From a virus, in IMG/VR virus record IMGVR_UViG_3300020221_000005, positions 39,352-103,351 of that record: a DNA stretch of 64,000 nucleotides; one strand, written 5' to 3'. Position numbers and translations under genes: made by a program. Below, piece after piece: positions 1-64,000 of the stretch (positions are counted from its first letter, which is position 1; the number at the start of each line of letters is the position of its first letter). A model generated the notes under the pieces. That model worked only from the letters and a program-made list of their open reading frames with translations. It searched no databases and was not told the DNA's origin.

Positions 1-301
1 ATTTTTGCGTGGGTTGAATTGGAATGCTAAAGTTATTATTTCAGATGAGTCGCAGAACATGACTACTAAAGAATTGGTGACATTGGTAACCAGAGTTGGA
101 GAGTTCAGCAAATTATTTATATTAGGTGATCCGGATCAATCTGATATTGGAAACAAGAGTGGGTTTAAAAAAATGATTGAATTGTTTTCGGATGAAGATA
201 GTCGAGAAAACGGAGTATATACTTTTGAATTTACTGAGGATGACATTGTTAGGTCTAAACTGGTTAAATTTTTAATTAAAAAAATGAAAAAGATGGGTTA
301 A
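1..301 (+). CDS. phoH: PhoH-family ATPase, C-terminal part (gene starts before the window)
   Basis: (F/L)RG..., Walker B IISDESQN, LVTRVGEFSKLFILGDPDQSD and EDDIVRSKLV are the PhoH C-terminal motifs; the frame is open to the window edge. Confidence 0.92.
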   Translation, partial: FLRGLNWNAKVIISDESQNMTTKELVTLVTRVGEFSKLFILGDPDQSDIGNKSGFKKMIELFSDEDSRENGVYTFEFTEDDIVRSKLVKFLIKKMKKMG

Positions 302-322
302 AGACTATTTATCTTCTGATAT

Positions 323-2134
323 ATGTCTAATAAAAAAATTACTGAATTGACTCCAATGACGTCTGGAAGTCTTGATCCTCAGGACTTATTAGTGGTGGTA
401 GATAGAAGCTTCTCTGAGACCAAAAACATGAGCATACATGAGTTTTCTGGATATTTGTCCAAAAAAGTCATACCCGAAGAAGCCGTTCACGCATTAAATG
501 CGGAATCGGCTGAAATTTCTACTGTGTCAGAAAGAGCATTTATAGCAGACAGTGCTTTAACAGCAAACACCGCGTCTTTTTCTGATAAAGCGGAACTATC
601 TAGTGTGGCAGAGGTCGGCGGAACTCCTTTTAATTCGTTCCTCATACGTTCTTATACAACGCAAAACAGAGACGCTTTGCAGTTCACCACCAAAAACGGA
701 AGTATTATATATAATTCCGATACATCGGCATTTCAAGTGTTTGAAGGTGGTGTGTGGAAAAATTTAATAGTTAATTCTGCTGGAGATGGTAATTTTACCA
801 ATTTAACGGCGAGCAACATTCTTGCAATCAGTGCAATCAGTGGCAGTACGTTGCATGGCACCACATCGATCACGTCGCCGATAGGCAACTTCACCAACCT
901 TACATCGAACAATCTTACAGCGAACAATATTACATCTCCAACCGAAGCCTACGAAGCACGTATTGGAAATCCAAACCAAATAGCTCAGTTTCTTTATAGA
1001 AAAAATCAACCAAATTTTCTTAATGATAATCAAATAAATGCACTTGATTACTCATATGCGTCAGTTGTAATAGCAGCAACTGGCTCTGAAAATCTTGGAG
1101 GATTAAATATGGCGTTGGCAATTGGCGGAACCAGACGTGCAAAAAACGTGTTTCAGACAACCGGCGAATTAGGATTTCACATATTTGATAAAGCTGATCA
1201 AAAATTATCACAAAGCTTGATTGCATCTATAGGAGCATTTGCCGAATCTACTGCTAGTGGAGACAGAGGTGGAAATTTGGCATTTTTTACGGTAAAATCT
1301 GGATCCAATAACAATTCTCCAAAAGAAGCAAGAGTCGTAATTACACATGATGGAAAATTTGGAGTGGGAATAGTTCCAACAGCGTCAATGGGCGTGTGCA
1401 CAATAAGAGGAGACTCGTCCGTATTTAATGTTTTATCCAGCAGTGTGTTACACGTAATTAAACATGATGCGGAGTTGGGATTTGACGCGGGAATTTATAT
1501 CTCGTCAAATCCCCATAATCAAAACGCAGGAAGAGGTGGAGGTATTACATTTCAAAATTCCGATGTTTGTACTGCAGGTATTTATGGTTTAAGAACCTGC
1601 GGGCAGACGGGTGGACCTACCAATTGTTGGGGTAGCGCATTATCATTTTACACACATAATGACGTGGACTATAACGTATTTAACAGTACATTTACTGAAA
1701 AGATGCGTATCAATCATAAGGGTGATGTTAATATTCATAGTGGAAGTCTCAATGTCAATAGTGGAAGTCTCAATGTTAATGGTCAAATTGCAGGAAAATT
1801 TTTCACCTTGCCTGGTACGTTTGGCAATGCAAGCGTAACAACCGCTTCAGTTACAGCTTCTACTAATAGTGTGTTACAAATGACTGTAAGCGGCACATTT
1901 GCTATAATGATAACTTCTTCTGCGATTCCTTCGGCTGGCTCAAATTTTACTTTAATTTTAAACCATACTAGTCCTGGTTATACTGGAGCAATTACATTTT
2001 CGGCAGGTCAATTTGCTACCGGCAGTAACTACGTTCCTACGTCAACTTTAGTCAGACGTTCTGTTTTTGTTTTCGTTTCTGATGGATCCAAGCTTCTTGA
2101 ATGTTCTAGAAATACGGGTATTACTTCTTCCTGA
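323..2134 (+). CDS. tail fibre/appendage-like virion protein
   Basis: N-terminal KKITELT...DLLVVVD typical of phage fibre proteins; A-x-x-A repeats, GSIIYNSD...FQVFEGGVW shoulder motif, EKMRINHKGDV beta-spiral repeats; late motif TATTTATC at 306. Confidence 0.65.
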   Translation: MSNKKITELTPMTSGSLDPQDLLVVVDRSFSETKNMSIHEFSGYLSKKVIPEEAVHALNAESAEISTVSERAFIADSALTANTASFSDKAELSSVAEVGGTPFNSFLIRSYTTQNRDALQFTTKNGSIIYNSDTSAFQVFEGGVWKNLIVNSAGDGNFTNLTASNILAISAISGSTLHGTTSITSPIGNFTNLTSNNLTANNITSPTEAYEARIGNPNQIAQFLYRKNQPNFLNDNQINALDYSYASVVIAATGSENLGGLNMALAIGGTRRAKNVFQTTGELGFHIFDKADQKLSQSLIASIGAFAESTASGDRGGNLAFFTVKSGSNNNSPKEARVVITHDGKFGVGIVPTASMGVCTIRGDSSVFNVLSSSVLHVIKHDAELGFDAGIYISSNPHNQNAGRGGGITFQNSDVCTAGIYGLRTCGQTGGPTNCWGSALSFYTHNDVDYNVFNSTFTEKMRINHKGDVNIHSGSLNVNSGSLNVNGQIAGKFFTLPGTFGNASVTTASVTASTNSVLQMTVSGTFAIMITSSAIPSAGSNFTLILNHTSPGYTGAITFSAGQFATGSNYVPTSTLVRRSVFVFVSDGSKLLECSRNTGITSS

Positions 2135-2156
2135 TTAAGTCTTGATAATAATTTGT

Positions 2157-2303
2157 ATGGATTCTAACAATAAAAGTATAGATGATCTTTTAGAAGAAAT
2201 TTTAAAAATTTCATTTGAGAAGGCAAAGAATGGAGACGTTGATTTTGCTAAAATTAATGAGTTGGCGTATATTATAAAGAAAAAGTTATTGTATTTAAAA
2301 TAA
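2157..2303 (+). CDS. small hypothetical protein (48 aa, MDSNNKSIDDLLEEILKISFEKAK...), not in the ORF track
   Basis: ATG 2157 to TAA 2303 fills the gap between two genes; amphipathic helical composition. Confidence 0.6.
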   Translation: MDSNNKSIDDLLEEILKISFEKAKNGDVDFAKINELAYIIKKKLLYLK

Positions 2304-2304
2304 G

Positions 2305-2332
2305 TTGAATAGTTATTGAATTGAGTTAATAT
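2305..2332 (+). promoter_or_regulatory. sigma70-like early promoter of the HD gene
   Basis: TTGAAT(2305-2310)-N16-TAATAT(2327-2332), 6 nt before ATG 2339; same geometry at 30878 and 57996. Confidence 0.55.
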
Positions 2333-2338
2333 GGGCGG

Positions 2339-3001
2339 ATGAAAGAATATACTGAGGTTGAATTACAAACAAACTACGAAAATTTTTTATCTTTAATAAA
2401 GTCTTTATTTTCGGGAGAGAGACTTGAAAGGTTGTTATATTTATACGATGAAGATCAGTTTGGATTGCGTTTGATTACCGCGCCGGCTTCTTCAAAGTTA
2501 CATTTTCACAATGCATATATTGGTGGTTATTTGGATCATATTAATAATGTATATCGGGCGTCTTTGGGGGTAAAGAAGTTGTGGGAAGTGATGGGGGCTA
2601 CGATAGATTTTACGGATGAGGAGTTGGCGTTTTCGGCGTTGCATCACGATTTAGGAAAGTTGGGTGACAAGCAGCAGGGAGAGTATTATTTGCCACAGGA
2701 TAACGATTGGTATATTAAAAATCGTGGTGAGGCATTTAAATTTAATTCAAATTTGCAATATATGGATGTTGCGGATAGGGCGTTATATATTTTGCAGCAA
2801 TATCAAATTAAGTGTAGTTGGAGAGAAACTTTGGCTATAAAGTTGTCGGATGGTTTATATAATGAGGCGAACACTTCTTATTTAAAGAATTACAATAATG
2901 ATCATGATTTAAAAAGCAATCTTCCTAGAATTATTCACCATGCGGATTATTTGGCGTGTAGGGTTGAATATGACGCGTGGAATTCTGTTAAAAATTCTTG
3001 A
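2339..3001 (+). CDS. HD-domain metal-dependent phosphohydrolase (YhaM-like)
   Basis: HNAYIGGYLDH, ALHHDLGK and IHHADY motifs. Confidence 0.85.
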   Translation: MKEYTEVELQTNYENFLSLIKSLFSGERLERLLYLYDEDQFGLRLITAPASSKLHFHNAYIGGYLDHINNVYRASLGVKKLWEVMGATIDFTDEELAFSALHHDLGKLGDKQQGEYYLPQDNDWYIKNRGEAFKFNSNLQYMDVADRALYILQQYQIKCSWRETLAIKLSDGLYNEANTSYLKNYNNDHDLKSNLPRIIHHADYLACRVEYDAWNSVKNS

Positions 3002-3099
3002 TATAATATTATTTTGGTATATATGTATATATGTCAACACCTATGTTGGGTTGGCACAGATGTATATCCATGTGGAGTACATAAATAGAAAGATAAAAT

Positions 3100-3579
3100 A
3101 TGAATATTATAAAAAACAATCCGTTATTTCGTTACACATCTCGCGATGAATTTTTGACACCCTTTGATAAAATCTTTGATGATTTTTATAAAGCTACTTC
3201 TCCGAATTTTGGCAAGGAATTTGGGGTAGATTTTTTTGAAAAGGGTGCATATCCTAAGATAAATGTGACCGAGTACGAAAATTTGGTGATTATAGAGGCT
3301 GGTATTCCTGGTTTGACTAAAGCTGATATTAATGTGGAGATAGAAACGGGAGTGTTAACTATTACAGGAAATAAAGTTTCAAAAAATAACACAAACGATG
3401 TAATATGTAATTCGTATCGTGAATTAAAGCATAGTAGTTTTGTTCGTAGTTTTAGTTTGAGTGAAAATATTGATACTGATACAGTTGATGCGAAAGTTGA
3501 AAATGGGTTATTAACTATTGTGTTAAAAAAGTTAAAACCGACTAATATTTCCAACAAGAAAAAGGTTAATATTAGTTAA
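3100..3579 (+). CDS. hsp20: small heat-shock protein (Hsp20/alpha-crystallin)
   Basis: YPKINVTE, IEAGIPGLTKADINVEI, FVRSFSLSENID, AKVENGLLTIVL. Confidence 0.93.
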   Translation: MNIIKNNPLFRYTSRDEFLTPFDKIFDDFYKATSPNFGKEFGVDFFEKGAYPKINVTEYENLVIIEAGIPGLTKADINVEIETGVLTITGNKVSKNNTNDVICNSYRELKHSSFVRSFSLSENIDTDTVDAKVENGLLTIVLKKLKPTNISNKKKVNIS

Positions 3580-3603
3580 AAATAAAGGTTATATTTGACC
3601 TTT

Positions 3604-3631
3604 AACCCTCGATCAAATCGAGGGTTTTTTT
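3604..3631 (+). terminator. intrinsic terminator after hsp20
   Basis: AACCCTCGAT-CAA-ATCGAGGGTT perfect stem followed by a T run. Confidence 0.85.
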
Positions 3632-3653
3632 ATTTTTACACTATTTATAAAAT

Positions 3654-4454
3654 ATGAATAAGTTTAATTTTAAAAATTTGGTAGGAATTACTTCATTATT
3701 TATTGCTGCGTGTGCGGCATATTTTTCTATAATTGGAATTGCGATGTTATTTTCTGGTTCTAAACAATCGGCTATAATCATGGCATTTTCGTTAGAGTTA
3801 GGTAAATTAGTAGCGACGAGTTATTTATTTAGATATTGGCAAGACACACGCCGGCTTTTAAAGTTTTATTTAACACTGAGTGTTATTGTATTAATGTTTA
3901 TAACGTCATTGGGTATCTTTGGTTATTTAAGTGCATCGTATCAACGGTCTTCGTTGGCAGATAAGGCTAACGAGGAAAAAATTCAAATATATGAATCTAA
4001 GAAAACCTCATATGTTGATAAAATTTCACAATCGAAATCGAGAATAAAAAGTCTTGAAGATTTGCGGATCTCACAGGAACGTAGATTGAGTGAGGCGATG
4101 ACGAATATATTTATAGCTAGAAATCCTATTCAGCTACAGGAGATACAGTCTCAAACGGTGGAGTTAATTTCTAGCAACGAAAAAAGTATTGAGGGAGAAA
4201 ACAAAAAAATTCAAGATGCCAACGATGAAATTTTTAAGTTAAATGAGACTATTAATCAGTTTAAATTATCGGGAAGAGAACAAAGTGATATAATTACCTT
4301 TAAATTTGTGGCAGATGAATTTAATTTAACGATGGATAGAGTAGTAAAGTGGTTTATTTCTATATTAATATCAGTTTTTGATCCGTTGGCTATTTGTTTG
4401 TTATTGGCGTATAACAACATTATATTTTTGGAAGACAAAAAAAAAATAATATAG
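3654..4454 (+). CDS. membrane protein with three N-terminal TM segments, a coiled coil and a C-terminal TM segment
   Basis: Hydrophobic segments, LELGKLV and ITSLGIFGYLS motifs, heptad-rich middle, VFDPLAICLLLA; late motif at 3642. Confidence 0.75.
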   Translation: MNKFNFKNLVGITSLFIAACAAYFSIIGIAMLFSGSKQSAIIMAFSLELGKLVATSYLFRYWQDTRRLLKFYLTLSVIVLMFITSLGIFGYLSASYQRSSLADKANEEKIQIYESKKTSYVDKISQSKSRIKSLEDLRISQERRLSEAMTNIFIARNPIQLQEIQSQTVELISSNEKSIEGENKKIQDANDEIFKLNETINQFKLSGREQSDIITFKFVADEFNLTMDRVVKWFISILISVFDPLAICLLLAYNNIIFLEDKKKII

Positions 4455-4616
4455 TTGGAGAGAAAATTATTGACAATAAAAGTTTACATAATACTGTAGG
4501 AAGAAATCTGAATGCGTCTAATGCTAAATATAAAAACGTTAGAAAGCATGATATTTTTTCTAGATTGTTTAGAAATAATTGATTTTGGAAAAAGATTTTA
4601 ATATATAGTTTATATT

Positions 4617-4754
4617 ATGGGTGATGAAAATATAACTGAGGTTTTAAGATTATTAAAGAAATCAATCAAAACAAAAGATTGGGAGTATGTTTTGGAGTCG
4701 ATAGACTATCTAGAAGAATATGTCGAAGACGATTCAGACGATGAAAAATACTAA
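4617..4754 (+). CDS. small acidic hypothetical protein (45 aa, MGDENITEVLRLLKKSIKTKDWEYVLESIDYLEE...), not in the ORF track
   Basis: ATG 4617 to TAA 4754, 5 nt before the next ATG. Confidence 0.65.
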   Translation: MGDENITEVLRLLKKSIKTKDWEYVLESIDYLEEYVEDDSDDEKY

Positions 4755-4759
4755 TTTAA

Positions 4760-5041
4760 ATGGATCATATTTTACTTATATTGTTTATAATTTCTTTAAT
4801 TGGAAATATTATATTATTTAAGTTATTTCGTATAAATTTAACTAAAGTGGATATTTACGAAGCTTGGATTTTAGGATATAAAAATCAAATTGAAGAAACG
4901 TATCAGGCGTTAAAATTTGTAGATGAAAAACAAATATTTGAAAAAGATGATGAAGTTGGTTTTGTATTTTCTGACATATTGAAAATTATCAAAGATTTAA
5001 GGACTAAAATTTATGAAGAAGAAACTACTAAAGAAGAATAA
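4760..5041 (+). CDS. small membrane-anchored hypothetical protein
   Basis: N-terminal TM helix and FEKDDEVGFVF motif; operon spacing. Confidence 0.7.
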   Translation: MDHILLILFIISLIGNIILFKLFRINLTKVDIYEAWILGYKNQIEETYQALKFVDEKQIFEKDDEVGFVFSDILKIIKDLRTKIYEEETTKEE

Positions 5042-5876
5042 AATGCGAAAAGTGCGTAAAATAAGTAAACCCAAGTCTTTTTTAAAATCAAAAAAGTTTT
5101 TTAAAAAACAAAATAAAATAAAAAAAATTAAGGTGATAAATATAACCGACTCAGTTAGTTCTAACAATATTAAGCCGGTCGAAGTTGTTAGAAAACGTTC
5201 AGGAAAAGGAAAAATGTATTTTACAAAAGAAACTGAGGATGCAATTATTTCTTACAACAACGAGGTTGACGATCTTATAAAAAATCAAATTTTTGAGACT
5301 AAGATAAAATTTGCTTTGGAAAAATTGGTAGAGAATATATTTAATACTTTTAAATTTACGTATTTTGATGTAGGTCCGTTAGAAGTACAAAAAGAAACTT
5401 TATCTCATCTTGTAGCAAATCTGCATAAGTATGAATCTGGAAAAGGAAAAGCTTTTGCATATTTTAGTATAATAGCAAAAAACTATTTAATTTTTCATAA
5501 TAATACCAATTACAAGCGATATAATCAACATGTAGATATTAGCGAAGAAAATGAAGAAAACACGGTAAGATTACAATCTGAAGATTCTCACTATAAAAAT
5601 GTAGAGACACAACAGTTTATAAAGATGATGGTAGAATATTGGGAAAAAAATTTAAATGATATTTTTTCTAAAAAAAGAGATTTGAAAATTGCGGAAGCCG
5701 TTGTGGAGTTATTTAGAAATAGTGATCGAATAGATTATTTCAATAAAAAAGCATTATATCTTTATATTAGAGAAATTTCTTCTTGCAAAACGCAGCAGAT
5801 AACCAAAGTAATTAATAAAATGAAAGAGTATCAAGATAAAATAACGAGGTTATATATGGAACATGGAAAAATTTGA
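5013..5876 (+). CDS. late-transcription sigma factor (T4 gp55-like)
   Basis: MYFTKETEDAI, EKLVENIFNTFKF and LHKYESGKGKAFAYFSIIAKNYLI resemble sigma region 2 / gp55 (KSxNPFAYFT); extra Lys-rich N-terminus. Confidence 0.7.
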   Translation: MKKKLLKKNKMRKVRKISKPKSFLKSKKFFKKQNKIKKIKVINITDSVSSNNIKPVEVVRKRSGKGKMYFTKETEDAIISYNNEVDDLIKNQIFETKIKFALEKLVENIFNTFKFTYFDVGPLEVQKETLSHLVANLHKYESGKGKAFAYFSIIAKNYLIFHNNTNYKRYNQHVDISEENEENTVRLQSEDSHYKNVETQQFIKMMVEYWEKNLNDIFSKKRDLKIAEAVVELFRNSDRIDYFNKKALYLYIREISSCKTQQITKVINKMKEYQDKITRLYMEHGKI

Positions 5877-6591
5877 TAATAAGTATTACGCTTATCAACT
5901 TGTCGATTCTTCTGACGGCAAGACTTTTTATGTTGGTAAAGGTTGTAAGAACCGAATGTATAAACATGAAAAGGATGTTAGATTAGGAAAAATTCCCAAT
6001 AAAACAAATTATAAATTATATTATAAAATAAAAAAATTAATTGACGAAAACATTCCTATATTGTACGAAAAATTAACCGAAAATGTTAATGAGTTAGAAG
6101 CTTTAGCCTTAGAATCTGCATTTATAGAATATTATGGAATAGAGAATTTATGTAATTATTTCAAAAGTTGGTCAGGAAAATCTTTCAGAAGCGAACAGAC
6201 TAGAAAAAAACAAAGTTTGGCGAATAAAGGACCAAACTCTTATATGTATGGCAAACCCAAAACGGCGGATCAAACTTTAAAAAATAAAATTGCTCACTTG
6301 GGAAAGAATAACTATAGATATATACATAAAAAGTATACATTTTATAATAAAAATCTTGATATATTAGAGACTTTAACTCCTTACGATTTTAGAAAAAAAT
6401 ATAACATAGATAGTGGCGGGTTACATTTATTTTTGAAAGGAAAACGTTTTTCTATAAAAGGCTGGACGTTAGGAATTCCACTGGAAGATATTGAAAAAAA
6501 CCGAAGATCCAAAATAAGTAAAAAATTAAAAGGAAAGGCTAAAACTATAACCCACCGTAAAAACTTATGGAAAAATCGAAAAAAAACTTGA
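5863..6591 (+). CDS. free-standing GIY-YIG homing endonuclease with NUMOD3-like DNA-binding repeats
   Basis: YYAYQLVD...FYVGKGCKNRMYKH...EALALESAFI...LCN (GIY-YIG/LEM-3 type); SEQTRKKQSLANKGPNSYMYGK NUMOD3-like; overlaps the sigma gene stop. Confidence 0.85.
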   Translation: MEKFDNKYYAYQLVDSSDGKTFYVGKGCKNRMYKHEKDVRLGKIPNKTNYKLYYKIKKLIDENIPILYEKLTENVNELEALALESAFIEYYGIENLCNYFKSWSGKSFRSEQTRKKQSLANKGPNSYMYGKPKTADQTLKNKIAHLGKNNYRYIHKKYTFYNKNLDILETLTPYDFRKKYNIDSGGLHLFLKGKRFSIKGWTLGIPLEDIEKNRRSKISKKLKGKAKTITHRKNLWKNRKKT

Positions 6592-6615
6592 TAATGTGAT
6601 ATATTTATAAACATC

Positions 6616-6990
6616 ATGGATTTACAAGATATTGAAATATATAAAGGAAAGTCATTTTCTTCTTTATGTAAAGAGATTGTGGTTAATCAAAACGAAAAAA
6701 AGGACCAGTTAGACGTATTAATTAGCGAACTGCGGGCTTTAATTAAGACGGTTAATGATGCTATGATTATAGTTCCTTTAATTAAGGACTATATGGATGT
6801 GGGTGTAAAAAATGACGAACAGTTAGTTAAACTGGCGGCAGTTATTCAAAGAATATTATTAAGGCAAAATGAAAGTGGCGATGGATCAGTAGCCATGATA
6901 ACTGATGCAGAAAGAGAAGAATTAATGCGAGAAGTGGAAAATATTAAAGCCGGACATAATAGTTCTATAAAAATTAAGGATATATCATGA
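6616..6990 (+). CDS. hypothetical helical phage protein
   Basis: Clean ORF behind late motif TATTTATA (6602); ATGA overlap with the next gene. Confidence 0.75.
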   Translation: MDLQDIEIYKGKSFSSLCKEIVVNQNEKKDQLDVLISELRALIKTVNDAMIIVPLIKDYMDVGVKNDEQLVKLAAVIQRILLRQNESGDGSVAMITDAEREELMREVENIKAGHNSSIKIKDIS

Positions 6991-8750
6991 GTTATACTGT
7001 AAATAATAACGTAGTTAATACGGCAAACGAAGATTATAACTTATTGTATACTCGTAGAGATGCTAAAAATCTTGTTGAAAATGTTTTTAGTTATCAGTTT
7101 GAACCGGGTTTGGTATTAGATGTTCTTTTAAACGATTCTCATCCCAAGTTTAAAAATGAAAAAATGGGAAAAATGAACGATCCACAAGATCGTCCTATTA
7201 ATTATAATGGAGAAGAAGCAAAAACTACAGATAACTCTTATTTTGTTATTGGCAGCGTTTTAGTAAGATTGTGTTATTCTCAACAAAAAAAAGATCAATC
7301 TGAATTAATTTGGGCCTGTCCGTTAGACAATTCATTTTCTACATTTCCACTTCTAAATGAAATAGTACACGTCGTAAAAATATTTGACACTTATTATTAT
7401 ACTAATAAAGTAAATACTAGAAATTTTTCTAATACATCTGCGGATTTTAGATATGAACAAACTTACGGAAAAAGATCTAGAAATACGTCTTACGAAGAAG
7501 TGACGTTAACCGGACCAGAATCAAAGCTAGATTCTACTAAAAATTCTAATCAGAACAGTTTTAACGGAATTTTAGGTAATTATTTTTGGTTTAATTCAAG
7601 AATAAGAAATTTAAGAAGATTCGAGGGTGACAGTGTATTTGAAAGTAGATTTGGACAAAGCATCAGGATGGGATCTTATGATGATAACAGAAGCAATGAC
7701 AAGGGAAACTATACTGATTACAAAAGTGGTAAAGATACACATGGTGGCGGAAATCCGATGATATTAATCCGAAATCGTCAACGTCCATTAACGCAAGATA
7801 AAAAACAGACGTTGCATCCACTTTTAAATACCATATCGGATATTTCTTCTTCATTAAATGAAAAAAATGTGGGCGGATACATGATTGAAGATATTAATAA
7901 CGATGGTTCATCAATTCATATAACTAGCGGACTTACTGTTTCAAAGTTTAGAACCACTTGTTATAAAAAATATTTTTCAACAGATAAACAAGAAGAACAG
8001 TTAAAGTTTATTCCGTCGGAAGCTACAAAATTTAAAACTCCGGTCTTTAATAAAGATCAAATTGTGATTCATAGTGATAGATTAATTTTTGCTTCTAGGT
8101 TTAACGAAACCATGCATTTTTCAAAGAAAAGATATATGATAACCACGGATAGTGAATACACCGTGGACGCGCACGATCAAATTGTATTGACTACAAATCA
8201 AAAAACTGTGATAAATTCGCCCGCGATTTATTTAGGCGAATATAATAATACCAATGAACCAGCGTTATTAGGTCAAACAACGGTGGATTGGTTATATGAT
8301 TTATGTTGTTGGTTAGAAGAACACGTTCATCACTATGAACATTCGCATTCTCATTCTGGTGAAGCGTCTCCATCAGACACTCAAGTTCCTGTTCAATTAA
8401 CAGAACTCCGTGCGTTGCGTGATCGATTACATACCTGTTTAAGCCGAAGAGTATTTTTAACAGGAGGTGGATATGCGACAGGAGCAAATGGAAAGTCTAT
8501 AACCGATGGAGTAAATCCTGTTTCAATAGAAAATATTGACAGTGAGATCGGGGTTTCAGGAATTCCTGGCGGTTGGACAGGTCGTAGCAGAAGATTAGAT
8601 GCTGTATTTGATGACGAAACTGTGAGTGCAGCAGAATCTCAAATAGAGTCTTCTATGAACGATATATTAGAGGAATTTGGAGAGACATTATCTCCTGCCG
8701 AATTGACCGTTTTATTGTCTGACGTAATAGATCAATCTTTAGCAGAATAA
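6987..8750 (+). CDS. baseplate hub/central spike protein (gp5/VgrG-like)
   Basis: FPLLNEIV OB-fold-like segment, FEGDSVFESRFGQSIRMG, beta-helix-like C-terminus, LGQTTVDWL, His-rich tip HVHHYEHSHSH; upstream of gp25/gp6. Confidence 0.65.
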   Translation: MSYTVNNNVVNTANEDYNLLYTRRDAKNLVENVFSYQFEPGLVLDVLLNDSHPKFKNEKMGKMNDPQDRPINYNGEEAKTTDNSYFVIGSVLVRLCYSQQKKDQSELIWACPLDNSFSTFPLLNEIVHVVKIFDTYYYTNKVNTRNFSNTSADFRYEQTYGKRSRNTSYEEVTLTGPESKLDSTKNSNQNSFNGILGNYFWFNSRIRNLRRFEGDSVFESRFGQSIRMGSYDDNRSNDKGNYTDYKSGKDTHGGGNPMILIRNRQRPLTQDKKQTLHPLLNTISDISSSLNEKNVGGYMIEDINNDGSSIHITSGLTVSKFRTTCYKKYFSTDKQEEQLKFIPSEATKFKTPVFNKDQIVIHSDRLIFASRFNETMHFSKKRYMITTDSEYTVDAHDQIVLTTNQKTVINSPAIYLGEYNNTNEPALLGQTTVDWLYDLCCWLEEHVHHYEHSHSHSGEASPSDTQVPVQLTELRALRDRLHTCLSRRVFLTGGGYATGANGKSITDGVNPVSIENIDSEIGVSGIPGGWTGRSRRLDAVFDDETVSAAESQIESSMNDILEEFGETLSPAELTVLLSDVIDQSLAE

Positions 8751-8755
8751 AAAAT

Positions 8756-9577
8756 ATGCCTACATATACAAATTTACCATCAACGCCAAGTTTACCATCG
8801 ATACCAAGTTTACCATCGATACCAAGTTTACCATCGATACCAAGTTTACCATCGATACCAAGTTTACCATCGATACCAAGTTTACCATCGATACCAAGTT
8901 TGCCATCGATACCAAGTTTACCATCGATACCAAGTTTACCATCGATACCAAGTTTGCCATCGATACCCGAATTTAAGGTTCCTAACATATCAGGCAATCT
9001 CAAATCTATAGCAGATAAAATTGATATTTCTAAAATAAAAATACCCAACGTATCTAAACTTTTAAATTCATTACCTAGTGTTTCTATAAAATCTCCAATT
9101 CCACGATTGCCATCTTTTACGTTGCCAAAATTATCGGCAAAGTTACCAGTTTTGAAATTATCTATACCCAAACTACCTTCAATACCAAATTTACCATCGA
9201 TACCAAGTTTACCATCGATACCAGGTTTACCATCGATACCAGGTTTACCATCGATACCAAGTTTACCGCCGATACCAAGTTTACCGCCGATACCAAGTTT
9301 ACCGCCGATACCAAAAGTCAACTTGCCAAACTTTAATAAAATGAAAAATACGATAGCTTCAAATTTAAAATCTAAAATTCCTAAAATGATTAACAATTTT
9401 AAATTAAACTCTAGCTTGCCTTCGCTTCCGAGCTTGCCTTCGCTTCCGAGCTTGCCTTCGGTTCCGAGTTTGCCTTCGGTTCCGAGTTTGCCTTCGGTTC
9501 CGAGTTTGCCTTCGGTTCCGAGTTTGCCTTCGGTTCCGAGTTTGCCTTCGGTTCCGAACATCTCTAGAATTGTTTAA
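8756..9577 (+). CDS. Pro-Ser-(Leu/Ile/Val) tripeptide-repeat protein
   Basis: ATG 5 nt after the upstream stop; three blocks of 18-bp tandem repeats; proline periodicity persists in the non-repetitive Lys-rich parts. Confidence 0.7.
   Translation: MPTYTNLPSTPSLPSIPSLPSIPSLPSIPSLPSIPSLPSIPSLPSIPSLPSIPSLPSIPSLPSIPSLPSIPEFKVPNISGNLKSIADKIDISKIKIPNVSKLLNSLPSVSIKSPIPRLPSFTLPKLSAKLPVLKLSIPKLPSIPNLPSIPSLPSIPGLPSIPGLPSIPSLPPIPSLPPIPSLPPIPKVNLPNFNKMKNTIASNLKSKIPKMINNFKLNSSLPSLPSLPSLPSLPSVPSLPSVPSLPSVPSLPSVPSLPSVPSLPSVPNISRIV
8772..8968 (+). repeat. 18-bp tandem repeat (ccaagtttaccatcgata), about 10-11 copies; related blocks at about 9172-9313 and 9412-9556
   Basis: Directly visible; the third block encodes PSL/PSV with different codons (ccgagtttgccttcggtt). 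Confidence 0.95.
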
Positions 9578-9610
9578 TAGTTTATTTAAATAAGTTTATA
9601 TTTATAATAT

Positions 9611-10018
9611 ATGAATACTGAGACATTTAAGAAAATGATAAAAGAAACTGTAAATGAGGAATTAAAAGTTGTATTGCCGCAAATACTAAATGAGTTCTTT
9701 TCAAGAAACCTATCTTTACCTAAAAATAACGAGGGAAGTCTTAAAAAGATATTAGATGCTTCAAAAGGTGTAAAAGAAACAAAGACAAATTTAGAAAAAA
9801 AGACGTATATCAAAAATAATTCGGTGTTGAATGATATTTTGAATGAAACGGTTGTCAAAATTCCTAACGATAATGAAATATCTCCCATAACAAATTCCAC
9901 GCCGTCAGTCTTAAATAATACTGAAAACTTGCCTGATACGTTGTCTTCTGTTTTTACAAAAAATTACTCTTCTTTGTTAAAAGCTGTAGATGAGAAAGTC
10001 AAAGAAAAAAGATTATAA
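9611..10018 (+). CDS. hypothetical virion-associated protein
   Basis: MNTETFKKMIKETVNEE leader and LNDILNET motif; late motif at 9599. Confidence 0.75.
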   Translation: MNTETFKKMIKETVNEELKVVLPQILNEFFSRNLSLPKNNEGSLKKILDASKGVKETKTNLEKKTYIKNNSVLNDILNETVVKIPNDNEISPITNSTPSVLNNTENLPDTLSSVFTKNYSSLLKAVDEKVKEKRL

Positions 10019-10432
10019 ATGACTATAACTTCCTCATATTCTCCTATCGGATTAGAAGTGCCTTTTACAAGAGGTAATAATGGTTATTTTCAACAAACGT
10101 TCGATACTAACAGTCAAGTAAAACAAAATCTTTTAAATTTTTTAAAAACTAAAAAAGGAGAAAGACGAATGTTTCCTCAATTCGGCACTAAATTATATGA
10201 TGTAGCATTTGAACAAATTGATGAAACTACAATCGAAATAACAAAAAATATAATAAATGAAGAAATAAAATATTGGGTACCAGAGGTCACGATAGAGAAA
10301 ATTATAATTTCTGACAAATCTGATAGGGAAAATACTGACGGATATAAAATATACATTTCTTTAGATTTTATTATAAATAAAACTAATGAATCGGATAATT
10401 TAGTGTTGGAATTACAATCTAATAGAATTTAA
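10019..10432 (+). CDS. gp25: baseplate wedge subunit (gp25/GPW-like)
   Basis: QVKQNLLNFLKTKKGERRMFPQFGTKL...FE...IKYWVPEV signature. Confidence 0.9.
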   Translation: MTITSSYSPIGLEVPFTRGNNGYFQQTFDTNSQVKQNLLNFLKTKKGERRMFPQFGTKLYDVAFEQIDETTIEITKNIINEEIKYWVPEVTIEKIIISDKSDRENTDGYKIYISLDFIINKTNESDNLVLELQSNRI

Positions 10433-10434
10433 TT

Positions 10435-12399
10435 ATGGCAACTATATTAGATAAAAATTTTAAACCTCAGGCAAGAGAAGTAAAATATCTCGGTCGAGAT
10501 TTTAATCAAATTAAACAAAATTTAATAAATTTTGCAAAACAATATTATCCTAAATCGTATAAAGATTTTAGTGAAGCTTCTCCTGGAATGATGTTTATAG
10601 ACATGGCATCATATGTCGGAGACGTTCTTTCTTTTTATATTGATTATCAGTTCAAAGAAGGACTTATAGAATTTTCAGAAGAACGAAAGAATGTAATAAA
10701 TTTGGCAAAATATTTAGGATATACTACAAAACCATCTAAACCATCAATTACTACTTTAGATTTATACATGATCGCTCCAGCCAAAAGAAATTTGGACGGA
10801 AAGTTTTCGCCCGACGAAAGATACATGGTAAGTATTTCGGAGGGAATGGAGGTTGTTTCTTCGACAGGAGTTTCATTTTTAACAACCGACGAGGTGAATT
10901 TTTCTTTAAAAAGTGAACTTTTTCCTAGAACCGATGAAGTATTTTCTAGAAATGATGTCGGTGAGCCTGAATTTTATTTATTAAAAAAGTCTGTTCAAGC
11001 TTATAGTGGTAAAAAAATAACTAAATCTGTTATAGTGGGATCTGACGAACCAAATTTAAGAATTGAATTCACTGAGAATAATATTATTAAAATTTTAAAT
11101 GTAAAAGATGCGGATAATAATACGTGGTATCAAGTAGATTATCTGGCTCAGGATTTAATTTCGTTATCGGTTGAAAATAACCAATACGATTTTGAAAAAT
11201 TTTCAAAGTTTAAATCTACCGTTCCTAATATTATAAGATTCTTACGGACCAATAGAAGATTTACAGTGAATGTAGATGAAAACAATAAAACGTTTTTACA
11301 ATTTGGTCCATCTACAGATAGTATAGAAGAAGAACTTTTGGTGCCAAATTCCGACAACATAGGAGTTGGTTTTTCAAATATAAGTAAATATAATTTGACA
11401 CTAGACCCTACTTCTTTTTTGAAGTCTAATGCATACGGATTGTCGCCGTTTAACACTACGTTAGAAATAACATATGTTGTTGGGGGTGGAATAGAATCTA
11501 ATGTAAACGTCGGCGATATTACAAAAGTAAGTAAAATAGAATTTATAGATTTACATGAATATTTACCGACCGAAGCGGCATTAATAGGCACTATAAAAAA
11601 TAGTTTAAAAGTTGAAAATTCAATTTCTGCTATAGGAGGTTCTGGACCCGAAACTATAGAAGAAATAAAAAATAATGCCATTTTTAATTTTGCTGCACAA
11701 GATAGAATAGTTACTAAAGAAGACTATATTGCTAGAGTTTTTAGTATGTCGCCTGAGTATGGAAAAATTGCTAAAGCATATGTTACAACGGAAAACGATT
11801 TATATACTAATAATACATCTTTTATTACAGGATTAATAGACAAAAATAATAACATAATTGTCGACGAAAAAAATAAAGATTTTAGAAAAATTAATTTAGA
11901 TGGTGTTAATCCGAATGCTATAAATTTATATGTATTAACATATAATGAAAATAAAAACTTAGAAGTAGCAAATGAAGCACTGACATACAATCTTAGAAAT
12001 TATCTATCTAGATATAGAATGTTATCTGATAGAATTAATATTATCGACGCGTTTATTATTAATATAGGAGTAAATTTTACATTGTTAACATATTCTAATT
12101 ATAATAAAAAAGAAGTATTAAATAACTGTATCGATGCAATAAAGAATTTTTTTAATATTGATTTGTGGCAAATTTCTCAACCAATAAATATAAATCAGTT
12201 GGAGTTGGAAATTGCAAAAATAGAAGGAGTTCAATCTGTGGCAGATATAGAGATTGTTAATATAATCGATTCCGGCTATTCAATTTGTGAATACGATTTG
12301 AAATCCGCCACTAAAAATAAAATAATATATCCTCCTATTGATCCTGCTATTTTTGAGATTAAAAATCCAGACATAGATATCAAGGGAAGGACATTATAA
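10435..12399 (+). CDS. gp6: baseplate wedge subunit (gp6/baseplate J-like)
   Basis: DFNQIKQNL, MASYVGDVLSFYID, LAKYLGY, GGSGPETIEEIK, QDRIVTKEDY. Confidence 0.9.
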   Translation: MATILDKNFKPQAREVKYLGRDFNQIKQNLINFAKQYYPKSYKDFSEASPGMMFIDMASYVGDVLSFYIDYQFKEGLIEFSEERKNVINLAKYLGYTTKPSKPSITTLDLYMIAPAKRNLDGKFSPDERYMVSISEGMEVVSSTGVSFLTTDEVNFSLKSELFPRTDEVFSRNDVGEPEFYLLKKSVQAYSGKKITKSVIVGSDEPNLRIEFTENNIIKILNVKDADNNTWYQVDYLAQDLISLSVENNQYDFEKFSKFKSTVPNIIRFLRTNRRFTVNVDENNKTFLQFGPSTDSIEEELLVPNSDNIGVGFSNISKYNLTLDPTSFLKSNAYGLSPFNTTLEITYVVGGGIESNVNVGDITKVSKIEFIDLHEYLPTEAALIGTIKNSLKVENSISAIGGSGPETIEEIKNNAIFNFAAQDRIVTKEDYIARVFSMSPEYGKIAKAYVTTENDLYTNNTSFITGLIDKNNNIIVDEKNKDFRKINLDGVNPNAINLYVLTYNENKNLEVANEALTYNLRNYLSRYRMLSDRINIIDAFIINIGVNFTLLTYSNYNKKEVLNNCIDAIKNFFNIDLWQISQPININQLELEIAKIEGVQSVADIEIVNIIDSGYSICEYDLKSATKNKIIYPPIDPAIFEIKNPDIDIKGRTL

Positions 12400-12686
12400 T
12401 GCATAAATTTATACATTGTTCTTCAGACTTTTTTATTTGGAATGATGGGGATTATATCTTGAAAAATTTTGGTCGAGACGAGATTTTAGAAGTTGAATCT
12501 GTTCATAGACCTATTAGAACATTTGTATATACCTCTTCAGCACAAATATCTTCTACGCGAGAACGAATAGGACTTTCTGTTTTAAATTTTTATGGATACA
12601 TTAACGGATGTATTACAGGATCCGGATTTGTTTCTGGAAGTGTATCTGGCAGTGGGATGTATATAGAGGATGTTCATACGTGTTAA
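12399..12686 (+). CDS. N-terminal-fragment-like structural protein A
   Basis: MHKFIHCSSD...KNFGRDEILEV; paralogous to the next ORF; TAATG coupling with gp6. Confidence 0.6.
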   Translation: MHKFIHCSSDFFIWNDGDYILKNFGRDEILEVESVHRPIRTFVYTSSAQISSTRERIGLSVLNFYGYINGCITGSGFVSGSVSGSGMYIEDVHTC

Positions 12687-12690
12687 ATAT

Positions 12691-13074
12691 ATGCACCATT
12701 TTATTTTTTGTAAAAAAGACACGCTTATATTAAACGATGAAGTTTTGTTTGATAAAAACTTTTCATTGGATAAATTTTTGGAAATTGGAGCGGTAAGCAA
12801 ATTGGATTTTAATTATGAAAAGTCTAATTTACAATCAATTTTTTCAAATAAATTAATTTCAGAAAATTTAATCAATTTTACTGGAAATTTTACAGGAAGT
12901 ATTCACTGTGCGTCTGGTTCCGTAAGTGGTATAATAAATTGTGTATCTATCAATCAACCCGGCGGAATTTGTGAGCCGGTTAATTCGGTTGACGATAATG
13001 GAAATATTATTGTCGATGAAAATGGTAATATAATTATACTTACTGGTCCTGAGGACTTCTATTATTTTCAATAA
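12691..13074 (+). CDS. N-terminal-fragment-like structural protein B (start better placed at ATG 12691)
   Basis: MHHFIFCKKD...KNFSLDKFLEI aligns with the previous ORF. Confidence 0.6.
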   Translation: MHHFIFCKKDTLILNDEVLFDKNFSLDKFLEIGAVSKLDFNYEKSNLQSIFSNKLISENLINFTGNFTGSIHCASGSVSGIINCVSINQPGGICEPVNSVDDNGNIIVDENGNIIILTGPEDFYYFQ

Positions 13075-13103
13075 AATATAGATTAAATTTTATACTTATA
13101 AAT

Positions 13104-14345
13104 ATGGCATTAACTTTTACAGTAGATAGTTTTACAGGCGTGACAGGAAGTGCGTGTGTTTCAGGAACTTTATCAGGTTCTTTTACAGGTTCTGCGTGTG
13201 GATACACTGGAAGTTTAGTAAATTTTTCAGGAATTCTTACAGGATATATTTCAGGAACTTATTATGAAGTTGTAAACAGATATTTGACAAGTTTTAAATC
13301 TTTTTTAAAAAGGTCTATTTTAAAATTTGATTTAAGTTCTATAAGTGCTTCTATTTCTTCAGGATATATATCTAACCCTCGATTTATTTTAAATTTAAAA
13401 ACTATTGAATCTACGGAGGTTCCGTTGGATTATAAAATCTATGCGTTCCCTATAAGTCAAAGTTGGGATATGGGAATAGGCACTTTTGCGGCAGGCGGTG
13501 GAAATTCAGGAGTCAATTGGAAATATAGAAAATATCCGGACACTTCAAGTGTTTGGTATTCAAATATTGATATGGAGTCGGATATTTCGGGAATAGATTA
13601 TTTAAACTCCGCTTCTACCGCACCATTTACTAAAGGTGGTGGAACATGGTATTATTCTGCGCCCACCGACATAGTTAATAATTCACAAAGTTTTTGTGCA
13701 AATATTTCTGGAGCTAGTTATATTTGTACACAGTCATTTGAATATTCAAAATCTGATATTCAATTGGATATAACAAAAATATGTCAAGCGTGGATATGTG
13801 GATGTATACCTAATGAGGGACTTATAATTTTAACTTCGGATGAGCTAAACCCCAAAGCAACTAGCAATTTAAAGTTTTTTAGCAGAGAAAGTAATACGAT
13901 ATACTCTCCATACATAGACGTCCAATGGTCGGATTTTACTTTTGACACAGGTAGTTTATCTCCTATCACATCTAGCTTGGGAATTTCGGTTTCAATAAAA
14001 GGATTAAGAAAAGAATATAAAGGCGGATCAAAAGTGAAATTTACCGTTTTTGCACGTGAACAAAATCCAAAAAAACAATTTACTTCTTTTCAAACTTCAT
14101 ATTTAACACCAAAATATTTACCGACATCTAGCTTCTATTCTATAAAAGATAATGAAAGCGAAGAATCAATTATTGATTTTGATACTTATACTAAGTTAAG
14201 TTGCGACGAAAATGGAAATTATTTTTACTTAGATACCACGGGACTTCCGCAAGAAAGATATTACAGAATATTAATAAAAACTGAACTTTCTGACGGATCG
14301 ATTCAGATATTCGATAACGGAGACATTTTTAAAATTGTGAGATGA
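13104..14345 (+). CDS. virion structural protein with DNRLRE/CBM96-like jelly-roll core and Ig-like C-terminal domain
   Basis: RSILKFDLS, YAFPISQSWDMGIG, LDITKI...W, NEGLII, FFSRESNTIYSPYIDVQW; late-like motif TACTTATA at 13093. Confidence 0.6.
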   Translation: MALTFTVDSFTGVTGSACVSGTLSGSFTGSACGYTGSLVNFSGILTGYISGTYYEVVNRYLTSFKSFLKRSILKFDLSSISASISSGYISNPRFILNLKTIESTEVPLDYKIYAFPISQSWDMGIGTFAAGGGNSGVNWKYRKYPDTSSVWYSNIDMESDISGIDYLNSASTAPFTKGGGTWYYSAPTDIVNNSQSFCANISGASYICTQSFEYSKSDIQLDITKICQAWICGCIPNEGLIILTSDELNPKATSNLKFFSRESNTIYSPYIDVQWSDFTFDTGSLSPITSSLGISVSIKGLRKEYKGGSKVKFTVFAREQNPKKQFTSFQTSYLTPKYLPTSSFYSIKDNESEESIIDFDTYTKLSCDENGNYFYLDTTGLPQERYYRILIKTELSDGSIQIFDNGDIFKIVR

Positions 14346-14346
14346 T

Positions 14347-14820
14347 ATGGCCGATATAAATAAATTTGGAAACGATATTCAAACGTTTAGAAACGGATTA
14401 TTGAATTATACGCATAGTTTTAATTCTGTGGATAATTTATTTTTTAAATCTAACTCCTCAAAATTAAACCAACAGTTTCTGAAAGTGGACATAAAAAATT
14501 TAGAATATGATAACAAAAAAATATTGAAATTTTTTCCTATAGAATTTGAAGAATTTGTCACACGTGAACAAACAGATTCATCGAACACTACTTTAGCTGC
14601 CCAAAATGAAAAAATTACTGATTTGGAAAATCAGGTTGTGGACTTACAAACCCAATTAGAAGTTGCAAATCAATCGACGGCGGAAAAAGATGCAAAAAAC
14701 GCAGAAAAACTAGCTATAAAAGATGTTATAATTGAATTAAGAATTTTAAACGGCGAAGGTAAAAGTGCAACGGATTTTAGCGAAGATTTTCCGTATGTTT
14801 CTTTAGAAACTCCAGAATAA
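14347..14820 (+). CDS. hypothetical coiled-coil structural protein
   Basis: Clean ORF in the baseplate operon with a heptad segment. Confidence 0.7.
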   Translation: MADINKFGNDIQTFRNGLLNYTHSFNSVDNLFFKSNSSKLNQQFLKVDIKNLEYDNKKILKFFPIEFEEFVTREQTDSSNTTLAAQNEKITDLENQVVDLQTQLEVANQSTAEKDAKNAEKLAIKDVIIELRILNGEGKSATDFSEDFPYVSLETPE

Positions 14821-14856
14821 TACCAAAAATATTAAATATATTTAATAGTTATTAAT

Positions 14857-17800
14857 ATGTTGAGTATTATTACACAGTCATCCGATAAAATCAATCAGAT
14901 AAGTTTTTTATCTCTAAAAGATTCGGAATTGTTATCTCTGAGTTCTTCTAGGGAATACTTCTTTGGAGAACAAGACACGGATTTAATTTCGGTGGGCATT
15001 TTTGATTCTCAAAAACAGTTGATTTCTTCAGGAGAAATAACGGGATCGTCATCTAACTTAAAGGTATATTATGATTATGAAGACGTCGATGGAAATATAT
15101 TTAAGGATTATTATTTTCCCATCAAATCAAATTTAATTCAAGATTTAAACAAAAATATATTGATTTCGATAGAAGATATTATAGATTCACAGTCTGTTAC
15201 AAATAATAATTTTTATCTATCGATTACGCCGACGTCTCCGTTTTTTTCTCAAAAAAATCCATTAATCATCAAAGAAATAAGTAATTCTAGAAAAGAAATA
15301 AAATTCATAAAAAACTTCGCAGATGAAAGTGTGATAAATGATATATCTGTTACGTTTAATGGTAATCAAATATTGCTTAATGGTAATCAAGAGATAAAAA
15401 TAAAAAAAGGAACCGTTTATAACTTAAATTTTACTAATCAAGATATAAATATAGTTAGATTTAGTAAAACTAAAGATGGAAAATTTTTTAGTGGTGGTTC
15501 AGATTATGTTAAAAATATATTATATAAACAATCCACAAAACAAATTATTTTAGACGCTACGGAAGATATTCCCAACACTTTATTTGTATACAATAGAAAT
15601 TTTAAAGATAATAACGCCATTATACAGTTTGAAGGAGAAGTTGATAGTAAAATTTTTAAATTAAATACCGAATTTTTAGCGTTAGAACAAAAAAGTTTTA
15701 TAAATAAAAAATTATGCAGCGAGTTTGAATATTATTTGAATTCATTTAGTTTATCAGAGATTTTTTCAAAAACAAAAGACAACTATGAAACTGAGATAAA
15801 TTCTTTGAAATTTTTATTTTCCTTAGTCGACGATGATGGTGTAATGGGAATACTACGTTCGATCTATTATGGAGAAAGTTATTATGATGCTACATTAAGA
15901 AAACAAAAAAAATTATTAGGTATTAAAGACTATATAATAAATTATCTCAAATTTAATTACGAATTTATCAATACATTTGATTATACACGAACAATTTTTT
16001 CTAACATTAATAATTTTACCTGTAATAAAAGATTATTATTTTTTAATCCAAATGTTAACATATCAAAACAATCCAAACAACAGTATGTTGATTCTTTTAG
16101 ATATGTGTCAACTGTAATGTCAGAATTCTTAACATATGTAATAAATTCAATCGAATTACAATATTTATCAAAATTTAAATCGCCACTAAAAAATACAATA
16201 AAATTTAAAGAAAATGAATTATTTTTTATTTTGAATTCGAAAATTCAAAATGATGAGTTTTTAGTAAAATTAAAAGATCCTATTCCAGATAACTATAACG
16301 CAGGAGATTTTTGTGAAATTTCAAATAATTCATATACCCCCTTCTTTCAAATAATTAATTTTGAAACTGATTCGATTAAATCAACTATAAAACTGACTCG
16401 GCCAAATTTTAATATAGACATAAATGAGCCGTCAACTAGAACTATCGGTTCTCAATATTTTAATAATAACGAGTTAAAATTAAACAGAATTGATAACAAT
16501 AAAATTAACGCGGATAAAAAAATTAAAAATATAAATGTTGATTATACAAATTTTAGCAATTTTGTGGTGTTTTCTTCGGCAAATTTACGTATTAAAATAT
16601 TTCAAAATAAAATAATAAAAGAAACTTTGTTGGATGAAGAAAATCAAAAATTGAAATCGTTAGATTCCAGTGGATCATCCGTAAATGATAAATTTAACGT
16701 TCATAAAAAAATTGAAGACAATAATAAAGAGATCGATGAAATATATTCTGGATTTGATGGATACGAATCATATCTTTATAATACAAATAAATTTATATAT
16801 AATTCGACTTTAAAAAAGTTTACGGAATCTAAAACAAATAAATCTTCTTCCGATTTCGTGGATCAATTATTAAACGATTCAACGTATTATGATAAAAATA
16901 ATAGAGACTCACTCATAAATAATACTCCTGAATATGTCTACCTAAATGAAAATAATGACGAATACTTGAAGTTTTTAAGTATGATAGGACATACTTTTGA
17001 TAACATTTATTTATACATATCATCCATAGGGATTTATAAAAAAGTTGGTGAAGATTATTCGACGGGAATTTCATCCGATTTTATAAATCATATTCTTTCT
17101 AGCTTTGGGTTTGATACGCCTCCAAATGTAAGTGGGATATTAGAAAATGCATCGATTGAAGAATGTTATTTGGACAAATTTAAAAAGGCCGATTTAAAAA
17201 ATTCTATATCTTTAGATAAAAAAACTAAAATTATATGGAAAAGAATATTAAATAATTTACCATCGATTTACAAAACTAAAGGAACTGAAGAATGTCTTAG
17301 ACAGATATTTTCAATTTATGGAATACCAAATAATATGATTTTGGTAAAAGAATTTGGCGGCGGTTATACAAAAAATGAAATAAGTTCTTCATATTTGGTA
17401 GATGAAAAAGAGTATTTGTTGGAGTTTGTTGGTGGAGACGACGAGTATGTTGAAATTAAAAATTTAACTCCCTATAAATCTATAGATTTTAAACTTTTTA
17501 TTGATAAAGAAAAATATAAAAATTTAAACAGACTGATTGTTCCTATTCACGGAACTTTCAACGATCTCGGTGATCCGGTTTACTCTTTAGGGTTCATAAA
17601 ATTTACCGAGAAGTTAGGCAGTTTATACTTCATAATAAAAAACGAAAATTTCTTGCCTGTCGTGTATATAACCTCTCCATTTTATATGTTTAACGGAGAA
17701 GTAATGAACATTTTATTAAGAAAAAACGAGGCTTCAAAAAAATTTGAGCATCCTATAGATGAAAATATATTACCTATTCAGTATGATATAGTCATACATC

Positions 17801-19800
17801 AAAATGAATTTTGCGTCGATCCAATTGACAAAAAATTTAGTTTTTATTTATCAGGATCATATAATGAAAAATTTAATAGTTTAGGTGCAATTACGGCTTT
17901 TGGAAATCCAAACGAAAAAATAGATTTAATTTCAGAACTTAGTAACATACCGATCGTTAGTAGAGAGGCCATTTTACAAGGGGTAATTTCTGAGAGTTTT
18001 GGTAACGTTGGTGATATAACCGATTTAGTTACAGAATTTGATTATAATGATTTCTTTAGATTTACGGAGTTGCAACAATATTCACTCAGTAAGTTTTATG
18101 GTTGTTTGGATAAAATTACCATACAAAAAACCCCGATTTCAGACGAGAACTTTTATACAAAATGTAAAAATTTTAATTCTTATTATCAGGGCCAACCGTC
18201 TTCGAGTTACGACGATATTTTGTTTAGATTTAATTTAGGCGTTCCGATAGATATTATTTCTGGTTCTTTTTTAGAAGACGGATATAAGGTAAATAATGTA
18301 AATCCACGTTATAATAACATATATGCAGCCGTTCATAATGTAGTGGGAAATAATTATTACAATCGTTTTAATACGTCAAGTTGTGTAAGCGAATCATATT
18401 CTATATTTCCGCATCAGACTCGTGAATTTAATATTAGGAACGAATATTTTACAGCAGAAATAGGTCCTAGTAGATTCGAAAATGATAAAGTAAATAAAAG
18501 TGTGAGATATACATACGATGGCACTCTTTCTCCATTGAAATCTCAAACTTATAAAAATAAGAATGAATACTATGTAGATACTAATAAAATTGGGGTGTTT
18601 TTATCTCCCATTCATGAGCGAAATAAATCTATATTAGATTTTTTTGGAAATTATGAAATTGTTTCTTCAATTTCAGATCCAAGAGAACGTTTTGGAAGAA
18701 AATATTTAGGGCTTGAGAAATTAAGAGAATATTATTATGGAGAAAATTACATAAATAAAATTTTATTTAACGAATTATTTACAATTTATAAAACGTATGT
18801 TGACGGAAGTATTTTTGATACTCTTAAAAACTTATTACCCGCTAGAAATAAAGTTTATACCGGGCTGTTAATAGAACCTACAATTTTAGAAAGAAATAGG
18901 ATTGAAGAAAAACCTGTCAATATAACCAATTTACACGTTTTAACTGCCAGTATTCAATTATCTAATATCTTAGGTGACGTAGATAGTTCTACTATTAGTT
19001 ATCTCACAAATTCTATTGTCGACTTAAAATTATATAAAAACAGTTTTGTGTTTGGTGATTATTCGTTTGAAGGATACAAATCTATAACTGATGTTCCTGA
19101 TTTGTATATGAATAATATATTTGTCGACCATAATGGATTGGCTGACGTAGATGGAAAAAAATATTTTGCATATAGTAAAATTAATAAAAAAACTGTGACT
19201 TATTCTTCGGATAATATTACGTCTTCAAATGTTACTAAAGATTTTATTTCTGTAGAATTAATTAATAGCGGCAGTTCGTTTACAACATCTTCTGCACATA
19301 ATATACTTTCTGATCTGCGAAATTTTCCACATATAAGTAGAAAAAATTTATCGCTTAGAAAAGAACTGTATTATGTTACAGGCAGTCTTGCTGACGTAGA
19401 TTTACCTCCGAGTTATTTCGGTAAAGGTAGACAAAATAGATTTACAACAATTAATGAATCTGGAAACGATAACCGAGAACCAATAATTAGAATTGATACT
19501 AGCCAAGCGGTGATAGGAACTCCGATCACCTCTTCAATATCTAGATTACAACTTCTACCTTGGTTTGGAAATCTAAGAAAACTACCGAGATTTGCTTCGC
19601 CATACCTTGGATCTGTAATAGACATAGAAACCAAAAATAGATTTAATACGGCTAAATTGTATATATCGAGTGGAGAAATAATCTTAAACGGCTCTCAATT
19701 AATAAATGAAAATTCCACCACGACTATAAAACAATATACTAAATATAGAATTCCAGAAGATTTTCAACCAAATGTGTTATTTGGTGGGAGAGGATTGTAA
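14857..19800 (+). CDS. large baseplate wedge protein (gp7/P2 gpI-like motif)
   Basis: FLSMIGHTFDNIYLY and IWKRILNNLPSIYKTKGTEECLRQIFSIYG (gpI-like KGT motif), VDYTNFSNFVVFSSA; baseplate context. Confidence 0.65.
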   Translation: MLSIITQSSDKINQISFLSLKDSELLSLSSSREYFFGEQDTDLISVGIFDSQKQLISSGEITGSSSNLKVYYDYEDVDGNIFKDYYFPIKSNLIQDLNKNILISIEDIIDSQSVTNNNFYLSITPTSPFFSQKNPLIIKEISNSRKEIKFIKNFADESVINDISVTFNGNQILLNGNQEIKIKKGTVYNLNFTNQDINIVRFSKTKDGKFFSGGSDYVKNILYKQSTKQIILDATEDIPNTLFVYNRNFKDNNAIIQFEGEVDSKIFKLNTEFLALEQKSFINKKLCSEFEYYLNSFSLSEIFSKTKDNYETEINSLKFLFSLVDDDGVMGILRSIYYGESYYDATLRKQKKLLGIKDYIINYLKFNYEFINTFDYTRTIFSNINNFTCNKRLLFFNPNVNISKQSKQQYVDSFRYVSTVMSEFLTYVINSIELQYLSKFKSPLKNTIKFKENELFFILNSKIQNDEFLVKLKDPIPDNYNAGDFCEISNNSYTPFFQIINFETDSIKSTIKLTRPNFNIDINEPSTRTIGSQYFNNNELKLNRIDNNKINADKKIKNINVDYTNFSNFVVFSSANLRIKIFQNKIIKETLLDEENQKLKSLDSSGSSVNDKFNVHKKIEDNNKEIDEIYSGFDGYESYLYNTNKFIYNSTLKKFTESKTNKSSSDFVDQLLNDSTYYDKNNRDSLINNTPEYVYLNENNDEYLKFLSMIGHTFDNIYLYISSIGIYKKVGEDYSTGISSDFINHILSSFGFDTPPNVSGILENASIEECYLDKFKKADLKNSISLDKKTKIIWKRILNNLPSIYKTKGTEECLRQIFSIYGIPNNMILVKEFGGGYTKNEISSSYLVDEKEYLLEFVGGDDEYVEIKNLTPYKSIDFKLFIDKEKYKNLNRLIVPIHGTFNDLGDPVYSLGFIKFTEKLGSLYFIIKNENFLPVVYITSPFYMFNGEVMNILLRKNEASKKFEHPIDENILPIQYDIVIHQNEFCVDPIDKKFSFYLSGSYNEKFNSLGAITAFGNPNEKIDLISELSNIPIVSREAILQGVISESFGNVGDITDLVTEFDYNDFFRFTELQQYSLSKFYGCLDKITIQKTPISDENFYTKCKNFNSYYQGQPSSSYDDILFRFNLGVPIDIISGSFLEDGYKVNNVNPRYNNIYAAVHNVVGNNYYNRFNTSSCVSESYSIFPHQTREFNIRNEYFTAEIGPSRFENDKVNKSVRYTYDGTLSPLKSQTYKNKNEYYVDTNKIGVFLSPIHERNKSILDFFGNYEIVSSISDPRERFGRKYLGLEKLREYYYGENYINKILFNELFTIYKTYVDGSIFDTLKNLLPARNKVYTGLLIEPTILERNRIEEKPVNITNLHVLTASIQLSNILGDVDSSTISYLTNSIVDLKLYKNSFVFGDYSFEGYKSITDVPDLYMNNIFVDHNGLADVDGKKYFAYSKINKKTVTYSSDNITSSNVTKDFISVELINSGSSFTTSSAHNILSDLRNFPHISRKNLSLRKELYYVTGSLADVDLPPSYFGKGRQNRFTTINESGNDNREPIIRIDTSQAVIGTPITSSISRLQLLPWFGNLRKLPRFASPYLGSVIDIETKNRFNTAKLYISSGEIILNGSQLINENSTTTIKQYTKYRIPEDFQPNVLFGGRGL

Positions 19801-19848
19801 ATAAAAAATAATAAAAAATAAAATTTTGAACTATTTATTAATTAAAAT

Positions 19849-20481
19849 ATGGCATACTTAGACAACAAATCCATCGTAGTTGATGCAGTTTTAACAAAAA
19901 AAGGTAGAGAACTTCTAGCCAAAAATGGAAGCTTACAAATAACATCGTTTGCATTAGCCGACGACGAAATAAATTATGGACTTTATAACGAAAACGCGGC
20001 ATCCGAGGACCTAAAGGAGATTGCTCTAATAAACACTCCTATTTTTGAACCTACGGTCGATGACACACAGACGATGAAATATAAGTTAGTTACCTTAGAT
20101 CAGGGAACTACATTTATTCCTACTGTTACAATCGCACAATCTTCAATTAGTGTGGTATCTACATATAACGGTCGTATCGTAATATCGCCATCGACCACAC
20201 CATCAAATTATAATGCTAATGGAGGATATACTGCGATATTGGGAAATTCTAAAGTTGGAACGTTGATTGTCACGATTGAAGCTCCCATAACCACCAACGT
20301 AGGTACAGTAACGGCGTTCGCTGGTGATCAATCTTCGGAAAATTCACAAGCTTTGGTAGGATTAGAATTTGCATTTACACCTTCTGCAAAATTATCACAG
20401 ACCACCACTACCACACTAACTATCATAGGAAACGAAAGTGGCGGTGGTGTAAGTATTCCTGTAACTATAACCGTCGAATAA
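19849..20481 (+). CDS. baseplate/tail-fibre attachment protein
   Basis: DAVLTKKGRELLA...ITSFALADDE resembles the P2 gpH-type tail-collar N-terminal domain. Confidence 0.6.
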   Translation: MAYLDNKSIVVDAVLTKKGRELLAKNGSLQITSFALADDEINYGLYNENAASEDLKEIALINTPIFEPTVDDTQTMKYKLVTLDQGTTFIPTVTIAQSSISVVSTYNGRIVISPSTTPSNYNANGGYTAILGNSKVGTLIVTIEAPITTNVGTVTAFAGDQSSENSQALVGLEFAFTPSAKLSQTTTTTLTIIGNESGGGVSIPVTITVE

Positions 20482-20485
20482 CTTT

Positions 20486-21577
20486 ATGGCAAATTTTAAA
20501 ATTTATCAACCATTTGAATCGACTGACATAATTTCAGGAAAAACCACAGGAGTTTCTAGCGGTTATTTTCCTGGAGGTGACATTAGTATTTCACAGTCTT
20601 TTTTTCTAACTTCAAGTGCTCAGACAAAATTAATAGGTTCAAATGGTAGTTATGATGTGTTAAATGGATTGTATTATACTAATGTATATAATAACAGTAT
20701 AAGTAATCCACAACTATTATTTTCGATTGCATATGGTTCTACAAGTGGCGGAGGAACAAGTACTGCCAACTCGGTATTTTCTAGTTCGGCCGCAATTTAC
20801 AATCAATATAAAAACATATTATTAGGAATTTCAGATTTAGATGGAAAATTTAGTTTTAAAACAGGTAGTATAGGTTCTTCTACTTTTATCACGAGTTCGG
20901 AAGTGTTTATAATTGCATTTAGTTCGGATTTGATGAAGGATCAAATTGATAGAGGTCAGTGGTCGTTTACTATTTCAGGTTCTTTTGGTTCTAGTAGTTT
21001 ATCTTTAATTGATGAATATCCTATTCTATCTTCAACGGAACAAAAGGAACAACGGTTGGTATATCAAGTTATTACTGGAAGTTATAACGCAGCTACAGGA
21101 CAGAATGGAACAATTTCTTCCCGCGAATATCATGGTTTGGGATTGTTTTATCCTAAAAACGGAATCATTGTTTTAAACGCAAACAAATTAGCACAATACG
21201 CCGGTCATGTTTTTGATAACACGACCGCCTCATCGATAATAAATCATCAAGAACTATTCAAAAAATTAAAAGGCGCGACTAATTCTGTAATGCGTGTAAG
21301 AAAAACTGAGGCGGTCCCATCAACACACTATTTTATTAGAGTTAAAAATCAAGACTATAATTTCTCAAATAATCCATCTTTTATTCATCAAACGACAGAT
21401 GCAAATACTACAAAGGGAGATATAATTAATGGTCTCCAAACTGAGCCCAAGACTTTTGTGACTACGGTGGGTTTGTATAACGACCTGAATGAATTGGTTG
21501 CAGTAGCTAAATTAAGTAGACCAACGAAAAAAGACTTTACCACGGAATTGTTGATTAGAGTGAGATTAGATTTCTAA
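20486..21577 (+). CDS. baseplate structural protein
   Basis: C-terminal YNFSNNPSF...FVTTVGLYND..ELVAVAKLSRP...IRVRLDF, paralogous to the C-terminus of 25584-30071. Confidence 0.65.
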   Translation: MANFKIYQPFESTDIISGKTTGVSSGYFPGGDISISQSFFLTSSAQTKLIGSNGSYDVLNGLYYTNVYNNSISNPQLLFSIAYGSTSGGGTSTANSVFSSSAAIYNQYKNILLGISDLDGKFSFKTGSIGSSTFITSSEVFIIAFSSDLMKDQIDRGQWSFTISGSFGSSSLSLIDEYPILSSTEQKEQRLVYQVITGSYNAATGQNGTISSREYHGLGLFYPKNGIIVLNANKLAQYAGHVFDNTTASSIINHQELFKKLKGATNSVMRVRKTEAVPSTHYFIRVKNQDYNFSNNPSFIHQTTDANTTKGDIINGLQTEPKTFVTTVGLYNDLNELVAVAKLSRPTKKDFTTELLIRVRLDF

Positions 21578-21607
21578 AATTACAATTCGATTGATATTTA
21601 TGGTAGA

Positions 21608-24600
21608 ATGATTAAAAGTCTAAATAAAGATGACATAAATTCAGTTCCATTTGTTGTATCAAAAAGATGGAGAGCCACAAGCAAATCTAATATAAATTTA
21701 TTGGGGGATGTGGATTTCGAGTATCTATTTACTGACGCCAATTTTGTTTCAGAGTCTAAAACTCATAAATTTATATCAGAATCTAAATCTTTTACAAATA
21801 AGTTTGTTGCTGAAAATACGGTTCAGTCAGTTGGTTTGCTTTCAACAAAGCCGTTTGCTATAGAATATCTTGATTATGGTGATGGTTGGCAATTTGGTTG
21901 CACTTCTTCTTTGGTCGCCGAACCAACATATTCAATAATAATGGAAGATACAAGTAGTGGTCAAGTGGATTTGCATGTGCAGGGATCTTCGGATTATTGG
22001 TTACTCGAATCATATGCAGATATAAGTAACAGCAAATCTCCATACAACGGACCTTCGTATAGATTTGATTTGGCTATGGATGTGCCGTTTACAAATTCTA
22101 TATGTAATCTTTGTTTAGAACAAACGGAAGATAATTTTTTAACTATAGAAGATGGAATAAAGACTGAACAATTTATAAAATTCGATCCAGACATCGAGGT
22201 TCAAAATTTGAGTGATACATATAAAAGAATAATATACGATCAGACTAAAAATTTATTTTATAACGATTCTAAAGATCCAACTAAGTTATTGGGATTAGAA
22301 AATTTAGACGTGATTTTGGACGGAAAAAAAAGAGTTATATATGACAGAATTAAAGTAGTAACTATCCCACAAGCTTATTTTGGTGATAAAATAATGGAAA
22401 ATAGCGTGGAAATAATAGAAAATTCTAGCGATCAAACTTACACAGTAGTGGATGATGGCAAAGGCAATTTACATGTAAAAGAAAAAGTATTCGGCGTAAT
22501 TACATCGGATCAAAATAAAGATATAAACCATTTTAATTCTTGTTCTTGTGTAAATTTTGATGGGGTCGAATTCTTTTTAAACGAAGATTCTGTGACGGAA
22601 TTAAATTGGCAATATTACAAAAATAATATTCTTTTTGTCGATAGAAACTTCGCACACGATTTTTACATTTATGGATATGATACTACAAATAAAATAAAAC
22701 CAAAAGAAGTAGAGTCTTATCTAATGTATATTGGAGATGCTGGTTTTGACGTTGGCGGTGGAATACAACACAGCGAAAACTCTGATAGTGCTTCGGTTAT
22801 GGCTATGGCTATACAAACCGATGACAAAGTGCTTATCGGCGGAAGATTCACCAGTTACAACAATACACCAAGCTCTATTCTCGCTCGAATAAACATTGAC
22901 GGTACTTTGGATGGACCCTTCAACAACAATCTTAATCTTTCCTTCAGAGGTAACGTATATAACTATGTTACATCTATTTTGATTTATCCGACGAGCAGTA
23001 ATAATTCAGGCAAAATTCTTATCGGCGGCAATTTCATTTATTCCGGAAAGCAAGGAATTGTTCGAATTAACTCCAATGGTACGCTTGATGAGACATTCAA
23101 CGGTGTAGGTGTTGGATTTAATAACGTAGTGACTGATATCGCATTACAGTCTGATGAAAAAATCATTGCGGTTGGGAGTTTCACCAGTTACAATGGTTAC
23201 ACCGTTCCTTCAATAGTTAGATTGAATAAAAATGGCGAAATCGACACCACGTTTACATCTTCTGGCTACTGGACAAATCAACCCAATCCACCTACTCCAG
23301 CCTTGAATATTCTGAACAAGGTAATTGTCTATCCCACGGGAAATAATACAGACAAAATTTTGATCGGTGGAGAGTTTATTGCTCTTACATCATCGGGCGG
23401 GCCTGTTAACCGCGATCGGTATCTTATACGACTCAAAAAAGACGGTGAGTTTGACAACGACTTCGGATATTACAACCACGCGGGTGGAATTAATGATATG
23501 GTATTATTACCAGATGAAAAAATAATTATTGCCGGCAGTTTCGGTTCTAATCCACACGGAATTCAACGACTTAAACCGCCGACGACGAACATAACGGTTA
23601 GCCGTGATGAAACCTTTAACATTCCACCGACACAGACTGGCACTGAAGCTTATCCTTCAAGATCATTTTCTGTTGCTTTACAGTCGGACGGTAAAATACT
23701 TCTCGGCGGCATTTTCAATAGATATGATAACACACCAGAACAACATAGTATCCTTCGTCTAAACTCTGATGGTGAGCTCGACACTACCTTTAGGAGCGGG
23801 TTGCCGCTCGCCGAGGGGCTGCTTAAAGCTGTTGATTCCATCAAACCACTGTCAGATGGTAGAATAATGATAGGCGGAAAGTTTTCCACATATGATGGTC
23901 AGAGTGTCAATAATATTGCTCGGCTTAATAACAACGGAAGGCTTCAAACTACGCAGTCGGTTTCGTTAACTAAAATACCTCACGATGAACTTTTGGGTAA
24001 TTTTAGAAAAATAGAGTGTGGAGATAATTTTGCCGCAATTTTAAAAACAAACGGTCAGTTAGTTGTTTGGGGAGAAAGTGAGGTGTCTAAATCTGTTCCA
24101 ATTTTTGGTGGCCTACTTATTGATATATCGGCGGGAGATCATCATATGATTGCTTTAGATGAAAACGGTAAAGTTTATGTTTGGGGAAATTCGTTGTATA
24201 CTGGTTCTATACCAACTTTTGTCGATAATAATTACTCTTATATAAAAGCAGGTCCAAGTGGAAGTGTGATTATTCATAAAAACGGATCAATTTATGGATT
24301 TGGACACAACAGTTTAACAAGTTCATTTTTTACCGCATCAAAAATTCCACAAAAATCTAATGTTAAAAAAATATCATTTGGAAAATCGCATGGAATGATT
24401 TTAGATAATGATGGTAATTTGTATTCTTGGGGGGCGAACGATACATACAGTCAATCAAAAATTCCAAATTTAGAAAATGTCAACATATCGGATGTTCAAT
24501 GTGGAGATGATCATACTATTATTTTAAAAAATAATGGTGAGTGTGTGGCGTGGGGAAAAAATGATTATTCACAATCTTTTATACCGTTTGGACAAAATAT

Positions 24601-25597
24601 TAATTCGTCGTGGTCTAATCCTCCTCCGCCAACGTCGGTCGCGACAAAGGGTTTAATTGATGGAGTTTCGATTGACGCTAAAGCCGACAGAAGTGCGGTT
24701 TATATAAAAAAATATACAGATGTTAGTCTGTTGCAATCTGAATTTGGACATGCATTTAAATTTGGATTTTCTTGGGGTGAACATCCTTTTGTAACAAAAT
24801 ACATGTTTAAAAGTATTGGTTTGGGTAGAAATTTTACTTTTTTAGACCCAAATATAAGATATCAAAAATTTATTTATAATAATGATTATACTTCGCCTAA
24901 AGTGATGAAAGGAACTTTTGATTTTTTTACCGACGTCAATTTTACTATAAATTTAAATACTACAAAACAATATAATTTAACCAACTATGACGTTAAAATT
25001 CTACCCACGCACGAACCGCATGGAACTCGACTATTTTCAGGATTAGAAATTTTAACTAAAAAATATAATAATAAAGAAAAATATTCATATATTGCTTCAA
25101 ATAAAGCACAATCTAATTTTGAAAATGAGATACCAAATATAAATAACATTTCTATGTCAGTGGGTGTCAAGGAATTTTATTTAAATACAGGATCTTTGAA
25201 TTTAGCGGATTTACATTATGGTGGTTATAGAAACGTTCCCGTTTATATTACACAACTAACAAGTGACATTTCAATGGGACAAACAGGTTCTAGAAATTAT
25301 AATGTAACTATGACAGGAAAGTTTTTAAATTATAATAAATCTCAGAATAAATTAACTGTATATATTGATTCGGCGACAGACAACTTGGTTCATAACAATT
25401 GGGCAATAGATTTTGAAAAAATTAACGTATATGAAATTATAGATGAACTTGATTTATCCAATTCTAAATTTGATAAATTTTATTTTAATGAAATATTTTT
25501 ATATACAACGTCATCTAATATGAATTCCATAATAAATGATGAACAATTTTTTATTAAATATATAAAGAATAATACAAGTGATAATGTATATGCATAA
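21608..25597 (+). CDS. large virion protein: N-half of the baseplate fold plus Delta-60 (DUF5122-like) and RCC1/BLIP-II beta-propeller repeats
   Basis: IPQAYFGDKI...DDGKGNL; repeats of AxQxDxKILIGGxFxxY...RLNxDGxLDxTF (about 22790-23945); IxxGxxHxxxLxxxGxxxxWG repeats (about 24000-24600). Confidence 0.75.
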   Translation: MIKSLNKDDINSVPFVVSKRWRATSKSNINLLGDVDFEYLFTDANFVSESKTHKFISESKSFTNKFVAENTVQSVGLLSTKPFAIEYLDYGDGWQFGCTSSLVAEPTYSIIMEDTSSGQVDLHVQGSSDYWLLESYADISNSKSPYNGPSYRFDLAMDVPFTNSICNLCLEQTEDNFLTIEDGIKTEQFIKFDPDIEVQNLSDTYKRIIYDQTKNLFYNDSKDPTKLLGLENLDVILDGKKRVIYDRIKVVTIPQAYFGDKIMENSVEIIENSSDQTYTVVDDGKGNLHVKEKVFGVITSDQNKDINHFNSCSCVNFDGVEFFLNEDSVTELNWQYYKNNILFVDRNFAHDFYIYGYDTTNKIKPKEVESYLMYIGDAGFDVGGGIQHSENSDSASVMAMAIQTDDKVLIGGRFTSYNNTPSSILARINIDGTLDGPFNNNLNLSFRGNVYNYVTSILIYPTSSNNSGKILIGGNFIYSGKQGIVRINSNGTLDETFNGVGVGFNNVVTDIALQSDEKIIAVGSFTSYNGYTVPSIVRLNKNGEIDTTFTSSGYWTNQPNPPTPALNILNKVIVYPTGNNTDKILIGGEFIALTSSGGPVNRDRYLIRLKKDGEFDNDFGYYNHAGGINDMVLLPDEKIIIAGSFGSNPHGIQRLKPPTTNITVSRDETFNIPPTQTGTEAYPSRSFSVALQSDGKILLGGIFNRYDNTPEQHSILRLNSDGELDTTFRSGLPLAEGLLKAVDSIKPLSDGRIMIGGKFSTYDGQSVNNIARLNNNGRLQTTQSVSLTKIPHDELLGNFRKIECGDNFAAILKTNGQLVVWGESEVSKSVPIFGGLLIDISAGDHHMIALDENGKVYVWGNSLYTGSIPTFVDNNYSYIKAGPSGSVIIHKNGSIYGFGHNSLTSSFFTASKIPQKSNVKKISFGKSHGMILDNDGNLYSWGANDTYSQSKIPNLENVNISDVQCGDDHTIILKNNGECVAWGKNDYSQSFIPFGQNINSSWSNPPPPTSVATKGLIDGVSIDAKADRSAVYIKKYTDVSLLQSEFGHAFKFGFSWGEHPFVTKYMFKSIGLGRNFTFLDPNIRYQKFIYNNDYTSPKVMKGTFDFFTDVNFTINLNTTKQYNLTNYDVKILPTHEPHGTRLFSGLEILTKKYNNKEKYSYIASNKAQSNFENEIPNINNISMSVGVKEFYLNTGSLNLADLHYGGYRNVPVYITQLTSDISMGQTGSRNYNVTMTGKFLNYNKSQNKLTVYIDSATDNLVHNNWAIDFEKINVYEIIDELDLSNSKFDKFYFNEIFLYTTSSNMNSIINDEQFFIKYIKNNTSDNVYA

Positions 25598-28500
25598 AAA
25601 TATTTACATAGATAAAAAAGATTTTGGTTATTCGGTAGCTATAAGCGACGTATACGCTTTAATAGGAAATCCATCTTTTGAGTCTTTTAACAGTTCATCT
25701 GCAAATCCAATTTTAGAAGAGGGTTCGGTGGATGTGTATAAATATAATTCTAATACTAGTTCAACTTTTATATATGATAGAACAATAAAATTATCTTCTT
25801 TGAAAGAAGATTATTATGCGTTATATACAGAAAATTATACCACAAGCTCAAACTCTATTGCGTCACTATCGGGAAGTTATTCGTTATCGACAGAAACGAA
25901 CACTTCAGGTTCTAATTCTGGATCTGTTGCCATATTTAACAACTATGAATTTTTATTAGCAAACTCAGAAGACATGTTTACATTATCATCTGACTTTGGT
26001 AGAAGTTTAGATATATATGAAAATTTATGTGCGATAGGTTGTACTAGAATGACTTATACGTTTTTAAACATGGATGAAGTAATTAGAAACGAAGAAGGTT
26101 GCATAGAAATTCACGATCTTTCAAAAGAAAAATCAAAGACTCAAACTATATTTGCTCCTATCAATTCGTCGTTTTTAAATTTTACATCTATAGATACAGG
26201 ATCAAATTCATTTGGATGGTCAGTATCTATCAATAAAGATTTTCTTGTGGTGGGAAGTCCTTATACAAAGAATAGTGGGTCGGTTTTTATATTTAAACGT
26301 GACTCGGACGAATATACCTATCATAGTTACATTACTTCTAGCGGACAAAACTTGTTTGGTTCTTGTTTGAAATTAGACAAAAACTTTAATAAGTTGATAG
26401 TAGGAAATGGAAGTATTATCGATAATAATTCAAAAGCTTATTTATATGAATATGTATTAACCACAGATAAATGGGAGTTAATTCAAGAATTTACATCTAA
26501 TAAAACCGTCGAAAATCTAAAAATTTTACCCGTACCACAACACGATCCTGTAATTGCTCTTCCTGACGGATATGGCAATTCAGTATCTATTTACTGTTCT
26601 TCTTCTACAGATGTGGCGGTCGCGGTTGGTGCGCCATACGACAGAATTTATAAAGAATTTAGTGGTTCAAATTGTTATCGAGATGGTTGTGTATATGTTT
26701 ACAATTCAAAAAATTGTATATTGCCAAGCGGAAAGTGCGAATCTACTATTGTCGGATCAAATATAGTTAAGGGGTTATTTCATTTTCCAAATGTGTTTCA
26801 TAGTGCGAGAGCCGTTCTTGTTCAGCCAGATGATTCGATATTTATTGGTGGAGAATTCATATATTATAATGCTGAATCTAACTTTCGTAATCGACTGGTA
26901 AAACTTTCTAAAGACGGCGAACTTACATCTTTAACCGCTTCACTTTTCGGTAGCACCGTGCGCGACCTGATTAAAACCGGTAGTAAAATAATTACAAGAG
27001 GTATACATCCTCGTTTGGGTCGGTTTAATTCTAGCGACGGTAGCACCGATAACGATGATAATACGTTTTTTAATAATGTCGAGTCTGTTATAGCTGACGG
27101 TAACGGTTTGAGCTGTGTCGCGGTTACCGCTGACAATAAGATTTTAATTAGTGGAAATTTTACTAGAGGTGTGAAAGAAATCACAGCAGGTTTTTATCAC
27201 ACCGTGGTTATAAAACGAGATAACACCGTAGCGGCGTGGGGATTAAACAACGAGGGCCAAACCACCGGCACACCAACAACCGCCCCGCCTCACATCGAGA
27301 CGGGAAATCCGGTCACATTGAGCGGCCAGGTTTTGAGAAACGTGGTGGCCATCGCGGCGGGTTGGGCTCACACCGTGGCCTTGAAGTCGGATGGCACCGT
27401 GGTGGCGTGGGGAAGCAACGACTATGGCCAAACCACCGTGCCCTTCAACCTGAGCGGCGTGGTGGCCATCGCGGCGGGTGAGAATCACACCGTGGCCTTG
27501 AAGTCGGATGGCACCGTGGTGGCGTGGGGAAACAACTACTTTGGCCAAACTACCGGCACACCAACAACCGCCGCTCCTTACACCGCGACGGCAAATCCGG
27601 TCACATTGAACGGCCAGATTTTGAGCGACGTGGTGGCCATCGCGGGGGGTTTGTATAACACCGTGGCCTTGAAGTTGGATGGCACCGTGGTGGCGTGGGG
27701 CTCTGGCCAAACCACCGTGCCCGCCGGCCTGAGCGGCGTGGTGGCCATCGCGGCGGGTGAGGAGCACACCGTGGCCTTGAAATCGAATGGCACCGTGGTG
27801 GCGTGGGGAGCCAACTACGCTGGCCAAACCACCGTGCCCGACGGACTGAGCGGCGTGGTGGCCATCGCGGGGGGTGAGCGTCACACCGTGGCCTTGAAGT
27901 CGGATGGCACCGTGGTGGCGTGGGGAGGGAACGACTTTAGCCAAAGCACCGTGCCGTCAGTCATCAACAACACTACTACAGGAAGCAATTACATATCTAG
28001 AATAAACGGCACCACGGGTGAAATTGACCCTACATTTTCACATACAGGTTCAGGACCATTTAGGCCTGCGCAGCGTCGGCCTGTCCCCGCCCCGGCAATT
28101 AGTGCTATTCTTCCGTTATCAAACAATAAAATACTTGTCGGAGGTCATTTACCGTTTTACGACAATGTAACGACGGACCATATCGTTCGGCTCAACTCGG
28201 ACGGCACCCTCGACCAAACTTTTACGGCAAAATGTAAAGGAGGCATAGTAAACACAATAGTCGGACAAATCGATAATAAAATACTTGTCGGAGGAAGTTT
28301 CACTTCTGTTAGTATCGATGGGGTTAACTATTCCAAAAGAGGAATATTTCGACTTAATGAAAACGGCACGTTTGACACTTCTTTCGTCGGGTCAGGAATA
28401 GGTGCTGGTCAAGATATTCATAAAATTTTTACTGTTCCATCCTCCGGTAAAATTATGATTATTGGCTCCTTCACCACATTCAACGGCATATCAATTAATA

Positions 28501-30071
28501 AGATCGCGCGACTACACAACAATGGTGATCTTGATACTAGTTTTAATCCTGGCGAATCAACAAACGCAATCATTCTTGATCTTGATTTTCAAAGTGATGG
28601 TAAAATGGTTCTTGTCGGAGATTTTTCTAAGTATAATGGAAAAAATTGTAATCGAGTAGTTAGAATCACTCGTAACGGTGATTTTGATAGTTCGTTTTTA
28701 GAAACTTTTTTATATAATACTCCGTCGACCTGTTCAGTTAATGAGTTGGGTTGGAAAGAGACAAAATTATTTGGTGATGTAGATTCGTTTAAGTTTAATA
28801 GATTTGGTCATTCGGTAGACATCTCCGAAGACAAACTTTTAATTTCTTGTCCCAAGTTTTTATCTGAATTTTCATCTTCTTACGTACAAAATACTTTATT
28901 TAAATCAGTCGATTGTGATGATCTTACCGAAAATGATTATTTGGGAATGTTTTATATATATGATAAACAAGAAGAAAATTGGAACAATATATATGCTAAA
29001 TTTAAACCTAGAAAAAGATTTGGTTATCCGTTTAACTTTTTTGCACATGATGTTTCTATACATAAAAAAAACTTGATTGTGGGATCTCCCATAGCTTTGA
29101 CCGACTCGAATAGAATCATTGAAATAGTTGAAGATAAAGAAAACGTCGCGGAAAATTTACATGGAAATTTTTCTATTTTTAATTTAAATGAATTTGAATC
29201 ACACCATCATGTGGGAAATGTGTTTTATAGAAATGGTAAAATGGTATTTTCAAATTCGGCGTCTGTATTTGATAATATGTTTAATAACGATGTAAACGAT
29301 GAACCAGTTTATGATATTTCATATAACAGCAAAACTTCTTTGTATGAAAAACAAATAATTTGTACGGTGAGTCCAGGCGAGTTTAATTATTCTACAAATC
29401 CGACTGCCCATGTTCCAAGTTTGATTCAATTGGATTTGAACAAAAACGGAAAATTTGATTTTCAAGACTGCGACAAAATTTTGAGGGGTATATATAAAAA
29501 GTTCAACGGAAATGAACAGTGGTGGAATTTGTTACAATTGGAATATCCAATTGGGTTTGAAAATGTTGTAGAAAAGAGTAAATTTGAATATTATCTAACA
29601 CAATCAATAAAGAACGAAACTTTGTATAATTTAACAGATTCTATACTTACTACCGAAGAATATAATTATATTGTTAATAATTTAGATAGCACTTTGGATA
29701 TAAACCAAGATGGTTTGACTGATAATATGGATTTAACTATACTGTGGAAATATTTCGCAGATACTTTGACCGCTGATAACTATGAAATGTTCACTACTAG
29801 TAAATCTACGAGCTCACGGAGTATATATTCAGTGGCTAGGGACTATTTGGATACAATTACTGGCAAAAGTCATAAACATCTAATCAAAGATGTATTTCAT
29901 CGTCGATATGTTACAAGTTCAAATTTTACTACACAGTCATTTTTATCTCCATATATTACCACTATAGGATTATATAATAACTTAGATTTGATTGGCGTGG
30001 TAAAGTTAGGGACGCCTATAAAAAACGAAGGAAAATTTCCTTTAAATTTTATAATACGTTTTGATATTTAA
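25584..30071 (+). CDS. large virion protein: FG-GAP, Delta-60 and RCC1 propeller repeats, EF-hand/dockerin-like loops and C-half of the baseplate fold
   Basis: FGYSVAI/FGWSVSI..LVVGSP FG-GAP repeats; Delta-60 repeats; AIAAGxxHTVALKSDGTVVAWG repeats; VGNVFY...EFNYSTNPT...PYITTIGLYN; start ATG 25584 or 25590 overlaps the upstream stop. Confidence 0.78.
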   Translation: MYMHKNIYIDKKDFGYSVAISDVYALIGNPSFESFNSSSANPILEEGSVDVYKYNSNTSSTFIYDRTIKLSSLKEDYYALYTENYTTSSNSIASLSGSYSLSTETNTSGSNSGSVAIFNNYEFLLANSEDMFTLSSDFGRSLDIYENLCAIGCTRMTYTFLNMDEVIRNEEGCIEIHDLSKEKSKTQTIFAPINSSFLNFTSIDTGSNSFGWSVSINKDFLVVGSPYTKNSGSVFIFKRDSDEYTYHSYITSSGQNLFGSCLKLDKNFNKLIVGNGSIIDNNSKAYLYEYVLTTDKWELIQEFTSNKTVENLKILPVPQHDPVIALPDGYGNSVSIYCSSSTDVAVAVGAPYDRIYKEFSGSNCYRDGCVYVYNSKNCILPSGKCESTIVGSNIVKGLFHFPNVFHSARAVLVQPDDSIFIGGEFIYYNAESNFRNRLVKLSKDGELTSLTASLFGSTVRDLIKTGSKIITRGIHPRLGRFNSSDGSTDNDDNTFFNNVESVIADGNGLSCVAVTADNKILISGNFTRGVKEITAGFYHTVVIKRDNTVAAWGLNNEGQTTGTPTTAPPHIETGNPVTLSGQVLRNVVAIAAGWAHTVALKSDGTVVAWGSNDYGQTTVPFNLSGVVAIAAGENHTVALKSDGTVVAWGNNYFGQTTGTPTTAAPYTATANPVTLNGQILSDVVAIAGGLYNTVALKLDGTVVAWGSGQTTVPAGLSGVVAIAAGEEHTVALKSNGTVVAWGANYAGQTTVPDGLSGVVAIAGGERHTVALKSDGTVVAWGGNDFSQSTVPSVINNTTTGSNYISRINGTTGEIDPTFSHTGSGPFRPAQRRPVPAPAISAILPLSNNKILVGGHLPFYDNVTTDHIVRLNSDGTLDQTFTAKCKGGIVNTIVGQIDNKILVGGSFTSVSIDGVNYSKRGIFRLNENGTFDTSFVGSGIGAGQDIHKIFTVPSSGKIMIIGSFTTFNGISINKIARLHNNGDLDTSFNPGESTNAIILDLDFQSDGKMVLVGDFSKYNGKNCNRVVRITRNGDFDSSFLETFLYNTPSTCSVNELGWKETKLFGDVDSFKFNRFGHSVDISEDKLLISCPKFLSEFSSSYVQNTLFKSVDCDDLTENDYLGMFYIYDKQEENWNNIYAKFKPRKRFGYPFNFFAHDVSIHKKNLIVGSPIALTDSNRIIEIVEDKENVAENLHGNFSIFNLNEFESHHHVGNVFYRNGKMVFSNSASVFDNMFNNDVNDEPVYDISYNSKTSLYEKQIICTVSPGEFNYSTNPTAHVPSLIQLDLNKNGKFDFQDCDKILRGIYKKFNGNEQWWNLLQLEYPIGFENVVEKSKFEYYLTQSIKNETLYNLTDSILTTEEYNYIVNNLDSTLDINQDGLTDNMDLTILWKYFADTLTADNYEMFTTSKSTSSRSIYSVARDYLDTITGKSHKHLIKDVFHRRYVTSSNFTTQSFLSPYITTIGLYNNLDLIGVVKLGTPIKNEGKFPLNFIIRFDI
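27236..27960 (+). repeat. GC-rich RCC1-repeat cassette (five near-identical units starting about 27342, 27459, 27630, 27738, 27855)
   Basis: Repeated gtggtggccatcgcgg...accgtggccttgaagtcggatggcaccgtggtggcgtgggg; abrupt GC increase relative to the flanks. Confidence 0.93.
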
Positions 30072-30087
30072 ATGATATTTATAATAT

Positions 30088-30357
30088 ATGGCAAATACAC
30101 CTATAGAGAGAAAATCAATAGACACACCACTGGAAAAAAGATACCTATCGGATACGACTGGTGGAGCATATGATGCTAAAACCGCCGGCGCGTCGACAAT
30201 TCCAACGAGTCTTCAAGAAAAAACATTCACCTCGGCTGAAGGATTCAAAACTAAGGCTCCGTTAAATCAAAGCGAATTCAAAGATGCGCAAGGAACAAAA
30301 TCTAAAGAACTATCTTCTTTTATAAAAGGGTTCTCTAATAAAAAATATAAACCCTAA
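30088..30357 (+). CDS. small hypothetical late protein
   Basis: TATTTATA at 30076, 4 nt before ATG. Confidence 0.7.
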   Translation: MANTPIERKSIDTPLEKRYLSDTTGGAYDAKTAGASTIPTSLQEKTFTSAEGFKTKAPLNQSEFKDAQGTKSKELSSFIKGFSNKKYKP

Positions 30358-30378
30358 AAATAATACTATATATCTTAT

Positions 30379-30876
30379 ATGGTATTAGGTTTTGATGCTT
30401 CAACGTCAACCGTTGGTTGGGCGTTTTCTGAAAATAAAAATATTGTGGATGCTGGATTTATAAATATAAAATCTGGCCTCACATATAAAGATAAATCATT
30501 TTTGGTAATAAATCACATAGAAAAAAATAAAAATTTTTCAGCCGTAAATAAAATTTACTTGGAATCGGCTTTAAGTGGTTTTGCGGGTGGATTTACTTCT
30601 CAACAAGTTATAATAACTCTATCAAGATTTAACGCGGTATTTGAATATATTTTGACTGAACGTTGGAACGTTGATTTAGAACTATTAAATGTCAATACGG
30701 CTAGAAAAAAAGTGATAGGAAAGTGTCGTGAAAAAGGAATGAAATCTAAAGAGTTTGTAAAAACATATTTGGAGAAAATTCATCCGATTCATGACTTTGA
30801 CGTTTTAAACGCTAAAGGAAGTTGGGATAAAAGAAATGCGGACATGTATGATGCTATGGTGTTGTCTTTATTTTAA
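30379..30876 (+). CDS. RuvC-like Holliday junction resolvase
   Basis: VLGFDASTSTVGWA, IYLES and NADMYDAMV give the RNase H-fold D/E/D..D catalytic pattern. Confidence 0.8.
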   Translation: MVLGFDASTSTVGWAFSENKNIVDAGFINIKSGLTYKDKSFLVINHIEKNKNFSAVNKIYLESALSGFAGGFTSQQVIITLSRFNAVFEYILTERWNVDLELLNVNTARKKVIGKCREKGMKSKEFVKTYLEKIHPIHDFDVLNAKGSWDKRNADMYDAMVLSLF

Positions 30877-30877
30877 A

Positions 30878-30905
30878 TTGACGAATTTAGTTTCGAGTTT
30901 ATGTT
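30878..30905 (+). promoter_or_regulatory. sigma70-like promoter of the primase operon
   Basis: TTGACG(30878-30883)-N16-TATGTT(30900-30905), 7 nt before ATG 30913. Confidence 0.6.
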
Positions 30906-30912
30906 ATAACGT

Positions 30913-31878
30913 ATGTTGCTTCAGAATGAGATTGTAGGCATTTTAAATAAAGCTTTAAATCAAAAAGCTAAAATTAGAAAAGGAACCGATGCGGTTTATT
31001 TTTGTCCAAGTTGTAAACATTATAAAAGAAAATTAGAAATAAATTTGCTTACGGGAAAATATAACTGCTGGGTTTGTAATTTTTCAGGAACAAGTTTTAA
31101 AAGTTTATTTAAAAAACTAAATCTATCTTGCGAGTTATATAATTTAATAAAACCAAATTCACGTTCAGACAATCTGTCTTCAAATGACGCAATCGATCTC
31201 GATAATTTATTCAAAGAACACGTTGAGAGTTCTACGGAAATACAAAAACTGCCTACAGAATATATTCCTTTATATGAATATAGAAATTCTATAGAATATA
31301 AAAATGCAATAAAATATTTATTGTCTAGAAACGTAACTAAACACGATATATATCGTTATCAAATTGGCTATTGTGAAAGTGGAATTTTTAGACAAAGAAT
31401 TATTGTTCCGTCTTTTGATAAAGATAATCTTTTAAATTTCTTTATAGGTAGAAGTTACTATGAAGACGTGAATTTTAAATATAATAATTGTGAATTTAGC
31501 AAAAATATTATAGGATTTGAATCGTTGGTAGATTTTTCTCAAGAAATTACTTTGGTGGAAGGTGTATTTGACGCTTTTGCTGTGAGATATAATTGCATTC
31601 CTTTATTTGGAAAAACGTTGTCAAAAAAATTAAAAGAATCGTTAATTATAAATAAAGTTTTGACTGTAAATTTATTACTAGATAACGACGCTGTAAAAGA
31701 ATCTATTAAAATTTTAGAATTTTTAATAAAAAACGATATTAAAACTAAATTTGTGACATTAAATGGCAAAGACCCGTCTGAAATCGGATTTGAGAAAACT
31801 TGGGAAGCAATTAAATCGGCAAAAATTGTAAGCTTCGATGAGTTGTTAAAATTGAAATTAACTTATGAACGTAACTAA
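30913..31878 (+). CDS. DNA primase (Zn-finger plus TOPRIM)
   Basis: CPSC...CWVC zinc finger, RIIVPSFD, FIGR, LVEGVFDA, LLDND, KDPSE. Confidence 0.9.
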   Translation: MLLQNEIVGILNKALNQKAKIRKGTDAVYFCPSCKHYKRKLEINLLTGKYNCWVCNFSGTSFKSLFKKLNLSCELYNLIKPNSRSDNLSSNDAIDLDNLFKEHVESSTEIQKLPTEYIPLYEYRNSIEYKNAIKYLLSRNVTKHDIYRYQIGYCESGIFRQRIIVPSFDKDNLLNFFIGRSYYEDVNFKYNNCEFSKNIIGFESLVDFSQEITLVEGVFDAFAVRYNCIPLFGKTLSKKLKESLIINKVLTVNLLLDNDAVKESIKILEFLIKNDIKTKFVTLNGKDPSEIGFEKTWEAIKSAKIVSFDELLKLKLTYERN

Positions 31879-34800
31879 ATTAAATTGTGATGTAAAAAAT
31901 TTTATAGGAATATTACACGTCGCAGATATACATATTAGATTAACAAAACGACATGAAGAATATCTGTCTGTATTTAAAAAGCTATATGATGTAGCGCATA
32001 AAACTCCTCCTAACACCTGTATTGCGGTTTTGGGTGATGTATTTCATTCTAAATCGGATTTAAGTCCTGAATGCGTTAAGCTGGCCTCAGATTTTTTAAA
32101 AAGTCTGGCTGATATTCGTCCCACCGTGGTCATAGCAGGCAATCACGATGCTACATTAAACAATAAAAACAGACTCGATAGCCTGAGTCCAATTATTGAT
32201 GCGTTACAACATAAAAATTTGTTTTATTTAAAAGATACTGGCCTCTTTATTTTAGGAGACATATTGTTTAATCACATGTCTGTATTTGATACGATGGAAA
32301 ATTATATAAAATCTTCGGACATCCCAAGTATTTATAAAAATGATACTAAATATTTAATTGGATTATTTCACGGATCTATTCACATGGCAATAACTGATAT
32401 GGGATATTATGTGAGTAACAGTTTGATAAAGCCTGAGTTATTTGATGGCCACGATTTGGTGTTGGTTGGAGATATTCACAAACATCAGGTGTTGGAAACT
32501 CCAAATACCAAAACCAAAATTGTATATCCAGGCAGTTTAATTCAACAAAATCACGGTGAAGAATTATTGGGACACGGATATGTGATGTGGAATTTAAATC
32601 AAAAAACTTTTAAACAATTGGACATTGAAAATGAATATGGTTTTTATACTGTGGATGTTAATAAAGGAAAATTGGTCACCGATCTATCCAATTTGCCTAA
32701 AAAAGCAAGACTAAGGGTTAAATGTTTTGAATCGGTTTCGTCGGAAGTAAAGTCGATAGTTTCTAAGATAAAAGAAAATTATGATATAGCTGAATTAACG
32801 TATGTAAGAGTTGACGTGGATCAACATTTATCAAAAAATATAGTAAATTCTACCTCTTTAAAATTAACTGATTTATCGTCGGCGGATTATCAAAACCAGC
32901 TTATTAAATCTTATTTAAATAAACAATTACCTAACCAAAAATTATCCGAAGAAATGTTTGAAAATATATTTGAAATAAATAAACACTATAATCAAAACAT
33001 TGACAGAGATAAATTAACCAGAAATATTCGATGGAAACCTAAAAAATTTGAGTTTAGCAATATGTTTAGTTACGGTGAAAATAATGTAATTGACTTTTCA
33101 AAGATGAAAGATACCGTGGGATTATTTGCTTCAAATGCATCAGGAAAATCTTCTATATTATCGGCGTTGAGTTTTTGTATATTTGACAAATGTGACAGAG
33201 CCTTTAAGGCTTCTCACATATTAAATTCACAAAAGGTAGGTTTTAATTGTAAATTTAATTTTGAAATAGATAAGGTTGATTATTTTATAGAAAGATCGGG
33301 CAAATCAGATAAAAAAGGAAATGTGAAAGTTGATGTGAAATTTTGGAAAGAAGAAGACAAAAAAATTATAGAATTAAATGGAGAAGCTCGCAGAAGTACT
33401 AACGATATGATTCGTGACTATTTGGGATCTTATGAAGATTTTATTTTAACAGTACTGTCTATTCAAAACAATAAAAGCGGAACTTTTGTAGATATGGGAC
33501 AAACAGAACGTAAAGATTTGATTTCTCAGTTTATGGGAATAAATATTTTTGACATGTTGTATCAAAAATCATCCGACGCATTGAAGGAACTATCAATCGA
33601 ATTAAAATCTTTAAATAAAGATATCGATCAAAATATTATTGCCGATATGGAAGTTGATTTAGAAAATTTAAAAACAAATTTAGTCTCGATCCGAAAAAAA
33701 CTTGATGAGTTTAATAAAACAAAACAAAATGAAGATGAAAATCTATTGGAAGAAACTAAGAAGTTAGTTAAATTAGATTCGTCTATCGCCACCAATCTAA
33801 TCAAAATGCAGTCTGAAAGTCAAACCTTGAATTCAGACATTTCAAAATTGAAATCTACAAAAAATTTACAAGAAAATAAATTTGTTGAGTTAATGTCGGA
33901 AAAAGAAAAATTAGATTTAGAAATTAAACAAATAGAGTCTTCTGATGTAACAGTAAAACATCAACAACTTATAGAATTAAAAAACAAACTTTCTAATTTA
34001 AAACACGAGATTGAAAAGAAAAAAATTTTCATAACATCTAAGGTAGATAAAATACATAAATTAAAATCACATCAATATGATCCGAATTGCAAATATTGTA
34101 TTAATAATAGTTTTGTAAAAGATGCAATTGAAGCTCAAAATTCTTTGGGTCAAGATAAAATTGAAGCGGACCAAATTATTAAAGATTACAACGAACTAAA
34201 TATTCAAATTCAAGAATTAAATGATGTCTCGGAGTTATATAACAAATATGAGTTATTAAAAAATAGCAAATTAAAAACAGAAACCGAGTGTGGTGTATTA
34301 ACTAATAATATTTTGAAATTAGATAATAATATACAAATAATCGGATCTAAATTAGAAAAGGTTGAAATTGATCTTAAAAACTACTTTGAACAAGAATCAA
34401 ATATAAAACACAATCAACTGATAGATAAAAACATGCGAGATATTCAAGGGAAAATTAAAACGTTGGGAATAGATATAAAAAGAAATACAGATGAACTTGT
34501 TTTTTTATCTTCAAAAATTACAGCTATAGAAAAAGATTTGTTATATAAAAAATCTGCCATAGAAAAAATAAAAACAATTCAGAAAAAAATAGATGCATAT
34601 ACGTTGTATGTTCAGTCAGTTTCTCGTGACGGCATCCCATTTGAATTGATTACCAATATAGTACCTGTTATAGAAAAAGAAGTAAACTCGATATTAAATC
34701 AGATAGTAGAATTTTCTGTTAATATACAAACCGATGGAAAAAATGTTATGACATATTTGGTTTACAATGATAAAAAGTGGGCGTTAGAGTTATCTAGTGG

Positions 34801-35068
34801 TTTAGAAAAATTTTTAACATCTTTAGCGATAAGAGTTGCATTGATAAATGTATCAAATTTACCCAGGCCGAACTTTATAGCCGTCGATGAGGGGTGGGGA
34901 ACAATGGATGGAACAAATCTTTCGGCGGTTAGCCCTCTATTTTCTATATTAAAAAATAGTTTTGATTTTATTTTAGTGATCTCACATATAGACTCAATGA
35001 AAGATGCAGTAGATAATCATTTAGAAATAAACAAAATAGATGGATTTTCTTCCGTTAAATTCATATGA
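31865..35068 (+). CDS. fused SbcD/Mre11 nuclease - SbcC/Rad50 ATPase (gp47-gp46-like)
   Basis: ADIH, GDVFH, AGNHD and GDIHKHQ metallophosphoesterase motifs; Walker A NASGKSS, coiled coils, CKYC zinc hook, LSSGLE signature, IAVDEGWGTMD Walker B/D-loop, VISH. Confidence 0.92.
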   Translation: MNVTKLNCDVKNFIGILHVADIHIRLTKRHEEYLSVFKKLYDVAHKTPPNTCIAVLGDVFHSKSDLSPECVKLASDFLKSLADIRPTVVIAGNHDATLNNKNRLDSLSPIIDALQHKNLFYLKDTGLFILGDILFNHMSVFDTMENYIKSSDIPSIYKNDTKYLIGLFHGSIHMAITDMGYYVSNSLIKPELFDGHDLVLVGDIHKHQVLETPNTKTKIVYPGSLIQQNHGEELLGHGYVMWNLNQKTFKQLDIENEYGFYTVDVNKGKLVTDLSNLPKKARLRVKCFESVSSEVKSIVSKIKENYDIAELTYVRVDVDQHLSKNIVNSTSLKLTDLSSADYQNQLIKSYLNKQLPNQKLSEEMFENIFEINKHYNQNIDRDKLTRNIRWKPKKFEFSNMFSYGENNVIDFSKMKDTVGLFASNASGKSSILSALSFCIFDKCDRAFKASHILNSQKVGFNCKFNFEIDKVDYFIERSGKSDKKGNVKVDVKFWKEEDKKIIELNGEARRSTNDMIRDYLGSYEDFILTVLSIQNNKSGTFVDMGQTERKDLISQFMGINIFDMLYQKSSDALKELSIELKSLNKDIDQNIIADMEVDLENLKTNLVSIRKKLDEFNKTKQNEDENLLEETKKLVKLDSSIATNLIKMQSESQTLNSDISKLKSTKNLQENKFVELMSEKEKLDLEIKQIESSDVTVKHQQLIELKNKLSNLKHEIEKKKIFITSKVDKIHKLKSHQYDPNCKYCINNSFVKDAIEAQNSLGQDKIEADQIIKDYNELNIQIQELNDVSELYNKYELLKNSKLKTETECGVLTNNILKLDNNIQIIGSKLEKVEIDLKNYFEQESNIKHNQLIDKNMRDIQGKIKTLGIDIKRNTDELVFLSSKITAIEKDLLYKKSAIEKIKTIQKKIDAYTLYVQSVSRDGIPFELITNIVPVIEKEVNSILNQIVEFSVNIQTDGKNVMTYLVYNDKKWALELSSGLEKFLTSLAIRVALINVSNLPRPNFIAVDEGWGTMDGTNLSAVSPLFSILKNSFDFILVISHIDSMKDAVDNHLEINKIDGFSSVKFI

Positions 35069-35097
35069 TTGATACCTATTTATAGGTATTATAAAAT

Positions 35098-37953
35098 ATG
35101 CATGGTGGTAACAAAAAGGGAACAGTATACAATTTATTAAGTCGTGATGTGGATATCATCGACAAATCTTATAGATCCGACTATTTTATTGTGTCGGACT
35201 TGGGTTATACATTGACATCAGGAAAAAACTTTTTTACTATAAATGGTTCGAATAAATTAAAACCTAACGCGGCAATATTATTAGAAATTGTCGACTCTGA
35301 AAATAACGTTTTATATTATGAAACTGCAAAAAGTGGTTATTTCAAATATTTAGATACTACAGATTTGATCGTTGGCGTACATGTATATGAATCTACGCCT
35401 ATTGGGTTTGGCACAGTAACATTACTTGGAACAACGGTAGATGGGAAGTCAGTTCGATGGTCTACAAATATAAAAATAAACTCTAAATTAGAAAACTCTT
35501 CTAGAGTAGTGTTTTTCCAGGATCCAAAAATTGAGATTTCTGAATTTTTGTCATTTATTTTAAATCAAAATATCTCTCAACAGCAACAATTTATTAATGA
35601 AATTTCAGGAAATATATATTGTTATAGTAATTTTCCAAAAGCATATTCAGATATTAAATCTATAGATTTTACTAAATTTGATTCCGATTATCGATTACGT
35701 TATATAGATACTTCTTCTGTGAATTTTTTAAACTTATTTTCTAAAGATAATATAAATAATGAAATAATTCTTAATATAAAAGAAATAGCTTATTTAGATA
35801 ATAATGTATTAAAAACAGCTTCGTTAAATATCACAGAGTCTTTTAATGTAAAAAACGTAATAAATAATTTTGAATTGCAATTAGATAGACCATTTATATA
35901 TAAAATAAACACCGTTAATCAAGTTGTGCCAATTATTTCCGCGTCTTTTAATCATAAATTCTTTTCGAATATATATATCACTTCATCGGGTCTTACAGGA
36001 AGTGGAGATGGAACTCCTGCTCCGACTGTTTTTTTAAATCAACAAATAGAAGGTGAAACTAAATTTTTAAAAGAATCATTTTTAGATGTAACTTATAAAA
36101 ATTTAAAAACTCTTACAGGAAAAGTTCATCGTCACAAAATTTATAGACGAAGTTTAAATAAAGCCTCTGATTTTGAATGTATTGCGGATGAACCGTTGTT
36201 GGAAAAAGAATTTATAGCCGATACCTCCACGATCAACCGATTTTATTCAAATATAGGAGAATTTTATAATTTAGACCACATAAATAGATATTATTATACA
36301 AGTTCTTCAGATTTATCACTGTCACACAGTTCGGTTGAAGTTTTAAATTCTCTTGTGTGTAATATAAAAGATTTGAATCTTGACCAATCTAGATACATCA
36401 TCATAAAAAATGACACGTCTTTGAAAACTAAAAATGAACATTCTTCATCATATATAGACTATGACGATGCATCATTTTTAATTCAAACAGGATCATCATA
36501 TGATTCTAATTTTATAAAATTATATAAAAATGCTGATTATTTATTCTCGGCTAATTTAGAAATTGAAAAAATCTCTGCATCTTTAGAAAGTAAGCTATTA
36601 TTTTATTTTACTGGCTCCTACAACACTTCATCTGCGATAGTAGAAAAAAATTATTCGGTGGATAAAGGATTAATTTTACATCAATATGTTTTACCAATAG
36701 GAACTAATTTTAAAAGATTTACTAAAAAAGATTTTAACGAATTGTATTTTTTAAACGATTATGTTGGTACTATCGTAATTGTTCCTGTAAACATTAAAAA
36801 ATTTAGATTGGATAATCTTTCTTTGAAGTCTCATGCAGAACGTGGATTTTCTACTGATTCTTTTTTTACAAGAATTTCCTGTCCCGTCACAATTAAAAAC
36901 GAACAATTTGAAATAAAATCGGAGTTGTTGGATATTAATAATAATTCTATATATTCCGATTTAAACAAGATTATAGCCGTGGATAAATCCGGCGAAACTT
37001 TATTTAGAAATATCTCGGGCGTTGTTAATGCAAATGCTGAAACTGTACTCAATCTTATCGGATCCGGATCAGGAAAAATAAGTTTTAGCGCATCTCGCGA
37101 TGGCCAAGCGGCAACTTTATCTGTTATAGAAAGCTTTGATGTGATAATGGGCAGCCTTAATGGGGCTAGATTTTTTCAAGTGGAAAAATCGGGAAATGAA
37201 ACTTATATGAAGTTGTCTGGATCTTTTTATTTAACAGGTTCTCAATATATAAAAGATGGAGGCATCAGTGCTAGCGGTGCAATCAGTGGTAGCACGTTAC
37301 ATGGCACCACATTAATTACGTCGCCGATAGGCAACTTCATCAATTTAACAGCAAGCAACATCAGTGCCAGTAACTTAATCAGTGGTAGCACGTTACATGG
37401 CACCACATTAATTACGTCGCCGATAGGCAACTTCATCAATTTAACAGCAAGCAACATCAGTGCCAGTAACTTAATCAGTGGTAGCAAGTTACATGGCACC
37501 ACATTAATTACGTCGCCGATAGGCAACTTCATCAATTTAACAGCAAGCAACATCAGTGCCAGTAACTTAATCAGTGGTAGCACGTTATATGGCACCACAT
37601 TAATTACGTCGCCGATAGGCAACTTCATCAATTTAACAGCAAGCAACATCAGTGCCAGTAACTTAATCAGTGGTAGCAAGTTACATGGCACCACATTAAT
37701 TACGTCGCCGATAGGCAACTTCATCAATTTAACAGCAAGCAACATCAGTGCCAGTAACTCAATTAGCGGAAATTTATTTGGAACAAGTAGTTATGCTAAA
37801 ACCAGCAGTCTCGGTTATTTTGTGTTTAATCATGGGCATAATAATAATTTTACCGCTTCTAATTTCGGTCAGTCTGCCAGAACTGCGTCTGGATATATTA
37901 GAGCGAATGTAAATGGATCAGATATTTATATACCGTATTATTCAAATATATAA
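35098..37953 (+). CDS. virion structural protein with C-terminal fibre-like 32-aa repeats
   Basis: Late motif at 35077; beta-rich body; five repeats of ISGSTLHGTTLITSPIGNFINLTASNISASNL; terminal GYIRANVNGSDIYIPYY trimer-tip-like motif. Confidence 0.65.
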   Translation: MHGGNKKGTVYNLLSRDVDIIDKSYRSDYFIVSDLGYTLTSGKNFFTINGSNKLKPNAAILLEIVDSENNVLYYETAKSGYFKYLDTTDLIVGVHVYESTPIGFGTVTLLGTTVDGKSVRWSTNIKINSKLENSSRVVFFQDPKIEISEFLSFILNQNISQQQQFINEISGNIYCYSNFPKAYSDIKSIDFTKFDSDYRLRYIDTSSVNFLNLFSKDNINNEIILNIKEIAYLDNNVLKTASLNITESFNVKNVINNFELQLDRPFIYKINTVNQVVPIISASFNHKFFSNIYITSSGLTGSGDGTPAPTVFLNQQIEGETKFLKESFLDVTYKNLKTLTGKVHRHKIYRRSLNKASDFECIADEPLLEKEFIADTSTINRFYSNIGEFYNLDHINRYYYTSSSDLSLSHSSVEVLNSLVCNIKDLNLDQSRYIIIKNDTSLKTKNEHSSSYIDYDDASFLIQTGSSYDSNFIKLYKNADYLFSANLEIEKISASLESKLLFYFTGSYNTSSAIVEKNYSVDKGLILHQYVLPIGTNFKRFTKKDFNELYFLNDYVGTIVIVPVNIKKFRLDNLSLKSHAERGFSTDSFFTRISCPVTIKNEQFEIKSELLDINNNSIYSDLNKIIAVDKSGETLFRNISGVVNANAETVLNLIGSGSGKISFSASRDGQAATLSVIESFDVIMGSLNGARFFQVEKSGNETYMKLSGSFYLTGSQYIKDGGISASGAISGSTLHGTTLITSPIGNFINLTASNISASNLISGSTLHGTTLITSPIGNFINLTASNISASNLISGSKLHGTTLITSPIGNFINLTASNISASNLISGSTLYGTTLITSPIGNFINLTASNISASNLISGSKLHGTTLITSPIGNFINLTASNISASNSISGNLFGTSSYAKTSSLGYFVFNHGHNNNFTASNFGQSARTASGYIRANVNGSDIYIPYYSNI
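37282..37761 (+). repeat. 96-bp tandem repeat x5
   Basis: Units at 37282, 37378, 37474, 37570 and 37666, nearly identical. Confidence 0.95.
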
Positions 37954-37964
37954 TATATATACAT

Positions 37965-38735
37965 ATGTCGCACATAAGTTTAATTAATCTTATAAAAGAA
38001 ACCAGATTGGCATCTAACCCTAAAGATCTGGAAAAAAATTCTGATAGATTAGAAACTTCTATAAATTTTCTTAAAAGCAAAAATAAAGTGTTGATTTTAG
38101 CCACGTCAAATCGATGGGAAGGGCACAAAGATGACGAAGCGAAATCTACGGTTTTAGCTAAAATTGTTCATGATAGATTGGGGTCTGATAAATCCACATT
38201 TATTGATGTTTCTAAATTAAATATTTTTGTTTGCGAAGGAAATGTTTCTACAAAGTGGGGTAACAATTGTGGGGTCAAAGAATCGATTTTAAAAGATAAA
38301 GATAAAAATCCTACTGGACAATTAAGATGCTGGGCTAGTGTTAATAATAAATCAGATGAGCTTTGGAAAATTTCAAAGGTGTTATTTGAGAGCGACTGCA
38401 TTCTTTTTTTCACTTCAATTCGGTGGGGGCAAACTAACAGCATATATCAAAAATTAATAGAGAGATTGACGTGGTTAGAAAATCGACACACTACGTTAGG
38501 CGAGTCTAATATATTAAAAGATAAAGATGCGGGTATGATTGCTATAGGTCAAAACTGGAACGGTAGTCGGGTAATAGATACTCAAAAAGATATTTTTAAT
38601 CATTTCGGATTTAATGTTCCTGCGGAAATTTCTTGGAACTGGCAGTATACGGAAGATAAATATGATGAAACTAAAAATTCATATAAAAAAGCAATAACTA
38701 CATTTAATGACACGTTTAAATCGCATGAAAAATAA
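37965..38735 (+). CDS. flavodoxin-fold protein (NADPH-dependent FMN reductase / iron-sulfur flavoprotein-like)
   Basis: ILATSNR...STVLA, LNIFVCEG...C...RCW, DELWKISKVLFESDCILFFTSIRWG...QKLIERL, LKDKDAGMI. Confidence 0.78.
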   Translation: MSHISLINLIKETRLASNPKDLEKNSDRLETSINFLKSKNKVLILATSNRWEGHKDDEAKSTVLAKIVHDRLGSDKSTFIDVSKLNIFVCEGNVSTKWGNNCGVKESILKDKDKNPTGQLRCWASVNNKSDELWKISKVLFESDCILFFTSIRWGQTNSIYQKLIERLTWLENRHTTLGESNILKDKDAGMIAIGQNWNGSRVIDTQKDIFNHFGFNVPAEISWNWQYTEDKYDETKNSYKKAITTFNDTFKSHEK

Positions 38736-41583
38736 ATACTATGAAATTTTAAAATCTGAAATTGATGAAATAGTTGAAGAATACATACAACATATTTTGT
38801 CAGAAAGTTTAGACGTTAGTATTAAACATTTAAATAAAGAAATAGACACAATTCAAAAAGCGTCTAACTTTATCAGTAAAAAGTTACATGTAGAAGAAAA
38901 AATAGATGGTACAAAACTAATTTTAGTAAGAAAAAATACAGATTCTTCAAATTATTCGGATAATTGGATTGTATCTTATAAAGGAAATATTTTGCATCCT
39001 GAAGAATTTGAACATTTTAATGAGAAGGATATAAAAGACATAAGTTCTAAATCTATAGGTATTTCTCAGTATAAAAATGTTTTTGAAAAGCTTAAAAAAA
39101 TAAATGATAAAATTTCTTTGGTTCCAAAAAATACTGCGTTTAGTTTAGAATTTGCTCAAAATAAAGACACATTGACTCGAACATATGTAACTACTCAAGC
39201 TTTATTTTTACGGTCTTTTGCGAATGTAAAATATTATGTAAATGACGGATTTTTGACTATTTCTAGTACAAGCGGAGAAATTACAGATTTTAATAGTATA
39301 AATGATATGGCTCGAATACTGGATATCTATACTTTTCCGGTAATTTTAGACGGATATATTAATACTAGAGAAAATTTTATTTCTGCAATAAAGTCTGATG
39401 AACTTCTTGGTATTTTTAATAAAACCGAAATAAATTTCGACGATTCTCTTGATATAATTTCTAAATTTTCTAAAATGATGGTATCGTTTTCATCTAAGTT
39501 AGGCGGAAAGCCAGAAGGCGTGGTGATACATACTTCAGATAATAAATTATATAAAGTTACACAGTCGGATCAATACGATTTAACCGTTAGGAGTAATAAA
39601 AAATTATCATCTCAGATGGATGCTGAATCTGAAAAAGAATATCAAAATAAAATTTCTGAACTTGCAAGGGGATTTGTAGATAGACTTGATTTTAGTAATT
39701 CGGTTGAAAATTTATTAAAAACGTATAATGATTTTATTAAAAAAGTTGATTTAGAAAAAATACACCATTCTAAAAAATCTCGTATAAATAAGATCGACGA
39801 TCTCATGTTAGCGGGAAAGTTTTTAATACAGAGATACGTTTTTTCTGGAAGAAATACAAAAACTTTGGGATTGGTTCCAATGGCAGCAAAACCTGTACAT
39901 TTGGGCCATTGGAAGTTAATACAACTCGCGTCGAAAGAAAATAATAATGTGATTGTTTATATTAGCGAAAAAGATCGTATCAAAAAAGGAGAGTATCCTA
40001 TAACAGGAAATCAAATGATACAGATATGGAATGAAATCTTAAAACGATATCTGCCAAATAATGTAAAAATAAAATTTGTAGACAGTCCTGTTTCTGCGGT
40101 TCGTTATATGCTTTTAGATTTAGATAAAGAATTTAATGAATCGCCTATCGTGAACATATATTCCGACATAGACGACATAAATTCATATAACTCAGAAGAA
40201 TTCAAATCAAAATATAAAAATTTATTTGGTTTAAATAAAATTAAATTAAGAGGGATAGAACGTTCTCACACGGTTGATATAAGTGGAACAAAAATGCGTG
40301 AATTTTTACAAAATGATGATAAACTTTCATTTACTAAAAATTTGCCCGATATTTCTGATTTAGACAAAGAGAAAATATATAACTTAATAAAAAATATTTC
40401 AAGATCAAAAACTTTGAACGAAAGTGGTCAATCGATTGCATCGATTGATCCTAAGACTCCTAAAACAGTTAACGGCAAAACTGCTAGAGCTGATAAAAAA
40501 CTCAATATTTCTGGTGGAAATAGAACAATTATTTCTGACCATATAAGAGATTTAGCTATTACCTTAAATAAACATATAAATTTTTGGAATCCAAACAATC
40601 CATATATTAAAAGCGGTTATATCTTTAATGGAAGTTCACAGCATCTAATGAATCCTGATGTGGATGATATATTAAGGAAAAAAACCGGCGATCCTGACAT
40701 TTCTTTGGAAAAAATAAAATCTGATTACGGTGATATAGATATTATTGTTCCTATAACTAAACTAGATGAACTTAAGAAATTTTTAGACACAAAGGATGAT
40801 AATAAAAGTGAATGGGAACCTGGATCAGAAAATAAAATAACCGACCAATTTTTTTATGTCGGTAGAACAAAGAGTGCCGCAGCAATACCTGATCAATTAG
40901 TTACTATTTTTTGGTACAAACCAAATAATCAAATTGTTCAGGTTGATTTCGAGGGAGACAATATGGTTAAAGATCAGCAAGGTTATGAGAAACCTTCTGA
41001 ATGGACTAAATTTTCAAAAGATTCTCCATTAGATGATTTGGCTAAAGGAATTAAAGGATTGGCAGGCGCAATTTTATTACGGTCATTAGCTAGAGGAACT
41101 ACCAGATTAGAAAATGTAATAGTTCTGACTCCCGGCGGAGTCAAAAAATATAAAGAAAAAAAAGAAATAACAGACAGGGAAATTTCTAAAAATAAAAGAG
41201 ACTCTATTCCATCTGAATATACTCTAAATACAGGCGGCGGAGGTGCAGGAATAAGAAAAGCTTATAACTATGTTGGAAAAATAAATAATAAAGATGCTTA
41301 TGAGTTTGTAGAAGCGCGAACGGCAAAAGATATGGGAGAAAAATTTGTATCAATTACAAATTTATCAAAAATATTTGAAATAATTTTTAAAAAATCTCCC
41401 ACATCGGATGACTTAAATAACTTTAGAAGTTTTCAGGGTCTTTTAAAAATGATGCGAGATAACTTAGACAAAAAAACTATAAATATTGTATTGAACAGAT
41501 TCGTGGAGATTATAAAAACCGAAAATATTTCTTCTACTGAAAAATCTGCTATAGAAGACATGATTAAATCTACTTTAACATAA
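38725..41583 (+). CDS. multidomain protein: RNA/ATP-ligase-like domain, HxGH cytidylyltransferase-like domain and Pol-beta-type nucleotidyltransferase (start probably ATG 38725)
   Basis: EEKIDG/FSLEF/PEGVVIH/LYKV; AAKPVHLGHW...ISGTKMREF; NGSS...YGDIDII...QVDFE. Confidence 0.75.
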   Translation: MKNKYYEILKSEIDEIVEEYIQHILSESLDVSIKHLNKEIDTIQKASNFISKKLHVEEKIDGTKLILVRKNTDSSNYSDNWIVSYKGNILHPEEFEHFNEKDIKDISSKSIGISQYKNVFEKLKKINDKISLVPKNTAFSLEFAQNKDTLTRTYVTTQALFLRSFANVKYYVNDGFLTISSTSGEITDFNSINDMARILDIYTFPVILDGYINTRENFISAIKSDELLGIFNKTEINFDDSLDIISKFSKMMVSFSSKLGGKPEGVVIHTSDNKLYKVTQSDQYDLTVRSNKKLSSQMDAESEKEYQNKISELARGFVDRLDFSNSVENLLKTYNDFIKKVDLEKIHHSKKSRINKIDDLMLAGKFLIQRYVFSGRNTKTLGLVPMAAKPVHLGHWKLIQLASKENNNVIVYISEKDRIKKGEYPITGNQMIQIWNEILKRYLPNNVKIKFVDSPVSAVRYMLLDLDKEFNESPIVNIYSDIDDINSYNSEEFKSKYKNLFGLNKIKLRGIERSHTVDISGTKMREFLQNDDKLSFTKNLPDISDLDKEKIYNLIKNISRSKTLNESGQSIASIDPKTPKTVNGKTARADKKLNISGGNRTIISDHIRDLAITLNKHINFWNPNNPYIKSGYIFNGSSQHLMNPDVDDILRKKTGDPDISLEKIKSDYGDIDIIVPITKLDELKKFLDTKDDNKSEWEPGSENKITDQFFYVGRTKSAAAIPDQLVTIFWYKPNNQIVQVDFEGDNMVKDQQGYEKPSEWTKFSKDSPLDDLAKGIKGLAGAILLRSLARGTTRLENVIVLTPGGVKKYKEKKEITDREISKNKRDSIPSEYTLNTGGGGAGIRKAYNYVGKINNKDAYEFVEARTAKDMGEKFVSITNLSKIFEIIFKKSPTSDDLNNFRSFQGLLKMMRDNLDKKTINIVLNRFVEIIKTENISSTEKSAIEDMIKSTLT

Positions 41584-41648
41584 TAAAATGTAGTGAGTTT
41601 TATTTTTTTTAAGAAAATTCATTATATATATCAACGGTTATTTAAATT

Positions 41649-42248
41649 ATGAAGCGTGCAAAAAATAAAAGTAATATTGATATTATAAAAGGTTATTTAT
41701 CCGGAGAAAGGCCATTTGTTCAAGTGGGATATAATTCTGATATGTCAGAAAGAAAAGAAGGTGAGACTTGGACAGATGCTGGAGGTAAATGTTGGATTTA
41801 TAAAAACGGAAGAAAACGGCGGATAAATACTCCGCAGAAAATAAATCCTGATATTATTAGATTGCGTTGTAAAGACTGTGATATGGATATGAAGTGGGGT
41901 AATTATTTGGACGACAAAATCTTTCCAAAAACAGGAAGATGTTACGATTGTAATATAAAATTTGAAACAAAATTAAAATTAGAAAATAAGTTTGAAGATT
42001 ATGAAAAAATAAAAGTTTTTAACAATCAAAAAAGTTTTTGCTTAGATTTAAAATCTAAATTAGAAGAGACTATAAAATATTTAGAAACCGCATCAAATGA
42101 TATTGTTTATTTAAATGAAGATGGTAGTAAAGAAATTTGGAAAGATACTACTAAAGAAAAAGTATTATCTGATGCTAAAAATGATTATAAGGAGTGTTTA
42201 GACGCACTAGATAGAATTGAAAATCAACTTAAAGCTTTAAATGGGTGA
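41649..42248 (+). CDS. hypothetical Zn-ribbon protein upstream of terminase
   Basis: CKDC...CYDC; overlaps the terminase start. Confidence 0.7.
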   Translation: MKRAKNKSNIDIIKGYLSGERPFVQVGYNSDMSERKEGETWTDAGGKCWIYKNGRKRRINTPQKINPDIIRLRCKDCDMDMKWGNYLDDKIFPKTGRCYDCNIKFETKLKLENKFEDYEKIKVFNNQKSFCLDLKSKLEETIKYLETASNDIVYLNEDGSKEIWKDTTKEKVLSDAKNDYKECLDALDRIENQLKALNG

Positions 42249-43857
42249 AACGAAACCAAATTTAAGAGAGATAATAAAGGAGGAATACAAACGATGTTTG
42301 TCTGATCCACTTTATTTCATGAGAAAATATGTAAAAATTCAACATCCGTTAAGAGGAACTCTTCCGTTTGATTTATTTCCGTTCCAAGAAGATGCTTTAA
42401 AAGGATTAATAAATAATAACTATAATATAATTTTAAAGTCAAGACAGATGGGTATTACTACTCTTACGTCAGCCTATGCTTTATGGTTAATGCTGTTTCA
42501 CAGTGATAAAAACATTTTGTGTATTAGTATAAAACAAGAAACGGCAAAAGAAATAATAACGCGAGTTAGATTTGCTAATAATAATTTGCCGTCTTGGTTA
42601 AAGGTTCAATGTATAGAAGATAATCGTTTATCTTTAAGATTGAAAAATGGTTCGCAAATAAAAGCCGTGTCTTCTTCAGGAGATGCGGGTCGTTCGTCGG
42701 CTCTTTCTTTATTAATAATAGATGAAGCCGCATATATAGATAATATAGAAGAAATTTGGCTATCTGCACAGCCAACTCTTTCTACCGGCGGTCGAGCAAT
42801 TTTACTGAGCACCCCAAATGGCGTAGGAAACTTTTTTCATAAAACGTGGGTCGGCGCAGAATCAAAACAGAACGAATTTAATACAATAAAATTACCATGG
42901 CAGCTTCATCCAGAACGTGACCAGTCTTGGAGAAACAAACAAACAGAATTGTCCGGAATAAAAGGTTCAGCTCAAGAATGCGACTGTGATTTTACTACTA
43001 CAGGTCATACAGTAATTGATACTGACACATTAAAGTGGGTCCAAGAAAAATGCATAAGAGACCCTTTGGAAAAAAGATTCGCCAATCAATCTTTGTGGAT
43101 TTGGGAATATCCTAATTATAGTAAACAATACATAGTGTGCGCAGATGTGGCTAGAGGCGATGGGGGTGACTATTCCGCATTTCATGTTTTAGAAATAAAT
43201 GATTTAAAACAAGTAGCAGAATTTAAAGGCTCGGTTGATACAAAAACGTATGGAAATATACTGGTGAGTGTGGCTAACGAATTTAACCGAGCAATACTTG
43301 TTATAGAAAATAATAGTTATGGTTGGGCTACCATTCAACAAGTTATAGATTTACAATATCCTAACACGTTTTATAGCAGCGCAGATTTATTATACGTCGA
43401 TTTAGAAAAACAGATGAATAATAAAATAAATCGTGCTGAAAAAAATATGGTTCCAGGATTTACTACAACAAATAAAACTCGTCCGCTTATAATTTCAAAA
43501 TTGGAATCTTACTTTAGAGAAAGATCAATAATAACAAATTCGGTGAGATTATATGAAGAGTTATCAGTATTCATTTGGAATGGAAGTAAACCAGAGGCAA
43601 TGGGTGGTTACAATGATGATTTAGTTACAAGCTTGGGGATGGGACTGTGGGTGAGAGATACCGCTTTGAGATTACAAACTCAAAGTGGAGAATATACTAA
43701 AAACTTAATCGATGCAATTAGTAGAACCGGTGGAGGATCTGCAATTTATACTTCAAAGACACAAGAATCAGAAAATTATTGGAGTATGCCGCTTCCTTCT
43801 CAAGGAAATAATAACGGAATTAATAAACAAAGAGAAGATTTAAAGTGGTTATTATAA
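42241..43857 (+). CDS. gp17: terminase large subunit (T4 gp17-like)
   Basis: LFPFQ, KSRQMGITT (Walker A), LLIIDEAA (Walker B), STPNG, nuclease ADVARG...DYSAF...NDDLV. Confidence 0.95.
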   Translation: MGETKPNLREIIKEEYKRCLSDPLYFMRKYVKIQHPLRGTLPFDLFPFQEDALKGLINNNYNIILKSRQMGITTLTSAYALWLMLFHSDKNILCISIKQETAKEIITRVRFANNNLPSWLKVQCIEDNRLSLRLKNGSQIKAVSSSGDAGRSSALSLLIIDEAAYIDNIEEIWLSAQPTLSTGGRAILLSTPNGVGNFFHKTWVGAESKQNEFNTIKLPWQLHPERDQSWRNKQTELSGIKGSAQECDCDFTTTGHTVIDTDTLKWVQEKCIRDPLEKRFANQSLWIWEYPNYSKQYIVCADVARGDGGDYSAFHVLEINDLKQVAEFKGSVDTKTYGNILVSVANEFNRAILVIENNSYGWATIQQVIDLQYPNTFYSSADLLYVDLEKQMNNKINRAEKNMVPGFTTTNKTRPLIISKLESYFRERSIITNSVRLYEELSVFIWNGSKPEAMGGYNDDLVTSLGMGLWVRDTALRLQTQSGEYTKNLIDAISRTGGGSAIYTSKTQESENYWSMPLPSQGNNNGINKQREDLKWLL

Positions 43858-43887
43858 TTCTTTTTAACTATTTATTTTTATAAAAAT

Positions 43888-45822
43888 ATGGATTCGAACG
43901 ACGCCAAAAAACCAATAGATTTAAAATCAAAAAGTCTTTTTGCAAAATTAAAAAGGTTGTTTTCCACGGATGTAGTGGTAAGAAATGTTGGTGGAAAAAT
44001 GTTAAAGATAAAGGATACTGATCAGATTCAGTATGCCACCGATAGAAATACTCTCAGAGATAGATTTAATAGAATACGTACTTCTGGCTATAGTCAATAT
44101 AGTCGTGATTTTACGATGGCGTATCAGTCGTCTAGAATAGAATTATTCCGCGATTATGATGTTATGGATATGGATCCAATAATATCATCCGCACTTGATA
44201 TTTACGCAGATGAGTGTCTTACGCAAAATGAAATGGGTTATGTTCTTAATGTAAAGGCCGATGATAATAATGTTAAAAGAATACTAGAAAATCTGTATTA
44301 TGATATTCTTAACATAGAATTCAATTTATGGAGTTGGACACGAAATATGTGTAAATATGGAGATTTTTATTTAAAATTACACATTAGTCCTGAATATGGA
44401 ATTTATTTGGTTGAACCGTTATCCGCATACAATGTTTCTCGTGTAGAAAATAGTGATCCGATGAACAAAAATTACATCAAATATCAAGTTAACTTTGAAA
44501 GTGGTGTAATGGAAGAGTTAGAAAATTATCAAGTGGCACATTTTAGATTATTATCTGATAGTAATTTTCTTCCATATGGCAAATCTATGGTTGAAGGATC
44601 TAGACGTGTTTGGAAACAATTAAGTTTAATGGAAGATGCGATGTTAATACATCGTATTATGCGGGCTCCTGAAAAAAGAGTATTTAAAATTGACGTAGGA
44701 AATATACCTCCCGGAGAAATTGATAATTTTATGGAACGTACCATGAATAAAATGAAAAAGGTTCCTTATATAGATGAAAAAACCGGCGATTATAATCTCA
44801 GATTTAATTTACAAAACATGGTGGAAGATTTTTATTTGCCTGTTCGTGGTGGAGATAGTGGAACTGATATTCAACCTTTATCCGGCATGGAATTTACCGG
44901 TACGGATGATATTGAGTATTTAAGAAATAAAATGATGGCCGCTTTAAAAATTCCCAAAGCTTTTTTGGGATATGAAGAAGATCTATCTGGAAAAGCCACA
45001 TTAGCGGCTGAAGACGTTAGATTTGGTCGAACCATTCACCGTATTCAAAAAATATTGATTAGCGAATTGACAAAGCTCGGCGTAGTTCATTTATACTCTC
45101 AAGGATTTACTGATGAAAATTTGGTTAATTTTAGCTTAGAATTAACAAATCCATCAACTATCTTTGAAAAAGAAAAAATTGATATTTGGGGAAATAAAGT
45201 GACGGTGGCCAAAGATATGATGGAAAATAAATTGTTTTCTAAAGATTGGATATATAAAAATATTTTTAATATGTCGGATGAGGACGTATTGAATACAAAT
45301 AGCGAAGTTGTAGAAGATGCCAAACAGAGTTGGAGGTTTAAACAAATAGAAGAAGAAGGTAATGACCCCGCATCTTCTTTACAAAAAATAAATAAAGATG
45401 GAGAATCGGAAGACGCGGGCGGTGGTTCTGATGAAACTTCTAGCGAAACTTCTAGCGAAACCCCTAGCGAAACCCCTAGCGAAACCCCTAGCGAAACCCC
45501 TAGCGAAACCCCTAGCGAACCTGCTAGCGCAGCTCCGCCATTAGCCGAAAAAACAGATCGACCTTCTCAAAAAGGGAAAAAAGACGCAAGAAATTACCCA
45601 TTTGGAGAAGATCCGCTGGGAAGATTAGAGAATCGAGCCGATTATCGTAAAAATCCGATTTCCCATAAATATAAAAATCAATCACCGTTAGGGTTTGAAT
45701 CTTTAAATTTAGGTAAATTATCAGATTTTTTGGCTAAAGATGATAAAAAAGAAAAATTGAAAGAATCTTCAAAAGTTAAATCTTTATTAGATGAGAATAA
45801 TATAATAGATAATTTAAAATAA
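43888..45822 (+). CDS. gp20: portal protein (T4 gp20-like)
   Basis: LMEDAMLIHRIMRAPEKRVFKIDVGN, EDFYLPVRGG, DIEYLRNKMMAALKIP. Confidence 0.95.
   Translation: MDSNDAKKPIDLKSKSLFAKLKRLFSTDVVVRNVGGKMLKIKDTDQIQYATDRNTLRDRFNRIRTSGYSQYSRDFTMAYQSSRIELFRDYDVMDMDPIISSALDIYADECLTQNEMGYVLNVKADDNNVKRILENLYYDILNIEFNLWSWTRNMCKYGDFYLKLHISPEYGIYLVEPLSAYNVSRVENSDPMNKNYIKYQVNFESGVMEELENYQVAHFRLLSDSNFLPYGKSMVEGSRRVWKQLSLMEDAMLIHRIMRAPEKRVFKIDVGNIPPGEIDNFMERTMNKMKKVPYIDEKTGDYNLRFNLQNMVEDFYLPVRGGDSGTDIQPLSGMEFTGTDDIEYLRNKMMAALKIPKAFLGYEEDLSGKATLAAEDVRFGRTIHRIQKILISELTKLGVVHLYSQGFTDENLVNFSLELTNPSTIFEKEKIDIWGNKVTVAKDMMENKLFSKDWIYKNIFNMSDEDVLNTNSEVVEDAKQSWRFKQIEEEGNDPASSLQKINKDGESEDAGGGSDETSSETSSETPSETPSETPSETPSETPSEPASAAPPLAEKTDRPSQKGKKDARNYPFGEDPLGRLENRADYRKNPISHKYKNQSPLGFESLNLGKLSDFLAKDDKKEKLKESSKVKSLLDENNIIDNLK
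45433..45528 (+). repeat. 12-bp tandem repeat x8 (gaaacccctagc; ETPS) in the portal C-terminal tail
   Basis: Directly visible. Confidence 0.92.
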
Positions 45823-45886
45823 ATACACTATAAATGTGTTTTTTTTAAAAGACTAATATATTTATAAACTAAAGTAGTTAGATAAT

Positions 45887-46753
45887 ATGCATAAATCTAA
45901 ACATTCTAAATTCAAAAATACAGGTATATTATTTGAATTATTAACACGGCAAATTACTGCGGATATTTTGGCAGGAAAAGATGAGTCTAAAGCAAAGGAT
46001 ATTTTGTTCAAATATTTTAAAGAACACACTCAGTTAGGAAAGGAATGGCAACTTTATAATTTTTTAGTAAATGAACAATTTTTAGATGATACAAAAGCGG
46101 ATAGAGCAATTTCTGTGGTTTTAAAATCAAGAGAAAAAATAAATAACAAAAAATTAATTCAAGAAAAATACGAACTGATAAAAGAAATAAAAGATACCTA
46201 CCCAATTGATAAATTTTTAAAGTCAGGAATAAAAAATTATAAAATATACGCGTCTATTTATAAAGTTTTTGAAAGTCACGTTGGAAATATTTCTTTTAGA
46301 GCCGATGAAATATTTCAAGCAAAAAATTGTTTGATTGAGAGTCTTGTCTCCGTTAAAAACTCAGTTGAATCTAAAGAAGATTCATTGCTCAGTCGATATA
46401 AAAAAGAAAGTGAAGAAGTTAGATTATTAGCCTATAAGTTTTTAATAGAAAATCTAAATAAAAAATATAGTGCATTAGATGATAATCAAAAAAATATATT
46501 AAAAGAATATATTAATGGAATTTCAACCGCAGGCTCTATAACCCACTTTATACTTGAAGAAAAAAATAAAGTTAAATCCGAACTTTCTTATTTGATTGAA
46601 AAGATAGATTCTCAAGTCATAAAAATTAAAATAAATGAAGTGTTAAATCAATTATCTAAAATAAACACTGATAAAGGCGTGCGAGATAATCATGTAATGG
46701 TATTGCTTCTCTCTCACGAATTAGTTAAAGAAATAAAAAATCATATAACATGA
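45887..46753 (+). CDS. head-region protein of unknown function
   Basis: KHSKFKNTGILFELL N-terminus; late motif at 45859; between portal and protease. Confidence 0.75.
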   Translation: MHKSKHSKFKNTGILFELLTRQITADILAGKDESKAKDILFKYFKEHTQLGKEWQLYNFLVNEQFLDDTKADRAISVVLKSREKINNKKLIQEKYELIKEIKDTYPIDKFLKSGIKNYKIYASIYKVFESHVGNISFRADEIFQAKNCLIESLVSVKNSVESKEDSLLSRYKKESEEVRLLAYKFLIENLNKKYSALDDNQKNILKEYINGISTAGSITHFILEEKNKVKSELSYLIEKIDSQVIKIKINEVLNQLSKINTDKGVRDNHVMVLLLSHELVKEIKNHIT

Positions 46754-47562
46754 GTAAATTAAAAAACATCATAAAAGAACTTACCAAAGAAATAATGGAT
46801 GAAATGTCCACTACGGGAGGCGTGGCCGGCTATTCTACACCTTTTGCTTTTAGTAAAGGTGGAAAAAATAAAGCTACTAAAGCTATGGAAAAGTTGGGAT
46901 TTAAAACTGTAGAAGAAAAAATGGATCCGGTTGGAAAAGAGGATAGCGATATTAATAATGATGGAAAAGTGAATAAACAAGATAAATATCTTTTAAATCG
47001 TAGAAAAAAAATCGGTCACGCAATTGCACGTAGAAACAGCGGTAGGTTAGATGAAGAAACGGTTGATATTTCTGCGACAATTATAGACCCCCTTAAAAAA
47101 ACAGCGGAAACTTTAGATAAAGAACAAAAAACTAAGCTAGAAGCTAAATTAAAAGAGTTTGAGACTCAGTTACAACAAAAAATTTCTGGAAAAATTATAA
47201 ATTTTAAAGGTAAAAAGGGTGACCCTTATCAATCAGTAAAAGATTATCGCGTAAGACTATCACCGTATGCAGCAACTCCGATTGAAATTGAAAACTGGCC
47301 AAGTAAAAATAATCCTTTAAATTTTCAAATAAAAATTATAGGAAAGCAAATTTCAGATACTGGAAAGGAATTCGGCGTCGAGTCAGGATTTTTTATAGAT
47401 TTTTCTCTTCCGAATTCATTTTCAATTGGAGATGCAGCTCAACCGGCTGCTCAACCAGCTGCTCAACCGGCTGCTCAACCAGCTGCTCAACCGGCTGCTC
47501 AACCAGCTGCTCAACCAGCTGCTCAACCAGCAAATACTCTTGATGGACAAGTTGCCAGATAA
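46750..47562 (+). CDS. putative prohead core/internal protein
   Basis: MSKLKNIIKELTKEIMDE leader, EMSTTGGVAGYSTPFAF, EF-hand-like DINNDGKVNKQD, AAQP repeats. Confidence 0.65.
   Translation: MSKLKNIIKELTKEIMDEMSTTGGVAGYSTPFAFSKGGKNKATKAMEKLGFKTVEEKMDPVGKEDSDINNDGKVNKQDKYLLNRRKKIGHAIARRNSGRLDEETVDISATIIDPLKKTAETLDKEQKTKLEAKLKEFETQLQQKISGKIINFKGKKGDPYQSVKDYRVRLSPYAATPIEIENWPSKNNPLNFQIKIIGKQISDTGKEFGVESGFFIDFSLPNSFSIGDAAQPAAQPAAQPAAQPAAQPAAQPAAQPAAQPANTLDGQVAR
47434..47529 (+). repeat. 12-bp tandem repeat x8 (gctgctcaacc[ag]; AAQP)
   Basis: Directly visible. Confidence 0.92.
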
Positions 47563-47566
47563 AATT

Positions 47567-48181
47567 ATGAATAAACAATTATTAACAAATTGTATTCCTT
47601 TTCAAACAGTAAAAACTACGCTGAATGAATCTACGTCGGTAGCAGGAAAAATGGTGGTCTCAGGAATTTTACAAAGAGCCAATGCAAAAAATCAAAATGG
47701 TAGAATTTATCCATTAGATGTTCTTAAACGAGAGGTTGAAAAGTATAATCAAACTTTTGTAAAAGAAAAACGTGCGGTAGGAGAACTTGATCATCCAGAT
47801 AGTGAAGTTGTAAATCTTAAAAATGTTTCTCATAATATTACTAAAACTTGGTGGGACAATAACGATTTAATGGGTGAAGTGGAAATTTTAACTACTCCGA
47901 GTGGAAATATTTTAAAAGAACTATTAAAGTGTGGAATTACCGTTGGAATTTCCAGCCGAGGATCAGGTTCGGTAAAAAAAGTAAATGAAAGTACTGTTGA
48001 AGTCAACGATGACTTCTCACTAATAGCTTTTGACTTTGTTAGCAATCCTTCGACTGTTGGAGCTTTTATGTTACCCGAGTCTCCTTTGAATGAATCTGTA
48101 AAAATTTTACAAAATCCCATTACTAACAAATGGGAAACTGTGGAAAAAATAATACGTGATATTATTAACGAAATAAAATAA
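47567..48181 (+). CDS. gp21: prohead core protease (T4 gp21-like); true start ATG 47567
   Basis: NQNGRIYP, GELDHP, VSHNIT, ILTTPSG, GISSRGSGS, FDFVSNPS. Confidence 0.94.
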   Translation: MNKQLLTNCIPFQTVKTTLNESTSVAGKMVVSGILQRANAKNQNGRIYPLDVLKREVEKYNQTFVKEKRAVGELDHPDSEVVNLKNVSHNITKTWWDNNDLMGEVEILTTPSGNILKELLKCGITVGISSRGSGSVKKVNESTVEVNDDFSLIAFDFVSNPSTVGAFMLPESPLNESVKILQNPITNKWETVEKIIRDIINEIK

Positions 48182-48255
48182 TCTTATAAAGTAAATTTAA
48201 TTGGTTAGTTTATTGTTCTACTATATAATTATACTCAAAATCAAAGGGTATAAGT

Positions 48256-49923
48256 ATGATCGACTGGATTCGAGAAAAGGTAATTGTAAATGGTAAATTG
48301 TTGCCTGAAAGAAGTAAGAAGTCGTGGTTTATAAAAAATGGTCACTGCGATCGATATGATGAAATAGTCAGTCAAACTTCTTTCTTAAAAGATCCCACTT
48401 TTGCACAAAGAATTTGGCACGTTTATCACAATCAATCTTTTCTTTCAAAATGTTGTAATCCTAAATGTGAAAGAATTCCAAAGTTCTTTTCTTTTTCTAA
48501 AGGTTATTTAAGAACGTGTTCATCAACATGCGCGCAACATGATCCACAAACAATAAATAAAATTAAATCTACAAACATTAAAAAATATGGAGTGGAGTAT
48601 GGATTAAGCAACAAAGAAATAAAAGAAAAAATAAATAAAACAGTAAAACAAAAGTATGGTGTAGATAACGTTTCACAATTAAAAGAAATATCGGAAAAGA
48701 AAGTAAAAACTTGTTTTGAAAATTATGGAGTAAAGTGGATATTGAGTGATCAAAAAAGAAAAGAAAAAAGTATATACAAAAAGTATGGCGTTAAAAATGT
48801 TAGAAATTTAAAAAATGTGAACGATAAAATTTCTGCCACTCGTCGTGGCGGTTTTTACGATTACTTGTTTGTGTCAGATAGATTAAGAGGCAAGGTTTTA
48901 CCTTTATTTACAAAAGAGGAATACGTAAATGGGGGTTATTATTCTGACTACAAATTTAAATGTTGTAAATGTAATGTTGAATTTGTGGATTGTTTGGAAG
49001 ACGGAGACATCCCTCGATGTAATGTTTGTTATAAAAATTCATCGTTGTTTGAGAAAGAAATTGTAGATTTTGTTAGGGCGACATTGATCAACGAAGTGGT
49101 CGAAGAGAATAATAAAAAAATATTAAATGGTTATGAGATTGATGTGTATGTTCCTTCAAAGAAAATCGCAATAGAATGTGATGGATTATTTTGGCATGGA
49201 GAAATCAATGGTCTAAAAGATAAAAACTATCATTTAAATAAAACAAAAGAATGTTTGGATAAAGGTATAAGATTAATTCATATATTTGAAGACGAGTGGT
49301 TGTTTAATAAAGAGATCGTTAAGAATAGACTAAAATATATGTTGGGTTGTGAAACAAATAAAATTTATGCGAGAAATTGTAATGTTAGAATTATAGACTC
49401 TAAAAAATGTTGTGACTTTTTAGAAAAATATCACATTCAAGGAAAAGATTCTAGTAGTATAAAATTGGGGTTGTTTCTTGGAGAGGAGTTAGTATCCACG
49501 ATGACGTTCGGAAATATGAGAACGTGCCTTGGAAATAAAAATAATAATTCTGAATACGAATTATATAGGTTTTGTAATAAAAACATCAGCGTCGTGGGTG
49601 GATTCAGTAAATTATTGAATTTTTTTATAAAAACATACAATCCAAATAAAATTATTAGTTATGTCGATCGAAGGTGGAACGATGGAAAATCATATGAAAC
49701 GGTCGGATTTAAATTTGTGAAATCTACACCGCCGAATTATTGGTATTTTGGTAAAAACAAAAATTATAAAAGACATCACAGATTTAATTTTGCAAAACAC
49801 ACATTAAAGAATAAGTTGTCTAATTTTGATAATAATTTAACTGAGTGGGAGAACATGAAAAATAACGGATATGATAGAATTTGGGACTGTGGCAATATAA
49901 AATACGAATTATTTTATAAATAA
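48256..49923 (+). CDS. Hef-like free-standing endonuclease (KKYGV repeats, Zn ribbons, Vsr/DUF559-like nuclease, GNAT-like C-terminal domain)
   Basis: KKYGVE repeats; EIDVYVPSKKIAIECDGLFWH...RLIHIFEDEW; IYARNC...YELYRFC...IISYVDRRW...IWDCG. Confidence 0.8.
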   Translation: MIDWIREKVIVNGKLLPERSKKSWFIKNGHCDRYDEIVSQTSFLKDPTFAQRIWHVYHNQSFLSKCCNPKCERIPKFFSFSKGYLRTCSSTCAQHDPQTINKIKSTNIKKYGVEYGLSNKEIKEKINKTVKQKYGVDNVSQLKEISEKKVKTCFENYGVKWILSDQKRKEKSIYKKYGVKNVRNLKNVNDKISATRRGGFYDYLFVSDRLRGKVLPLFTKEEYVNGGYYSDYKFKCCKCNVEFVDCLEDGDIPRCNVCYKNSSLFEKEIVDFVRATLINEVVEENNKKILNGYEIDVYVPSKKIAIECDGLFWHGEINGLKDKNYHLNKTKECLDKGIRLIHIFEDEWLFNKEIVKNRLKYMLGCETNKIYARNCNVRIIDSKKCCDFLEKYHIQGKDSSSIKLGLFLGEELVSTMTFGNMRTCLGNKNNNSEYELYRFCNKNISVVGGFSKLLNFFIKTYNPNKIISYVDRRWNDGKSYETVGFKFVKSTPPNYWYFGKNKNYKRHHRFNFAKHTLKNKLSNFDNNLTEWENMKNNGYDRIWDCGNIKYELFYK

Positions 49924-49956
49924 ATACTATTTATAGTCGTATAAATATTAAAATAT

Positions 49957-50571
49957 ATGCCCGCAAAAAGTGAAAAACAAGCTAGATTTTTTAGGTTGGT
50001 AAAAGGCGTTCAGTCAGGAAATGTATCGCCTTCTAAAGTGTCAAAAAATGTTAAAAACGTAGCTAACACTATGAGTAAAAAAAGCGTAAATGATTTTACC
50101 AAACTAAAAGAATATATAAAAAAACAAGTATCAGAGATTATTTGTGAAATAGATAATCCTGTGGTGAAAAATGTGGAAGCGGTTGACAATTTTGACGAAT
50201 TCGTTTCTCGTCCTGAAAATCAAGGTGTAAATTTTACTGACGACGAGTTGTCGGCGGTTGATACTATTTCTAATAAACCCGACGAAAAAACTCCTAATAA
50301 AATTAGTTACAATTCTACAGAAACAACTACAGGTAATAATAAACAATTGATTGTAATTAAAAAAGCCACTCCAAAAAAGGTATATATAGCGATTTGTTGC
50401 CCAAATAGATCTCCGGTGAATATAAGTGATACCGATTCGTCAAAATCTGATTCAAAAAATAAAAAAGATAAAATAATTATTAAGATAAGTAAAAATTATG
50501 AAGATTCAGAGAATTGCTCGGTTCTTTATAATTTTATAAATTATATAATTAAAGAATATAATATAACGTGA
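49957..50571 (+). CDS. hypothetical head-region protein (MPAKSEKQARFF N-terminus)
   Basis: Late motif at 49928; basic N-terminal motif followed by KLKEYIKKQVSEIICE. Confidence 0.72.
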   Translation: MPAKSEKQARFFRLVKGVQSGNVSPSKVSKNVKNVANTMSKKSVNDFTKLKEYIKKQVSEIICEIDNPVVKNVEAVDNFDEFVSRPENQGVNFTDDELSAVDTISNKPDEKTPNKISYNSTETTTGNNKQLIVIKKATPKKVYIAICCPNRSPVNISDTDSSKSDSKNKKDKIIIKISKNYEDSENCSVLYNFINYIIKEYNIT

Positions 50572-50885
50572 ATATTTTAAATCTAAAGGATATTAAAGAC
50601 TCTGATATGATTCCTCCTGACGATTGGAATTATCACTGTTGGCAGATCCTTGATGATTTGGGATTTAAATTAGATGGTTCTTTTAAAATGTCATTGGATC
50701 ATAAAGACGACTTTGAAGGCATAAAAAAAATGATGAAGATGATAGTATTTAAAAAGAAAGACGGTTGGTATCTTGAGTATATAAAAAATAATAATGATAT
50801 TGATGGAGAACCAGTTAAAATAGAACAAATAAAAAAATTCTCGGATTTAACAGAAATAATACATGATATTTTTCAAAAATTTTAA
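50568..50885 (+). CDS. hypothetical protein (GTG start)
   Basis: GTGA overlap with the upstream stop. Confidence 0.65.
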   Translation: MNILNLKDIKDSDMIPPDDWNYHCWQILDDLGFKLDGSFKMSLDHKDDFEGIKKMMKMIVFKKKDGWYLEYIKNNNDIDGEPVKIEQIKKFSDLTEIIHDIFQKF

Positions 50886-50897
50886 CTATTTATAATC

Positions 50898-51311
50898 ATG
50901 ATACAGTTAAAAAATTTATTGCCTGAAAACACTCAAGCTCCACAACCACAAGAAAATCAAAGTGGTGTTTCGGAAACTTCTTCCAAATTGACCATCGAAC
51001 AAAAAAGAAAATTATCGGAGATGGTATCCCGATATAATGAATATGGAAAAATACTTTATCGTGAGAAAAAAATAACGGAGATTGCTCAGAATTTACAAGA
51101 AATCTCCGATTTAGCAGAAAACTATGCTTTAAATGAATGTGGTGATTGGTTTGAGGAGAATATAGTTAAAAGAAACTTTCAAGAAATGAAAAAATATTGT
51201 GAACAGTTTGGAAAATTAGCAAAAGAAACTCAATCCAAACAACATCAAATGGAAGCTCTATACGAAGATATGGGACATATCTTAGAGAGATATTTTGAAA
51301 TTAAAGGTTAA
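50898..51311 (+). CDS. helical head-region protein
   Basis: MIQLKNLLPE leader; ALYEDMGHILERYFEI C-terminus; late motif at 50887. Confidence 0.75.
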   Translation: MIQLKNLLPENTQAPQPQENQSGVSETSSKLTIEQKRKLSEMVSRYNEYGKILYREKKITEIAQNLQEISDLAENYALNECGDWFEENIVKRNFQEMKKYCEQFGKLAKETQSKQHQMEALYEDMGHILERYFEIKG

Positions 51312-53079
51312 GTTCGTATTTAAGATTTCCGCAATCCCAAATTCTATCATATCCATTTAATTGCATATTTTCCCATTCTGTCAGTGATGAATCGAAATTA
51401 TTTAATCTGTTTTTCAATTCCGATTTTCTAAATGTAAATCTGTGGAACCTTTGTAGATAATTTTTCTTATTGACGTAAAAATAATTTGGGCTAGTTTTTT
51501 TACAAAAAATGAATCCCAGTTTTTTGTAAAGATTATTTAAATTAAACGACCATCTTCTGTCTGCGTAGCTTATAATTTTTTTGGGATTGTAATTTTTAAT
51601 AAAATTGTTTAGTAATTTTTCGGCTCCGCCTATAACAACATTTTCCGAACAATATCTTATTAATTCGTATTCGTTATTATTGACGTTAATATTTCCTGTG
51701 ACACGCCTAAGTTGTCCGAATGACATTGTGGATATTAATTTATCTTTAAAAAATAATCCTAATTTTATTTTTGCCGGCGTAAATCCTTGCAAATGATTAT
51801 TTTCTATAAATTCACGATATTCTTTCGTTGATATTGTTTTTACAATACAATTTCTTGCATATATTTTTTCAACTTTTCCTATTTTTAGTATACTTTTTAT
51901 ACGATTTATTATAATATTCTGTTTTAAACGCCATTCATCTTCAAATATATGAATTAGTCTTATATTCTTGGATTCACATAATTCGGTTTTATTTATGTGA
52001 TATTGTTTATTCTTTAAGCCACCAAGTTCACTGTGAAAATAATTTCCGTTCATTTCTATAGCGACTCCCTTATCTGGAAAATAAATGTCTAATTCTAGTC
52101 CATCACACACAACTTTATCATTAAAAATTAAATTTTTTAATCCTAAATCATCTATTAAAAAATTCTTTAGTTCAGATTCCATCAAGGATTTTTCTTTCTT
52201 AGAAGGATTACATTTTAAACATTGTGGAAAATTGCCGTCATCTAATGTGTCCAGAAATTCTTGATTGCATTTCATGCACTGAAATTTATATTTATGGCCG
52301 ACTCCTTCATAATCTTCAATTGAAAATAAAGGTTTATATAATTTTTTGAGTCTTTCTCCATTAATCAGTGAGTTATATAATTTCAACAAAGATCTTTTCT
52401 TGCTTTTTTTTCTGGCCTCTTCTGTTTGAGAATAACAATTTACATTAAAGTTTTTTTTATAAAAATTTTTGGTTTTTTCTTTCTTATCGTTTGAAGATAA
52501 ATAATATTCGGTTCCATATTTTTTTAAATTTGTATTTTTTGATTTATCTAAAAATATTTTATCCTTCATCGGATGTTCTACCCCATATTTTTTAATACAT
52601 GTTTGTTTACACTTTTCTTTATATTCTTGAGTTTGCGAATAAAATTCTACTCCGTATTTTTTAATATTCTTTAATTTCAAATCACGTTTAAAGTTTTCAG
52701 TTTTAAAGATATTATCAACTCCATATTTTTTAACAATCGCATCTTTAGATTTATTTTTAACATCGTTTGATTGCATTGCATCTTTAACGCCGTATTTAGA
52801 CAAACAAGTTAATTGTGCTTTTTCTCTTAACTCTGACGACATTCCAGCGTTTTTAACTCCATACTTTTTAAGCATTGTGTCTTCTCTTTTTAACTTGATG
52901 CATGAAATGTTTTCACACACATCAATATCAGATTTTGAATTTTTTCTGGCAGAATATATGTTTAAAGATTTTTTTTCAAAAATACACCCGCATAAATCAC
53001 ACTTAACGACGATGTGTTTTATCGAAAACTTAGAAGGTATTTCTCCAAATTTTTTAATGGTTAATTCATTATCAATCAT
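51301..53079 (-). CDS. second Hef-like endonuclease (592 aa from ATG 53079), paralog of 48256-49923
   Basis: MIDNELT... preceded by AGGAGA; KKYGV repeats; ELDIYFPDKGVAIEMNGNYFH...RLIHIFEDEW; IYARNC...YELIRYC...IISYADRRW...IWDCG. Confidence 0.8.
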   Translation of the reverse strand: MIDNELTIKKFGEIPSKFSIKHIVVKCDLCGCIFEKKSLNIYSARKNSKSDIDVCENISCIKLKREDTMLKKYGVKNAGMSSELREKAQLTCLSKYGVKDAMQSNDVKNKSKDAIVKKYGVDNIFKTENFKRDLKLKNIKKYGVEFYSQTQEYKEKCKQTCIKKYGVEHPMKDKIFLDKSKNTNLKKYGTEYYLSSNDKKEKTKNFYKKNFNVNCYSQTEEARKKSKKRSLLKLYNSLINGERLKKLYKPLFSIEDYEGVGHKYKFQCMKCNQEFLDTLDDGNFPQCLKCNPSKKEKSLMESELKNFLIDDLGLKNLIFNDKVVCDGLELDIYFPDKGVAIEMNGNYFHSELGGLKNKQYHINKTELCESKNIRLIHIFEDEWRLKQNIIINRIKSILKIGKVEKIYARNCIVKTISTKEYREFIENNHLQGFTPAKIKLGLFFKDKLISTMSFGQLRRVTGNINVNNNEYELIRYCSENVVIGGAEKLLNNFIKNYNPKKIISYADRRWSFNLNNLYKKLGFIFCKKTSPNYFYVNKKNYLQRFHRFTFRKSELKNRLNNFDSSLTEWENMQLNGYDRIWDCGNLKYELNL

Positions 53080-53165
53080 AATATCTCCTATATCTACATA
53101 TAGTATACATATTGTTACGTTAATAAAATAATTTAATTTTTTTTGTTTTTTATTTATTTTATTTA

Positions 53166-53173
53166 TATTTATA
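53166..53173 (+). promoter_or_regulatory. late promoter motif TATTTATA for the scaffold-capsid operon (representative of about 17 copies)
   Basis: The same motif or a 1-nt variant lies upstream of late genes at 306, 3642, 6602, 9599, 13093, 19832, 21595, 30076, 35077, 43869, 45859, 49928, 50887, 58017, 60116 and 63020. Confidence 0.75.
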
Positions 53174-53328
53174 GTCAATGGGTGTGGAACCATCCTAAAT
53201 AAACTAAGTAGAAATTGTCTACAGTAGTTCCTGTTTAAATACAATATCTTCATATATTGTTGAATGAAATTTAACTTCAATTGAAGTTCAACAATAACTT
53301 CATAAAAATTAAAAACATAAATTAAAAT

Positions 53329-54492
53329 TATGACAAGTGAACTCTTAAAAGAGGCAATTGCTGACGCCAAGGCCGTCCGTGCAACTGCCATTGCAAATGC
53401 AAAACTCGCATTGGAAGAAGCCTTTACTCCAAGATTACAATCCATGTTAGGGCAAAAACTTCGTGAAGAACTTGATGAGAACGAATTGGAAGAATCCTCT
53501 GATGATACGACTGAAAATATCACTTCGGAAGAAGTTGATGAAATGTTAAAAGAGCTTGATGTGGAGAAAGCAGATGAAAATGCCGCCCCTGCTGCTACCG
53601 TTGCTGCAGATCCTACTGCCGCTCCTGTTGCTGCCGATCCTGCTGCCGCTCCTGCTGCTGCCGCTCCTGCTGCTGCCGCTCCTGCTGCTGCCGCTCCTGC
53701 TGTTGCCGATCCTGCTGCTGCCGCTCCTGCTGCCGCTCCTGCTGTTGTCGCTCCTGCTGTTGCCGCTCCTGCTGCCGATCCTGCTGCCGATCCTGCTGCC
53801 GCTCCTGCTGTTGCCGCTCCTGCTGTTGCCGCTCCTGCTGCCGATCCTGCTGCCGATCCTGCTGCCGCTCCTGCTATTGATTCCAAGACTGTTTCTGAAA
53901 GCGACGATTCGGATGAGGTTGATTTAGAGGAACTTCTCGCTGAAATAAATGAGATGGACGTCGACAGTATGACTGAGGAAGACGACGGCATGACTGAGGA
54001 AAACGACAGTATGACTGAGGTTGATTTAGATGAACTTCTCGCTGAACTAAATAAAGAGGGAGACACAGAACACGATGAAGACGATGATACTAAAACCTCA
54101 GAAGCCGTTAAATCTGAATTAAATGAGGCTTTGAAAACCGTAGAGTTTTTAAAAACTCAGTTAAATGAAGTGAATTTGTTGAATGCGAAATTGCTTTATA
54201 CCAATAAATTATTTAAAGCACATGCATTAGACAACAACCAAAAAATGAAGATTATTGAAGCGTTTGATTTGACCAAGTCCGTCCGTGAAGTCAAATTGAC
54301 CTACAATAATTTGTCTGAAGCATTGAATCTTAGCAAAGTGAAGACTGCTCCTAAGAAGTCTCCGATTGCTGAAGGCTTCGCATCAAATACAACTGGAACA
54401 ACCAAGCCCGTTCAGGCAGAGAAATCTGTCATTTCGGAGTCGGTTAACGGACAGGTTTCGAGATTCCAAAAACTCGCTGGAATTAAGAAATA
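53329..54492 (+). CDS. prohead core scaffolding protein (gp22-position), acidic with Ala-Pro linker (ORF track 53330..54493)
   Basis: LLKEAIADAKAVRATAIANAKLALEEAFTP, LNEVNLLNAKLLYTNKLF, RFQKLAGI; immediately upstream of the major capsid gene. Confidence 0.8.
53583..53875 (+). repeat. mosaic gct/gcc/cct/gat repeats encoding AAP/AADP
   Basis: Directly visible GC-rich low-complexity tract. Confidence 0.9.
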
Positions 54493-54532
54493 AAAAAATT
54501 TGCGTAAAAAACAGTAAAACAAAAACAAAAAT

Positions 54533-56194
54533 ATGAGTGATATTAAAGAATTGTTAACTAACAATACGAATCCTATGAGCCGCCTCTTGGAGGAGACTCG
54601 TGGATTACAAGGCAAGTGGGAAAAAACCGGCTTGCTCGAGGGGTTGGCTGGTACCGAAAAGGCTCAAATGTCTGTATTGCTTGAGAACCAAGCACAGCAG
54701 TTGATCAAAGAGGCTACCTCAACCGGAACTAGCGCAAACAGTGAACAGTGGGCAGGCGTAGCTCTTCCGCTCGTTCGCCGTGTGTTCGCTGAAATCGCTG
54801 CGAAGGAATTCGTAAGCGTTCAACCAATGAATCTTCCAAGTGGACTTATCTTTTACTTGGATTTCAAATATGGTAATACTAAATCAGGAGTCACGAGTGG
54901 AGATAGTCTATTCGGCGGAACTTTAAAGAAACTTGGTTCTACTGACAGTGCCGTTAATGGTTTGTATGGTGCCGGTCGTTTTGGATACACCATTAATCCT
55001 GTTTCTGTAGCAGCTACATTAAATACAGGCTCCACATCAGGTTTGACTGTCTGGGAAGCTTGTAATTTTGATGCAGACTTCAGCGCAAGTGCTGCTGCCG
55101 GAACTTATCAAAAATTCACAATTAACTTAGCTTCAAACTCTGATAATTTAGATTTGAACGCGATTAGAAGTTTCAACTTCTTCTCTGCTTCTGTAGATTG
55201 TGGAGTTTTGGATCAGTTCACAAAAGTTTACAATACTGGCTCTGCAACATCTCCATATTATGTAGTTACTGGAGTGGGATTAAGCAGCGTAATTGATCAC
55301 GCAGCTGGAGCTTACAGCGTAACTATTTCTGGAAGCAAACAGCCAACAGATTCTACTCGTGGTGACTTTGAAGATAAAAACAGCACCGGTGATAGCACCA
55401 CAGCTGTTGGTATTCCTGAGGTCAACCTTGAACTCAAGAGCGAACCGATCGTGGCTAAGACCCGCAAGTTAAAAGCAGTCTGGACTCCAGAGCTTGCTCA
55501 GGACTTGAATGCCTACCACAGCATTGATGCTGAGGCAGAATTGACTGCTCTCTTGAGTGAGTATGTTTCTATGGAAATCGATCTCGAAATCCTCGACATG
55601 CTGTTGGTTTCTGCTCCTGGAACAACCACCGAAGCTTGGAGTGCTAAAATTGGCGTAGAGTTTACCAAAACTCTCGATAGCGATGGTAATGCTTCATTTA
55701 CTCGCCTTGACGACAGTTCTCCAAACAGAACCGCCTATGTCAAGAGTTCTTGGTTCCAGACCCTCGGAAGCAAGATTCAACGTGTCTCTAACAAGATTCA
55801 TCAGTTGACTCTCCGTGGTGGAGCTAACTTCTTGGTTTGTTCTCCAGATGTCGCAACCGTCCTCGAATCAATTCCTGGATTCGTTGCTTCAACCGATGGT
55901 GATAGTGCTAAGTTCGCAATGGGTGTAAGCAAAGTTGGTAGCTTCGCAAGTCGCTTCCAGGTTTACAAGAACCCATACATGGTTGAAAACCAAATCTTGG
56001 TTGGATTCCGTGGAAGTAACTTCCTCGAAACTGGCGCAGTCTATTCGCCATATATTCCTCTCGTTCAGACACCACTCGTGTATGATCCAGTCAACTTCAC
56101 GCCACGCCGTGGGGTAATGACAAGATATGCGAAGAAAGTCGTTCGTCCGGAATTTTATGGTCGTATTCAGGTTGCTGACTTGAACCACGTCTAA
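54533..56194 (+). CDS. gp23: major capsid protein (T4 gp23-like)
   Basis: LLENQ, PLVRRVF, VSVQPMNLPSGLIF, AKTRKLKAVWTPELAQDLNAYHSIDAEAEL, YSPYIPL, PRRGVMTRYA; biased codon usage (TTC/AAC/ATC/CGT). Confidence 0.97.
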   Translation: MSDIKELLTNNTNPMSRLLEETRGLQGKWEKTGLLEGLAGTEKAQMSVLLENQAQQLIKEATSTGTSANSEQWAGVALPLVRRVFAEIAAKEFVSVQPMNLPSGLIFYLDFKYGNTKSGVTSGDSLFGGTLKKLGSTDSAVNGLYGAGRFGYTINPVSVAATLNTGSTSGLTVWEACNFDADFSASAAAGTYQKFTINLASNSDNLDLNAIRSFNFFSASVDCGVLDQFTKVYNTGSATSPYYVVTGVGLSSVIDHAAGAYSVTISGSKQPTDSTRGDFEDKNSTGDSTTAVGIPEVNLELKSEPIVAKTRKLKAVWTPELAQDLNAYHSIDAEAELTALLSEYVSMEIDLEILDMLLVSAPGTTTEAWSAKIGVEFTKTLDSDGNASFTRLDDSSPNRTAYVKSSWFQTLGSKIQRVSNKIHQLTLRGGANFLVCSPDVATVLESIPGFVASTDGDSAKFAMGVSKVGSFASRFQVYKNPYMVENQILVGFRGSNFLETGAVYSPYIPLVQTPLVYDPVNFTPRRGVMTRYAKKVVRPEFYGRIQVADLNHV

Positions 56195-56215
56195 TTCGTA
56201 GTTGATTAAACTCAA

Positions 56216-56259
56216 AAGAACCCTCCTTGAAGAAATTCTTGGAGGGTTCTTCTTTTTTT
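56216..56259 (+). terminator. intrinsic (probably bidirectional) terminator after the capsid gene
   Basis: AAGAACCCTCC...GGAGGGTTCTT stem plus T7 tract, A-run on the other side; between convergent genes. Confidence 0.88.
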
Positions 56260-56300
56260 GTGTAAAAACTTTCCTTATTTATTTCTGATTAAATAAATTT

Positions 56301-56495
56301 TTATTTTCTAAAACTTTTAATGATTATACTGATTGGAAGCCAAATTGGTACGGTTAAGACAGACCACTTGATAAAAAAGAATGCTAAATACACCAGCGCT
56401 GGGATACACAACCAATAATACATCCAAGGTTGGGAAAGGACTTCAATATCATACTTCCAAAGATTGAATAGAATTTCTATTATTTTATCGTTCAT
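56301..56495 (-). CDS. small membrane protein
   Basis: Trp/Pro-rich hydrophobic 64 aa; ATGA overlap with guaC. Confidence 0.7.
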   Translation of the reverse strand: MNDKIIEILFNLWKYDIEVLSQPWMYYWLCIPALVYLAFFFIKWSVLTVPIWLPISIIIKSFRK

Positions 56496-57484
56496 CTTGA
56501 TTTAGGAGGTAGACTGTTTTCTTTTATTTCAAATACCCCATTTCCTATAAAAGACTCTAATGTATTATATCCACTGTAGCTCACACAACTACTTATACCA
56601 CCCCACAATTCTTTTACAAGTTCTTTTAAAGGAACAATGTCGTCTTCTATTTTATATACCTTTCCCTCACTATGACGTTTGACTCCCCCAAATAGTTCTT
56701 GTTGTTTTTTACTAGCACCGCCCCAATAAGTTCCGTCTTTTATAATATGGGTTTCCGCTTCCGTTGCTTTTGAAAAAAATCCGCCCATCATAACATAATC
56801 AGCCCCAGCTCCAAACGCTTTTGAAGCATAATTTCCATTCTTGATGCCACCGTCGGCTATCAAATAAAAATTGTCAATTTTATGTTTGTCAATATATTCT
56901 TTACATTCAATAATTTCAGTTATTTGTCCACGATTCACTCCGGTTGCATCCGAAGTGCTGCAAGCGGATCCGCAAGCAATTCCCACTCTGAAATATACTT
57001 TAAATTGTTCTTTTAAGAGAGAGTTATAAATTTTAATTCCTTCTTTTGAGTGGATGTTTCCTATGATCAAATTTCTGATTGATGCTTCTGATTTAAGTTT
57101 TGATATAACGTCTAATATCTGTTTAGACATGTATCCATTTGCACAATCTATAATCCAATTGTAGGTATAATCTCTGAGTAGATGAACTCTGTCCCAGTCA
57201 TTTAAACCTATGCTTACATAGGTATTTTTATTATCATGCGTCGAACATTTGACCATTTCTATTTGAGTGACAATATCGCAGAATCTATGAATTCCAACCG
57301 ATAAACCAATGTCAGTAGCTTCTTTAATAAAAGACTTCCCTACTACCGCTGACATGGGGGACACAAAAATTCTATCTAAAGACATAGGAATATCTGCACG
57401 ACTTTTTAAGTCCAGATGTGTAGGTTGTGCAATCAAATTGCAATCATTATAATAAATTGATTTTGTATTTAAAATTGTTGGCAT
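56492..57484 (-). CDS. guaC: GMP reductase (IMPDH/GMPR family, no CBS domains)
   Basis: SPMSAV, IHRF, IDCANGY, IIGNI, RVGIACGSACST (catalytic Cys loop), IADGGIK, AFGAGADYVMMGG, SEGK. Confidence 0.8.
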   Translation of the reverse strand: MPTILNTKSIYYNDCNLIAQPTHLDLKSRADIPMSLDRIFVSPMSAVVGKSFIKEATDIGLSVGIHRFCDIVTQIEMVKCSTHDNKNTYVSIGLNDWDRVHLLRDYTYNWIIDCANGYMSKQILDVISKLKSEASIRNLIIGNIHSKEGIKIYNSLLKEQFKVYFRVGIACGSACSTSDATGVNRGQITEIIECKEYIDKHKIDNFYLIADGGIKNGNYASKAFGAGADYVMMGGFFSKATEAETHIIKDGTYWGGASKKQQELFGGVKRHSEGKVYKIEDDIVPLKELVKELWGGISSCVSYSGYNTLESFIGNGVFEIKENSLPPKSR

Positions 57485-57487
57485 AAA

Positions 57488-57961
57488 TTATTCAGTATAC
57501 TCGCAGATGTATGTGGTTATTGGAGTTTTATCGTAAATTGTATTAATCATTGTGGATACAATCTGCCAATTTCCTCCTGCTAATCCACATCCCATGTATT
57601 TTGGAAATCCAACTTTTTTTATATTTTTTTCTATACAATCTTTTTTCATAGAATCGATTGCAGTATATATGGCTTCATAATTTAAATTTCTTTCGTTAGA
57701 TCCATAGTAATACTGGCCATATAAATTATATACATATTTTATTGAAGAGTTTTCTTTAAATTTCTTAATTTCGGCCAAAGAAAACGTTCCTAATTTATTT
57801 TTATTTCCCGCGATTGTTTTTAAATCTGACTCATATGTTTCAGGCATTTTATTTTTTAATTGAAATGCAATTCCTCCGCCCATTGTACAAAAACAATTTG
57901 CACAATGTCCGATTGCGTCTACTTCGCATTTTAATAGATCACATTTTATATTAATTACCAT
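57488..57961 (-). CDS. macrodomain ADP-ribose-processing protein (Poa1p/phage type)
   Basis: DLL...AIGHCANCFCTMGGGIA...NLYGQ...FPKYMGCGLAGGNW. Confidence 0.88.
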   Translation of the reverse strand: MVINIKCDLLKCEVDAIGHCANCFCTMGGGIAFQLKNKMPETYESDLKTIAGNKNKLGTFSLAEIKKFKENSSIKYVYNLYGQYYYGSNERNLNYEAIYTAIDSMKKDCIEKNIKKVGFPKYMGCGLAGGNWQIVSTMINTIYDKTPITTYICEYTE

Positions 57962-57968
57962 CAATTTG

Positions 57969-57996
57969 ATGATATAGATAACTTAATAAAATTCAA
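57969..57996 (-). promoter_or_regulatory. sigma70-like promoter of the macro-guaC operon
   Basis: Minus strand TTGAAT(57996-57991)-N16-TATCAT(57974-57969), 7 nt before ATG 57961. Confidence 0.55.
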
Positions 57997-58027
57997 TATT
58001 TTATATTTGTTAAAACTATTTATTTAT

Positions 58028-58228
58028 ATGATTAAATTGCGTGAATTAGTTGAAAATGAAAAATCTGATTTAACCGTGATTGGACCTAATACTGTTAATG
58101 CTTCATTGGTAGCGATCGATTCTAAAACTAATGAAGAATCCAACTTTGTGATTTCTAATTTAACAAGGCAACCTTTAACTATTAAAGTTAAAGTAATTAA
58201 CGGTGCATATTTTGTTGATATAAAATAA
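58028..58228 (+). CDS. small protein with MIKLRELVE leader (true start ATG 58028)
   Basis: Late motif at 58017; leader shared with other late proteins. Confidence 0.65.
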   Translation: MIKLRELVENEKSDLTVIGPNTVNASLVAIDSKTNEESNFVISNLTRQPLTIKVKVINGAYFVDIK

Positions 58229-58232
58229 TTTT

Positions 58233-58835
58233 ATGAAACTTTTAGAAATTTTACATGATTTATTATTTCATGCGCCGATGAAACTTACAGGTGAAGATAT
58301 TGTGTCGGTTGAACTACAATATCATTTAAATAAAAAAATATCTCTAAGTGAAAATGTTTTTAGGACATATAGTGAAAAATATTTTCAACTAATAGAAGAA
58401 GTCAGAAGATTATATTTTGATAATAAAATAGAATTAAACGATGATGATGCTGAGTTGGTAGAGAGCGATTTGGGTAAAATGTCTATTTATGAAGGTCGAG
58501 AAGTTTATTTAGATGCTCCTATTGAAGAAGAAGAAGATACGTTGTTGGAAGCAAAACATCGTGGAAGAACAGTTAAATTAAATCGTCCGTTTAGAACTCC
58601 GGGTGGTCCAAAAAAATATTCGGTATATGTCACAAACAAAAAAGGAAACATTGTAAAAGTTTCTTTCGGAGATCCTAATTTAAGAGTTAGAGGTCGTAGC
58701 GCGGCAAGAAGAAAGAGTTTTGCCGCTCGGCATAAGTGCAGTCAGAAAAAAGATAGAACTACAGCGGGATATTGGAGTTGTCGCAGTCATAGAATTCGTT
58801 CTTTGGGAAACAAAGGTAAAGGAAAGTATTGGTGA
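58233..58835 (+). CDS. virion-associated protein with basic C-terminal domain (KKYSVYV...VSFGDP...RRKSFAARHKC...AGYWSC)
   Basis: Acidic N-part, LLE-A junction, then a highly basic domain of a type recalled from large DNA viruses. Confidence 0.7.
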   Translation: MKLLEILHDLLFHAPMKLTGEDIVSVELQYHLNKKISLSENVFRTYSEKYFQLIEEVRRLYFDNKIELNDDDAELVESDLGKMSIYEGREVYLDAPIEEEEDTLLEAKHRGRTVKLNRPFRTPGGPKKYSVYVTNKKGNIVKVSFGDPNLRVRGRSAARRKSFAARHKCSQKKDRTTAGYWSCRSHRIRSLGNKGKGKYW

Positions 58836-58836
58836 T

Positions 58837-59646
58837 ATGATTAAATTAAAAAATATTTTAAATAATAAAATTTTGAATGAAAGCATGACTTTATATGTTA
58901 AAGACACAAATTATCAAAGATTTGATAATTTGATGGATTTGTCTTTTCATTTACAAAGAATTGCTTATAAAATTTTAGAGTCTTTGCCAGAGGATCAAAT
59001 TAATTATTTTAGAAAAAACCGCCCAACCGAACTTTTGGTGGTTGATGGCCAAAGCAATATAGACAGTTCCGTTGGAACGTTGAATTTATATTATAGTGGA
59101 TATACAAATTCAACACTCAAAAAAATGTTGAGAGAAATATTGGCGGAACTTAAAAAATTAAATATTGAACATGGAAAACTTAAATTGGAAGATAGTAACT
59201 CTTACAAATATAAAGTAGTGAGAATTCCAATTGTTAAAAATGAACACAAATATACAGGAGCTCCCGAGGTGAATTTTTCAAATCGAAACGCTTACCATAT
59301 ATATAAAAACATACTTCAATTTGAACCTGATGATGACACCAACAGCGGTTTTAGTTTTACTGCCGACGAACTTAAACGAAGAGTAGAATCGGTTTTAAAA
59401 TATGATCCCGATTGGATTTCCAAACATACAATTTCAAAACATGATAGTTCTATACCTGATGTAGAACAAGACACTCAAAAAGATTTTGAAAATCCTCATG
59501 ATGAATTTTCTAAAAAAATAGCTGGTAATGCTAGAATTATAAATATGGGATTGAGTGAATCGGATATTAAACAAAGACTTTATTCTATTTTAGATGTGGC
59601 TAATTGGGCTATAAAAAATAATAAAAAAGAGTTATATGTCGCATAA
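58837..59646 (+). CDS. hypothetical protein with MIKLKNIL...ILNE leader (true start ATG 58837)
   Basis: ATG 1 nt after the upstream TGA; leader motif. Confidence 0.72.
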   Translation: MIKLKNILNNKILNESMTLYVKDTNYQRFDNLMDLSFHLQRIAYKILESLPEDQINYFRKNRPTELLVVDGQSNIDSSVGTLNLYYSGYTNSTLKKMLREILAELKKLNIEHGKLKLEDSNSYKYKVVRIPIVKNEHKYTGAPEVNFSNRNAYHIYKNILQFEPDDDTNSGFSFTADELKRRVESVLKYDPDWISKHTISKHDSSIPDVEQDTQKDFENPHDEFSKKIAGNARIINMGLSESDIKQRLYSILDVANWAIKNNKKELYVA

Positions 59647-59813
59647 TGTTTCTCTTTTAAATTTAATTTTTGAATTAAAATTGTTGACAGACTCGGAAAT
59701 CTAATTTTAAAAAAGATACGTTAATTTAAAACCGTGAAGATGGGTATTTTATATATTTGTATATATAAAAATAATTTTTAGTTTAACCGAGTCTGATAAA
59801 TTATATAAACTAT

Positions 59814-60092
59814 ATGATTGAGTTTAATAATCATCCATATAAAGAAATAAATTTAGCTCATAATCAATATATACGTGAATTTGATTCTGATGTAAATGAA
59901 CATGAATTAGAGTGGCATTTAGATAAAGAAGATAGATTTGTAGAGGTACTTGAAAATAAAGGTAATTGGATGTTTCAATTAGATAATCAATTGCCTATAT
60001 TGTTAGAGGAACGTATATTTATTCCAAAAGAAACATATCATAGGATTATAAAAGGCAGTAAAAATCTAATAGTTAAAATAACGAAACTATAG
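59814..60092 (+). CDS. small cupin-like protein
   Basis: WHLDKEDR...W.FQLD...FIPKETYHRIIKG metal-binding cupin pattern. Confidence 0.6.
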   Translation: MIEFNNHPYKEINLAHNQYIREFDSDVNEHELEWHLDKEDRFVEVLENKGNWMFQLDNQLPILLEERIFIPKETYHRIIKGSKNLIVKITKL

Positions 60093-60129
60093 ACATGTTT
60101 ATTTTATATTTTAACTATTTATAAGATAT

Positions 60130-61302
60130 ATGTCTATTGGAATCGATCAGGATAGAATAAGATGGCCAGGAAGTGGTTCCGCAGTATCAGGATCCACTCC
60201 ATTTGGATTTTATGATGCGGATTCTTCCTTTACTTTAGAATGTTATAATTCAGCAAAATGGGCCGCAACTCGTTTAGGTTATCCGGTCGTAGACATAGAA
60301 TTAAGAGATGTAAATTTTTACGCGTGTTTTGAAGAAGCAGTATCCGAATACGGTGCTCAGGTGAATCAATTTAATATAAAAAATAATTATTTAAATTTAA
60401 TTGGCCAGTCGACTTCAGTAAATATAGGTGGAAAGCCTATTGTTGACACAGGTTTGAATTATTTAATAAAATTAGCAGGTGGTTACGGTACGGAAGCATT
60501 GGTTGGCGGTAATGTGACCCTTAAAAAAGGTTGTATTGACATAGCTACTAATCAACAAACATACGATCTACAAACATTATGGGGAAACGTATCTGAAAGT
60601 TATAACCGATTAGAAATAAAAAAAATATATCATGGTCCCTCCCCCGCATTTGCTCGTATTTACGATCCTTTCAGCATGACTGGAATGAGTTACAGCAATG
60701 TGTTAAATGAAATGGGATTTGCGGGTTATTCTCCTGCTACGCAATTTTTAATGACTCCAATATTTGAAGATTTGCTTCGTGGACAAGCTATAGAATTTAA
60801 TGATATGGTAAGAAAAAGTGGTTATAGTTTTGAATTAATAAATAATAGACTTAAAATATTTCCTATACCCACTACAAATTTTAAATTATATTTTGAGTAC
60901 TATCTTGAAAATGAAAAAGCTAATTCTGTATTCATTTCTGGATCGACTCCATACTCAAGTTCATCTGATTATTCTAATATTCCATATCAAAATATTCCTT
61001 ACTTTAGTATAAATTCAGTTGGAAGACAATGGATTAAAAAATACTTTTTAGCTTTATGTAAAGAATTGTTAGGCGCAATTCGTCAGAAATATTCAACCGT
61101 CCCTATACCTGGCGGAGAAGTAACACTCGATGGCTCCGAACTAAGAAGTGAAGCTAATACAGAAAAAGAAGCATTAATTACACAATTGCGTGAAATGTTA
61201 GAAGCTACTACGCTAGATAAACAACTAGAATCTAATGCAAATAAGGTGGAAAAAACTATGACGGCATTAAAATCGGTACCTAATTTAATTTATATTGGAT
61301 GA
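60130..61302 (+). CDS. gp13: neck/head-tail adaptor protein (gp13-like)
   Basis: RLGYPVVDIEL, QWIKKYFLALCKELLG..RQKY..VPIPGGEVTLDG. Confidence 0.82.
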   Translation: MSIGIDQDRIRWPGSGSAVSGSTPFGFYDADSSFTLECYNSAKWAATRLGYPVVDIELRDVNFYACFEEAVSEYGAQVNQFNIKNNYLNLIGQSTSVNIGGKPIVDTGLNYLIKLAGGYGTEALVGGNVTLKKGCIDIATNQQTYDLQTLWGNVSESYNRLEIKKIYHGPSPAFARIYDPFSMTGMSYSNVLNEMGFAGYSPATQFLMTPIFEDLLRGQAIEFNDMVRKSGYSFELINNRLKIFPIPTTNFKLYFEYYLENEKANSVFISGSTPYSSSSDYSNIPYQNIPYFSINSVGRQWIKKYFLALCKELLGAIRQKYSTVPIPGGEVTLDGSELRSEANTEKEALITQLREMLEATTLDKQLESNANKVEKTMTALKSVPNLIYIG

Positions 61303-61308
61303 TGTACT

Positions 61309-61785
61309 ATGGCTGACTATTCAGGAAGATATTTTTCTAGTCGAGATCAACTTTTGTTAAATTCTTTTAATGCAGAGTTGTTGGGTGATATTATTCAAAC
61401 AATTGTACTTTTATATAAAATTGCGCCGACTGAAACCAAAACTAATGTATACGGTGAAACAAACCAAACTACTGGTAAATTTTACTATCCTGCCGTGGAG
61501 ATGTCCGCTTTGATTGAAAGAACTGATATATCTTCTGAAGACGAGGGGTTTGGACCTGATAGGAAACAGTCGGTGGTATTTAAATTTAGAGAATTAATGC
61601 TTAAAGAAGTGAACTTTTTCCCCCAACTTGGCGATTTGGTCCTTTTTAACGAACGTTATCATGAAATTGATAATGTTGTTCAAGAACAATTTGATGGTGG
61701 CCAGCCTGAAAAAAGTCGTTCGATAATTTGTAATACACATTATAGTCGATTTAGCAAAATAAATTTAATAGATAGACAAGGGTAA
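61309..61785 (+). CDS. head-closure/neck protein (gp14-like)
   Basis: NVYGE, FPQLGDLV...YHEIDNV; follows the gp13-like gene. Confidence 0.7.
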   Translation: MADYSGRYFSSRDQLLLNSFNAELLGDIIQTIVLLYKIAPTETKTNVYGETNQTTGKFYYPAVEMSALIERTDISSEDEGFGPDRKQSVVFKFRELMLKEVNFFPQLGDLVLFNERYHEIDNVVQEQFDGGQPEKSRSIICNTHYSRFSKINLIDRQG

Positions 61786-61789
61786 TATT

Positions 61790-62989
61790 ATGGCTTGGAA
61801 AGGAAATATAGATAATCCCGTTCCCAATAATATTCAATTGGGTAACAATGTAAATGACATTAAATTGTCCGAAAATCGTGCGTTAAATGTTCGTCGAGAT
61901 GATGATGTTAATAAAGATTTTACTGTTAATTTAATCGACATAGATACTGCGATTTATAATTATATAGATAAAAATATAAATATACAAGTCGTGGATAATG
62001 GCACGAATATAAAAGTGCCGATTTATTATGCTTCTCCTGAAAAATGGAAGGCCATTCAACAAGATGGTGTGTTACGTGATCAACAAGGAAAAATACAACT
62101 GCCTGTGATGGTTTTTAAAAGAAATTCTTTTTCAAAAAATTCAAGTTTAATGACGTTGAATAGACATTTAACATATCCGGTTATGAAAAAATTTGATGAA
62201 AAAAATAAATACGACAAATTCTCTTTGTTGAATAATCATGTCGCTCCTGTTCACCAAATTTTTGGCGTCACTCTTCCTGATCATATTGATGTAACATATG
62301 AATTTACATGTTGGTGTGAATATATCGAACAATTAAATAAAATAGTTCAGAAAATTAATTTTGCTTGTGAAGAATATTGGGGCGATCCAAAGCGGTTCAA
62401 ATTTCGTGTATACGCTAATGATTATAGTTTTACTACCGAAACAAGTACGGATGCTGATAGATTGGTCAGATCTACTTTTAGTTTAAAAGTAAAAGCCTAT
62501 CTTTTGGAAGAATCTCTAGAAAATAGACAAAACACTGTGAAACGAAGTCTCACTCCGCGAGTTATAAAAATAGGTACCGAAATTGTTTCTGGTGAACAAA
62601 TGGATCAAATAAATAAAAATTTAAAGAAAACTTCTTATAAAAAACCCACCGATTACCATTACGTAAACCCGTTGGTTCCTGATGATGAAACCTTTAGGAC
62701 GCCTAAAATTAATGTGGATGGGGCTACGGCGGACGTATCTAACCAAGATGTAGTCGCAATTCGTAGTTATTACGACAATCTCATTCAATCCACTAATACG
62801 GCTAATATCGTAGCGGTAGGATCTACAGGTGGACCTTTAATTAATTATACGGATATTTGGAAATCTGCTCCTGTTTCTTCTTCAGATCCTGGTCAAGAGG
62901 GGTGGATGGCATTTGATGGCAATTTTCACTATATTTATGTAAATGGAAGATGGAAACGAAAGTCTATAGCAGATTGGTCTTCTTTTTAA
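61790..62989 (+). CDS. tail terminator/completion protein (gp15-like) with C-terminal fibre-shoulder-like motif
   Basis: KVPIYYASPEKW, IQLPVM, PDHIDVTYEF..W...EQLNKIV, RLVRSTFSLKVKAYL; C-terminal PGQEGWMAFDGNFHYIYVNGRWKR. Confidence 0.7.
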   Translation: MAWKGNIDNPVPNNIQLGNNVNDIKLSENRALNVRRDDDVNKDFTVNLIDIDTAIYNYIDKNINIQVVDNGTNIKVPIYYASPEKWKAIQQDGVLRDQQGKIQLPVMVFKRNSFSKNSSLMTLNRHLTYPVMKKFDEKNKYDKFSLLNNHVAPVHQIFGVTLPDHIDVTYEFTCWCEYIEQLNKIVQKINFACEEYWGDPKRFKFRVYANDYSFTTETSTDADRLVRSTFSLKVKAYLLEESLENRQNTVKRSLTPRVIKIGTEIVSGEQMDQINKNLKKTSYKKPTDYHYVNPLVPDDETFRTPKINVDGATADVSNQDVVAIRSYYDNLIQSTNTANIVAVGSTGGPLINYTDIWKSAPVSSSDPGQEGWMAFDGNFHYIYVNGRWKRKSIADWSSF

Positions 62990-63038
62990 AAACAAATACA
63001 TATTACTTGTAGGGTTTTATATTTATATGATATAAAAT

Positions 63039-64000
63039 ATGGCAATCAATCCTTTAGATTTTTTATTTAATAGAAAAAATGCGGGAAATACGTCATTTCA
63101 AGAAGTAATTTTAAAAAATGCGTCTAGTTCGGTGGTTATTTTTGATGATACTTCTTCTTTAACTAGTAAAACGTTTGGTGAAATGGGATCGCTCATTACA
63201 CCGAAAACATCTTCTTATGCCATTACCGCTAGTTACGCAGATAATGCGGGTTCTTCTATTGTTACAGGTTCGCTTTATCCAATAACAAGTAGTTGGAGCT
63301 TAAATTCTATATCATCGTCTTATGCTTTAACGGCTAGTTATGCGTTGAATTCTAATGGAACATCAGGTACTAGTGGTACATCCGGTATAAGTGGAACGTC
63401 TGGAATAGATGGATCTTTTTTAGGTACGCACGGAACTTCTGGAACATCAGGCACAAATGGGACGAGTGGCACCAATGGAACCAGTGGCACTAATGGAACC
63501 AGTGGCACTAATGGAACAAGCGGCACCAACGGAACCAGTGGCACCGACGGAACAAATGGCACCAATGGAACTTCAGGTACGAGCGGAACTTCAGGTACTA
63601 ATGGAACAAGTGGCACCAATGGAACAAGTGGCACCAATGGAACAAGTGGCACCAATGGAACAAGTGGCACTGATGGAACCGACGGAACTTCTGGAACCAG
63701 TGGCACCAGTGGCACCAGTGGCATCAATGGAACTGATGGAACCGACGGAACTTCTGGTACCAGTGGCACCAATGGAACTTCTGGAACCGATGGAACAAGT
63801 GGCACCGATGGAACTTCTGGAACCGATGGAACAAGTGGCACCGATGGAACAAGTGGCACCAATGGAACTTCTGGAACCGATGGAACAAGTGGCACCGATG
63901 GAACAAGTGGCACCGATGGAACTTCTGGAACCGATGGAACAAGTGGCACCAATGGAACTTCTGGTACCGATGGAACAAGTGGCACCGATGGAACTTCTGG
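63039..64000 (+). CDS. Gly-Thr-(Ser/Asn/Asp) collagen-like repeat fibre protein, truncated by the window end (missing from the ORF track)
   Basis: ATG 63039 behind TATTTATA (63020): MAINPLDFLFNRKNAGNTSFQEV...SSYAITASYA...(GTS/GTN/GTD)n, open to 64000. Confidence 0.85.
   Translation, partial: MAINPLDFLFNRKNAGNTSFQEVILKNASSSVVIFDDTSSLTSKTFGEMGSLITPKTSSYAITASYADNAGSSIVTGSLYPITSSWSLNSISSSYALTASYALNSNGTSGTSGTSGISGTSGIDGSFLGTHGTSGTSGTNGTSGTNGTSGTNGTSGTNGTSGTNGTSGTDGTNGTNGTSGTSGTSGTNGTSGTNGTSGTNGTSGTNGTSGTDGTDGTSGTSGTSGTSGINGTDGTDGTSGTSGTNGTSGTDGTSGTDGTSGTDGTSGTDGTSGTNGTSGTDGTSGTDGTSGTDGTSGTDGTSGTNGTSGTDGTSGTDGTS
63358..64000 (+). repeat. 9-bp-unit mosaic tandem repeat (ggaacaagt/ggcaccaat/ggaaccgat/ggaacttct)
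   Basis: Directly visible. Confidence 0.95.

Follow-up and report, generated by a model that had tools for sequence, protein, structure and literature searches.

Probable capture of a GC-rich bacterial RCC1-like propeller within the nested propellers of a phage structural-module protein

Introduction

BLIP-II, or Streptomyces exfoliatus beta-lactamase inhibitor protein II, is a free, secreted propeller that binds beta-lactamase with loops on one propeller face. In those integrin alpha subunits that have an I domain, this von Willebrand A domain emerges from the seven-blade FG-GAP propeller after blade 2 and before blade 3, and the looped-out domain binds ligand. Phage adhesins are modular and exchangeable. 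RCC1 repeats are present in large phages, and the jumbo coliphage phAPEC6 encodes eleven RCC1-like proteins (PMC7247149); RCC1-type PHROGs 13857, 7220, 16766 and 4219 are in part annotated as tail proteins.

We analysed a window of 64,000 nt from the IMG/VR record IMGVR_UViG_3300020221_000005, in which one gene encodes an RCC1/BLIP-II-like propeller (hereafter the cassette) inside a Delta-60 propeller, itself inside an FG-GAP scaffold. The source phage is large, AT-rich (genome ~34% GC) and myovirus-like, and its 103-kb record is estimated to be 34% complete. The closest solved structure to the cassette is BLIP-II (PDB 1JTD, 3QHY; E 1e-45, about 51% identity, Z 26). As in the BLIP-II group, the phage blades are short (36-39 aa) and number seven in the common form; however, the cassette is an internal domain within another propeller of a phage protein, and the window copy has six blades. 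The RCC1/BLIP-II group consists of highly repetitive bacterial propellers, whose blades are near-identical when recently amplified (PMC9218822), as they are in the cassette. Whereas the jumbo-phage RCC1 proteins are whole genes or terminal domains of phage composition, the cassette is internal and triple-nested, with a GC3 of 0.8 against 0.25, and has an identified bacterial source population. With integrin alpha, the protein shares an FG-GAP scaffold of seven blades with a domain looped out between them, but the inserts here are propellers, at two levels, without sequence kinship to the I domain, and the likeness is architectural only. The giant RCC1/Ig/LamG surface proteins of Verrucomicrobiota (L197, P0020, P0042, P0070) share the RCC1 framework down to the DNA, with exact 44-mers, blade lengths in the same order and the same hypervariable positions, although their domain context is Ig_3, Laminin_G_3, SBBP or kinase instead of a phage scaffold.

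Results

The nested-protein gene (25584..30071, on the plus strand like all features below) encodes 1495 aa from the ATG at 25584, according to the ORF list and its translation. The open frame begins at GTG 25578, which gives 1497 aa, and the ATG start agrees with the cluster member P0365. The gene closes a block starting with a baseplate wedge gene, and relatives of the FG-GAP propeller fold in other phages carry virion or hemagglutinin annotations, while the scaffold itself is not annotated as structural in PHROGs; by this context, the product would be a virion-type protein of a structural module. The Pfam profile FG-GAP_2 matches the ORF with an E-value of 2e-15, and the AF2 model of an insert-free orthologue, L002, has the seven-blade fold of FG-GAP/integrin-alpha-type propellers and resembles integrin alpha headpieces (Foldseek E about 1e-13, TM about 0.33-0.36 when normalised on the 817-aa query). 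In this scaffold model, site A is a hairpin turn (aa 371-374) and site B a loop (aa 491-499).

The N-terminal, integrin-alpha-like part of the scaffold (aa 5-380, 25590..26717) is 70% identical to aa 1-369 of L002, and the remaining scaffold with its conserved C-terminal domain (aa 1059-1497, 28752..30071) is 82% identical to aa 379-817; the C-terminal part is kept at 35-80% identity across 20 viral loci. Because L002 aligns solely to these two flanks, the scaffold is broken at nt 26718-28751, in agreement with the initial annotation, which had FG-GAP repeats stopping at about 26700 and resuming at about 28790. The insert thus delimited comprises 678 aa (aa 381-1058). The orthologues from related phages, about 12 distinct proteins 820-1030 aa long, have neither RCC1 nor Delta-60 motifs and show no GC island. 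The nesting order proposed at the outset, FG-GAP around Delta-60 around RCC1, is supported by these orthologues, which have neither inner layer, and the 678-aa insert is, as judged from the alignments, the derived state.

The Delta-60/DUF5122 layer matches PF17164 over five stretches (Pfam, E 2.1e-48), in repeated units of ~50-60 aa. Its left part (aa 381-529, 26718..27164), which is missing from all orthologues, ends with the first half of a split unit (...AVTADNKILISGNFT), and its right part (aa 804-1058, 27987..28751) opens with the second half (NYISRINGTTGEIDPTF), followed by four intact units. A unit HMM built from nine intact units was matched on the left side of the cassette by aa 511-530 (HMM positions 10-29) and on its right side over positions 32-51; in all, it found both halves of the split unit, a single N-terminal unit and four units that are intact. 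When aa 530-803 were removed in silico, a single unit spanning positions 10-51 was recovered (i-E 1e-6). The profile and the deletion together bear out the earlier observation that one Delta-60 unit is cut in two by the RCC1 block. Both flanking halves lie in one frame, which is unbroken across the two cassette junctions. In the AF2 model, the residues on either side of the RCC1 domain (17..678) align as a single propeller (Z 17-18), with low confidence in the left part and a pLDDT of 89-96 in the right part.

The cassette itself (aa 530-803, 274 aa, 27165..27986) holds six blades at 27180-27965, with a GC-rich core at about 27246-27965. RCC1_2 (PF13540) matches it as tandem units in six stretches (Pfam, E 9.1e-61; score 200.7 bits, curated cut-off 22), and its model (pLDDT 85-94) resembles the RCC1-like domains of UVR8, RPGR and HERC2 with a Z of about 27 and an rmsd of 2.6-3.4 over 260-273 residues. 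The commoner, 1534-aa form of the protein has seven blades. Alignment with P0296, P0366 and P0365 places its additional 39 aa (117 nt) between IAAGWA and HTVALK, at approximately 27369..27370, and the exact breakpoint of the missing blade cannot be placed because the flanking repeats are identical. Blades 2-6 agree at 53-60 of 63 core nucleotides and vary at two spots only, WA/EN/LY/EE/ER and SNDY/NNYF/S-/ANYA/GNDF, exactly those that had been listed from the sequence as the variable positions of near-identical units. The core of blade 1, at the 5' edge of the cassette (27180..27245), matches the other cores at 42-44 of 63 nucleotides, with differences leaning 13:2 to A/T, and donor-type alignments turn near-identical only from about 27246. 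The AT shift covers about the first 65 nt of blade 1; this and the blade count correct the earlier description. A discrete mobile element (IS, MITE or intein-like) with fixed ends and a target-site duplication was considered and rejected: the longest direct repeats flanking the cassette are 7 nt, a length equalled in 32% of shuffles, and the repeat phase at the cassette start differs in L006 from that in the window, L004 and L061.

Across 27200-28000, GC climbs from 0.28-0.40 to 0.60-0.70 (200-nt windows) and GC3 in ORF 25578-30071 from 0.17-0.40 to 0.83. Against a record-wide mean of 0.341 (sd 0.076, 300-nt windows over 103 kb), the cassette island, at ~0.66, stands roughly 4 sd above the mean; only one other island in the record reaches 50% GC over 1 kb or more. 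GC3 is 0.79-0.83 for the cassette and 0.75 for Verrucomicrobiota contigs, compared with 0.23 for phage genes and 0.26 for the gene's own flanks. The dominant cassette codons are GTG (RSCU 3.5), GCC/GCG (1.75) and GGC (2.3), and its codon usage is close to that of GC-rich Verrucomicrobiota contigs, unlike that of the phage. GC windows, GC3 and RSCU therefore confirm what had been estimated by eye, a cassette far richer in GC than the genome with GTG/GCC/GGC codons. By these measures, the cassette has yet to drift to phage composition.

The origin of this DNA could be traced to a bacterial population. An exact 44-mer of the cassette was found in 47 metagenome contigs, of which 42, all from one metagenome series, have a GC content of 52-65%. 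The GC-rich contigs that were examined are Limisphaerales-like Verrucomicrobiota: DUF1501, DUF1549/1553/PSCyt and N_methyl genes are present on them, and the epimerase of one carrier, L198, is 93% identical to Limisphaerales proteins. Since Verrucomicrobiota also account for 44 of the best 80 species-representative matches, the early guess of a Verrucomicrobiota/PVC affinity has held. The best full-length DNA match, L197, is a gene for a bacterial-type surface protein in which RCC1 is combined with LamG, Ig and SBBP. Over five collinear blades (624 nt, 209 codons), this gene and the cassette are 88.2% identical, with 12 silent and 42 amino-acid differences, the latter mostly at the hypervariable loops, and the nucleotide differences have no A/T bias (31 against 25). 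No blade of L197 is collinear with blade 1. No donor more than ~89% identical over the whole cassette was found, the exact source gene not being among the matches; paralogous RCC1 copies are numerous in GC-rich bacterial genomes, where they form part of kinase, Ig and also secreted proteins, and because concerted evolution keeps the repeat framework uniform, similarity is inflated and the true counterpart copy blurred. Codon usage and the L197 match with its few silent changes support the view, already taken in the initial annotation, that the module was captured from a high-GC bacterium. On these comparisons, the cassette appears clearly to have been copied recently from the RCC1 pool of lake Verrucomicrobiota surface proteins.

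Records of the nested protein come from at least 12 contigs, ten of which carry the identical 1534-aa form, the two further full-length members having 1534 and 1495 aa. A GC-rich RCC1 cassette also lies at a different site of the same protein in L004 and within an orthologue of ORF 14857-19800 in L006, and six AT-rich contigs run into such cassettes (L061, L192, L200, L208, L210, L217). From their distribution, GC-rich RCC1 captures appear to have been repeated, in related and in unrelated AT-rich phages. That the event is not unique had been overlooked.

Discussion

We consider it probable that loops of phage structural proteins have recently, and more than once, captured a bacterial binding propeller. 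The scaffold of this lineage appears first to have gained the Delta-60/DUF5122 propeller at an inter-blade beta-hairpin; this layer is either older or from a lower-GC source. The alignments and composition then point to a later, recent, in-frame entry of the BLIP-II/RCC1-like propeller into a Delta-60 blade hairpin, drawn from the homogenised RCC1 repeat pool of co-occurring GC-rich Limisphaerales-like Verrucomicrobiota surface proteins. The cassette may have entered through recombination, either illegitimate or guided by the repeats, with selection then favouring complete propellers in frame; a propeller fits into a loop because its N and C ends adjoin. In this way, phage proteins would acquire binding modules from the surface proteins of bacteria. 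Donor and host need not coincide. The suggestion that they might is not supported and may be wrong, as the phage lies ~30 GC points below the donor. The nearest cultured phage relatives infect Flavobacterium, Microcystis and Rhodothermus. The passage of 60%-GC bacterial DNA into a 30%-GC phage is hard to explain, as its nearest cultured relatives infect these other bacteria, and this difficulty counts against a capture.

A single recent capture leaves blade 1 unexplained, because the 5' edge is AT-shifted. It is possible, though rather unlikely, that an older, partly AT-shifted RCC1 propeller was already resident in the Delta-60 loop, and that homologous recombination at the long identical repeat cores exchanged most of it for Verrucomicrobiota RCC1 DNA. 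The sharp switch at about 27246 to donor-like sequence is what such a replacement would leave, and the exact 44-mers are possible substrates for it; however, nothing like this A/T shift is seen at the right edge, the first blade of a propeller is frequently divergent in any case, and among the relatives none was found whose cassette at this site is AT-rich. This scenario is a variant of the capture proposed above and does not exclude it.

We regard as improbable a movement of the cassette mainly among co-infecting phages, with the bacterial likeness reflecting an older pool or transfer from phage to bacterium. The phage copies are not closer to each other than to the bacterial ones (67% for L004 and 66% for L006, against 88% for L197), even though the cassette is present on at least eight AT-rich contigs and in one complete 32-kb phage, L003 (54% GC, 78% nucleotide identity, three exact 44-mers), and L217 and L061 are 88.8% identical over 347 nt and 94% over 72 nt, respectively. 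Moreover, composition and codon usage fit GC-rich bacterial genomes with many paralogous copies, and a long passage through 30%-GC phages should have shifted the cassette towards AT, as in the RCC1 domain at 23966-24608.

Acquisition of the entire 678-aa block in one step, from a bacterial protein already nested, seems still less probable. The Delta-60 parts have a GC of 0.35-0.48 (0.35-0.41 in the left part) and a GC3 of mostly 0.2-0.4, against 0.8 in the cassette, and their closest relatives are just 39-47% identical, the named ones being mostly Bacteroidota T9SS proteins and not RCC1 donors. These values have to be set against a GC3 still at 0.5-0.57 for about 250 nt right of the cassette, the joint absence of both layers from all orthologues, and the coexistence of PF17164 and RCC1 repeats in some bacterial proteins such as P0047. 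A misjoining of GC-rich bacterial repeat DNA to a phage contig during assembly is very improbable, since the nested protein recurs on at least 12 contigs, ten of them with the identical protein. The frame is kept at both junctions, and a single Delta-60 unit and a single FG-GAP protein continue from one side of the cassette to the other, although many AT-rich contigs break within the cassette, the same metagenomes are rich in the repeat and the blade missing from the window copy could be a repeat collapse. Targeted hypermutation, for example by a diversity-generating retroelement, or DNA-level selection can be set aside as hardly credible, because variation restricted to two short positions per near-identical blade is found within the same framework in bacterial copies, the silent-site GC richness is common to the donor genomes, and the 103-kb record (34% complete) has no reverse transcriptase (RVT_1) match.

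The propeller would be displayed at the tip of the nested stack, where the two loop positions that are hypervariable in each blade might contact a ligand, much as the loops on one propeller face do in BLIP-II; such loop binding would therefore make it an exchangeable adhesin or receptor-binding module. By analogy, a binding role of the cassette is plausible, and we infer an adhesin function for the nested protein.

The neighbouring gene (21608..25597) offers a comparator within the same window. Pfam profiles identify in it a Delta-60 block of its own (22742-23965, GC about 0.42), followed by the RCC1 domain at 23966-24608, the GC of which (0.30-0.375) confirms that the RCC1 repeats of the upstream gene are AT-rich, as first described. 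This domain is old. The L002 orthologue of the gene (908 aa) is without aa 379-786 and has retained the RCC1 domain, and the Delta-60 blocks of the two adjoining genes are only about 30% identical to each other.

Nested organization and composition of the gene

The protein under study (1495 aa) is encoded by ORF 25578-30071, likely starting at ATG 25584, in which Pfam recognizes FG-GAP_2 together with five stretches of DUF5122/Delta-60 and six stretches of RCC1_2. The initial annotation, made by eye, had described RCC1 repeats cutting one Delta-60 unit in two within an FG-GAP propeller, and this nesting was upheld. Indeed, a Delta-60 HMM built from nine intact units matches with positions 10-29 directly left of the RCC1 block and with positions 32-51 directly right of it, and in silico deletion of aa 530-803 restores a single unit spanning positions 10-51 (i-E 1e-6). 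The RCC1 block (27165-27986) therefore occupies the hairpin of one Delta-60 blade. To determine which state came first, we compared related phages without the insert, a check proposed at the outset. In L002, a syntenic relative, the orthologue is an 817-aa protein made of FG-GAP_2 alone and devoid of the GC island, which aligns with aa 5-380 at 70% identity and with aa 1059-1497 at 82%, leaving nine residues between. A profile search with the C-terminal domain led to 20 viral loci, and neither RCC1/Delta-60 motifs nor the GC island were found in about 12 distinct orthologues, which are 820-1030 aa long. The 678-aa insert (aa 381-1058, 26718-28751) is thus the derived state.

The RCC1 cassette differs sharply from its surroundings. 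Between 27200 and 28000, GC measured in 200-nt windows rises from 0.28-0.40 to 0.60-0.70, in keeping with the earlier estimate that this block is about twice as GC-rich as the genome, and the jump is carried by silent sites (GC3 from 0.17-0.40 to 0.83 within the ORF). Codon analysis agreed with the reported use of GTG, GCC and GGC: the cassette has a GC3 of 0.79 and favours GTG, GCC/GCG and GGC. Its RSCU shows no correlation with 22 phage genes (r = -0.03); for the gene's own flanks (GC3 0.26), the correlation with the phage is r = 0.92. In the upstream gene, the RCC1 domain (23966-24608), also correctly described as AT-rich, has a GC of 0.30-0.375. In the whole 103-kb record, just two islands of 1 kb or more reach a GC of at least 50%, and the cassette is one of them. 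The second is a DUF1552-type gene (455 aa, about 57% GC) lying 16 kb before the window at G000:C1:21723-23090 of the source record (L221:724-2091). No donor for it was found among 301 sampled Verrucomicrobiota genomes (best match 42% identity), and by sequence comparison it could not be tied to the cassette donor.

Structure prediction, likewise proposed by the initial annotation, agrees with the nesting. The AF2 model of the insert has an overall pLDDT of 73, reaching 85-94 in the RCC1 part, which resembles the RCC1-like domains of UVR8, RPGR and HERC2 (Z about 27) and BLIP-II (Z 26, 51% identity); BLIP-II is also nearest to the cassette in a sequence search of solved structures (E 1e-45). 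The residues flanking the RCC1 part jointly align to single propellers of 7-8 blades (Z 17-18), placing the cassette within one propeller. The first 130 residues of the insert are poorly modelled (pLDDT <50), which leaves the number of blades in the Delta-60 propeller uncertain. When the orthologue lacking the insert was modelled, its fold matched integrin alpha headpieces (E about 1e-13 in Foldseek) as well as FG-GAP proteins from phages and giant viruses, and in this model the insertion site is a hairpin turn.

Integrity of the locus and blade number

Protein cluster records, from which the support for the junctions is drawn, make an assembly artefact very unlikely as the cause of the nesting. 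A 1534-aa form of the nested protein is present on 10 contigs (the longest of 79,952 bases), a further 1534-aa member lies on a contig of 27,570 bases, and the junctions are identical in all three full-length forms. None of the 47 metagenome contigs sharing an exact 44-mer of the repeat core is an independent assembly of the locus. The 1534-aa forms carry an extra 39-aa blade between IAAGWA and HTVALK, implying that the propeller has seven blades in its common form. Relative to proteins P0296 and P0366, the window copy lacks this blade, a 117-nt unit (window 27351-27467), owing either to a true deletion across identical repeats or to repeat collapse in the assembly.

The repeats are near-identical units varying chiefly at two short positions, as had been observed. 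The cores of blades 2-6 have 53-60 of 63 nt in common, and their differences sit at the two spots first listed. The core of blade 1 matches the others at 42-44 of 63 nt, with differences leaning towards A/T (13:2); near-identity to donor-type sequences begins at about 27246 and continues onward. A reverse transcriptase, sought as a test for a DGR, was not found in the 103-kb record.

A Verrucomicrobiota source for the cassette

We then turned to the origin of the cassette. In a search of 5.8 billion proteins, the top matches reach 52-61% identity, and those with names belong to Verrucomicrobiota or Planctomycetota. Among species-representative genomes, the top match is a Verrucomicrobiota MAG (66% aa, 72% nt identity), and this phylum supplies 44 of the 80 best matches. 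The cassette DNA had no match among GenBank phages in a distant-mode search. The exact 44-mer occurs in three viral contigs besides the 47 metagenome contigs, which come almost entirely from project series Ga01941xx. Forty-two of these 47 have a GC of 52-65% and 76-91% identity to the cassette. Judging from their gene content, the GC-rich contigs are bacterial and of Verrucomicrobiota type: L198 encodes an epimerase with 93% identity to Limisphaerales MAG proteins, the named top matches being nearly all from Verrucomicrobiota, and L198, L184 and L205 carry DUF1501, DUF1549/DUF1553/PSCyt and N-methylation-motif genes. The Verrucomicrobiota/PVC source that the initial annotation had suggested is therefore supported, as is its proposal that the module came from a high-GC bacterium.

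The best match, L197, encodes a surface-type protein with RCC1, Laminin_G_3, Ig_3 (seven copies) and SBBP domains. Window blades 2-6 have collinear counterparts in its five blades, with the same order of blade lengths and 88.2% nt identity over 209 codons. Only 12 of the codon differences are silent and 42 change the amino acid, most of them at or beside the two hypervariable spots, and no A/T bias is seen (31 vs 25). The scarcity of silent differences and the lack of A/T drift indicate that the cassette was recently derived from a homogenised bacterial repeat pool.

The Delta-60 layer appears to have a different history. Its parts have a GC of 0.35-0.48 and their best relatives are 39-47% identical, the named ones being mostly Bacteroidota T9SS proteins with some from Verrucomicrobiota; no relatives were found among viral contigs. 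A separate Delta-60/DUF5122 block of 408 aa (22742-23965), with a raised GC of about 0.42, is present in the neighbouring gene (21608-25597) and missing from the orthologues in L002 and in L004, a relative with a baseplate wedge 70% identical. At about 30% identity the two blocks are not recent duplicates, and the neighbouring one looks like a second, independent module insertion. The lower GC, the weak and mostly Bacteroidota relatives and the separate block together indicate that the Delta-60 layer was acquired separately, and earlier or from a lower-GC source. In the more distant loci L154:5925-8933 and L156:5916-8930, the FG-GAP scaffold directly follows the N-terminal sequence of the upstream gene (MIKSLSKEDIS...) in a single chain of about 1000 aa, so that the two giant genes of the window seem to have been split from one gene and then padded with modules.

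Recurrence of the cassette in other phages

The L004 orthologue of the studied protein lacks the Delta-60 layer and carries a seven-blade RCC1 cassette of 60% GC at a different loop (equivalent of aa 1177). In L006 (baseplate wedge 49% identical), a 60%-GC cassette interrupts the counterpart of ORF 14857-19800 at a place that falls between 18267 and 18382 in the window. Six AT-rich contigs (30-39% GC; L061, L192, L200, L208, L210, L217) also run into such cassettes, mostly at the contig end; L208 is a relative of the studied phage with the cassette in another gene, the only such phage among the 47 contigs. The repeat is found at 78% nt identity in L003 (IMGVR_UViG_3300020183_000288), a complete phage of 32 kb and 54% GC, where a 987-aa Sortilin/BNR tail-like propeller protein (L003:2087-5050) ends in a seven-blade RCC1 domain. 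The 44-mer recurs there in three exact copies, and the GC of the domain (0.66) exceeds that of its own flanks.

The repeat phase at which cassettes start varies between phages, and the junctions show no target-site duplication or microhomology above chance. Variable starts without target-site duplication argue against a discrete mobile element, which the cassette does not look like from its sequence; the process rather resembles selected recombination with bacterial DNA. The orthologue at L159:6270-8924 contains additional stretches of 44 and 24 aa following L002 positions 504 and 510, adjoining the loop that holds the cassette in L004. The loop used in L004 may be a preferred insertion place.

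Biological significance of the capture

Phage adhesins are known to be modular, but new modules are seldom observed together with their source. In this case the donor population is available along with both recipient and empty sites, and the capture is so recent that silent sites are still donor-like. These data document well that a bacterial propeller module was captured, recently and repeatedly, by phage structural proteins: one module type was taken up at differing loops, whole beta-propellers can enter the loops of other propellers, three levels deep, and a 30-point GC gap was no bar to transfer. Four points lead us to infer that the cassette acts as a displayed binding module: the gene closes the baseplate block, the scaffold is of FG-GAP type, BLIP-II is the nearest structure, and variation within each blade is focused on two loop positions. 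The case offers a concrete system in which the acquisition of binding specificities by phages can be tested. The capture is a variant of known domain capture and not a novel kind of system. Literature searches on RCC1 in phage tails, Verrucomicrobiota phages and host-derived receptor-binding modules turned up no description of this case; the only relevant papers among the results concern phAPEC6 (PMC7247149) and repetitive propellers (PMC9218822).

The phage itself is known from a record of 103,351 bases (window at G000:C1:39352-103351) with 34% GC, an estimated completeness of 34% (CheckV) and nearly all genes on the + strand. PHROGs identifies a baseplate wedge protein (10435-12399) and RuvC-like resolvase, primase and SbcCD-like genes. 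Related contigs reach 279 and 365 kb, indicating a large phage of myovirus type. By major capsid protein (52-53% identity) and baseplate wedge (35-40%), the closest cultured phages are Microcystis phage Mel-JY01 and Flavobacterium phages vB_FspM_immuto; Rhodothermus phage RM378 comes next. The initial annotation had suggested that the donor was possibly the host; given a phage GC 30 points below that of the donor, and Flavobacterium, Microcystis and Rhodothermus as the hosts of the cultured relatives, this does not follow, and the donor need not be the host. If it is not, host prediction from shared genes would be misled here. More tentatively, and with considerable doubt, one could imagine that AT-rich phages of a lake community, whose hosts are probably low in GC (Bacteroidota, for instance), repeatedly plug BLIP-II-like cassettes from unrelated, co-occurring GC-rich Verrucomicrobiota into the loops of virion propellers. 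Were this true, ready-made binding modules would flow across phyla in an ongoing manner, visible as cassette composition that has not yet drifted, and could trace DNA-exchange partners in nature.

Two further features were noted. The conserved C-terminal domain contains two DxNxDG-type motifs, LDLNKNGKFDFQD and LDINQDGLTDNMDLTILWKYF (about 29424-29480 and 29688-29750), which are reminiscent of the calcium loops of dockerins or EF hands; no Pfam match was obtained for these regions. Finally, tandem units of about 96 nt at 37263-37770 in ORF 35098-37953, with a related stretch at 788-917 in ORF 323-2134, are 80-92% identical to repeats of the metagenome contigs L208 and L216, and may represent another shared in-frame repeat module.

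Follow-up and report, generated by a model that had tools for sequence, protein, structure and literature searches.

In phage T4, ipII, ipIII, gp24 and alt are made with 10-residue or otherwise short N-terminal peptides that gp21 removes (PMC9958956; PMC8442874), and the capsid-targeting sequence (CTS), or short propeptide, on IPII, IPIII, Alt and gp24 is credited to Mullaney and Black (1996) in passages of PMC8442874, PMC5694885 and PMC9958956 that cite that work. T-even phages carry polymorphic internal-protein (IP) loci whose diverse products have only the conserved CTS in common (PMC3012670). In phiKZ, 201phi2-1 and SPN3US, propeptides of inner-body and ejection proteins are cut by gp175 or gp245 at S/A/G-x-E (PMC5694885). 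In the literature, we found no paper on the clade described below that used virion mass spectrometry or N-terminomics.

We analysed a 64,000-nucleotide stretch (the window; IMGVR_UViG_3300020221_000005, positions 39,352 to 103,351) of a 103-kb fragment that is part of a large, uncultured T4-like ‘Far-T4’ water phage. Coordinates are those of the window, in which every gene given with coordinates is on the + strand, unless they are called genome positions, which refer to the whole 103-kb fragment. The head module runs TerL, portal, Peptidase_S77 (gp21-family) protease, gp22-like scaffold and gp23-like capsid protein, an order that matches T4 20-67-68-21-22-23 by PHROG and Pfam assignments and comparison with T4. 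It includes a gp20-like portal protein (43888-45822; phrog_213, 2.6e-63) and a gp21-family prohead protease (47567-48181), for which a sequence-only reading of this DNA is borne out by matches to Pfam Peptidase_S77 (PF03420, 3.9e-30; score 105 bits, cut-off 27; recovered again by a whole-genome search) and phrog_207 (1.9e-55). Candidate self-cleavage sites in the protease are TLNE↓S at residues 18-21 (ending at 47629) and, C-terminal of the catalytic domain, MLPE↓S and PLNE↓S; its h-x-E↓[SG] sites are kept in eight relatives. Just 5' of the capsid gene lies a gp22-like acidic scaffold protein of 387 aa (53330-54493), with an N-terminus, LLKEAIADAKAV, kept in nine relatives and an h-x-E count of 23, where shuffled versions give 9.4 (z = 5.4); it has no match in Pfam or PHROG, and its similarity to T4 gp22 is weak and local. 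The gp23-like major capsid protein (54533-56194; phrog_138, 4e-71) has a 60-residue N-terminal delta region with QLIKE↓A at its end (54701-54712). This site is kept as L-[IVL]-x-E↓[ASG] in seven relatives and sits between ENQ and VRR motifs common to T4 gp23, so placed that QL[IVL]xE↓[ASG] and the T4 propeptide end FLTE65↓A are analogous in position but not identical in their columns. Where the sequence-only reading had proposed protease sites in all three proteins, TLNE↓S, PLNE↓S and LIKE↓A are thus kept as h-x-E↓[SAG], but the scaffold LLKE↓A, conserved within the clade, reads LLKQ in the cultured relative immuto.

The central claim of that reading was that proteins with unrelated bodies begin with a similar leader ending in Glu, and the N-termini it quoted are all present in the DNA at the starts it gave. 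The leader is amphipathic and about ten residues long, with the consensus MIKLK(D/N)(I/L)LxE, which we expressed as a fixed-register rule: counting from Met1, residues 4, 7 and 8 are hydrophobic and residue 10 is Glu. Plain L-x-E, offered earlier as a marker, is uninformative alone, since [LIVMF]-x-E shows no enrichment in the 16 N-terminal residues (30/117 genes versus 385/1572 internal windows). The longer h-x-x-h-h-x-E is enriched at N-termini (10/117 versus 25/1572 internal windows; Fisher p = 7e-5), and the fixed register, allowing offsets 0-4, finds 10 matches in this genome where 1.3 are expected (p = 1.6e-6). Seven related genomes taken together (1157 ORFs) have 33 exact-register leaders, where 2.7 would be expected (p = 2e-24), and the tagged bodies are unrelated to each other by BLAST within those genomes, as had been claimed. 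Of the 203 ORFs in a complete 159.6-kb relative, nine have an exact-register leader; offsets +1 and +2 give no match. Across IMG/VR, the pattern is found at more than 120 loci and in 125 distinct proteins, and starts at the first ATG of its frame in 125 of 133 matches.

Applied to T4 as a positive control, the fixed-register rule selects ipII, ipIII, gp24 and alt, known packaged proteins, and both pattern and length match the gp24, IP and Alt propeptides, upholding the proposed analogy; gp24 (MAKINELLRE) agrees with the consensus at M1, K3, L7, L8 and E10. T4 gene 61.1, which is unstudied, also fits the rule. Of two phages without S77, SPO1 gives no match and phage K gives three, mutually unlike and without a consensus, against 0.8 expected; the rule's background amounts to one to three chance matches in an AT-rich genome. 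This phage and T4 have in common an S77-family protease, an identical head gene order and a leader of about ten residues with hydrophobic positions 4, 7 and 8 and Glu 10 on non-homologous proteins, such that one rule finds both. They differ in that the consensus here is MIKLKDLLxE, with additional MKKSELKQLIRE and FDLKKFLVEN classes, in that leader length varies within one family, and in that the tagged families, known here from sequence alone, are far more numerous and varied, several of them enzyme-like. The phiKZ-type phages likewise have a gp21-related protease cutting after Glu, N-terminal propeptides thought to direct proteins to the prohead and paralogues with identical N-termini (PMC5694885), but their propeptides are mostly longer than 100 residues with a small P3, whereas those here span 10-20 residues and, like the T4 ones, have a hydrophobic P3.

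Within the head module, the leader or a variant of it recurs. The protein at the T4 gp67/gp68 position (46750-47562) begins with MSKLKNIIKE (46750-46779); the site common to its orthologues is IMDE18↓MSTTGG (through 46803), and immuto gp072 has an ...EEMSTTG motif in common with it. An exact 10-residue leader, MIQLKNLLPE (50898-50927), opens the protein at 50898-51311, with CTATTTATA lying 2 nt 5' of the gene. This protein is laid out as leader, variable low-complexity linker and conserved body, and orthologues in phages with proteases 54-94% identical keep the leader and not the linker; its h-x-E motifs number 11, compared with 4.8 after shuffling (z = 3.5). In a third protein (49957-50571), a leader-like helix is internal (residues 47-64, 50095-50148; QVSE↓I, IICE↓I), and in relatives it is N-terminal: two orthologues (L006 and L007) begin ...VREVLVE↓ and ...IREFLSE↓, and the shared ENPVVKN body starts immediately afterwards.

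Elsewhere in the window, a flavodoxin-like FMN oxidoreductase (37965-38735) starts with the 12-residue leader MSHISLINLIKE (37965-38000). The exact-register 10-residue leader stands at the start of 83 of its 120 best homologues; in its AF2 model the leader has a pLDDT of 47-52 and the body is confident, with Foldseek matches to FMN reductases, azoreductases and NQO. The protein at 58233-58835 opens with a short MKLLE and contains DTLLE106↓A107 (58536-58550), an internal site before a conserved basic C-terminal domain covered by phrog_7595; E106 and A107 are invariant in seven homologues whose N-terminal halves differ. The adjacent protein (58837-59646) has a 15-residue leader, MIKLKNILNNKILNE↓S (58837-58881), after which the body begins at a conserved SMTLYV-type motif. 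In the leader-carrying homologues of this family (most of 26), h-x-E precedes the conserved SM(T/S)-type body start, the leaders are of different classes and 10 to about 37 residues long, and in three longer members extra sequence comes after the leader. In the tail/baseplate region, a 135-aa protein (9611-10018) carries the 12-residue leader MNTETFKKMIKE↓T, with TATTTATA upstream of the gene and an orthologue in genome G002 beginning MNADQFKKLIRE↓; its boundary is less clear because conservation runs on beyond Glu. Homologue conservation thus backs the leaders at 37965, 46750, 50898, 58233 (including the internal TLLE↓A), 58837 and 9611. Two others proposed earlier are present in the DNA but stand less firmly: the 9-residue variant MIKLRELVE↓N, preceded by CTATTTAT, opens a 66-aa ORF (58028-58228) that has no homologue in the related loci searched, and MSHNVSLLNLIFE opens an ORF of just 21 codons (59636-59701) whose translation runs into stops. 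The latter may be what is left of a leader-bearing gene; the best local DNA alignments include no similarity between it and 37965.

Two candidates were rejected. The sequence-only reading had also assigned a leader, YIQHILSE, to a 958-aa protein (38707-41583) with ligase-like, NMNAT-like and Pol-beta-type nucleotidyltransferase modules, but the motif occupies residues 26-33, is not N-terminal and has no supporting conservation; the protein has no usable homologues in relatives. It also contains TLNE↓S (residues 569-572, 40411-40422), which falls in the linker that follows the NMNAT-like module, by the PHROG module limits. A motif match in TerL is a false positive, the sequence being a conserved TerL helix.

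Beyond the window, the fragment has four further leader-bearing genes, at genome positions 486 (- strand), 10489, 11405 and 36955. Proteins of the 10489 family are only 38-68% identical overall despite near-identical first 12 residues (one K/R change) and at most four differing positions in the first 21. Clusters of leader genes with unrelated bodies occur in three related genomes (G003, 22-26 kb; G004, 117-122 kb; G008, 12-17 kb). These clusters, together with a two-gene DNA identity confined to the leader region, recall the T-even IP loci, but T4 IPI has a known anti-restriction role and the cargo here is assigned none. In three protein families, h-x-E precedes the conserved body wherever the leader is present, while leader length and class change. 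Unrelated bodies in related genomes and this swapping of leader class within one family support a portable leader, as read from the sequences, and it is separable at a fixed junction, with h-x-E before body starts, conservation across the IMG/VR set ending at Glu10 and low AF2 confidence for the leader.

Taken as a whole, the sequence comparisons suggest that the leader is probably a capsid-targeting propeptide of the T4 type, which the S77 protease would remove. The amphipathic decapeptide M-I-K-L-K-D/N-I/L-L-x-E, or a 12- to 20-residue variant, would recruit tagged proteins to the prohead scaffold core, where the Peptidase_S77 protease would cut them after Glu (h-x-E↓, often before S, A or G). 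One maturation step would also trim the capsid protein, degrade the scaffold and process the protease itself; mature bodies would remain head-packaged, and some of them, at least, would pass into the host along with the DNA. Targeting, cleavage, head retention, injection and cargo role, including any anti-defence or host-takeover function of the kind that the sequence-only reading put forward, are thus what we infer from these patterns. The tagged set includes phage lysozymes, M23 and cell-wall hydrolases, zeta-toxin-like kinases and an MPTase-PolyVal domain, the kinds of protein that a virion might be expected to deliver. S77 is encoded on 13 of 23 long leader-bearing contigs, and the one ‘complete’ leader contig without it lacks the whole head and tail block; this co-occurrence may, however, reflect shared ancestry of one phage clade.

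Other tagged bodies look metabolic (NUDIX, HAD, ATP-grasp, exonuclease, flavodoxin-like) and are not classic head cargo. They would suit a leader that has nothing to do with the capsid and acts in docking or regulation, for example by associating with a shared phage or host partner (chaperone, complex or compartment) or as a timing or degradation signal, with no need for removal by the head protease. The residue after Glu (P1') is also diverse across the leader set, beyond an excess of S, A or G (34% versus 19.5% background; p = 1.4e-4), and the leader gene at genome position 11405 has an early-type, sigma70-like promoter. Yet we consider a docking tag unlikely: head-module proteins at the gp67/gp68 positions carry the leader, its length and pattern equal those of T4 propeptides, and its invariant Glu junction matches capsid and protease sites of the same phages. 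Leader genes are also biased towards the late-type motif TATTTAT, found upstream of 5/7 leader genes and 17/110 others in this genome (p = 0.0025), and the bias recurs in G008 (p = 0.008). The predicted enrichment among late-motif genes accordingly holds here, but it is tempered by the early-type 11405 and by three of seven genomes in which the bias is not significant.

Because the ATG of several leader genes lies only a few nucleotides downstream of TATTTAT, and genes 10489 and 11405 (genome positions) share ~55 nt of near-identical DNA spanning the -10 region and leader, the shared start could instead be a nucleic-acid feature, with a functionless peptide: an A/T-rich 5' coding region aiding translation of near-leaderless mRNA, or a recombination cassette for gene shuffling. 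This is improbable, given that synonymous codons vary freely at conserved residues of the IMG/VR set (ATT/ATA, GAT/GAC, TTA/CTN, AAA/AAG), only 4-8% of genes carry the leader, hydrophobic spacing and Glu10 are kept across distant phages, and leaders of different classes stop at the same protein junction. Still harder to credit is a recognition handle for a modifying enzyme, in the radical-SAM/SPASM style whose nearest parallel in print stands in passages of PMC7159879: a conserved Cys in the class-B leader (LIREC) would fit, but Radical_SAM (PF04055) was found in only five of the 18 genomes with leaders, and G000, G003, G004 and G006 have none. Least probable of all is chance resemblance, given how abundant K, I, L, N and E are in an AT-rich proteome, as plain h-x-E being equally common inside proteins and the phage K matches might suggest, because it is already contradicted by the single consensus behind the 33 pooled leaders, the 125 IMG/VR proteins and the retention of leaders in orthologues.

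More tentatively than the propeptide reading itself, we propose from these sequences that the decapeptide and its sister classes may be a clade-wide, sequence-readable label for proteins that abundant aquatic Far-T4 phages would package in the head and probably inject, spanning many families that include oxidoreductases, kinases, nucleotide-modifying enzymes and cell-wall hydrolases, with leaders and protease junctions acting as points at which cargo modules are swapped and fused. Should it work in the T4 manner, the leader would also provide a ready-made packaging tag for the cultured Flavobacterium phage immuto. Capsid-delivered proteins include anti-defence and host-takeover factors and are very hard to spot by homology; if the tag acts as T4's does, a simple sequence rule would point to the proteins that abundant environmental phages carry in their capsids and deliver together with their DNA.

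The N-termini quoted in the sequence-only reading are all present in the sequence, but plain L-x-E is no N-terminal signal: [LIVMF]-x-E occurs in the first 16 residues of 30 of 117 genes and in 385 of 1572 internal windows, which do not differ, and bare L-x-E enrichment was rejected. The longer pattern h-x-x-h-h-x-E (h, hydrophobic) is about five-fold commoner at N-termini (10/117 versus 25/1572 internal windows, p = 7e-5). When the pattern is held to a strict register, with Met1 as residue 1, hydrophobic residues at positions 4, 7 and 8 and Glu at position 10, the genome of the window phage gives 10 matches at offsets 0 to 4, where 1.3 are expected. Pooling seven related genomes or fragments gave 33 exact-register matches against 2.7 expected among 1157 ORFs from a simple in-house ORF caller, with 18 further matches at offset +2. 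In G008, a complete relative of 159.6 kb, 9 of 203 ORFs start with an exact-register leader, and offsets +1 and +2 give no match. Other than between orthologues, BLAST found no similarity between the bodies behind the leaders. Two of the proposed leader-bearing items are not supported: the ORF at 59636 is only 21 codons long, and 'YIQHILSE' lies away from the N-terminus of the 958-aa nucleotidyltransferase and has no supporting conservation. BLAST of the latter protein against relatives gave only a weak match to the NMNAT core; a single TLNE/S in its inter-module linker (/, candidate cut) is a suggestive cut site.

The leader is widespread in IMG/VR, where a degenerate DNA pattern for M-I-K-L-K-D/N-x-L-x-E matches at least 120 stretches and yields at least 125 distinct proteins. 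Among the 133 matches listed, the pattern starts at the first ATG of its frame in 125 and opens an ORF of at least 60 residues in 130. In these listed matches synonymous codons at conserved leader residues vary freely, so selection works on the peptide; conservation ends sharply just past Glu10, and 34% have S, A or G as the following residue (P1') versus a 19.5% background (p = 1.4e-4). A tblastn search of cultured phages with a 22-residue leader peptide, too short a query, returned no match, and no description of the leader peptides as strings was found in the searchable literature, the Far-T4 paper being silent on leaders. Four different proteins of the cultured Flavobacterium phage immuto (1803, 103806, 117631 and 118632; L182-L189) start with a leader of a third class, M(E)NFDLKKFLVENKLT....

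The strongest in-silico support for a candidate processing site comes from the junctions between leader and body. Where members of the 58837 family have a leader, h-x-E directly precedes the conserved start of the body (SMTLYV or a near variant), leaving aside three longer members with extra sequence past the leader; leader length runs from exactly 10 to about 37 residues, and the class alternates between MIKLK and MKKS...LKQLIEE. In the 58233 family E106/A107 is invariant ahead of a basic C-terminal domain, and the N-terminal halves differ. An exact 10-residue leader begins 83 of the 120 best homologues of the flavodoxin-like 37965 protein, whose AlphaFold model has a pLDDT of about 50 in the leader and a confident FMN-reductase-like body. 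Proteins of the family at genome position 10489, outside the window, are 38-68% identical overall; a single K/R change is the only difference in the first 12 residues, and the first 21 differ at no more than 4 positions. Within the head module, the 50898 family keeps its leader, but not the linker after it, in phages with protease identities of 54-94%, and the leader-type helix of 49957, internal in the window phage, is N-terminal in two relatives.

That head module has the gene order of T4 20-67-68-21-22-23: large terminase (TerL, 42241-43857), portal (43888-45822), a conserved pair of small proteins (45887 and 46750), a prohead protease of the gp21 family (47567-48181; Peptidase_S77, Pfam 3.9e-30), the small proteins 49957, 50607 and 50898, a scaffold-like acidic protein (53330-54493) and a gp23-like capsid protein (54533-56194). 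The source is a 103,351-bp linear IMG/VR record (window, bases 39352-103351) with a G+C content of 34% and a CheckV completeness of ~34%; by capsid protein comparison, its closest cultured phages are immuto (Flavobacterium), Mel-JY01 (Microcystis) and RM378 (Rhodothermus), which are the "Far-T4" group. The predicted maturation sites of these head proteins fit the proposed leader processing. In the capsid protein, QL[IVL]xE/[ASG] is conserved between motifs common to it and T4 gp23, whose propeptide ends at FLTE65/A (PMC9958956). The protease has conserved h-x-E/S sites on both sides of its catalytic domain, and related proteases are known to cleave themselves at the C-terminus. The scaffold is rich in h-x-E (23 motifs versus 9.4 in shuffles), but the particular LLKE site singled out earlier reads LLKQ in immuto.

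Two HNH/homing-endonuclease-like genes split the module (48256-49923 (+) and 51301 to about 53000 (-)). Both insertions are absent at the same sites in relatives: the protease adjoins the 49957 orthologue at locus L007, and the 50898 orthologue adjoins the scaffold gene at L004. A minus-strand 921-codon ORF extends antisense into the scaffold gene (53000-54066 (-)); its endonuclease-family matches are confined to the C-terminal ~570 residues, so its N-terminal part is probably not real. The ORF has a start rich in serine and matches phrog_342 weakly. Upstream, a conserved 199-aa ORF (41649-42248 (+)) overlaps the TerL start, which falls at the helix ~110 residues into T4 gp17; this ORF may be a small terminase or an N-terminal part that has been split off. 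The capsid gene is followed immediately, on the opposite strand, by an IMPDH/GMP-reductase-like gene (56492-57484 (-)) and a Macro-domain gene (57488-57961 (-)), and a collagen-like GT(D/N)GTSG-repeat gene (63039-64000 (+)) runs off the contig end, its repeats probably having caused the assembly break.

Peptidase_S77 is encoded on 13 of 23 long leader-bearing contigs. The only contig rated 100% complete by CheckV that lacks it is the 207-kb G006 (L171-L181); what G006 misses is exactly the whole tail-plus-head block, which BLAST synteny with the window phage places off the contig ends. A Terminase_6C profile search was uninformative as a gauge of its completeness, having missed even the window phage's TerL. 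Less probably, the leader may be a docking tag independent of the capsid. A purely nucleic-acid feature, such as a recombination cassette or the region around the translation start, is a weakened alternative: recombination at leaders does occur, two genes having 55 nearly identical nucleotides in common in a stretch ending at the leader, but the synonymous variation in leader codons and the protein-level junctions speak against it. The shared stretch (genome 10474-10530 and 11390-11446, outside the window; L041) comprises a -10 region and the codons for MKKSELKQLIREC; the genes behind it are otherwise different, which suggests recent recombination at their leaders. A radical-SAM recognition tag was rejected, with radical-SAM genes in only 5 of 18 leader-bearing genomes and the radical-SAM tag being serine-rich.

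Many structural genes have TATTTAT a few bases before the ATG. The motif is commoner ahead of leader genes than of other genes in the window phage (5/7 leader genes versus 17/110 others, p = 0.0025) and in three relatives (p = 0.008, 0.011 and 0.03); the bias is non-significant in three others. The early-promoter region of the window phage genome holds four leader genes, of which three have TATTTAT and one, genome 11405, has an early-type promoter. Pfam and PHROG searches found no family for most leader-bearing bodies; of 115 tagged proteins searched, most have no Pfam family, and among those with one are phage lysozymes, M23 and cell-wall hydrolases, zeta-toxin-like kinases, an MPTase-PolyVal peptidase, and enzymes of the NUDIX, exonuclease and ATP-grasp types.

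Applied to T4, the four-position rule selects ipII and ipIII (MKTYQEFIAE), gp24 (MAKINELLRE) and, using the annotated start, alt (MELITELFDE); the start of IPI does not fit the exact rule. T4 internal proteins carry a capsid-targeting sequence of ~10 residues, and gp21 removes a 10-residue N-terminal peptide from gp24 (PMC8442874, PMC9958956). Uncharacterised T4 gp61.1 (54 aa; NC_000866, 18966-19130 (-)) starts MKTFKEFIKE, which also fits the rule, so this protein may be packaged in the head and have gone unrecognised. Of two phages without S77, SPO1 gave 0 matches and phage K 3, mutually unlike, which puts rule-only noise at ~1-3 matches per AT-rich genome; it is their shared consensus that makes the Far-T4 matches convincing as candidates. 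As an N-terminal tag the leader is real, holds up statistically and spans the clade. In sequence it behaves like a known kind, the T4 capsid-targeting propeptide; the proteins bearing it would on this reading be packaged, cleaved and injected, and may have a role in anti-defence.

Follow-up and report, generated by a model that had tools for sequence, protein, structure and literature searches.

The window, a 64,000-nucleotide stretch of virus DNA (positions 39,352 to 103,351 of IMG/VR record IMGVR_UViG_3300020221_000005), contains one open frame in which structure models and residue conservation show three predicted nucleotidyltransferase modules with intact catalytic residues. The chances are about even, in our view, that the product of this gene is a polyprotein carried as capsid cargo and expressed late by a T4-like phage of about 300 kb, working as an injected nucleic-acid repair kit. 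It is probably packaged in the capsid, cut apart, and injected, because it carries a putative head-loading tag and cut motifs at its module borders. The record (103 kb, from a giant freshwater phage) covers only about 34% of the genome, and no published description of such a polyprotein was found. The features discussed below are as follows.

37923..37930, plus strand: TATTTATA, promoter-like motif, 35 nt upstream of the flavodoxin/FMN_red-like gene
37965..38735, plus strand: 256-aa flavodoxin/FMN_red-like gene, its end overlapping the polyprotein start
38707..41583, plus strand: whole polyprotein ORF, 958 aa, one open frame
38725..38805, plus strand: leader Met7-Glu33 (MKNKYYEILKSE...ILSE), predicted propeptide, pLDDT below 50
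38806..39591, plus strand: module 1, aa 34-295, RNA-ligase-type adenylyltransferase domain, from fold and motifs
39592..39855, plus strand: helical connector, aa 296-383, four helices in the model secondary structure
39856..40404, plus strand: module 2, aa 384-566, (H/T)xGH Rossmann-like nucleotidyltransferase (PVHLGH, ISGTKMR), from fold and motifs
40405..40422, plus strand: linker aa 567-572 (SKTLNE), predicted cut after Glu572 (L570-N-E572, then S573-G), pLDDT below 50 at aa 565-575
40423..41580, plus strand: module 3, aa 573-958, Pol-beta fold with Pol X-like palm and thumb, from model and motif residues
47426..48181, plus strand: gp21-type prohead core protease (Peptidase_S77), start codon uncertain, PF03420 at E 5.8e-30 over aa 72-218 of the frame

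The true start is probably the ATG at 38725 (Met7), the close homologue P0005 beginning at the equivalent MKNKY. All the motifs quoted in the original prediction were located by translation: EEKIDG at aa 63-68 (38893), FSLEF at aa 145-149, PEGVVIH from aa 269 (39511), and LYKV with K283 in module 1; AAKPVHLGH at aa 393-401 (39883-39909) and ISGTKMR at aa 525-531 (40279) in module 2; KTLNE at aa 568-572 (40408) in the linker; and NGSS at aa 641-644, GDIDII from aa 675 (40729), and QVDFE at aa 745-749 in module 3. Across 34 homologues, E64, K65, D67, G68, E148, E270, G271, and K283 of module 1 and H398, G400, H401, S526, G527, T528, and R531 of module 2 were invariant, and G642, S643, G675, D676, and D678 of module 3 were at least 90% conserved. 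The ligase residues and the second His of module 2 also held in a wider set of 145 representatives of 50%-identity clusters, and at the sequence level the motifs of all three modules are not chance. The whole-protein model was of high confidence (pLDDT 86), and together with structural matches it bore out the claim that three unrelated nucleotidyltransferase folds share one chain. Its only segments with pLDDT below 50 were aa 1-33 and aa 565-575, which contain the two predicted cut sites, ILSE·S and TLNE·S (a centred dot marks the cut). The flavodoxin/FMN_red-like gene keeps its upstream position in relative L004 and may be cotranscribed with the polyprotein gene, which is also adjoined by SbcCD-like nuclease and primase genes. 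Eight tRNA genes are present in the record.

In alignments of the models, module 1 matched NgrRnl with a Z of 12.8 (186 aa, 3.2 A) and T4 Rnl2 with a Z of 12.3 (187 aa, 3.8 A), and Foldseek returned 2hvr at E 3e-6. The structural matches were RNA ligases (Rnl2, Rnl5, Rnl3, Trl1, and Rnl1), not DNA ligases. Sequence similarity to T4 Rnl2 was limited to motif I (hhalign E 0.1), where EKIDGTK paired with EKIHGTN, and K65 aligns with the EKIHG lysine, which we take to be the adenylylated residue of the T4 enzyme. Among the cluster representatives, the KxDG motif was kept at K in 113/119, at D in 115/121, and at G in 119/121, as were E148 (115/119), E270 (116/120), G271 (117/120), and K283 (116/117). 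E148, E270-G271, and K283 would correspond to motifs III, IV, and V, as assigned by position in the fold and not by superposed coordinates. The Pfam RNA_ligase profile PF09414 gave no match to the query at E up to 1, and matched 21 of the 34 homologues at E up to 0.01 (best 3e-6). Judged by the modelled fold and motif residues, module 1 is an Rnl2/Rnl5-like RNA-ligase adenylyltransferase. It shares the adenylyltransferase fold, the motif I lysine, and conserved acidic and basic residues with the nick-sealing Rnl2/Rnl5 enzymes T4 Rnl2 and Naegleria gruberi ligase, whereas its C-terminal partner, the helical connector plus the HxGH domain, is neither the C-domain of Rnl2 nor the N-terminal OB domain of Rnl5. 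The connector is always retained between modules 1 and 2; Foldseek aligned 372 columns with full-length T4 Rnl2, and the VIA alignment ended at about aa 295.

For module 2, the best structural scores were Z 13.0 with NadD 4s1o (149 aa, 2.9 A) and Z 12.6 with PPAT, and NMNAT, NadD, and PPAT scored alike. Foldseek found an archaeal NMNAT (E 1.4e-4), phrog_3462 (NMNAT) matched at 3e-7, PDB entries 1f9a and 9x6f matched weakly, and the Pfam scores lay just under the gathering cut-offs (PF08218, 19.0 against 20.9; PF01467, 15.7 against 21). The query motif reads H398-L-G-H401. Its first position was H in 58 and T in 67 of 132 cluster representatives, TxGH being the PPAT form, and the second His was kept in 133/135. 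In ISxTxxR, S526 was present in 128/132, T or S at 528 in 127/132, and R531 in 94/131, and an Arg preceding this motif was also conserved. The likeness to NadD, NMNAT, and PPAT thus lies in the fold (Z 13) and the two motifs; unlike module 2, those enzymes are not fused with a ligase. The HxGH domain is repeatedly fused with KxDG ligase-type modules in either order, and because of this recurrence its job appears tied to the ligase. On its model, module 2 is a NadD/PPAT/NMNAT-like nucleotidyltransferase that is permanently coupled with module 1.

Module 3, modelled alone, reached a pLDDT of 93. Its top nine VIA matches were all family-X polymerases (Z 6.7-7.8), the best being Pol beta, TdT, mu, and lambda (Z 7.0-7.8) with ASFV Pol X also among them, and Pol-beta-fold enzymes made up nearly all of the top 40. 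Foldseek ranked Pol beta first (E 0.013), Atlas returned viral 'Nucleotidyltransferase' clusters at 0.96, and the phrog family was phrog_19290. The catalytic set comprises G642-S643, D676, D678, and a third carboxylate (D747 or E749) in QVDFE, which hhalign paired with QVDL of a paralogous module, the EGGWR module. On its model, module 3 is closest to family-X polymerases, with which it shares palm and thumb (160-190 residues), GS, DxD, and the third carboxylate, although these matches are of middling strength (Z below 8) at an identity of about 10-13%; it differs in a long insert between GS and DxD and an extra C-terminal helical region. No 8-kDa or fingers helix-hairpin-helix domains were evident in the structural alignments, which cover Pol beta residues ~104-338. 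The predicted Pol-beta fold therefore stood, whereas the assignment to CCA-adding enzymes did not: these scored only Z 4.2-4.3, below about 30 other Pol-beta-fold entries and against 7-7.8 for family X, and PF01743 matched nowhere in the record. RlaP was also rejected, with no PF10127 match in the record and an hhalign probability below 1% between T4 NrdC.11 and the profiles of module 3 and the EGGWR module. The likeness to RlaP (PF10127, which includes NrdC.11) is that of a phage Pol-beta-fold enzyme genetically coupled with an RNA ligase; by sequence there is no detectable relationship, module 3 forms a separate family, and its GS-to-DxD spacing is 33 residues versus about 10 in NrdC.11. RlaP has been described as an RNA-ligase-associated Pol-beta enzyme adding one or two nucleotides to damaged RNA. 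By analogy, the most plausible activity of module 3 would be the addition of one or two nucleotides to damaged RNA 3' ends.

The predicted leader (MKNKYYEIL...ILSE·S) resembles the capsid-targeting sequence (CTS) of T4, MKTYQEFIAE, in which residues 4, 7, 8, and 10 matter; T4 gp21 cleaves after L/I-x-E. The leader holds three of the eight [LI]xE sites of the protein (IDE, IVE, and LSE), and its pattern is unique to the polyprotein among the 169 ORFs of the record. With Tyr at position 5 and position 10 lacking Glu, it is a looser CTS match than many relatives' leaders, such as MKSFKTFITE and MIPFKKFVTE. An [LI]xE site lies within six residues of the domain start in 47 of 68 distinct module 1 leaders; shuffled controls averaged 8.1 and never exceeded 18. 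Many homologues have no leader and start at the next residue block: among the 153 family members in which module 1 can be recognised, 70 begin directly at M(x)LD[IV]SI. For 11 relatives the absence is real, as seen in the DNA from a promoter-like motif sitting just before that ATG (3-5 nt upstream), and some database 'leaders' are artefacts of in-frame upstream extension. Leaderless relatives still retain the [LI]xE·(S/G)G joint, implying either another loading route or retention of the joint motif for another reason.

At the joint before module 3, [LI]xE preceded (S/G)G in all 29 aligned homologues and stood directly before module 3 in 75 of the 80 proteins retrieved; before the EGGWR module, [LI]xE was found in 39/52 and Glu at P1 in 52/52. 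The conserved block begins exactly at P3, with P3 and P1 fixed and the middle residue, P2, highly variable. Two standalone module 3 clusters have PR·SG in place of [LI]xE. Sites of the prohead-protease type were thus present at both ILSE and KTLNE, in low-pLDDT segments at the joints, as had been proposed. The S77 protease family was found in 4 of 4 relatives' records that carry a homologue. Six [LI]xE sites lie in the N-terminus of the capsid protein, one of them LIKE·A at aa 58-60, and 17 in the scaffold candidate. The TATTTATA motif occurs 4-35 nt upstream of at least 10 plus-strand genes of the window, some in the head module, and from this placement we infer that it may act as a late-type promoter.

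The original prediction had suggested looking for homologues in separate adjacent genes. In six metagenome loci, modules 1 and 2 are encoded by one gene and module 3 by an abutting gene of 404-408 aa, the split falling exactly at the predicted cut site. In the five loci whose start lies on the contig, the downstream gene has its own leader, beginning M[KNT]NYTQLFWES...[LI]xE·SG (for example, MKNYTQLFWE...LIKE·SG). The module 3 homologue of Campylobacter phage IBB_35 begins MKLSELMFILE·GG, and the published virion MS/MS list of that phage includes this protein (gene 1-56, 17% coverage) and the module 1 homologue (gene 2-25), which was detected from 2.9% coverage; contaminants can also be present in virion preparations. 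The claim of a virion-delivered, cut polyprotein is therefore supported by the S77 protease, the CTS-like leaders, the conserved [LI]xE sites, and the IBB_35 virion proteome, and for the query itself it is predicted.

The closest parallel is provided by the T4 internal proteins IPI, IPII, IPIII, and Alt, which carry a CTS, are processed by gp21, and are ejected with the DNA. Here, too, a gp21-type S77 protease is encoded nearby, the leader follows the MK.Y..[FIL][IL].E pattern and finishes with L/I-x-E, head genes share the promoter-like motif, and homologues occur in a virion proteome. In contrast, the T4 internal proteins are small and basic or consist of one enzyme each, whereas the predicted cargo here is a 110-kDa three-enzyme chain with an internal cut motif; its leader is 27 aa instead of 10, and many relatives are leaderless.

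These data could also be explained by an ordinary cytoplasmic multi-domain RNA-repair enzyme that is never packaged or cut, in which [LI]xE(S/G)G simply marks where the conserved Pol-beta-type module starts and the leaders are N-terminal extensions of no shared origin. The many leaderless homologues that keep the joint motif fit this explanation, as do the shortness of [LI]xE (three residues; 8 in the protein versus 10.9 expected), the high-confidence packing of the residues from Ser573 onward against module 3 in the model, and the multi-domain RNA-repair fusions that the literature reports as common in jumbo phages. We nevertheless consider it unlikely. The conserved block starts exactly at P3 with P2 free to vary, the cut motif is located in disordered segments, [LI]xE terminates unrelated short leaders far more often than in shuffled controls, and a virion proteome contains homologues. 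Moreover, Vibrio phage versions of module 3 begin MGGN and lack the Glu, which is therefore dispensable for the fold.

Packaged and ejected cargo might instead act on DNA, a Pol X-like gap filler and a nick-sealing ligase mending the incoming genome much like the minimal Pol X and ligase repair pair of African swine fever virus. The best matches of module 3 are indeed DNA polymerases (beta, mu, lambda, TdT, and ASFV Pol X), the adjoining SbcCD-like nuclease and primase genes would suit such a role, and arrival with the DNA fits a DNA-directed job. However, module 1 resembles RNA and not DNA ligases, PF09414 recognises 21/34 homologues, neither the 8-kDa lyase nor the helix-hairpin-helix domain of Pol X was seen in the structural alignments of module 3, which scores only Z 7-8, and RlaP illustrates that a ligase-associated Pol-beta enzyme can be RNA-specific; we regard DNA repair as more doubtful still. 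Least probable, and by some distance, is NAD+ resynthesis against NAD-depleting defences, in which genuine NMNAT activity would reside in the HxGH domain and the remaining modules would be accessories. NMNAT is the best sequence-level label of module 2 (phrog_3462, 3e-7), but PPAT and NadD score equally by structure, half of the family has TxGH, and the repeated ligase-module fusions in either order point to a ligase-tied job. The proposal of NAD+ regeneration also found no support from gene context, neither Nampt nor NAPRTase being found in the record or in a complete 297-kb relative.

We therefore return to the capsid cargo polyprotein. It is moderately probable that the leader brings the chain into the prohead core and that the protease cuts after Glu33 and Glu572, yielding a ligase-HxGH enzyme of ~62 kDa and a nucleotidyltransferase of ~44 kDa; both products would remain in the head and then enter the cell with the DNA. 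More tentatively, and with the balance slightly against it, the injected modules may mend RNA breaks by filling and then sealing, the likeliest target being tRNA cleaved by host nucleases. Module 3 would add missing nucleotides at 3'-OH ends, as RlaP does, and the ligase would then seal the break via a Lys65-AMP intermediate. The HxGH domain would serve the ligase by transferring an adenylyl group onto a 5'-phosphoryl acceptor. Neither a kinase nor a phosphatase of the end-healing kind turned up in the 103 kb of the record, which represent about 34% of the genome. The broadest reading, to which we give somewhat less credence than to the tRNA repair step, is that loading of RNA-ligase and nucleotidyltransferase enzymes into the head via T4-type leaders is widespread among T4-like phages and that some lineages have fused these enzymes into polyproteins, cut by the protease at retained [LI]xE joints, as an injected tRNA repair kit. 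If true, RNA (tRNA) repair would be possible before any phage gene is expressed, providing a pre-emptive counter to tRNA-cutting defences.

The polyprotein is encoded by one open frame on the + strand (window 38707-41583), corresponding to 958 aa. The original prediction placed its start at 38725 (Met7), and this is probably the true start because conservation among the closest homologues extends from MKNKY onward and one of them starts at precisely this point; no clear Shine-Dalgarno sequence separated the two ATGs (38707 versus 38725). Upon translation, all of the motifs quoted in that prediction were found where it had located them. An AlphaFold2 model of the whole protein, built on a 34-sequence alignment, had a mean pLDDT of 86, and only aa 1-33 and aa 565-575 were poorly predicted. 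The modules matched known structures as follows.

Module 1, aa 34-295: Naegleria RNA ligase, Z 12.8 (186 aa, 3.2 Å); T4 Rnl2, Z 12.3 (187 aa, 3.8 Å); Foldseek E 3e-6
Module 2, aa 384-566: NadD, Z 13.0 (149 aa, 2.9 Å); PPAT, Z 12.6; archaeal NMNAT, Foldseek E 1.4e-4
Module 3, aa 573-958, modelled alone (pLDDT 93): Pol beta, Z 7.8; TdT, 7.7; Pol mu, 7.3
Module 3, further matches: Pol lambda, Z 7.0; Thermus Pol X, 7.0; ASFV Pol X, 6.7

These matches bear out the prediction that the chain carries three nucleotidyltransferase folds, but for module 3 the resemblance was to Pol X and not to a CCA-adding enzyme. None of the Foldseek matches of module 3 was strong (best, Pol beta, E 0.013), and in an exhaustive VIA-align search nine family-X polymerases ranked highest, with cGAS-like, TUTase, aminoglycoside-transferase and CCA-adding enzymes (Z 4.3) at lower ranks. 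Its Z scores below 8 are middling, yet nearly all of the matches were Pol-beta-fold enzymes. The GS...DxD...D/E residues were conserved, and the ESM Atlas neighbours of module 3 were viral 'Nucleotidyltransferase' clusters. At the sequence level, T4 Rnl2 aligned with module 1 at motif I alone (EKIDGTK with EKIHGTN), and PF09414 (RNA_ligase) matched 21 of 34 homologues. Pfam searched with the query returned HxGH matches only, all sub-threshold, and the whole-family profile matched the HxGH motif region alone among PDB sequences.

A profile search covering 1.84 billion representatives yielded a family of 1431 representative clusters at E <=0.001. Across 145 representatives the ligase residues were nearly invariant (K65 in 113/119, E148 in 115/119, E270 in 116/120 and K283 in 116/117), and S526 was kept in 128/132. 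The HxGH motif read (H/T)-x-(G/A)-H, with the second His in 133/135. TxGH is also used by PPAT; by analogy, both variants would be compatible with activity.

The commonest form comprised modules 1 and 2 (~500 aa) and corresponded to phrog_27149, whose members include Campylobacter phage CP220 gp026 and Vibrio phage pv27 CDS0281. Modules 2 and 3 were each found standalone as well, and other proteins had a module 2+3 architecture or the changed order HxGH-ligase-module 3. Forms of ~1300 aa contained an additional module beginning EGGWR between modules 2 and 3, which hhalign identified as paralogous to module 3 (probability 99.8%, E 4e-30); forms of ~910 aa consisted of modules 1+2 and this paralogue. 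Module 2 was also fused to DUF6267 (PF19782, E 1e-87), as in proteins P0184 and P0227. DUF6267 bears its own K[IV]DG motif (K[IV]DGSP) and may be an unrecognised ligase-type domain. CP220 gp027, a 'virion structural protein' encoded next to the CP220 homologue, was considered as module 3 and rejected as unrelated; the true Campylobacter homologue of module 3 lies elsewhere in the genome. In the Campylobacter phage records (CP220, L002, 1-6533; and L026), both homologues adjoin radical-SAM or QueE-like genes, a neighbourhood that may be coincidental or tied to the modified DNA of these phages.

The gp21 protease of T4 cleaves after L/I-x-E, and T4 internal proteins are loaded via a 10-residue capsid-targeting sequence (CTS), MKTYQEFIAE, in which targeting depends on residues 4 and 7 and processing on residues 8 and 10. 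The polyprotein begins with the leader MKNKYYEILKSE...ILSE/S (the slash marks the predicted cut), and three of its eight [LI]xE sites fall within the first 33 residues; internal sites lie at aa 316, 419, 686 and 889. Leaderless relatives align to it from the first residue past ILSE. This leader matches the T4 CTS less well than those of many relatives, among which MKSFKTFITE, MIPFKKFVTE, MLKSFRTFLTE and MNFRNYLTE are CTS-like. In 47 of 68 distinct module 1 leaders from the retrieved proteins, [LI]xE lay <=6 residues from the domain start, whereas 2000 shuffles of the leaders gave 8.1 on average and 18 at most. These statistics contain some noise because some database leaders (e.g., those of homologues P0039 and P0043) are artefacts, namely upstream in-frame extensions across a promoter-like motif. 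No leader was present in 70 of 153 members, an absence confirmed by DNA for eleven, and the joint motif was still kept in leaderless members.

At the joint between modules 2 and 3 (TLNE/S in the polyprotein), [LI]xE directly preceded the conserved (S/G)G start in 29/29 aligned homologues, and it was present in 75/80 of all retrieved proteins. The middle residue was highly variable and the sequence preceding the motif could not be aligned. The residue before the EGGWR paralogue was Glu in 52/52 cases, with L, I or F at P3, the L/I position of the motif, in 48/52. Two module 3 clusters lacked [LI]xE and had PR/SG instead. A Campylobacter phage module 3 homologue begins MKLSELMFILE/GG, and a Vibrio phage version begins directly at MGG, indicating that the joint Glu is not part of the module 3 fold. 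The suggestion that homologues might occur as separate adjacent genes was borne out by a metagenome scan, which established their adjacency: in six contigs the gene was split exactly at the joint, with a module 1+2 gene (with or without EGGWR) abutting a 404-408-aa module 3 gene. In the 5/6 loci with the start on the contig, the split-off module 3 gene begins M[KNT]NYTQLFWES...[LI]xE/SG, thereby carrying Tyr 4, Leu 7, Phe/Leu 8 and Glu 10 at the positions critical in T4.

The virion proteome of Campylobacter phage vB_CcoM-IBB_35 lists 38 particle proteins (PMC3322345, supplementary tables). One of them, the product of gene 1-56 (39251-40417 of contig 1; 44,446 Da; 17.0% coverage in the virion; PMC3322345), corresponds to AEF56792, the homologue of module 3 (tblastn E 3e-22). 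The product of gene 2-25 (1020 nt; 39,734 Da; PMC3322345), whose detection in the virion was weak at 2.9% coverage, corresponds to AEI88202, the homologue of module 1 (E 3e-19); the coordinates of this gene map exactly after reversing the contig. A gp21 homologue is present in IBB_35 too. The wet-lab evidence comes from these IBB_35 proteins only, which are distant homologues at ~30% identity.

The source IMG/VR virus record has 103,351 bases with 34% G+C and a CheckV completeness of 34%, from which a genome of ~300 kb is estimated; a relative carrying the same gene is a complete 297-kb record. The genes around the polyprotein gene are T4-like (window positions).

Further upstream: baseplate wedge protein
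Upstream: primase and SbcCD-like nuclease
Directly downstream: large terminase and portal
47426-48181, after terminase and portal: gp21-type prohead protease, here called the S77 protease (PF03420, E 6e-30)
53330-54493, downstream, after portal: scaffold candidate, 387 aa
54533-56194, downstream, after portal: major head protein

The S77 protease was encoded in 4/4 searchable relatives' records. Its frame, as listed from a TTG, opens with LNRLLNQLLN repeats (window 47426-47562) that overlap the 3' end of a 270-aa gene with a PT-repeat match; translation probably initiates at a position downstream of this TTG. The N-terminal 60 residues of the major head protein contain six [LI]xE sites, the last of which, LIKE/A at aa 58-60, is a likely propeptide boundary; the scaffold candidate has 17 such sites. 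A scan of 169 ORFs of the record found the polyprotein's leader pattern in no other protein. Directly upstream of the polyprotein gene (window 37965-38735) is a gene for a 256-aa flavodoxin/FMN_red-like protein, which also precedes the homologue in the relative's record L004. This protein begins MSHISLINLIKE, 12 residues ending in [LI]xE, its structural neighbours align only from residue ~12-22, and the protein may itself be a cargo directed to the capsid. A gene for a 951-aa protein (window 35098-37953) with no family match in Pfam or PHROGs separates the SbcCD-like gene from the polyprotein operon.

The octamer TATTTATA was found 4-35 nt upstream of at least 10 + strand genes, including several head-module genes, at the following positions.

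Window 3642, 6602, 9599, 30076, 35077, 37923 and 45859, + strand: TATTTATA
Window 49928, 50887, 53160/53166, 60116 and 63020, + strand: TATTTATA

The 256-aa gene, which overlaps the start of the polyprotein gene with its 3' end, has a copy 35 nt before it, and the 951-aa gene has its own copy 14 nt upstream. Leaderless relatives carry a similar motif (TATATACTTATA or TATATATTTATA) 3-5 nt ahead of the ATG. The placement of TATTTATA points to a likely late-type promoter with very short leaders. The T4 late promoter TATAAATA was rejected as the promoter of this gene: none was found upstream of it, and + strand copies were mostly intragenic (38 copies counting the complement, versus 17 expected).

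We consider it fairly probable that the polyprotein is packaged and cleaved. The leader would bring the chain into the prohead core, where the S77 protease would remove it after Glu33 and cut again after Glu572; a ~62 kDa ligase-HxGH enzyme and a ~44 kDa Pol X-like enzyme would then stay in the head and be ejected with the DNA. T4 heads have packaged a CTS-led beta-galactosidase and delivered it into E. coli, so by analogy cargo size should be no barrier. That RNA repair is the job of these enzymes is a more tentative proposal. The best functional precedent is RlaP, a Pol-beta enzyme genetically tied to RNA ligases, although module 3 is not RlaP by sequence. RlaP extends the 3' ends of damaged RNA by one or two nucleotides, and the repaired tRNA works again; module 3 might act in a similar way, with the ligase sealing afterwards. 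The HxGH domain was repeatedly fused to KxDG ligase-type modules in either order, suggesting adenylyl transfer in service of the ligase. RlaP, a CCA-adding enzyme, Nampt and Pnk-type kinase or other end-healing enzymes were not found in the 103-kb record, which says little because the record is only ~34% complete. The complete 297-kb relative had no Nampt/NAPRTase and no PF01743 (class II CCA-adding enzyme) match, and contained two AAA_33 kinase-like frames. ARAGORN detected eight tRNA genes (Gly, Arg-UCU, Glu, Ile-UAU, Leu-UAA, Lys-UUU, Met and Asn; G000:C1 6305-37600) and a tmRNA-like gene in the 39 kb preceding the window.

The T4 internal proteins and Alt follow the same logic as that proposed for the polyprotein. 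New by comparison are the kinds of enzyme carried as cargo (RNA-ligase-type and nucleotidyltransferase) and the polyprotein layout, whose joints are also points of gene fission and module swapping. A limited literature search found no published account of a packaged RNA ligase or NMNAT fusion. To our knowledge, the roles of injected phage proteins are blocking restriction (IPI*, DarA/B), modifying the host RNA polymerase (Alt) or transcription (virion RNA polymerases). If our reading is true, a kit for RNA repair or nucleotidyl transfer that is injected with the DNA would be cargo of a new class, and it would shift the timing of the contest between phages and defences that target tRNA (PrrC, RloC, PARIS and the like). 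The design, in which modules follow a single targeting leader and are joined, swapped or split precisely at prohead-protease sites, would be a bacteriophage counterpart of viral polyprotein processing, and it would offer a ready handle to find more cargo from sequence alone. Both phrog_27149 (the ligase-HxGH core) and phrog_19290 (the Pol X-like module) are large phage families that are still uncharacterised, and any activity assigned to them would annotate many genomes.
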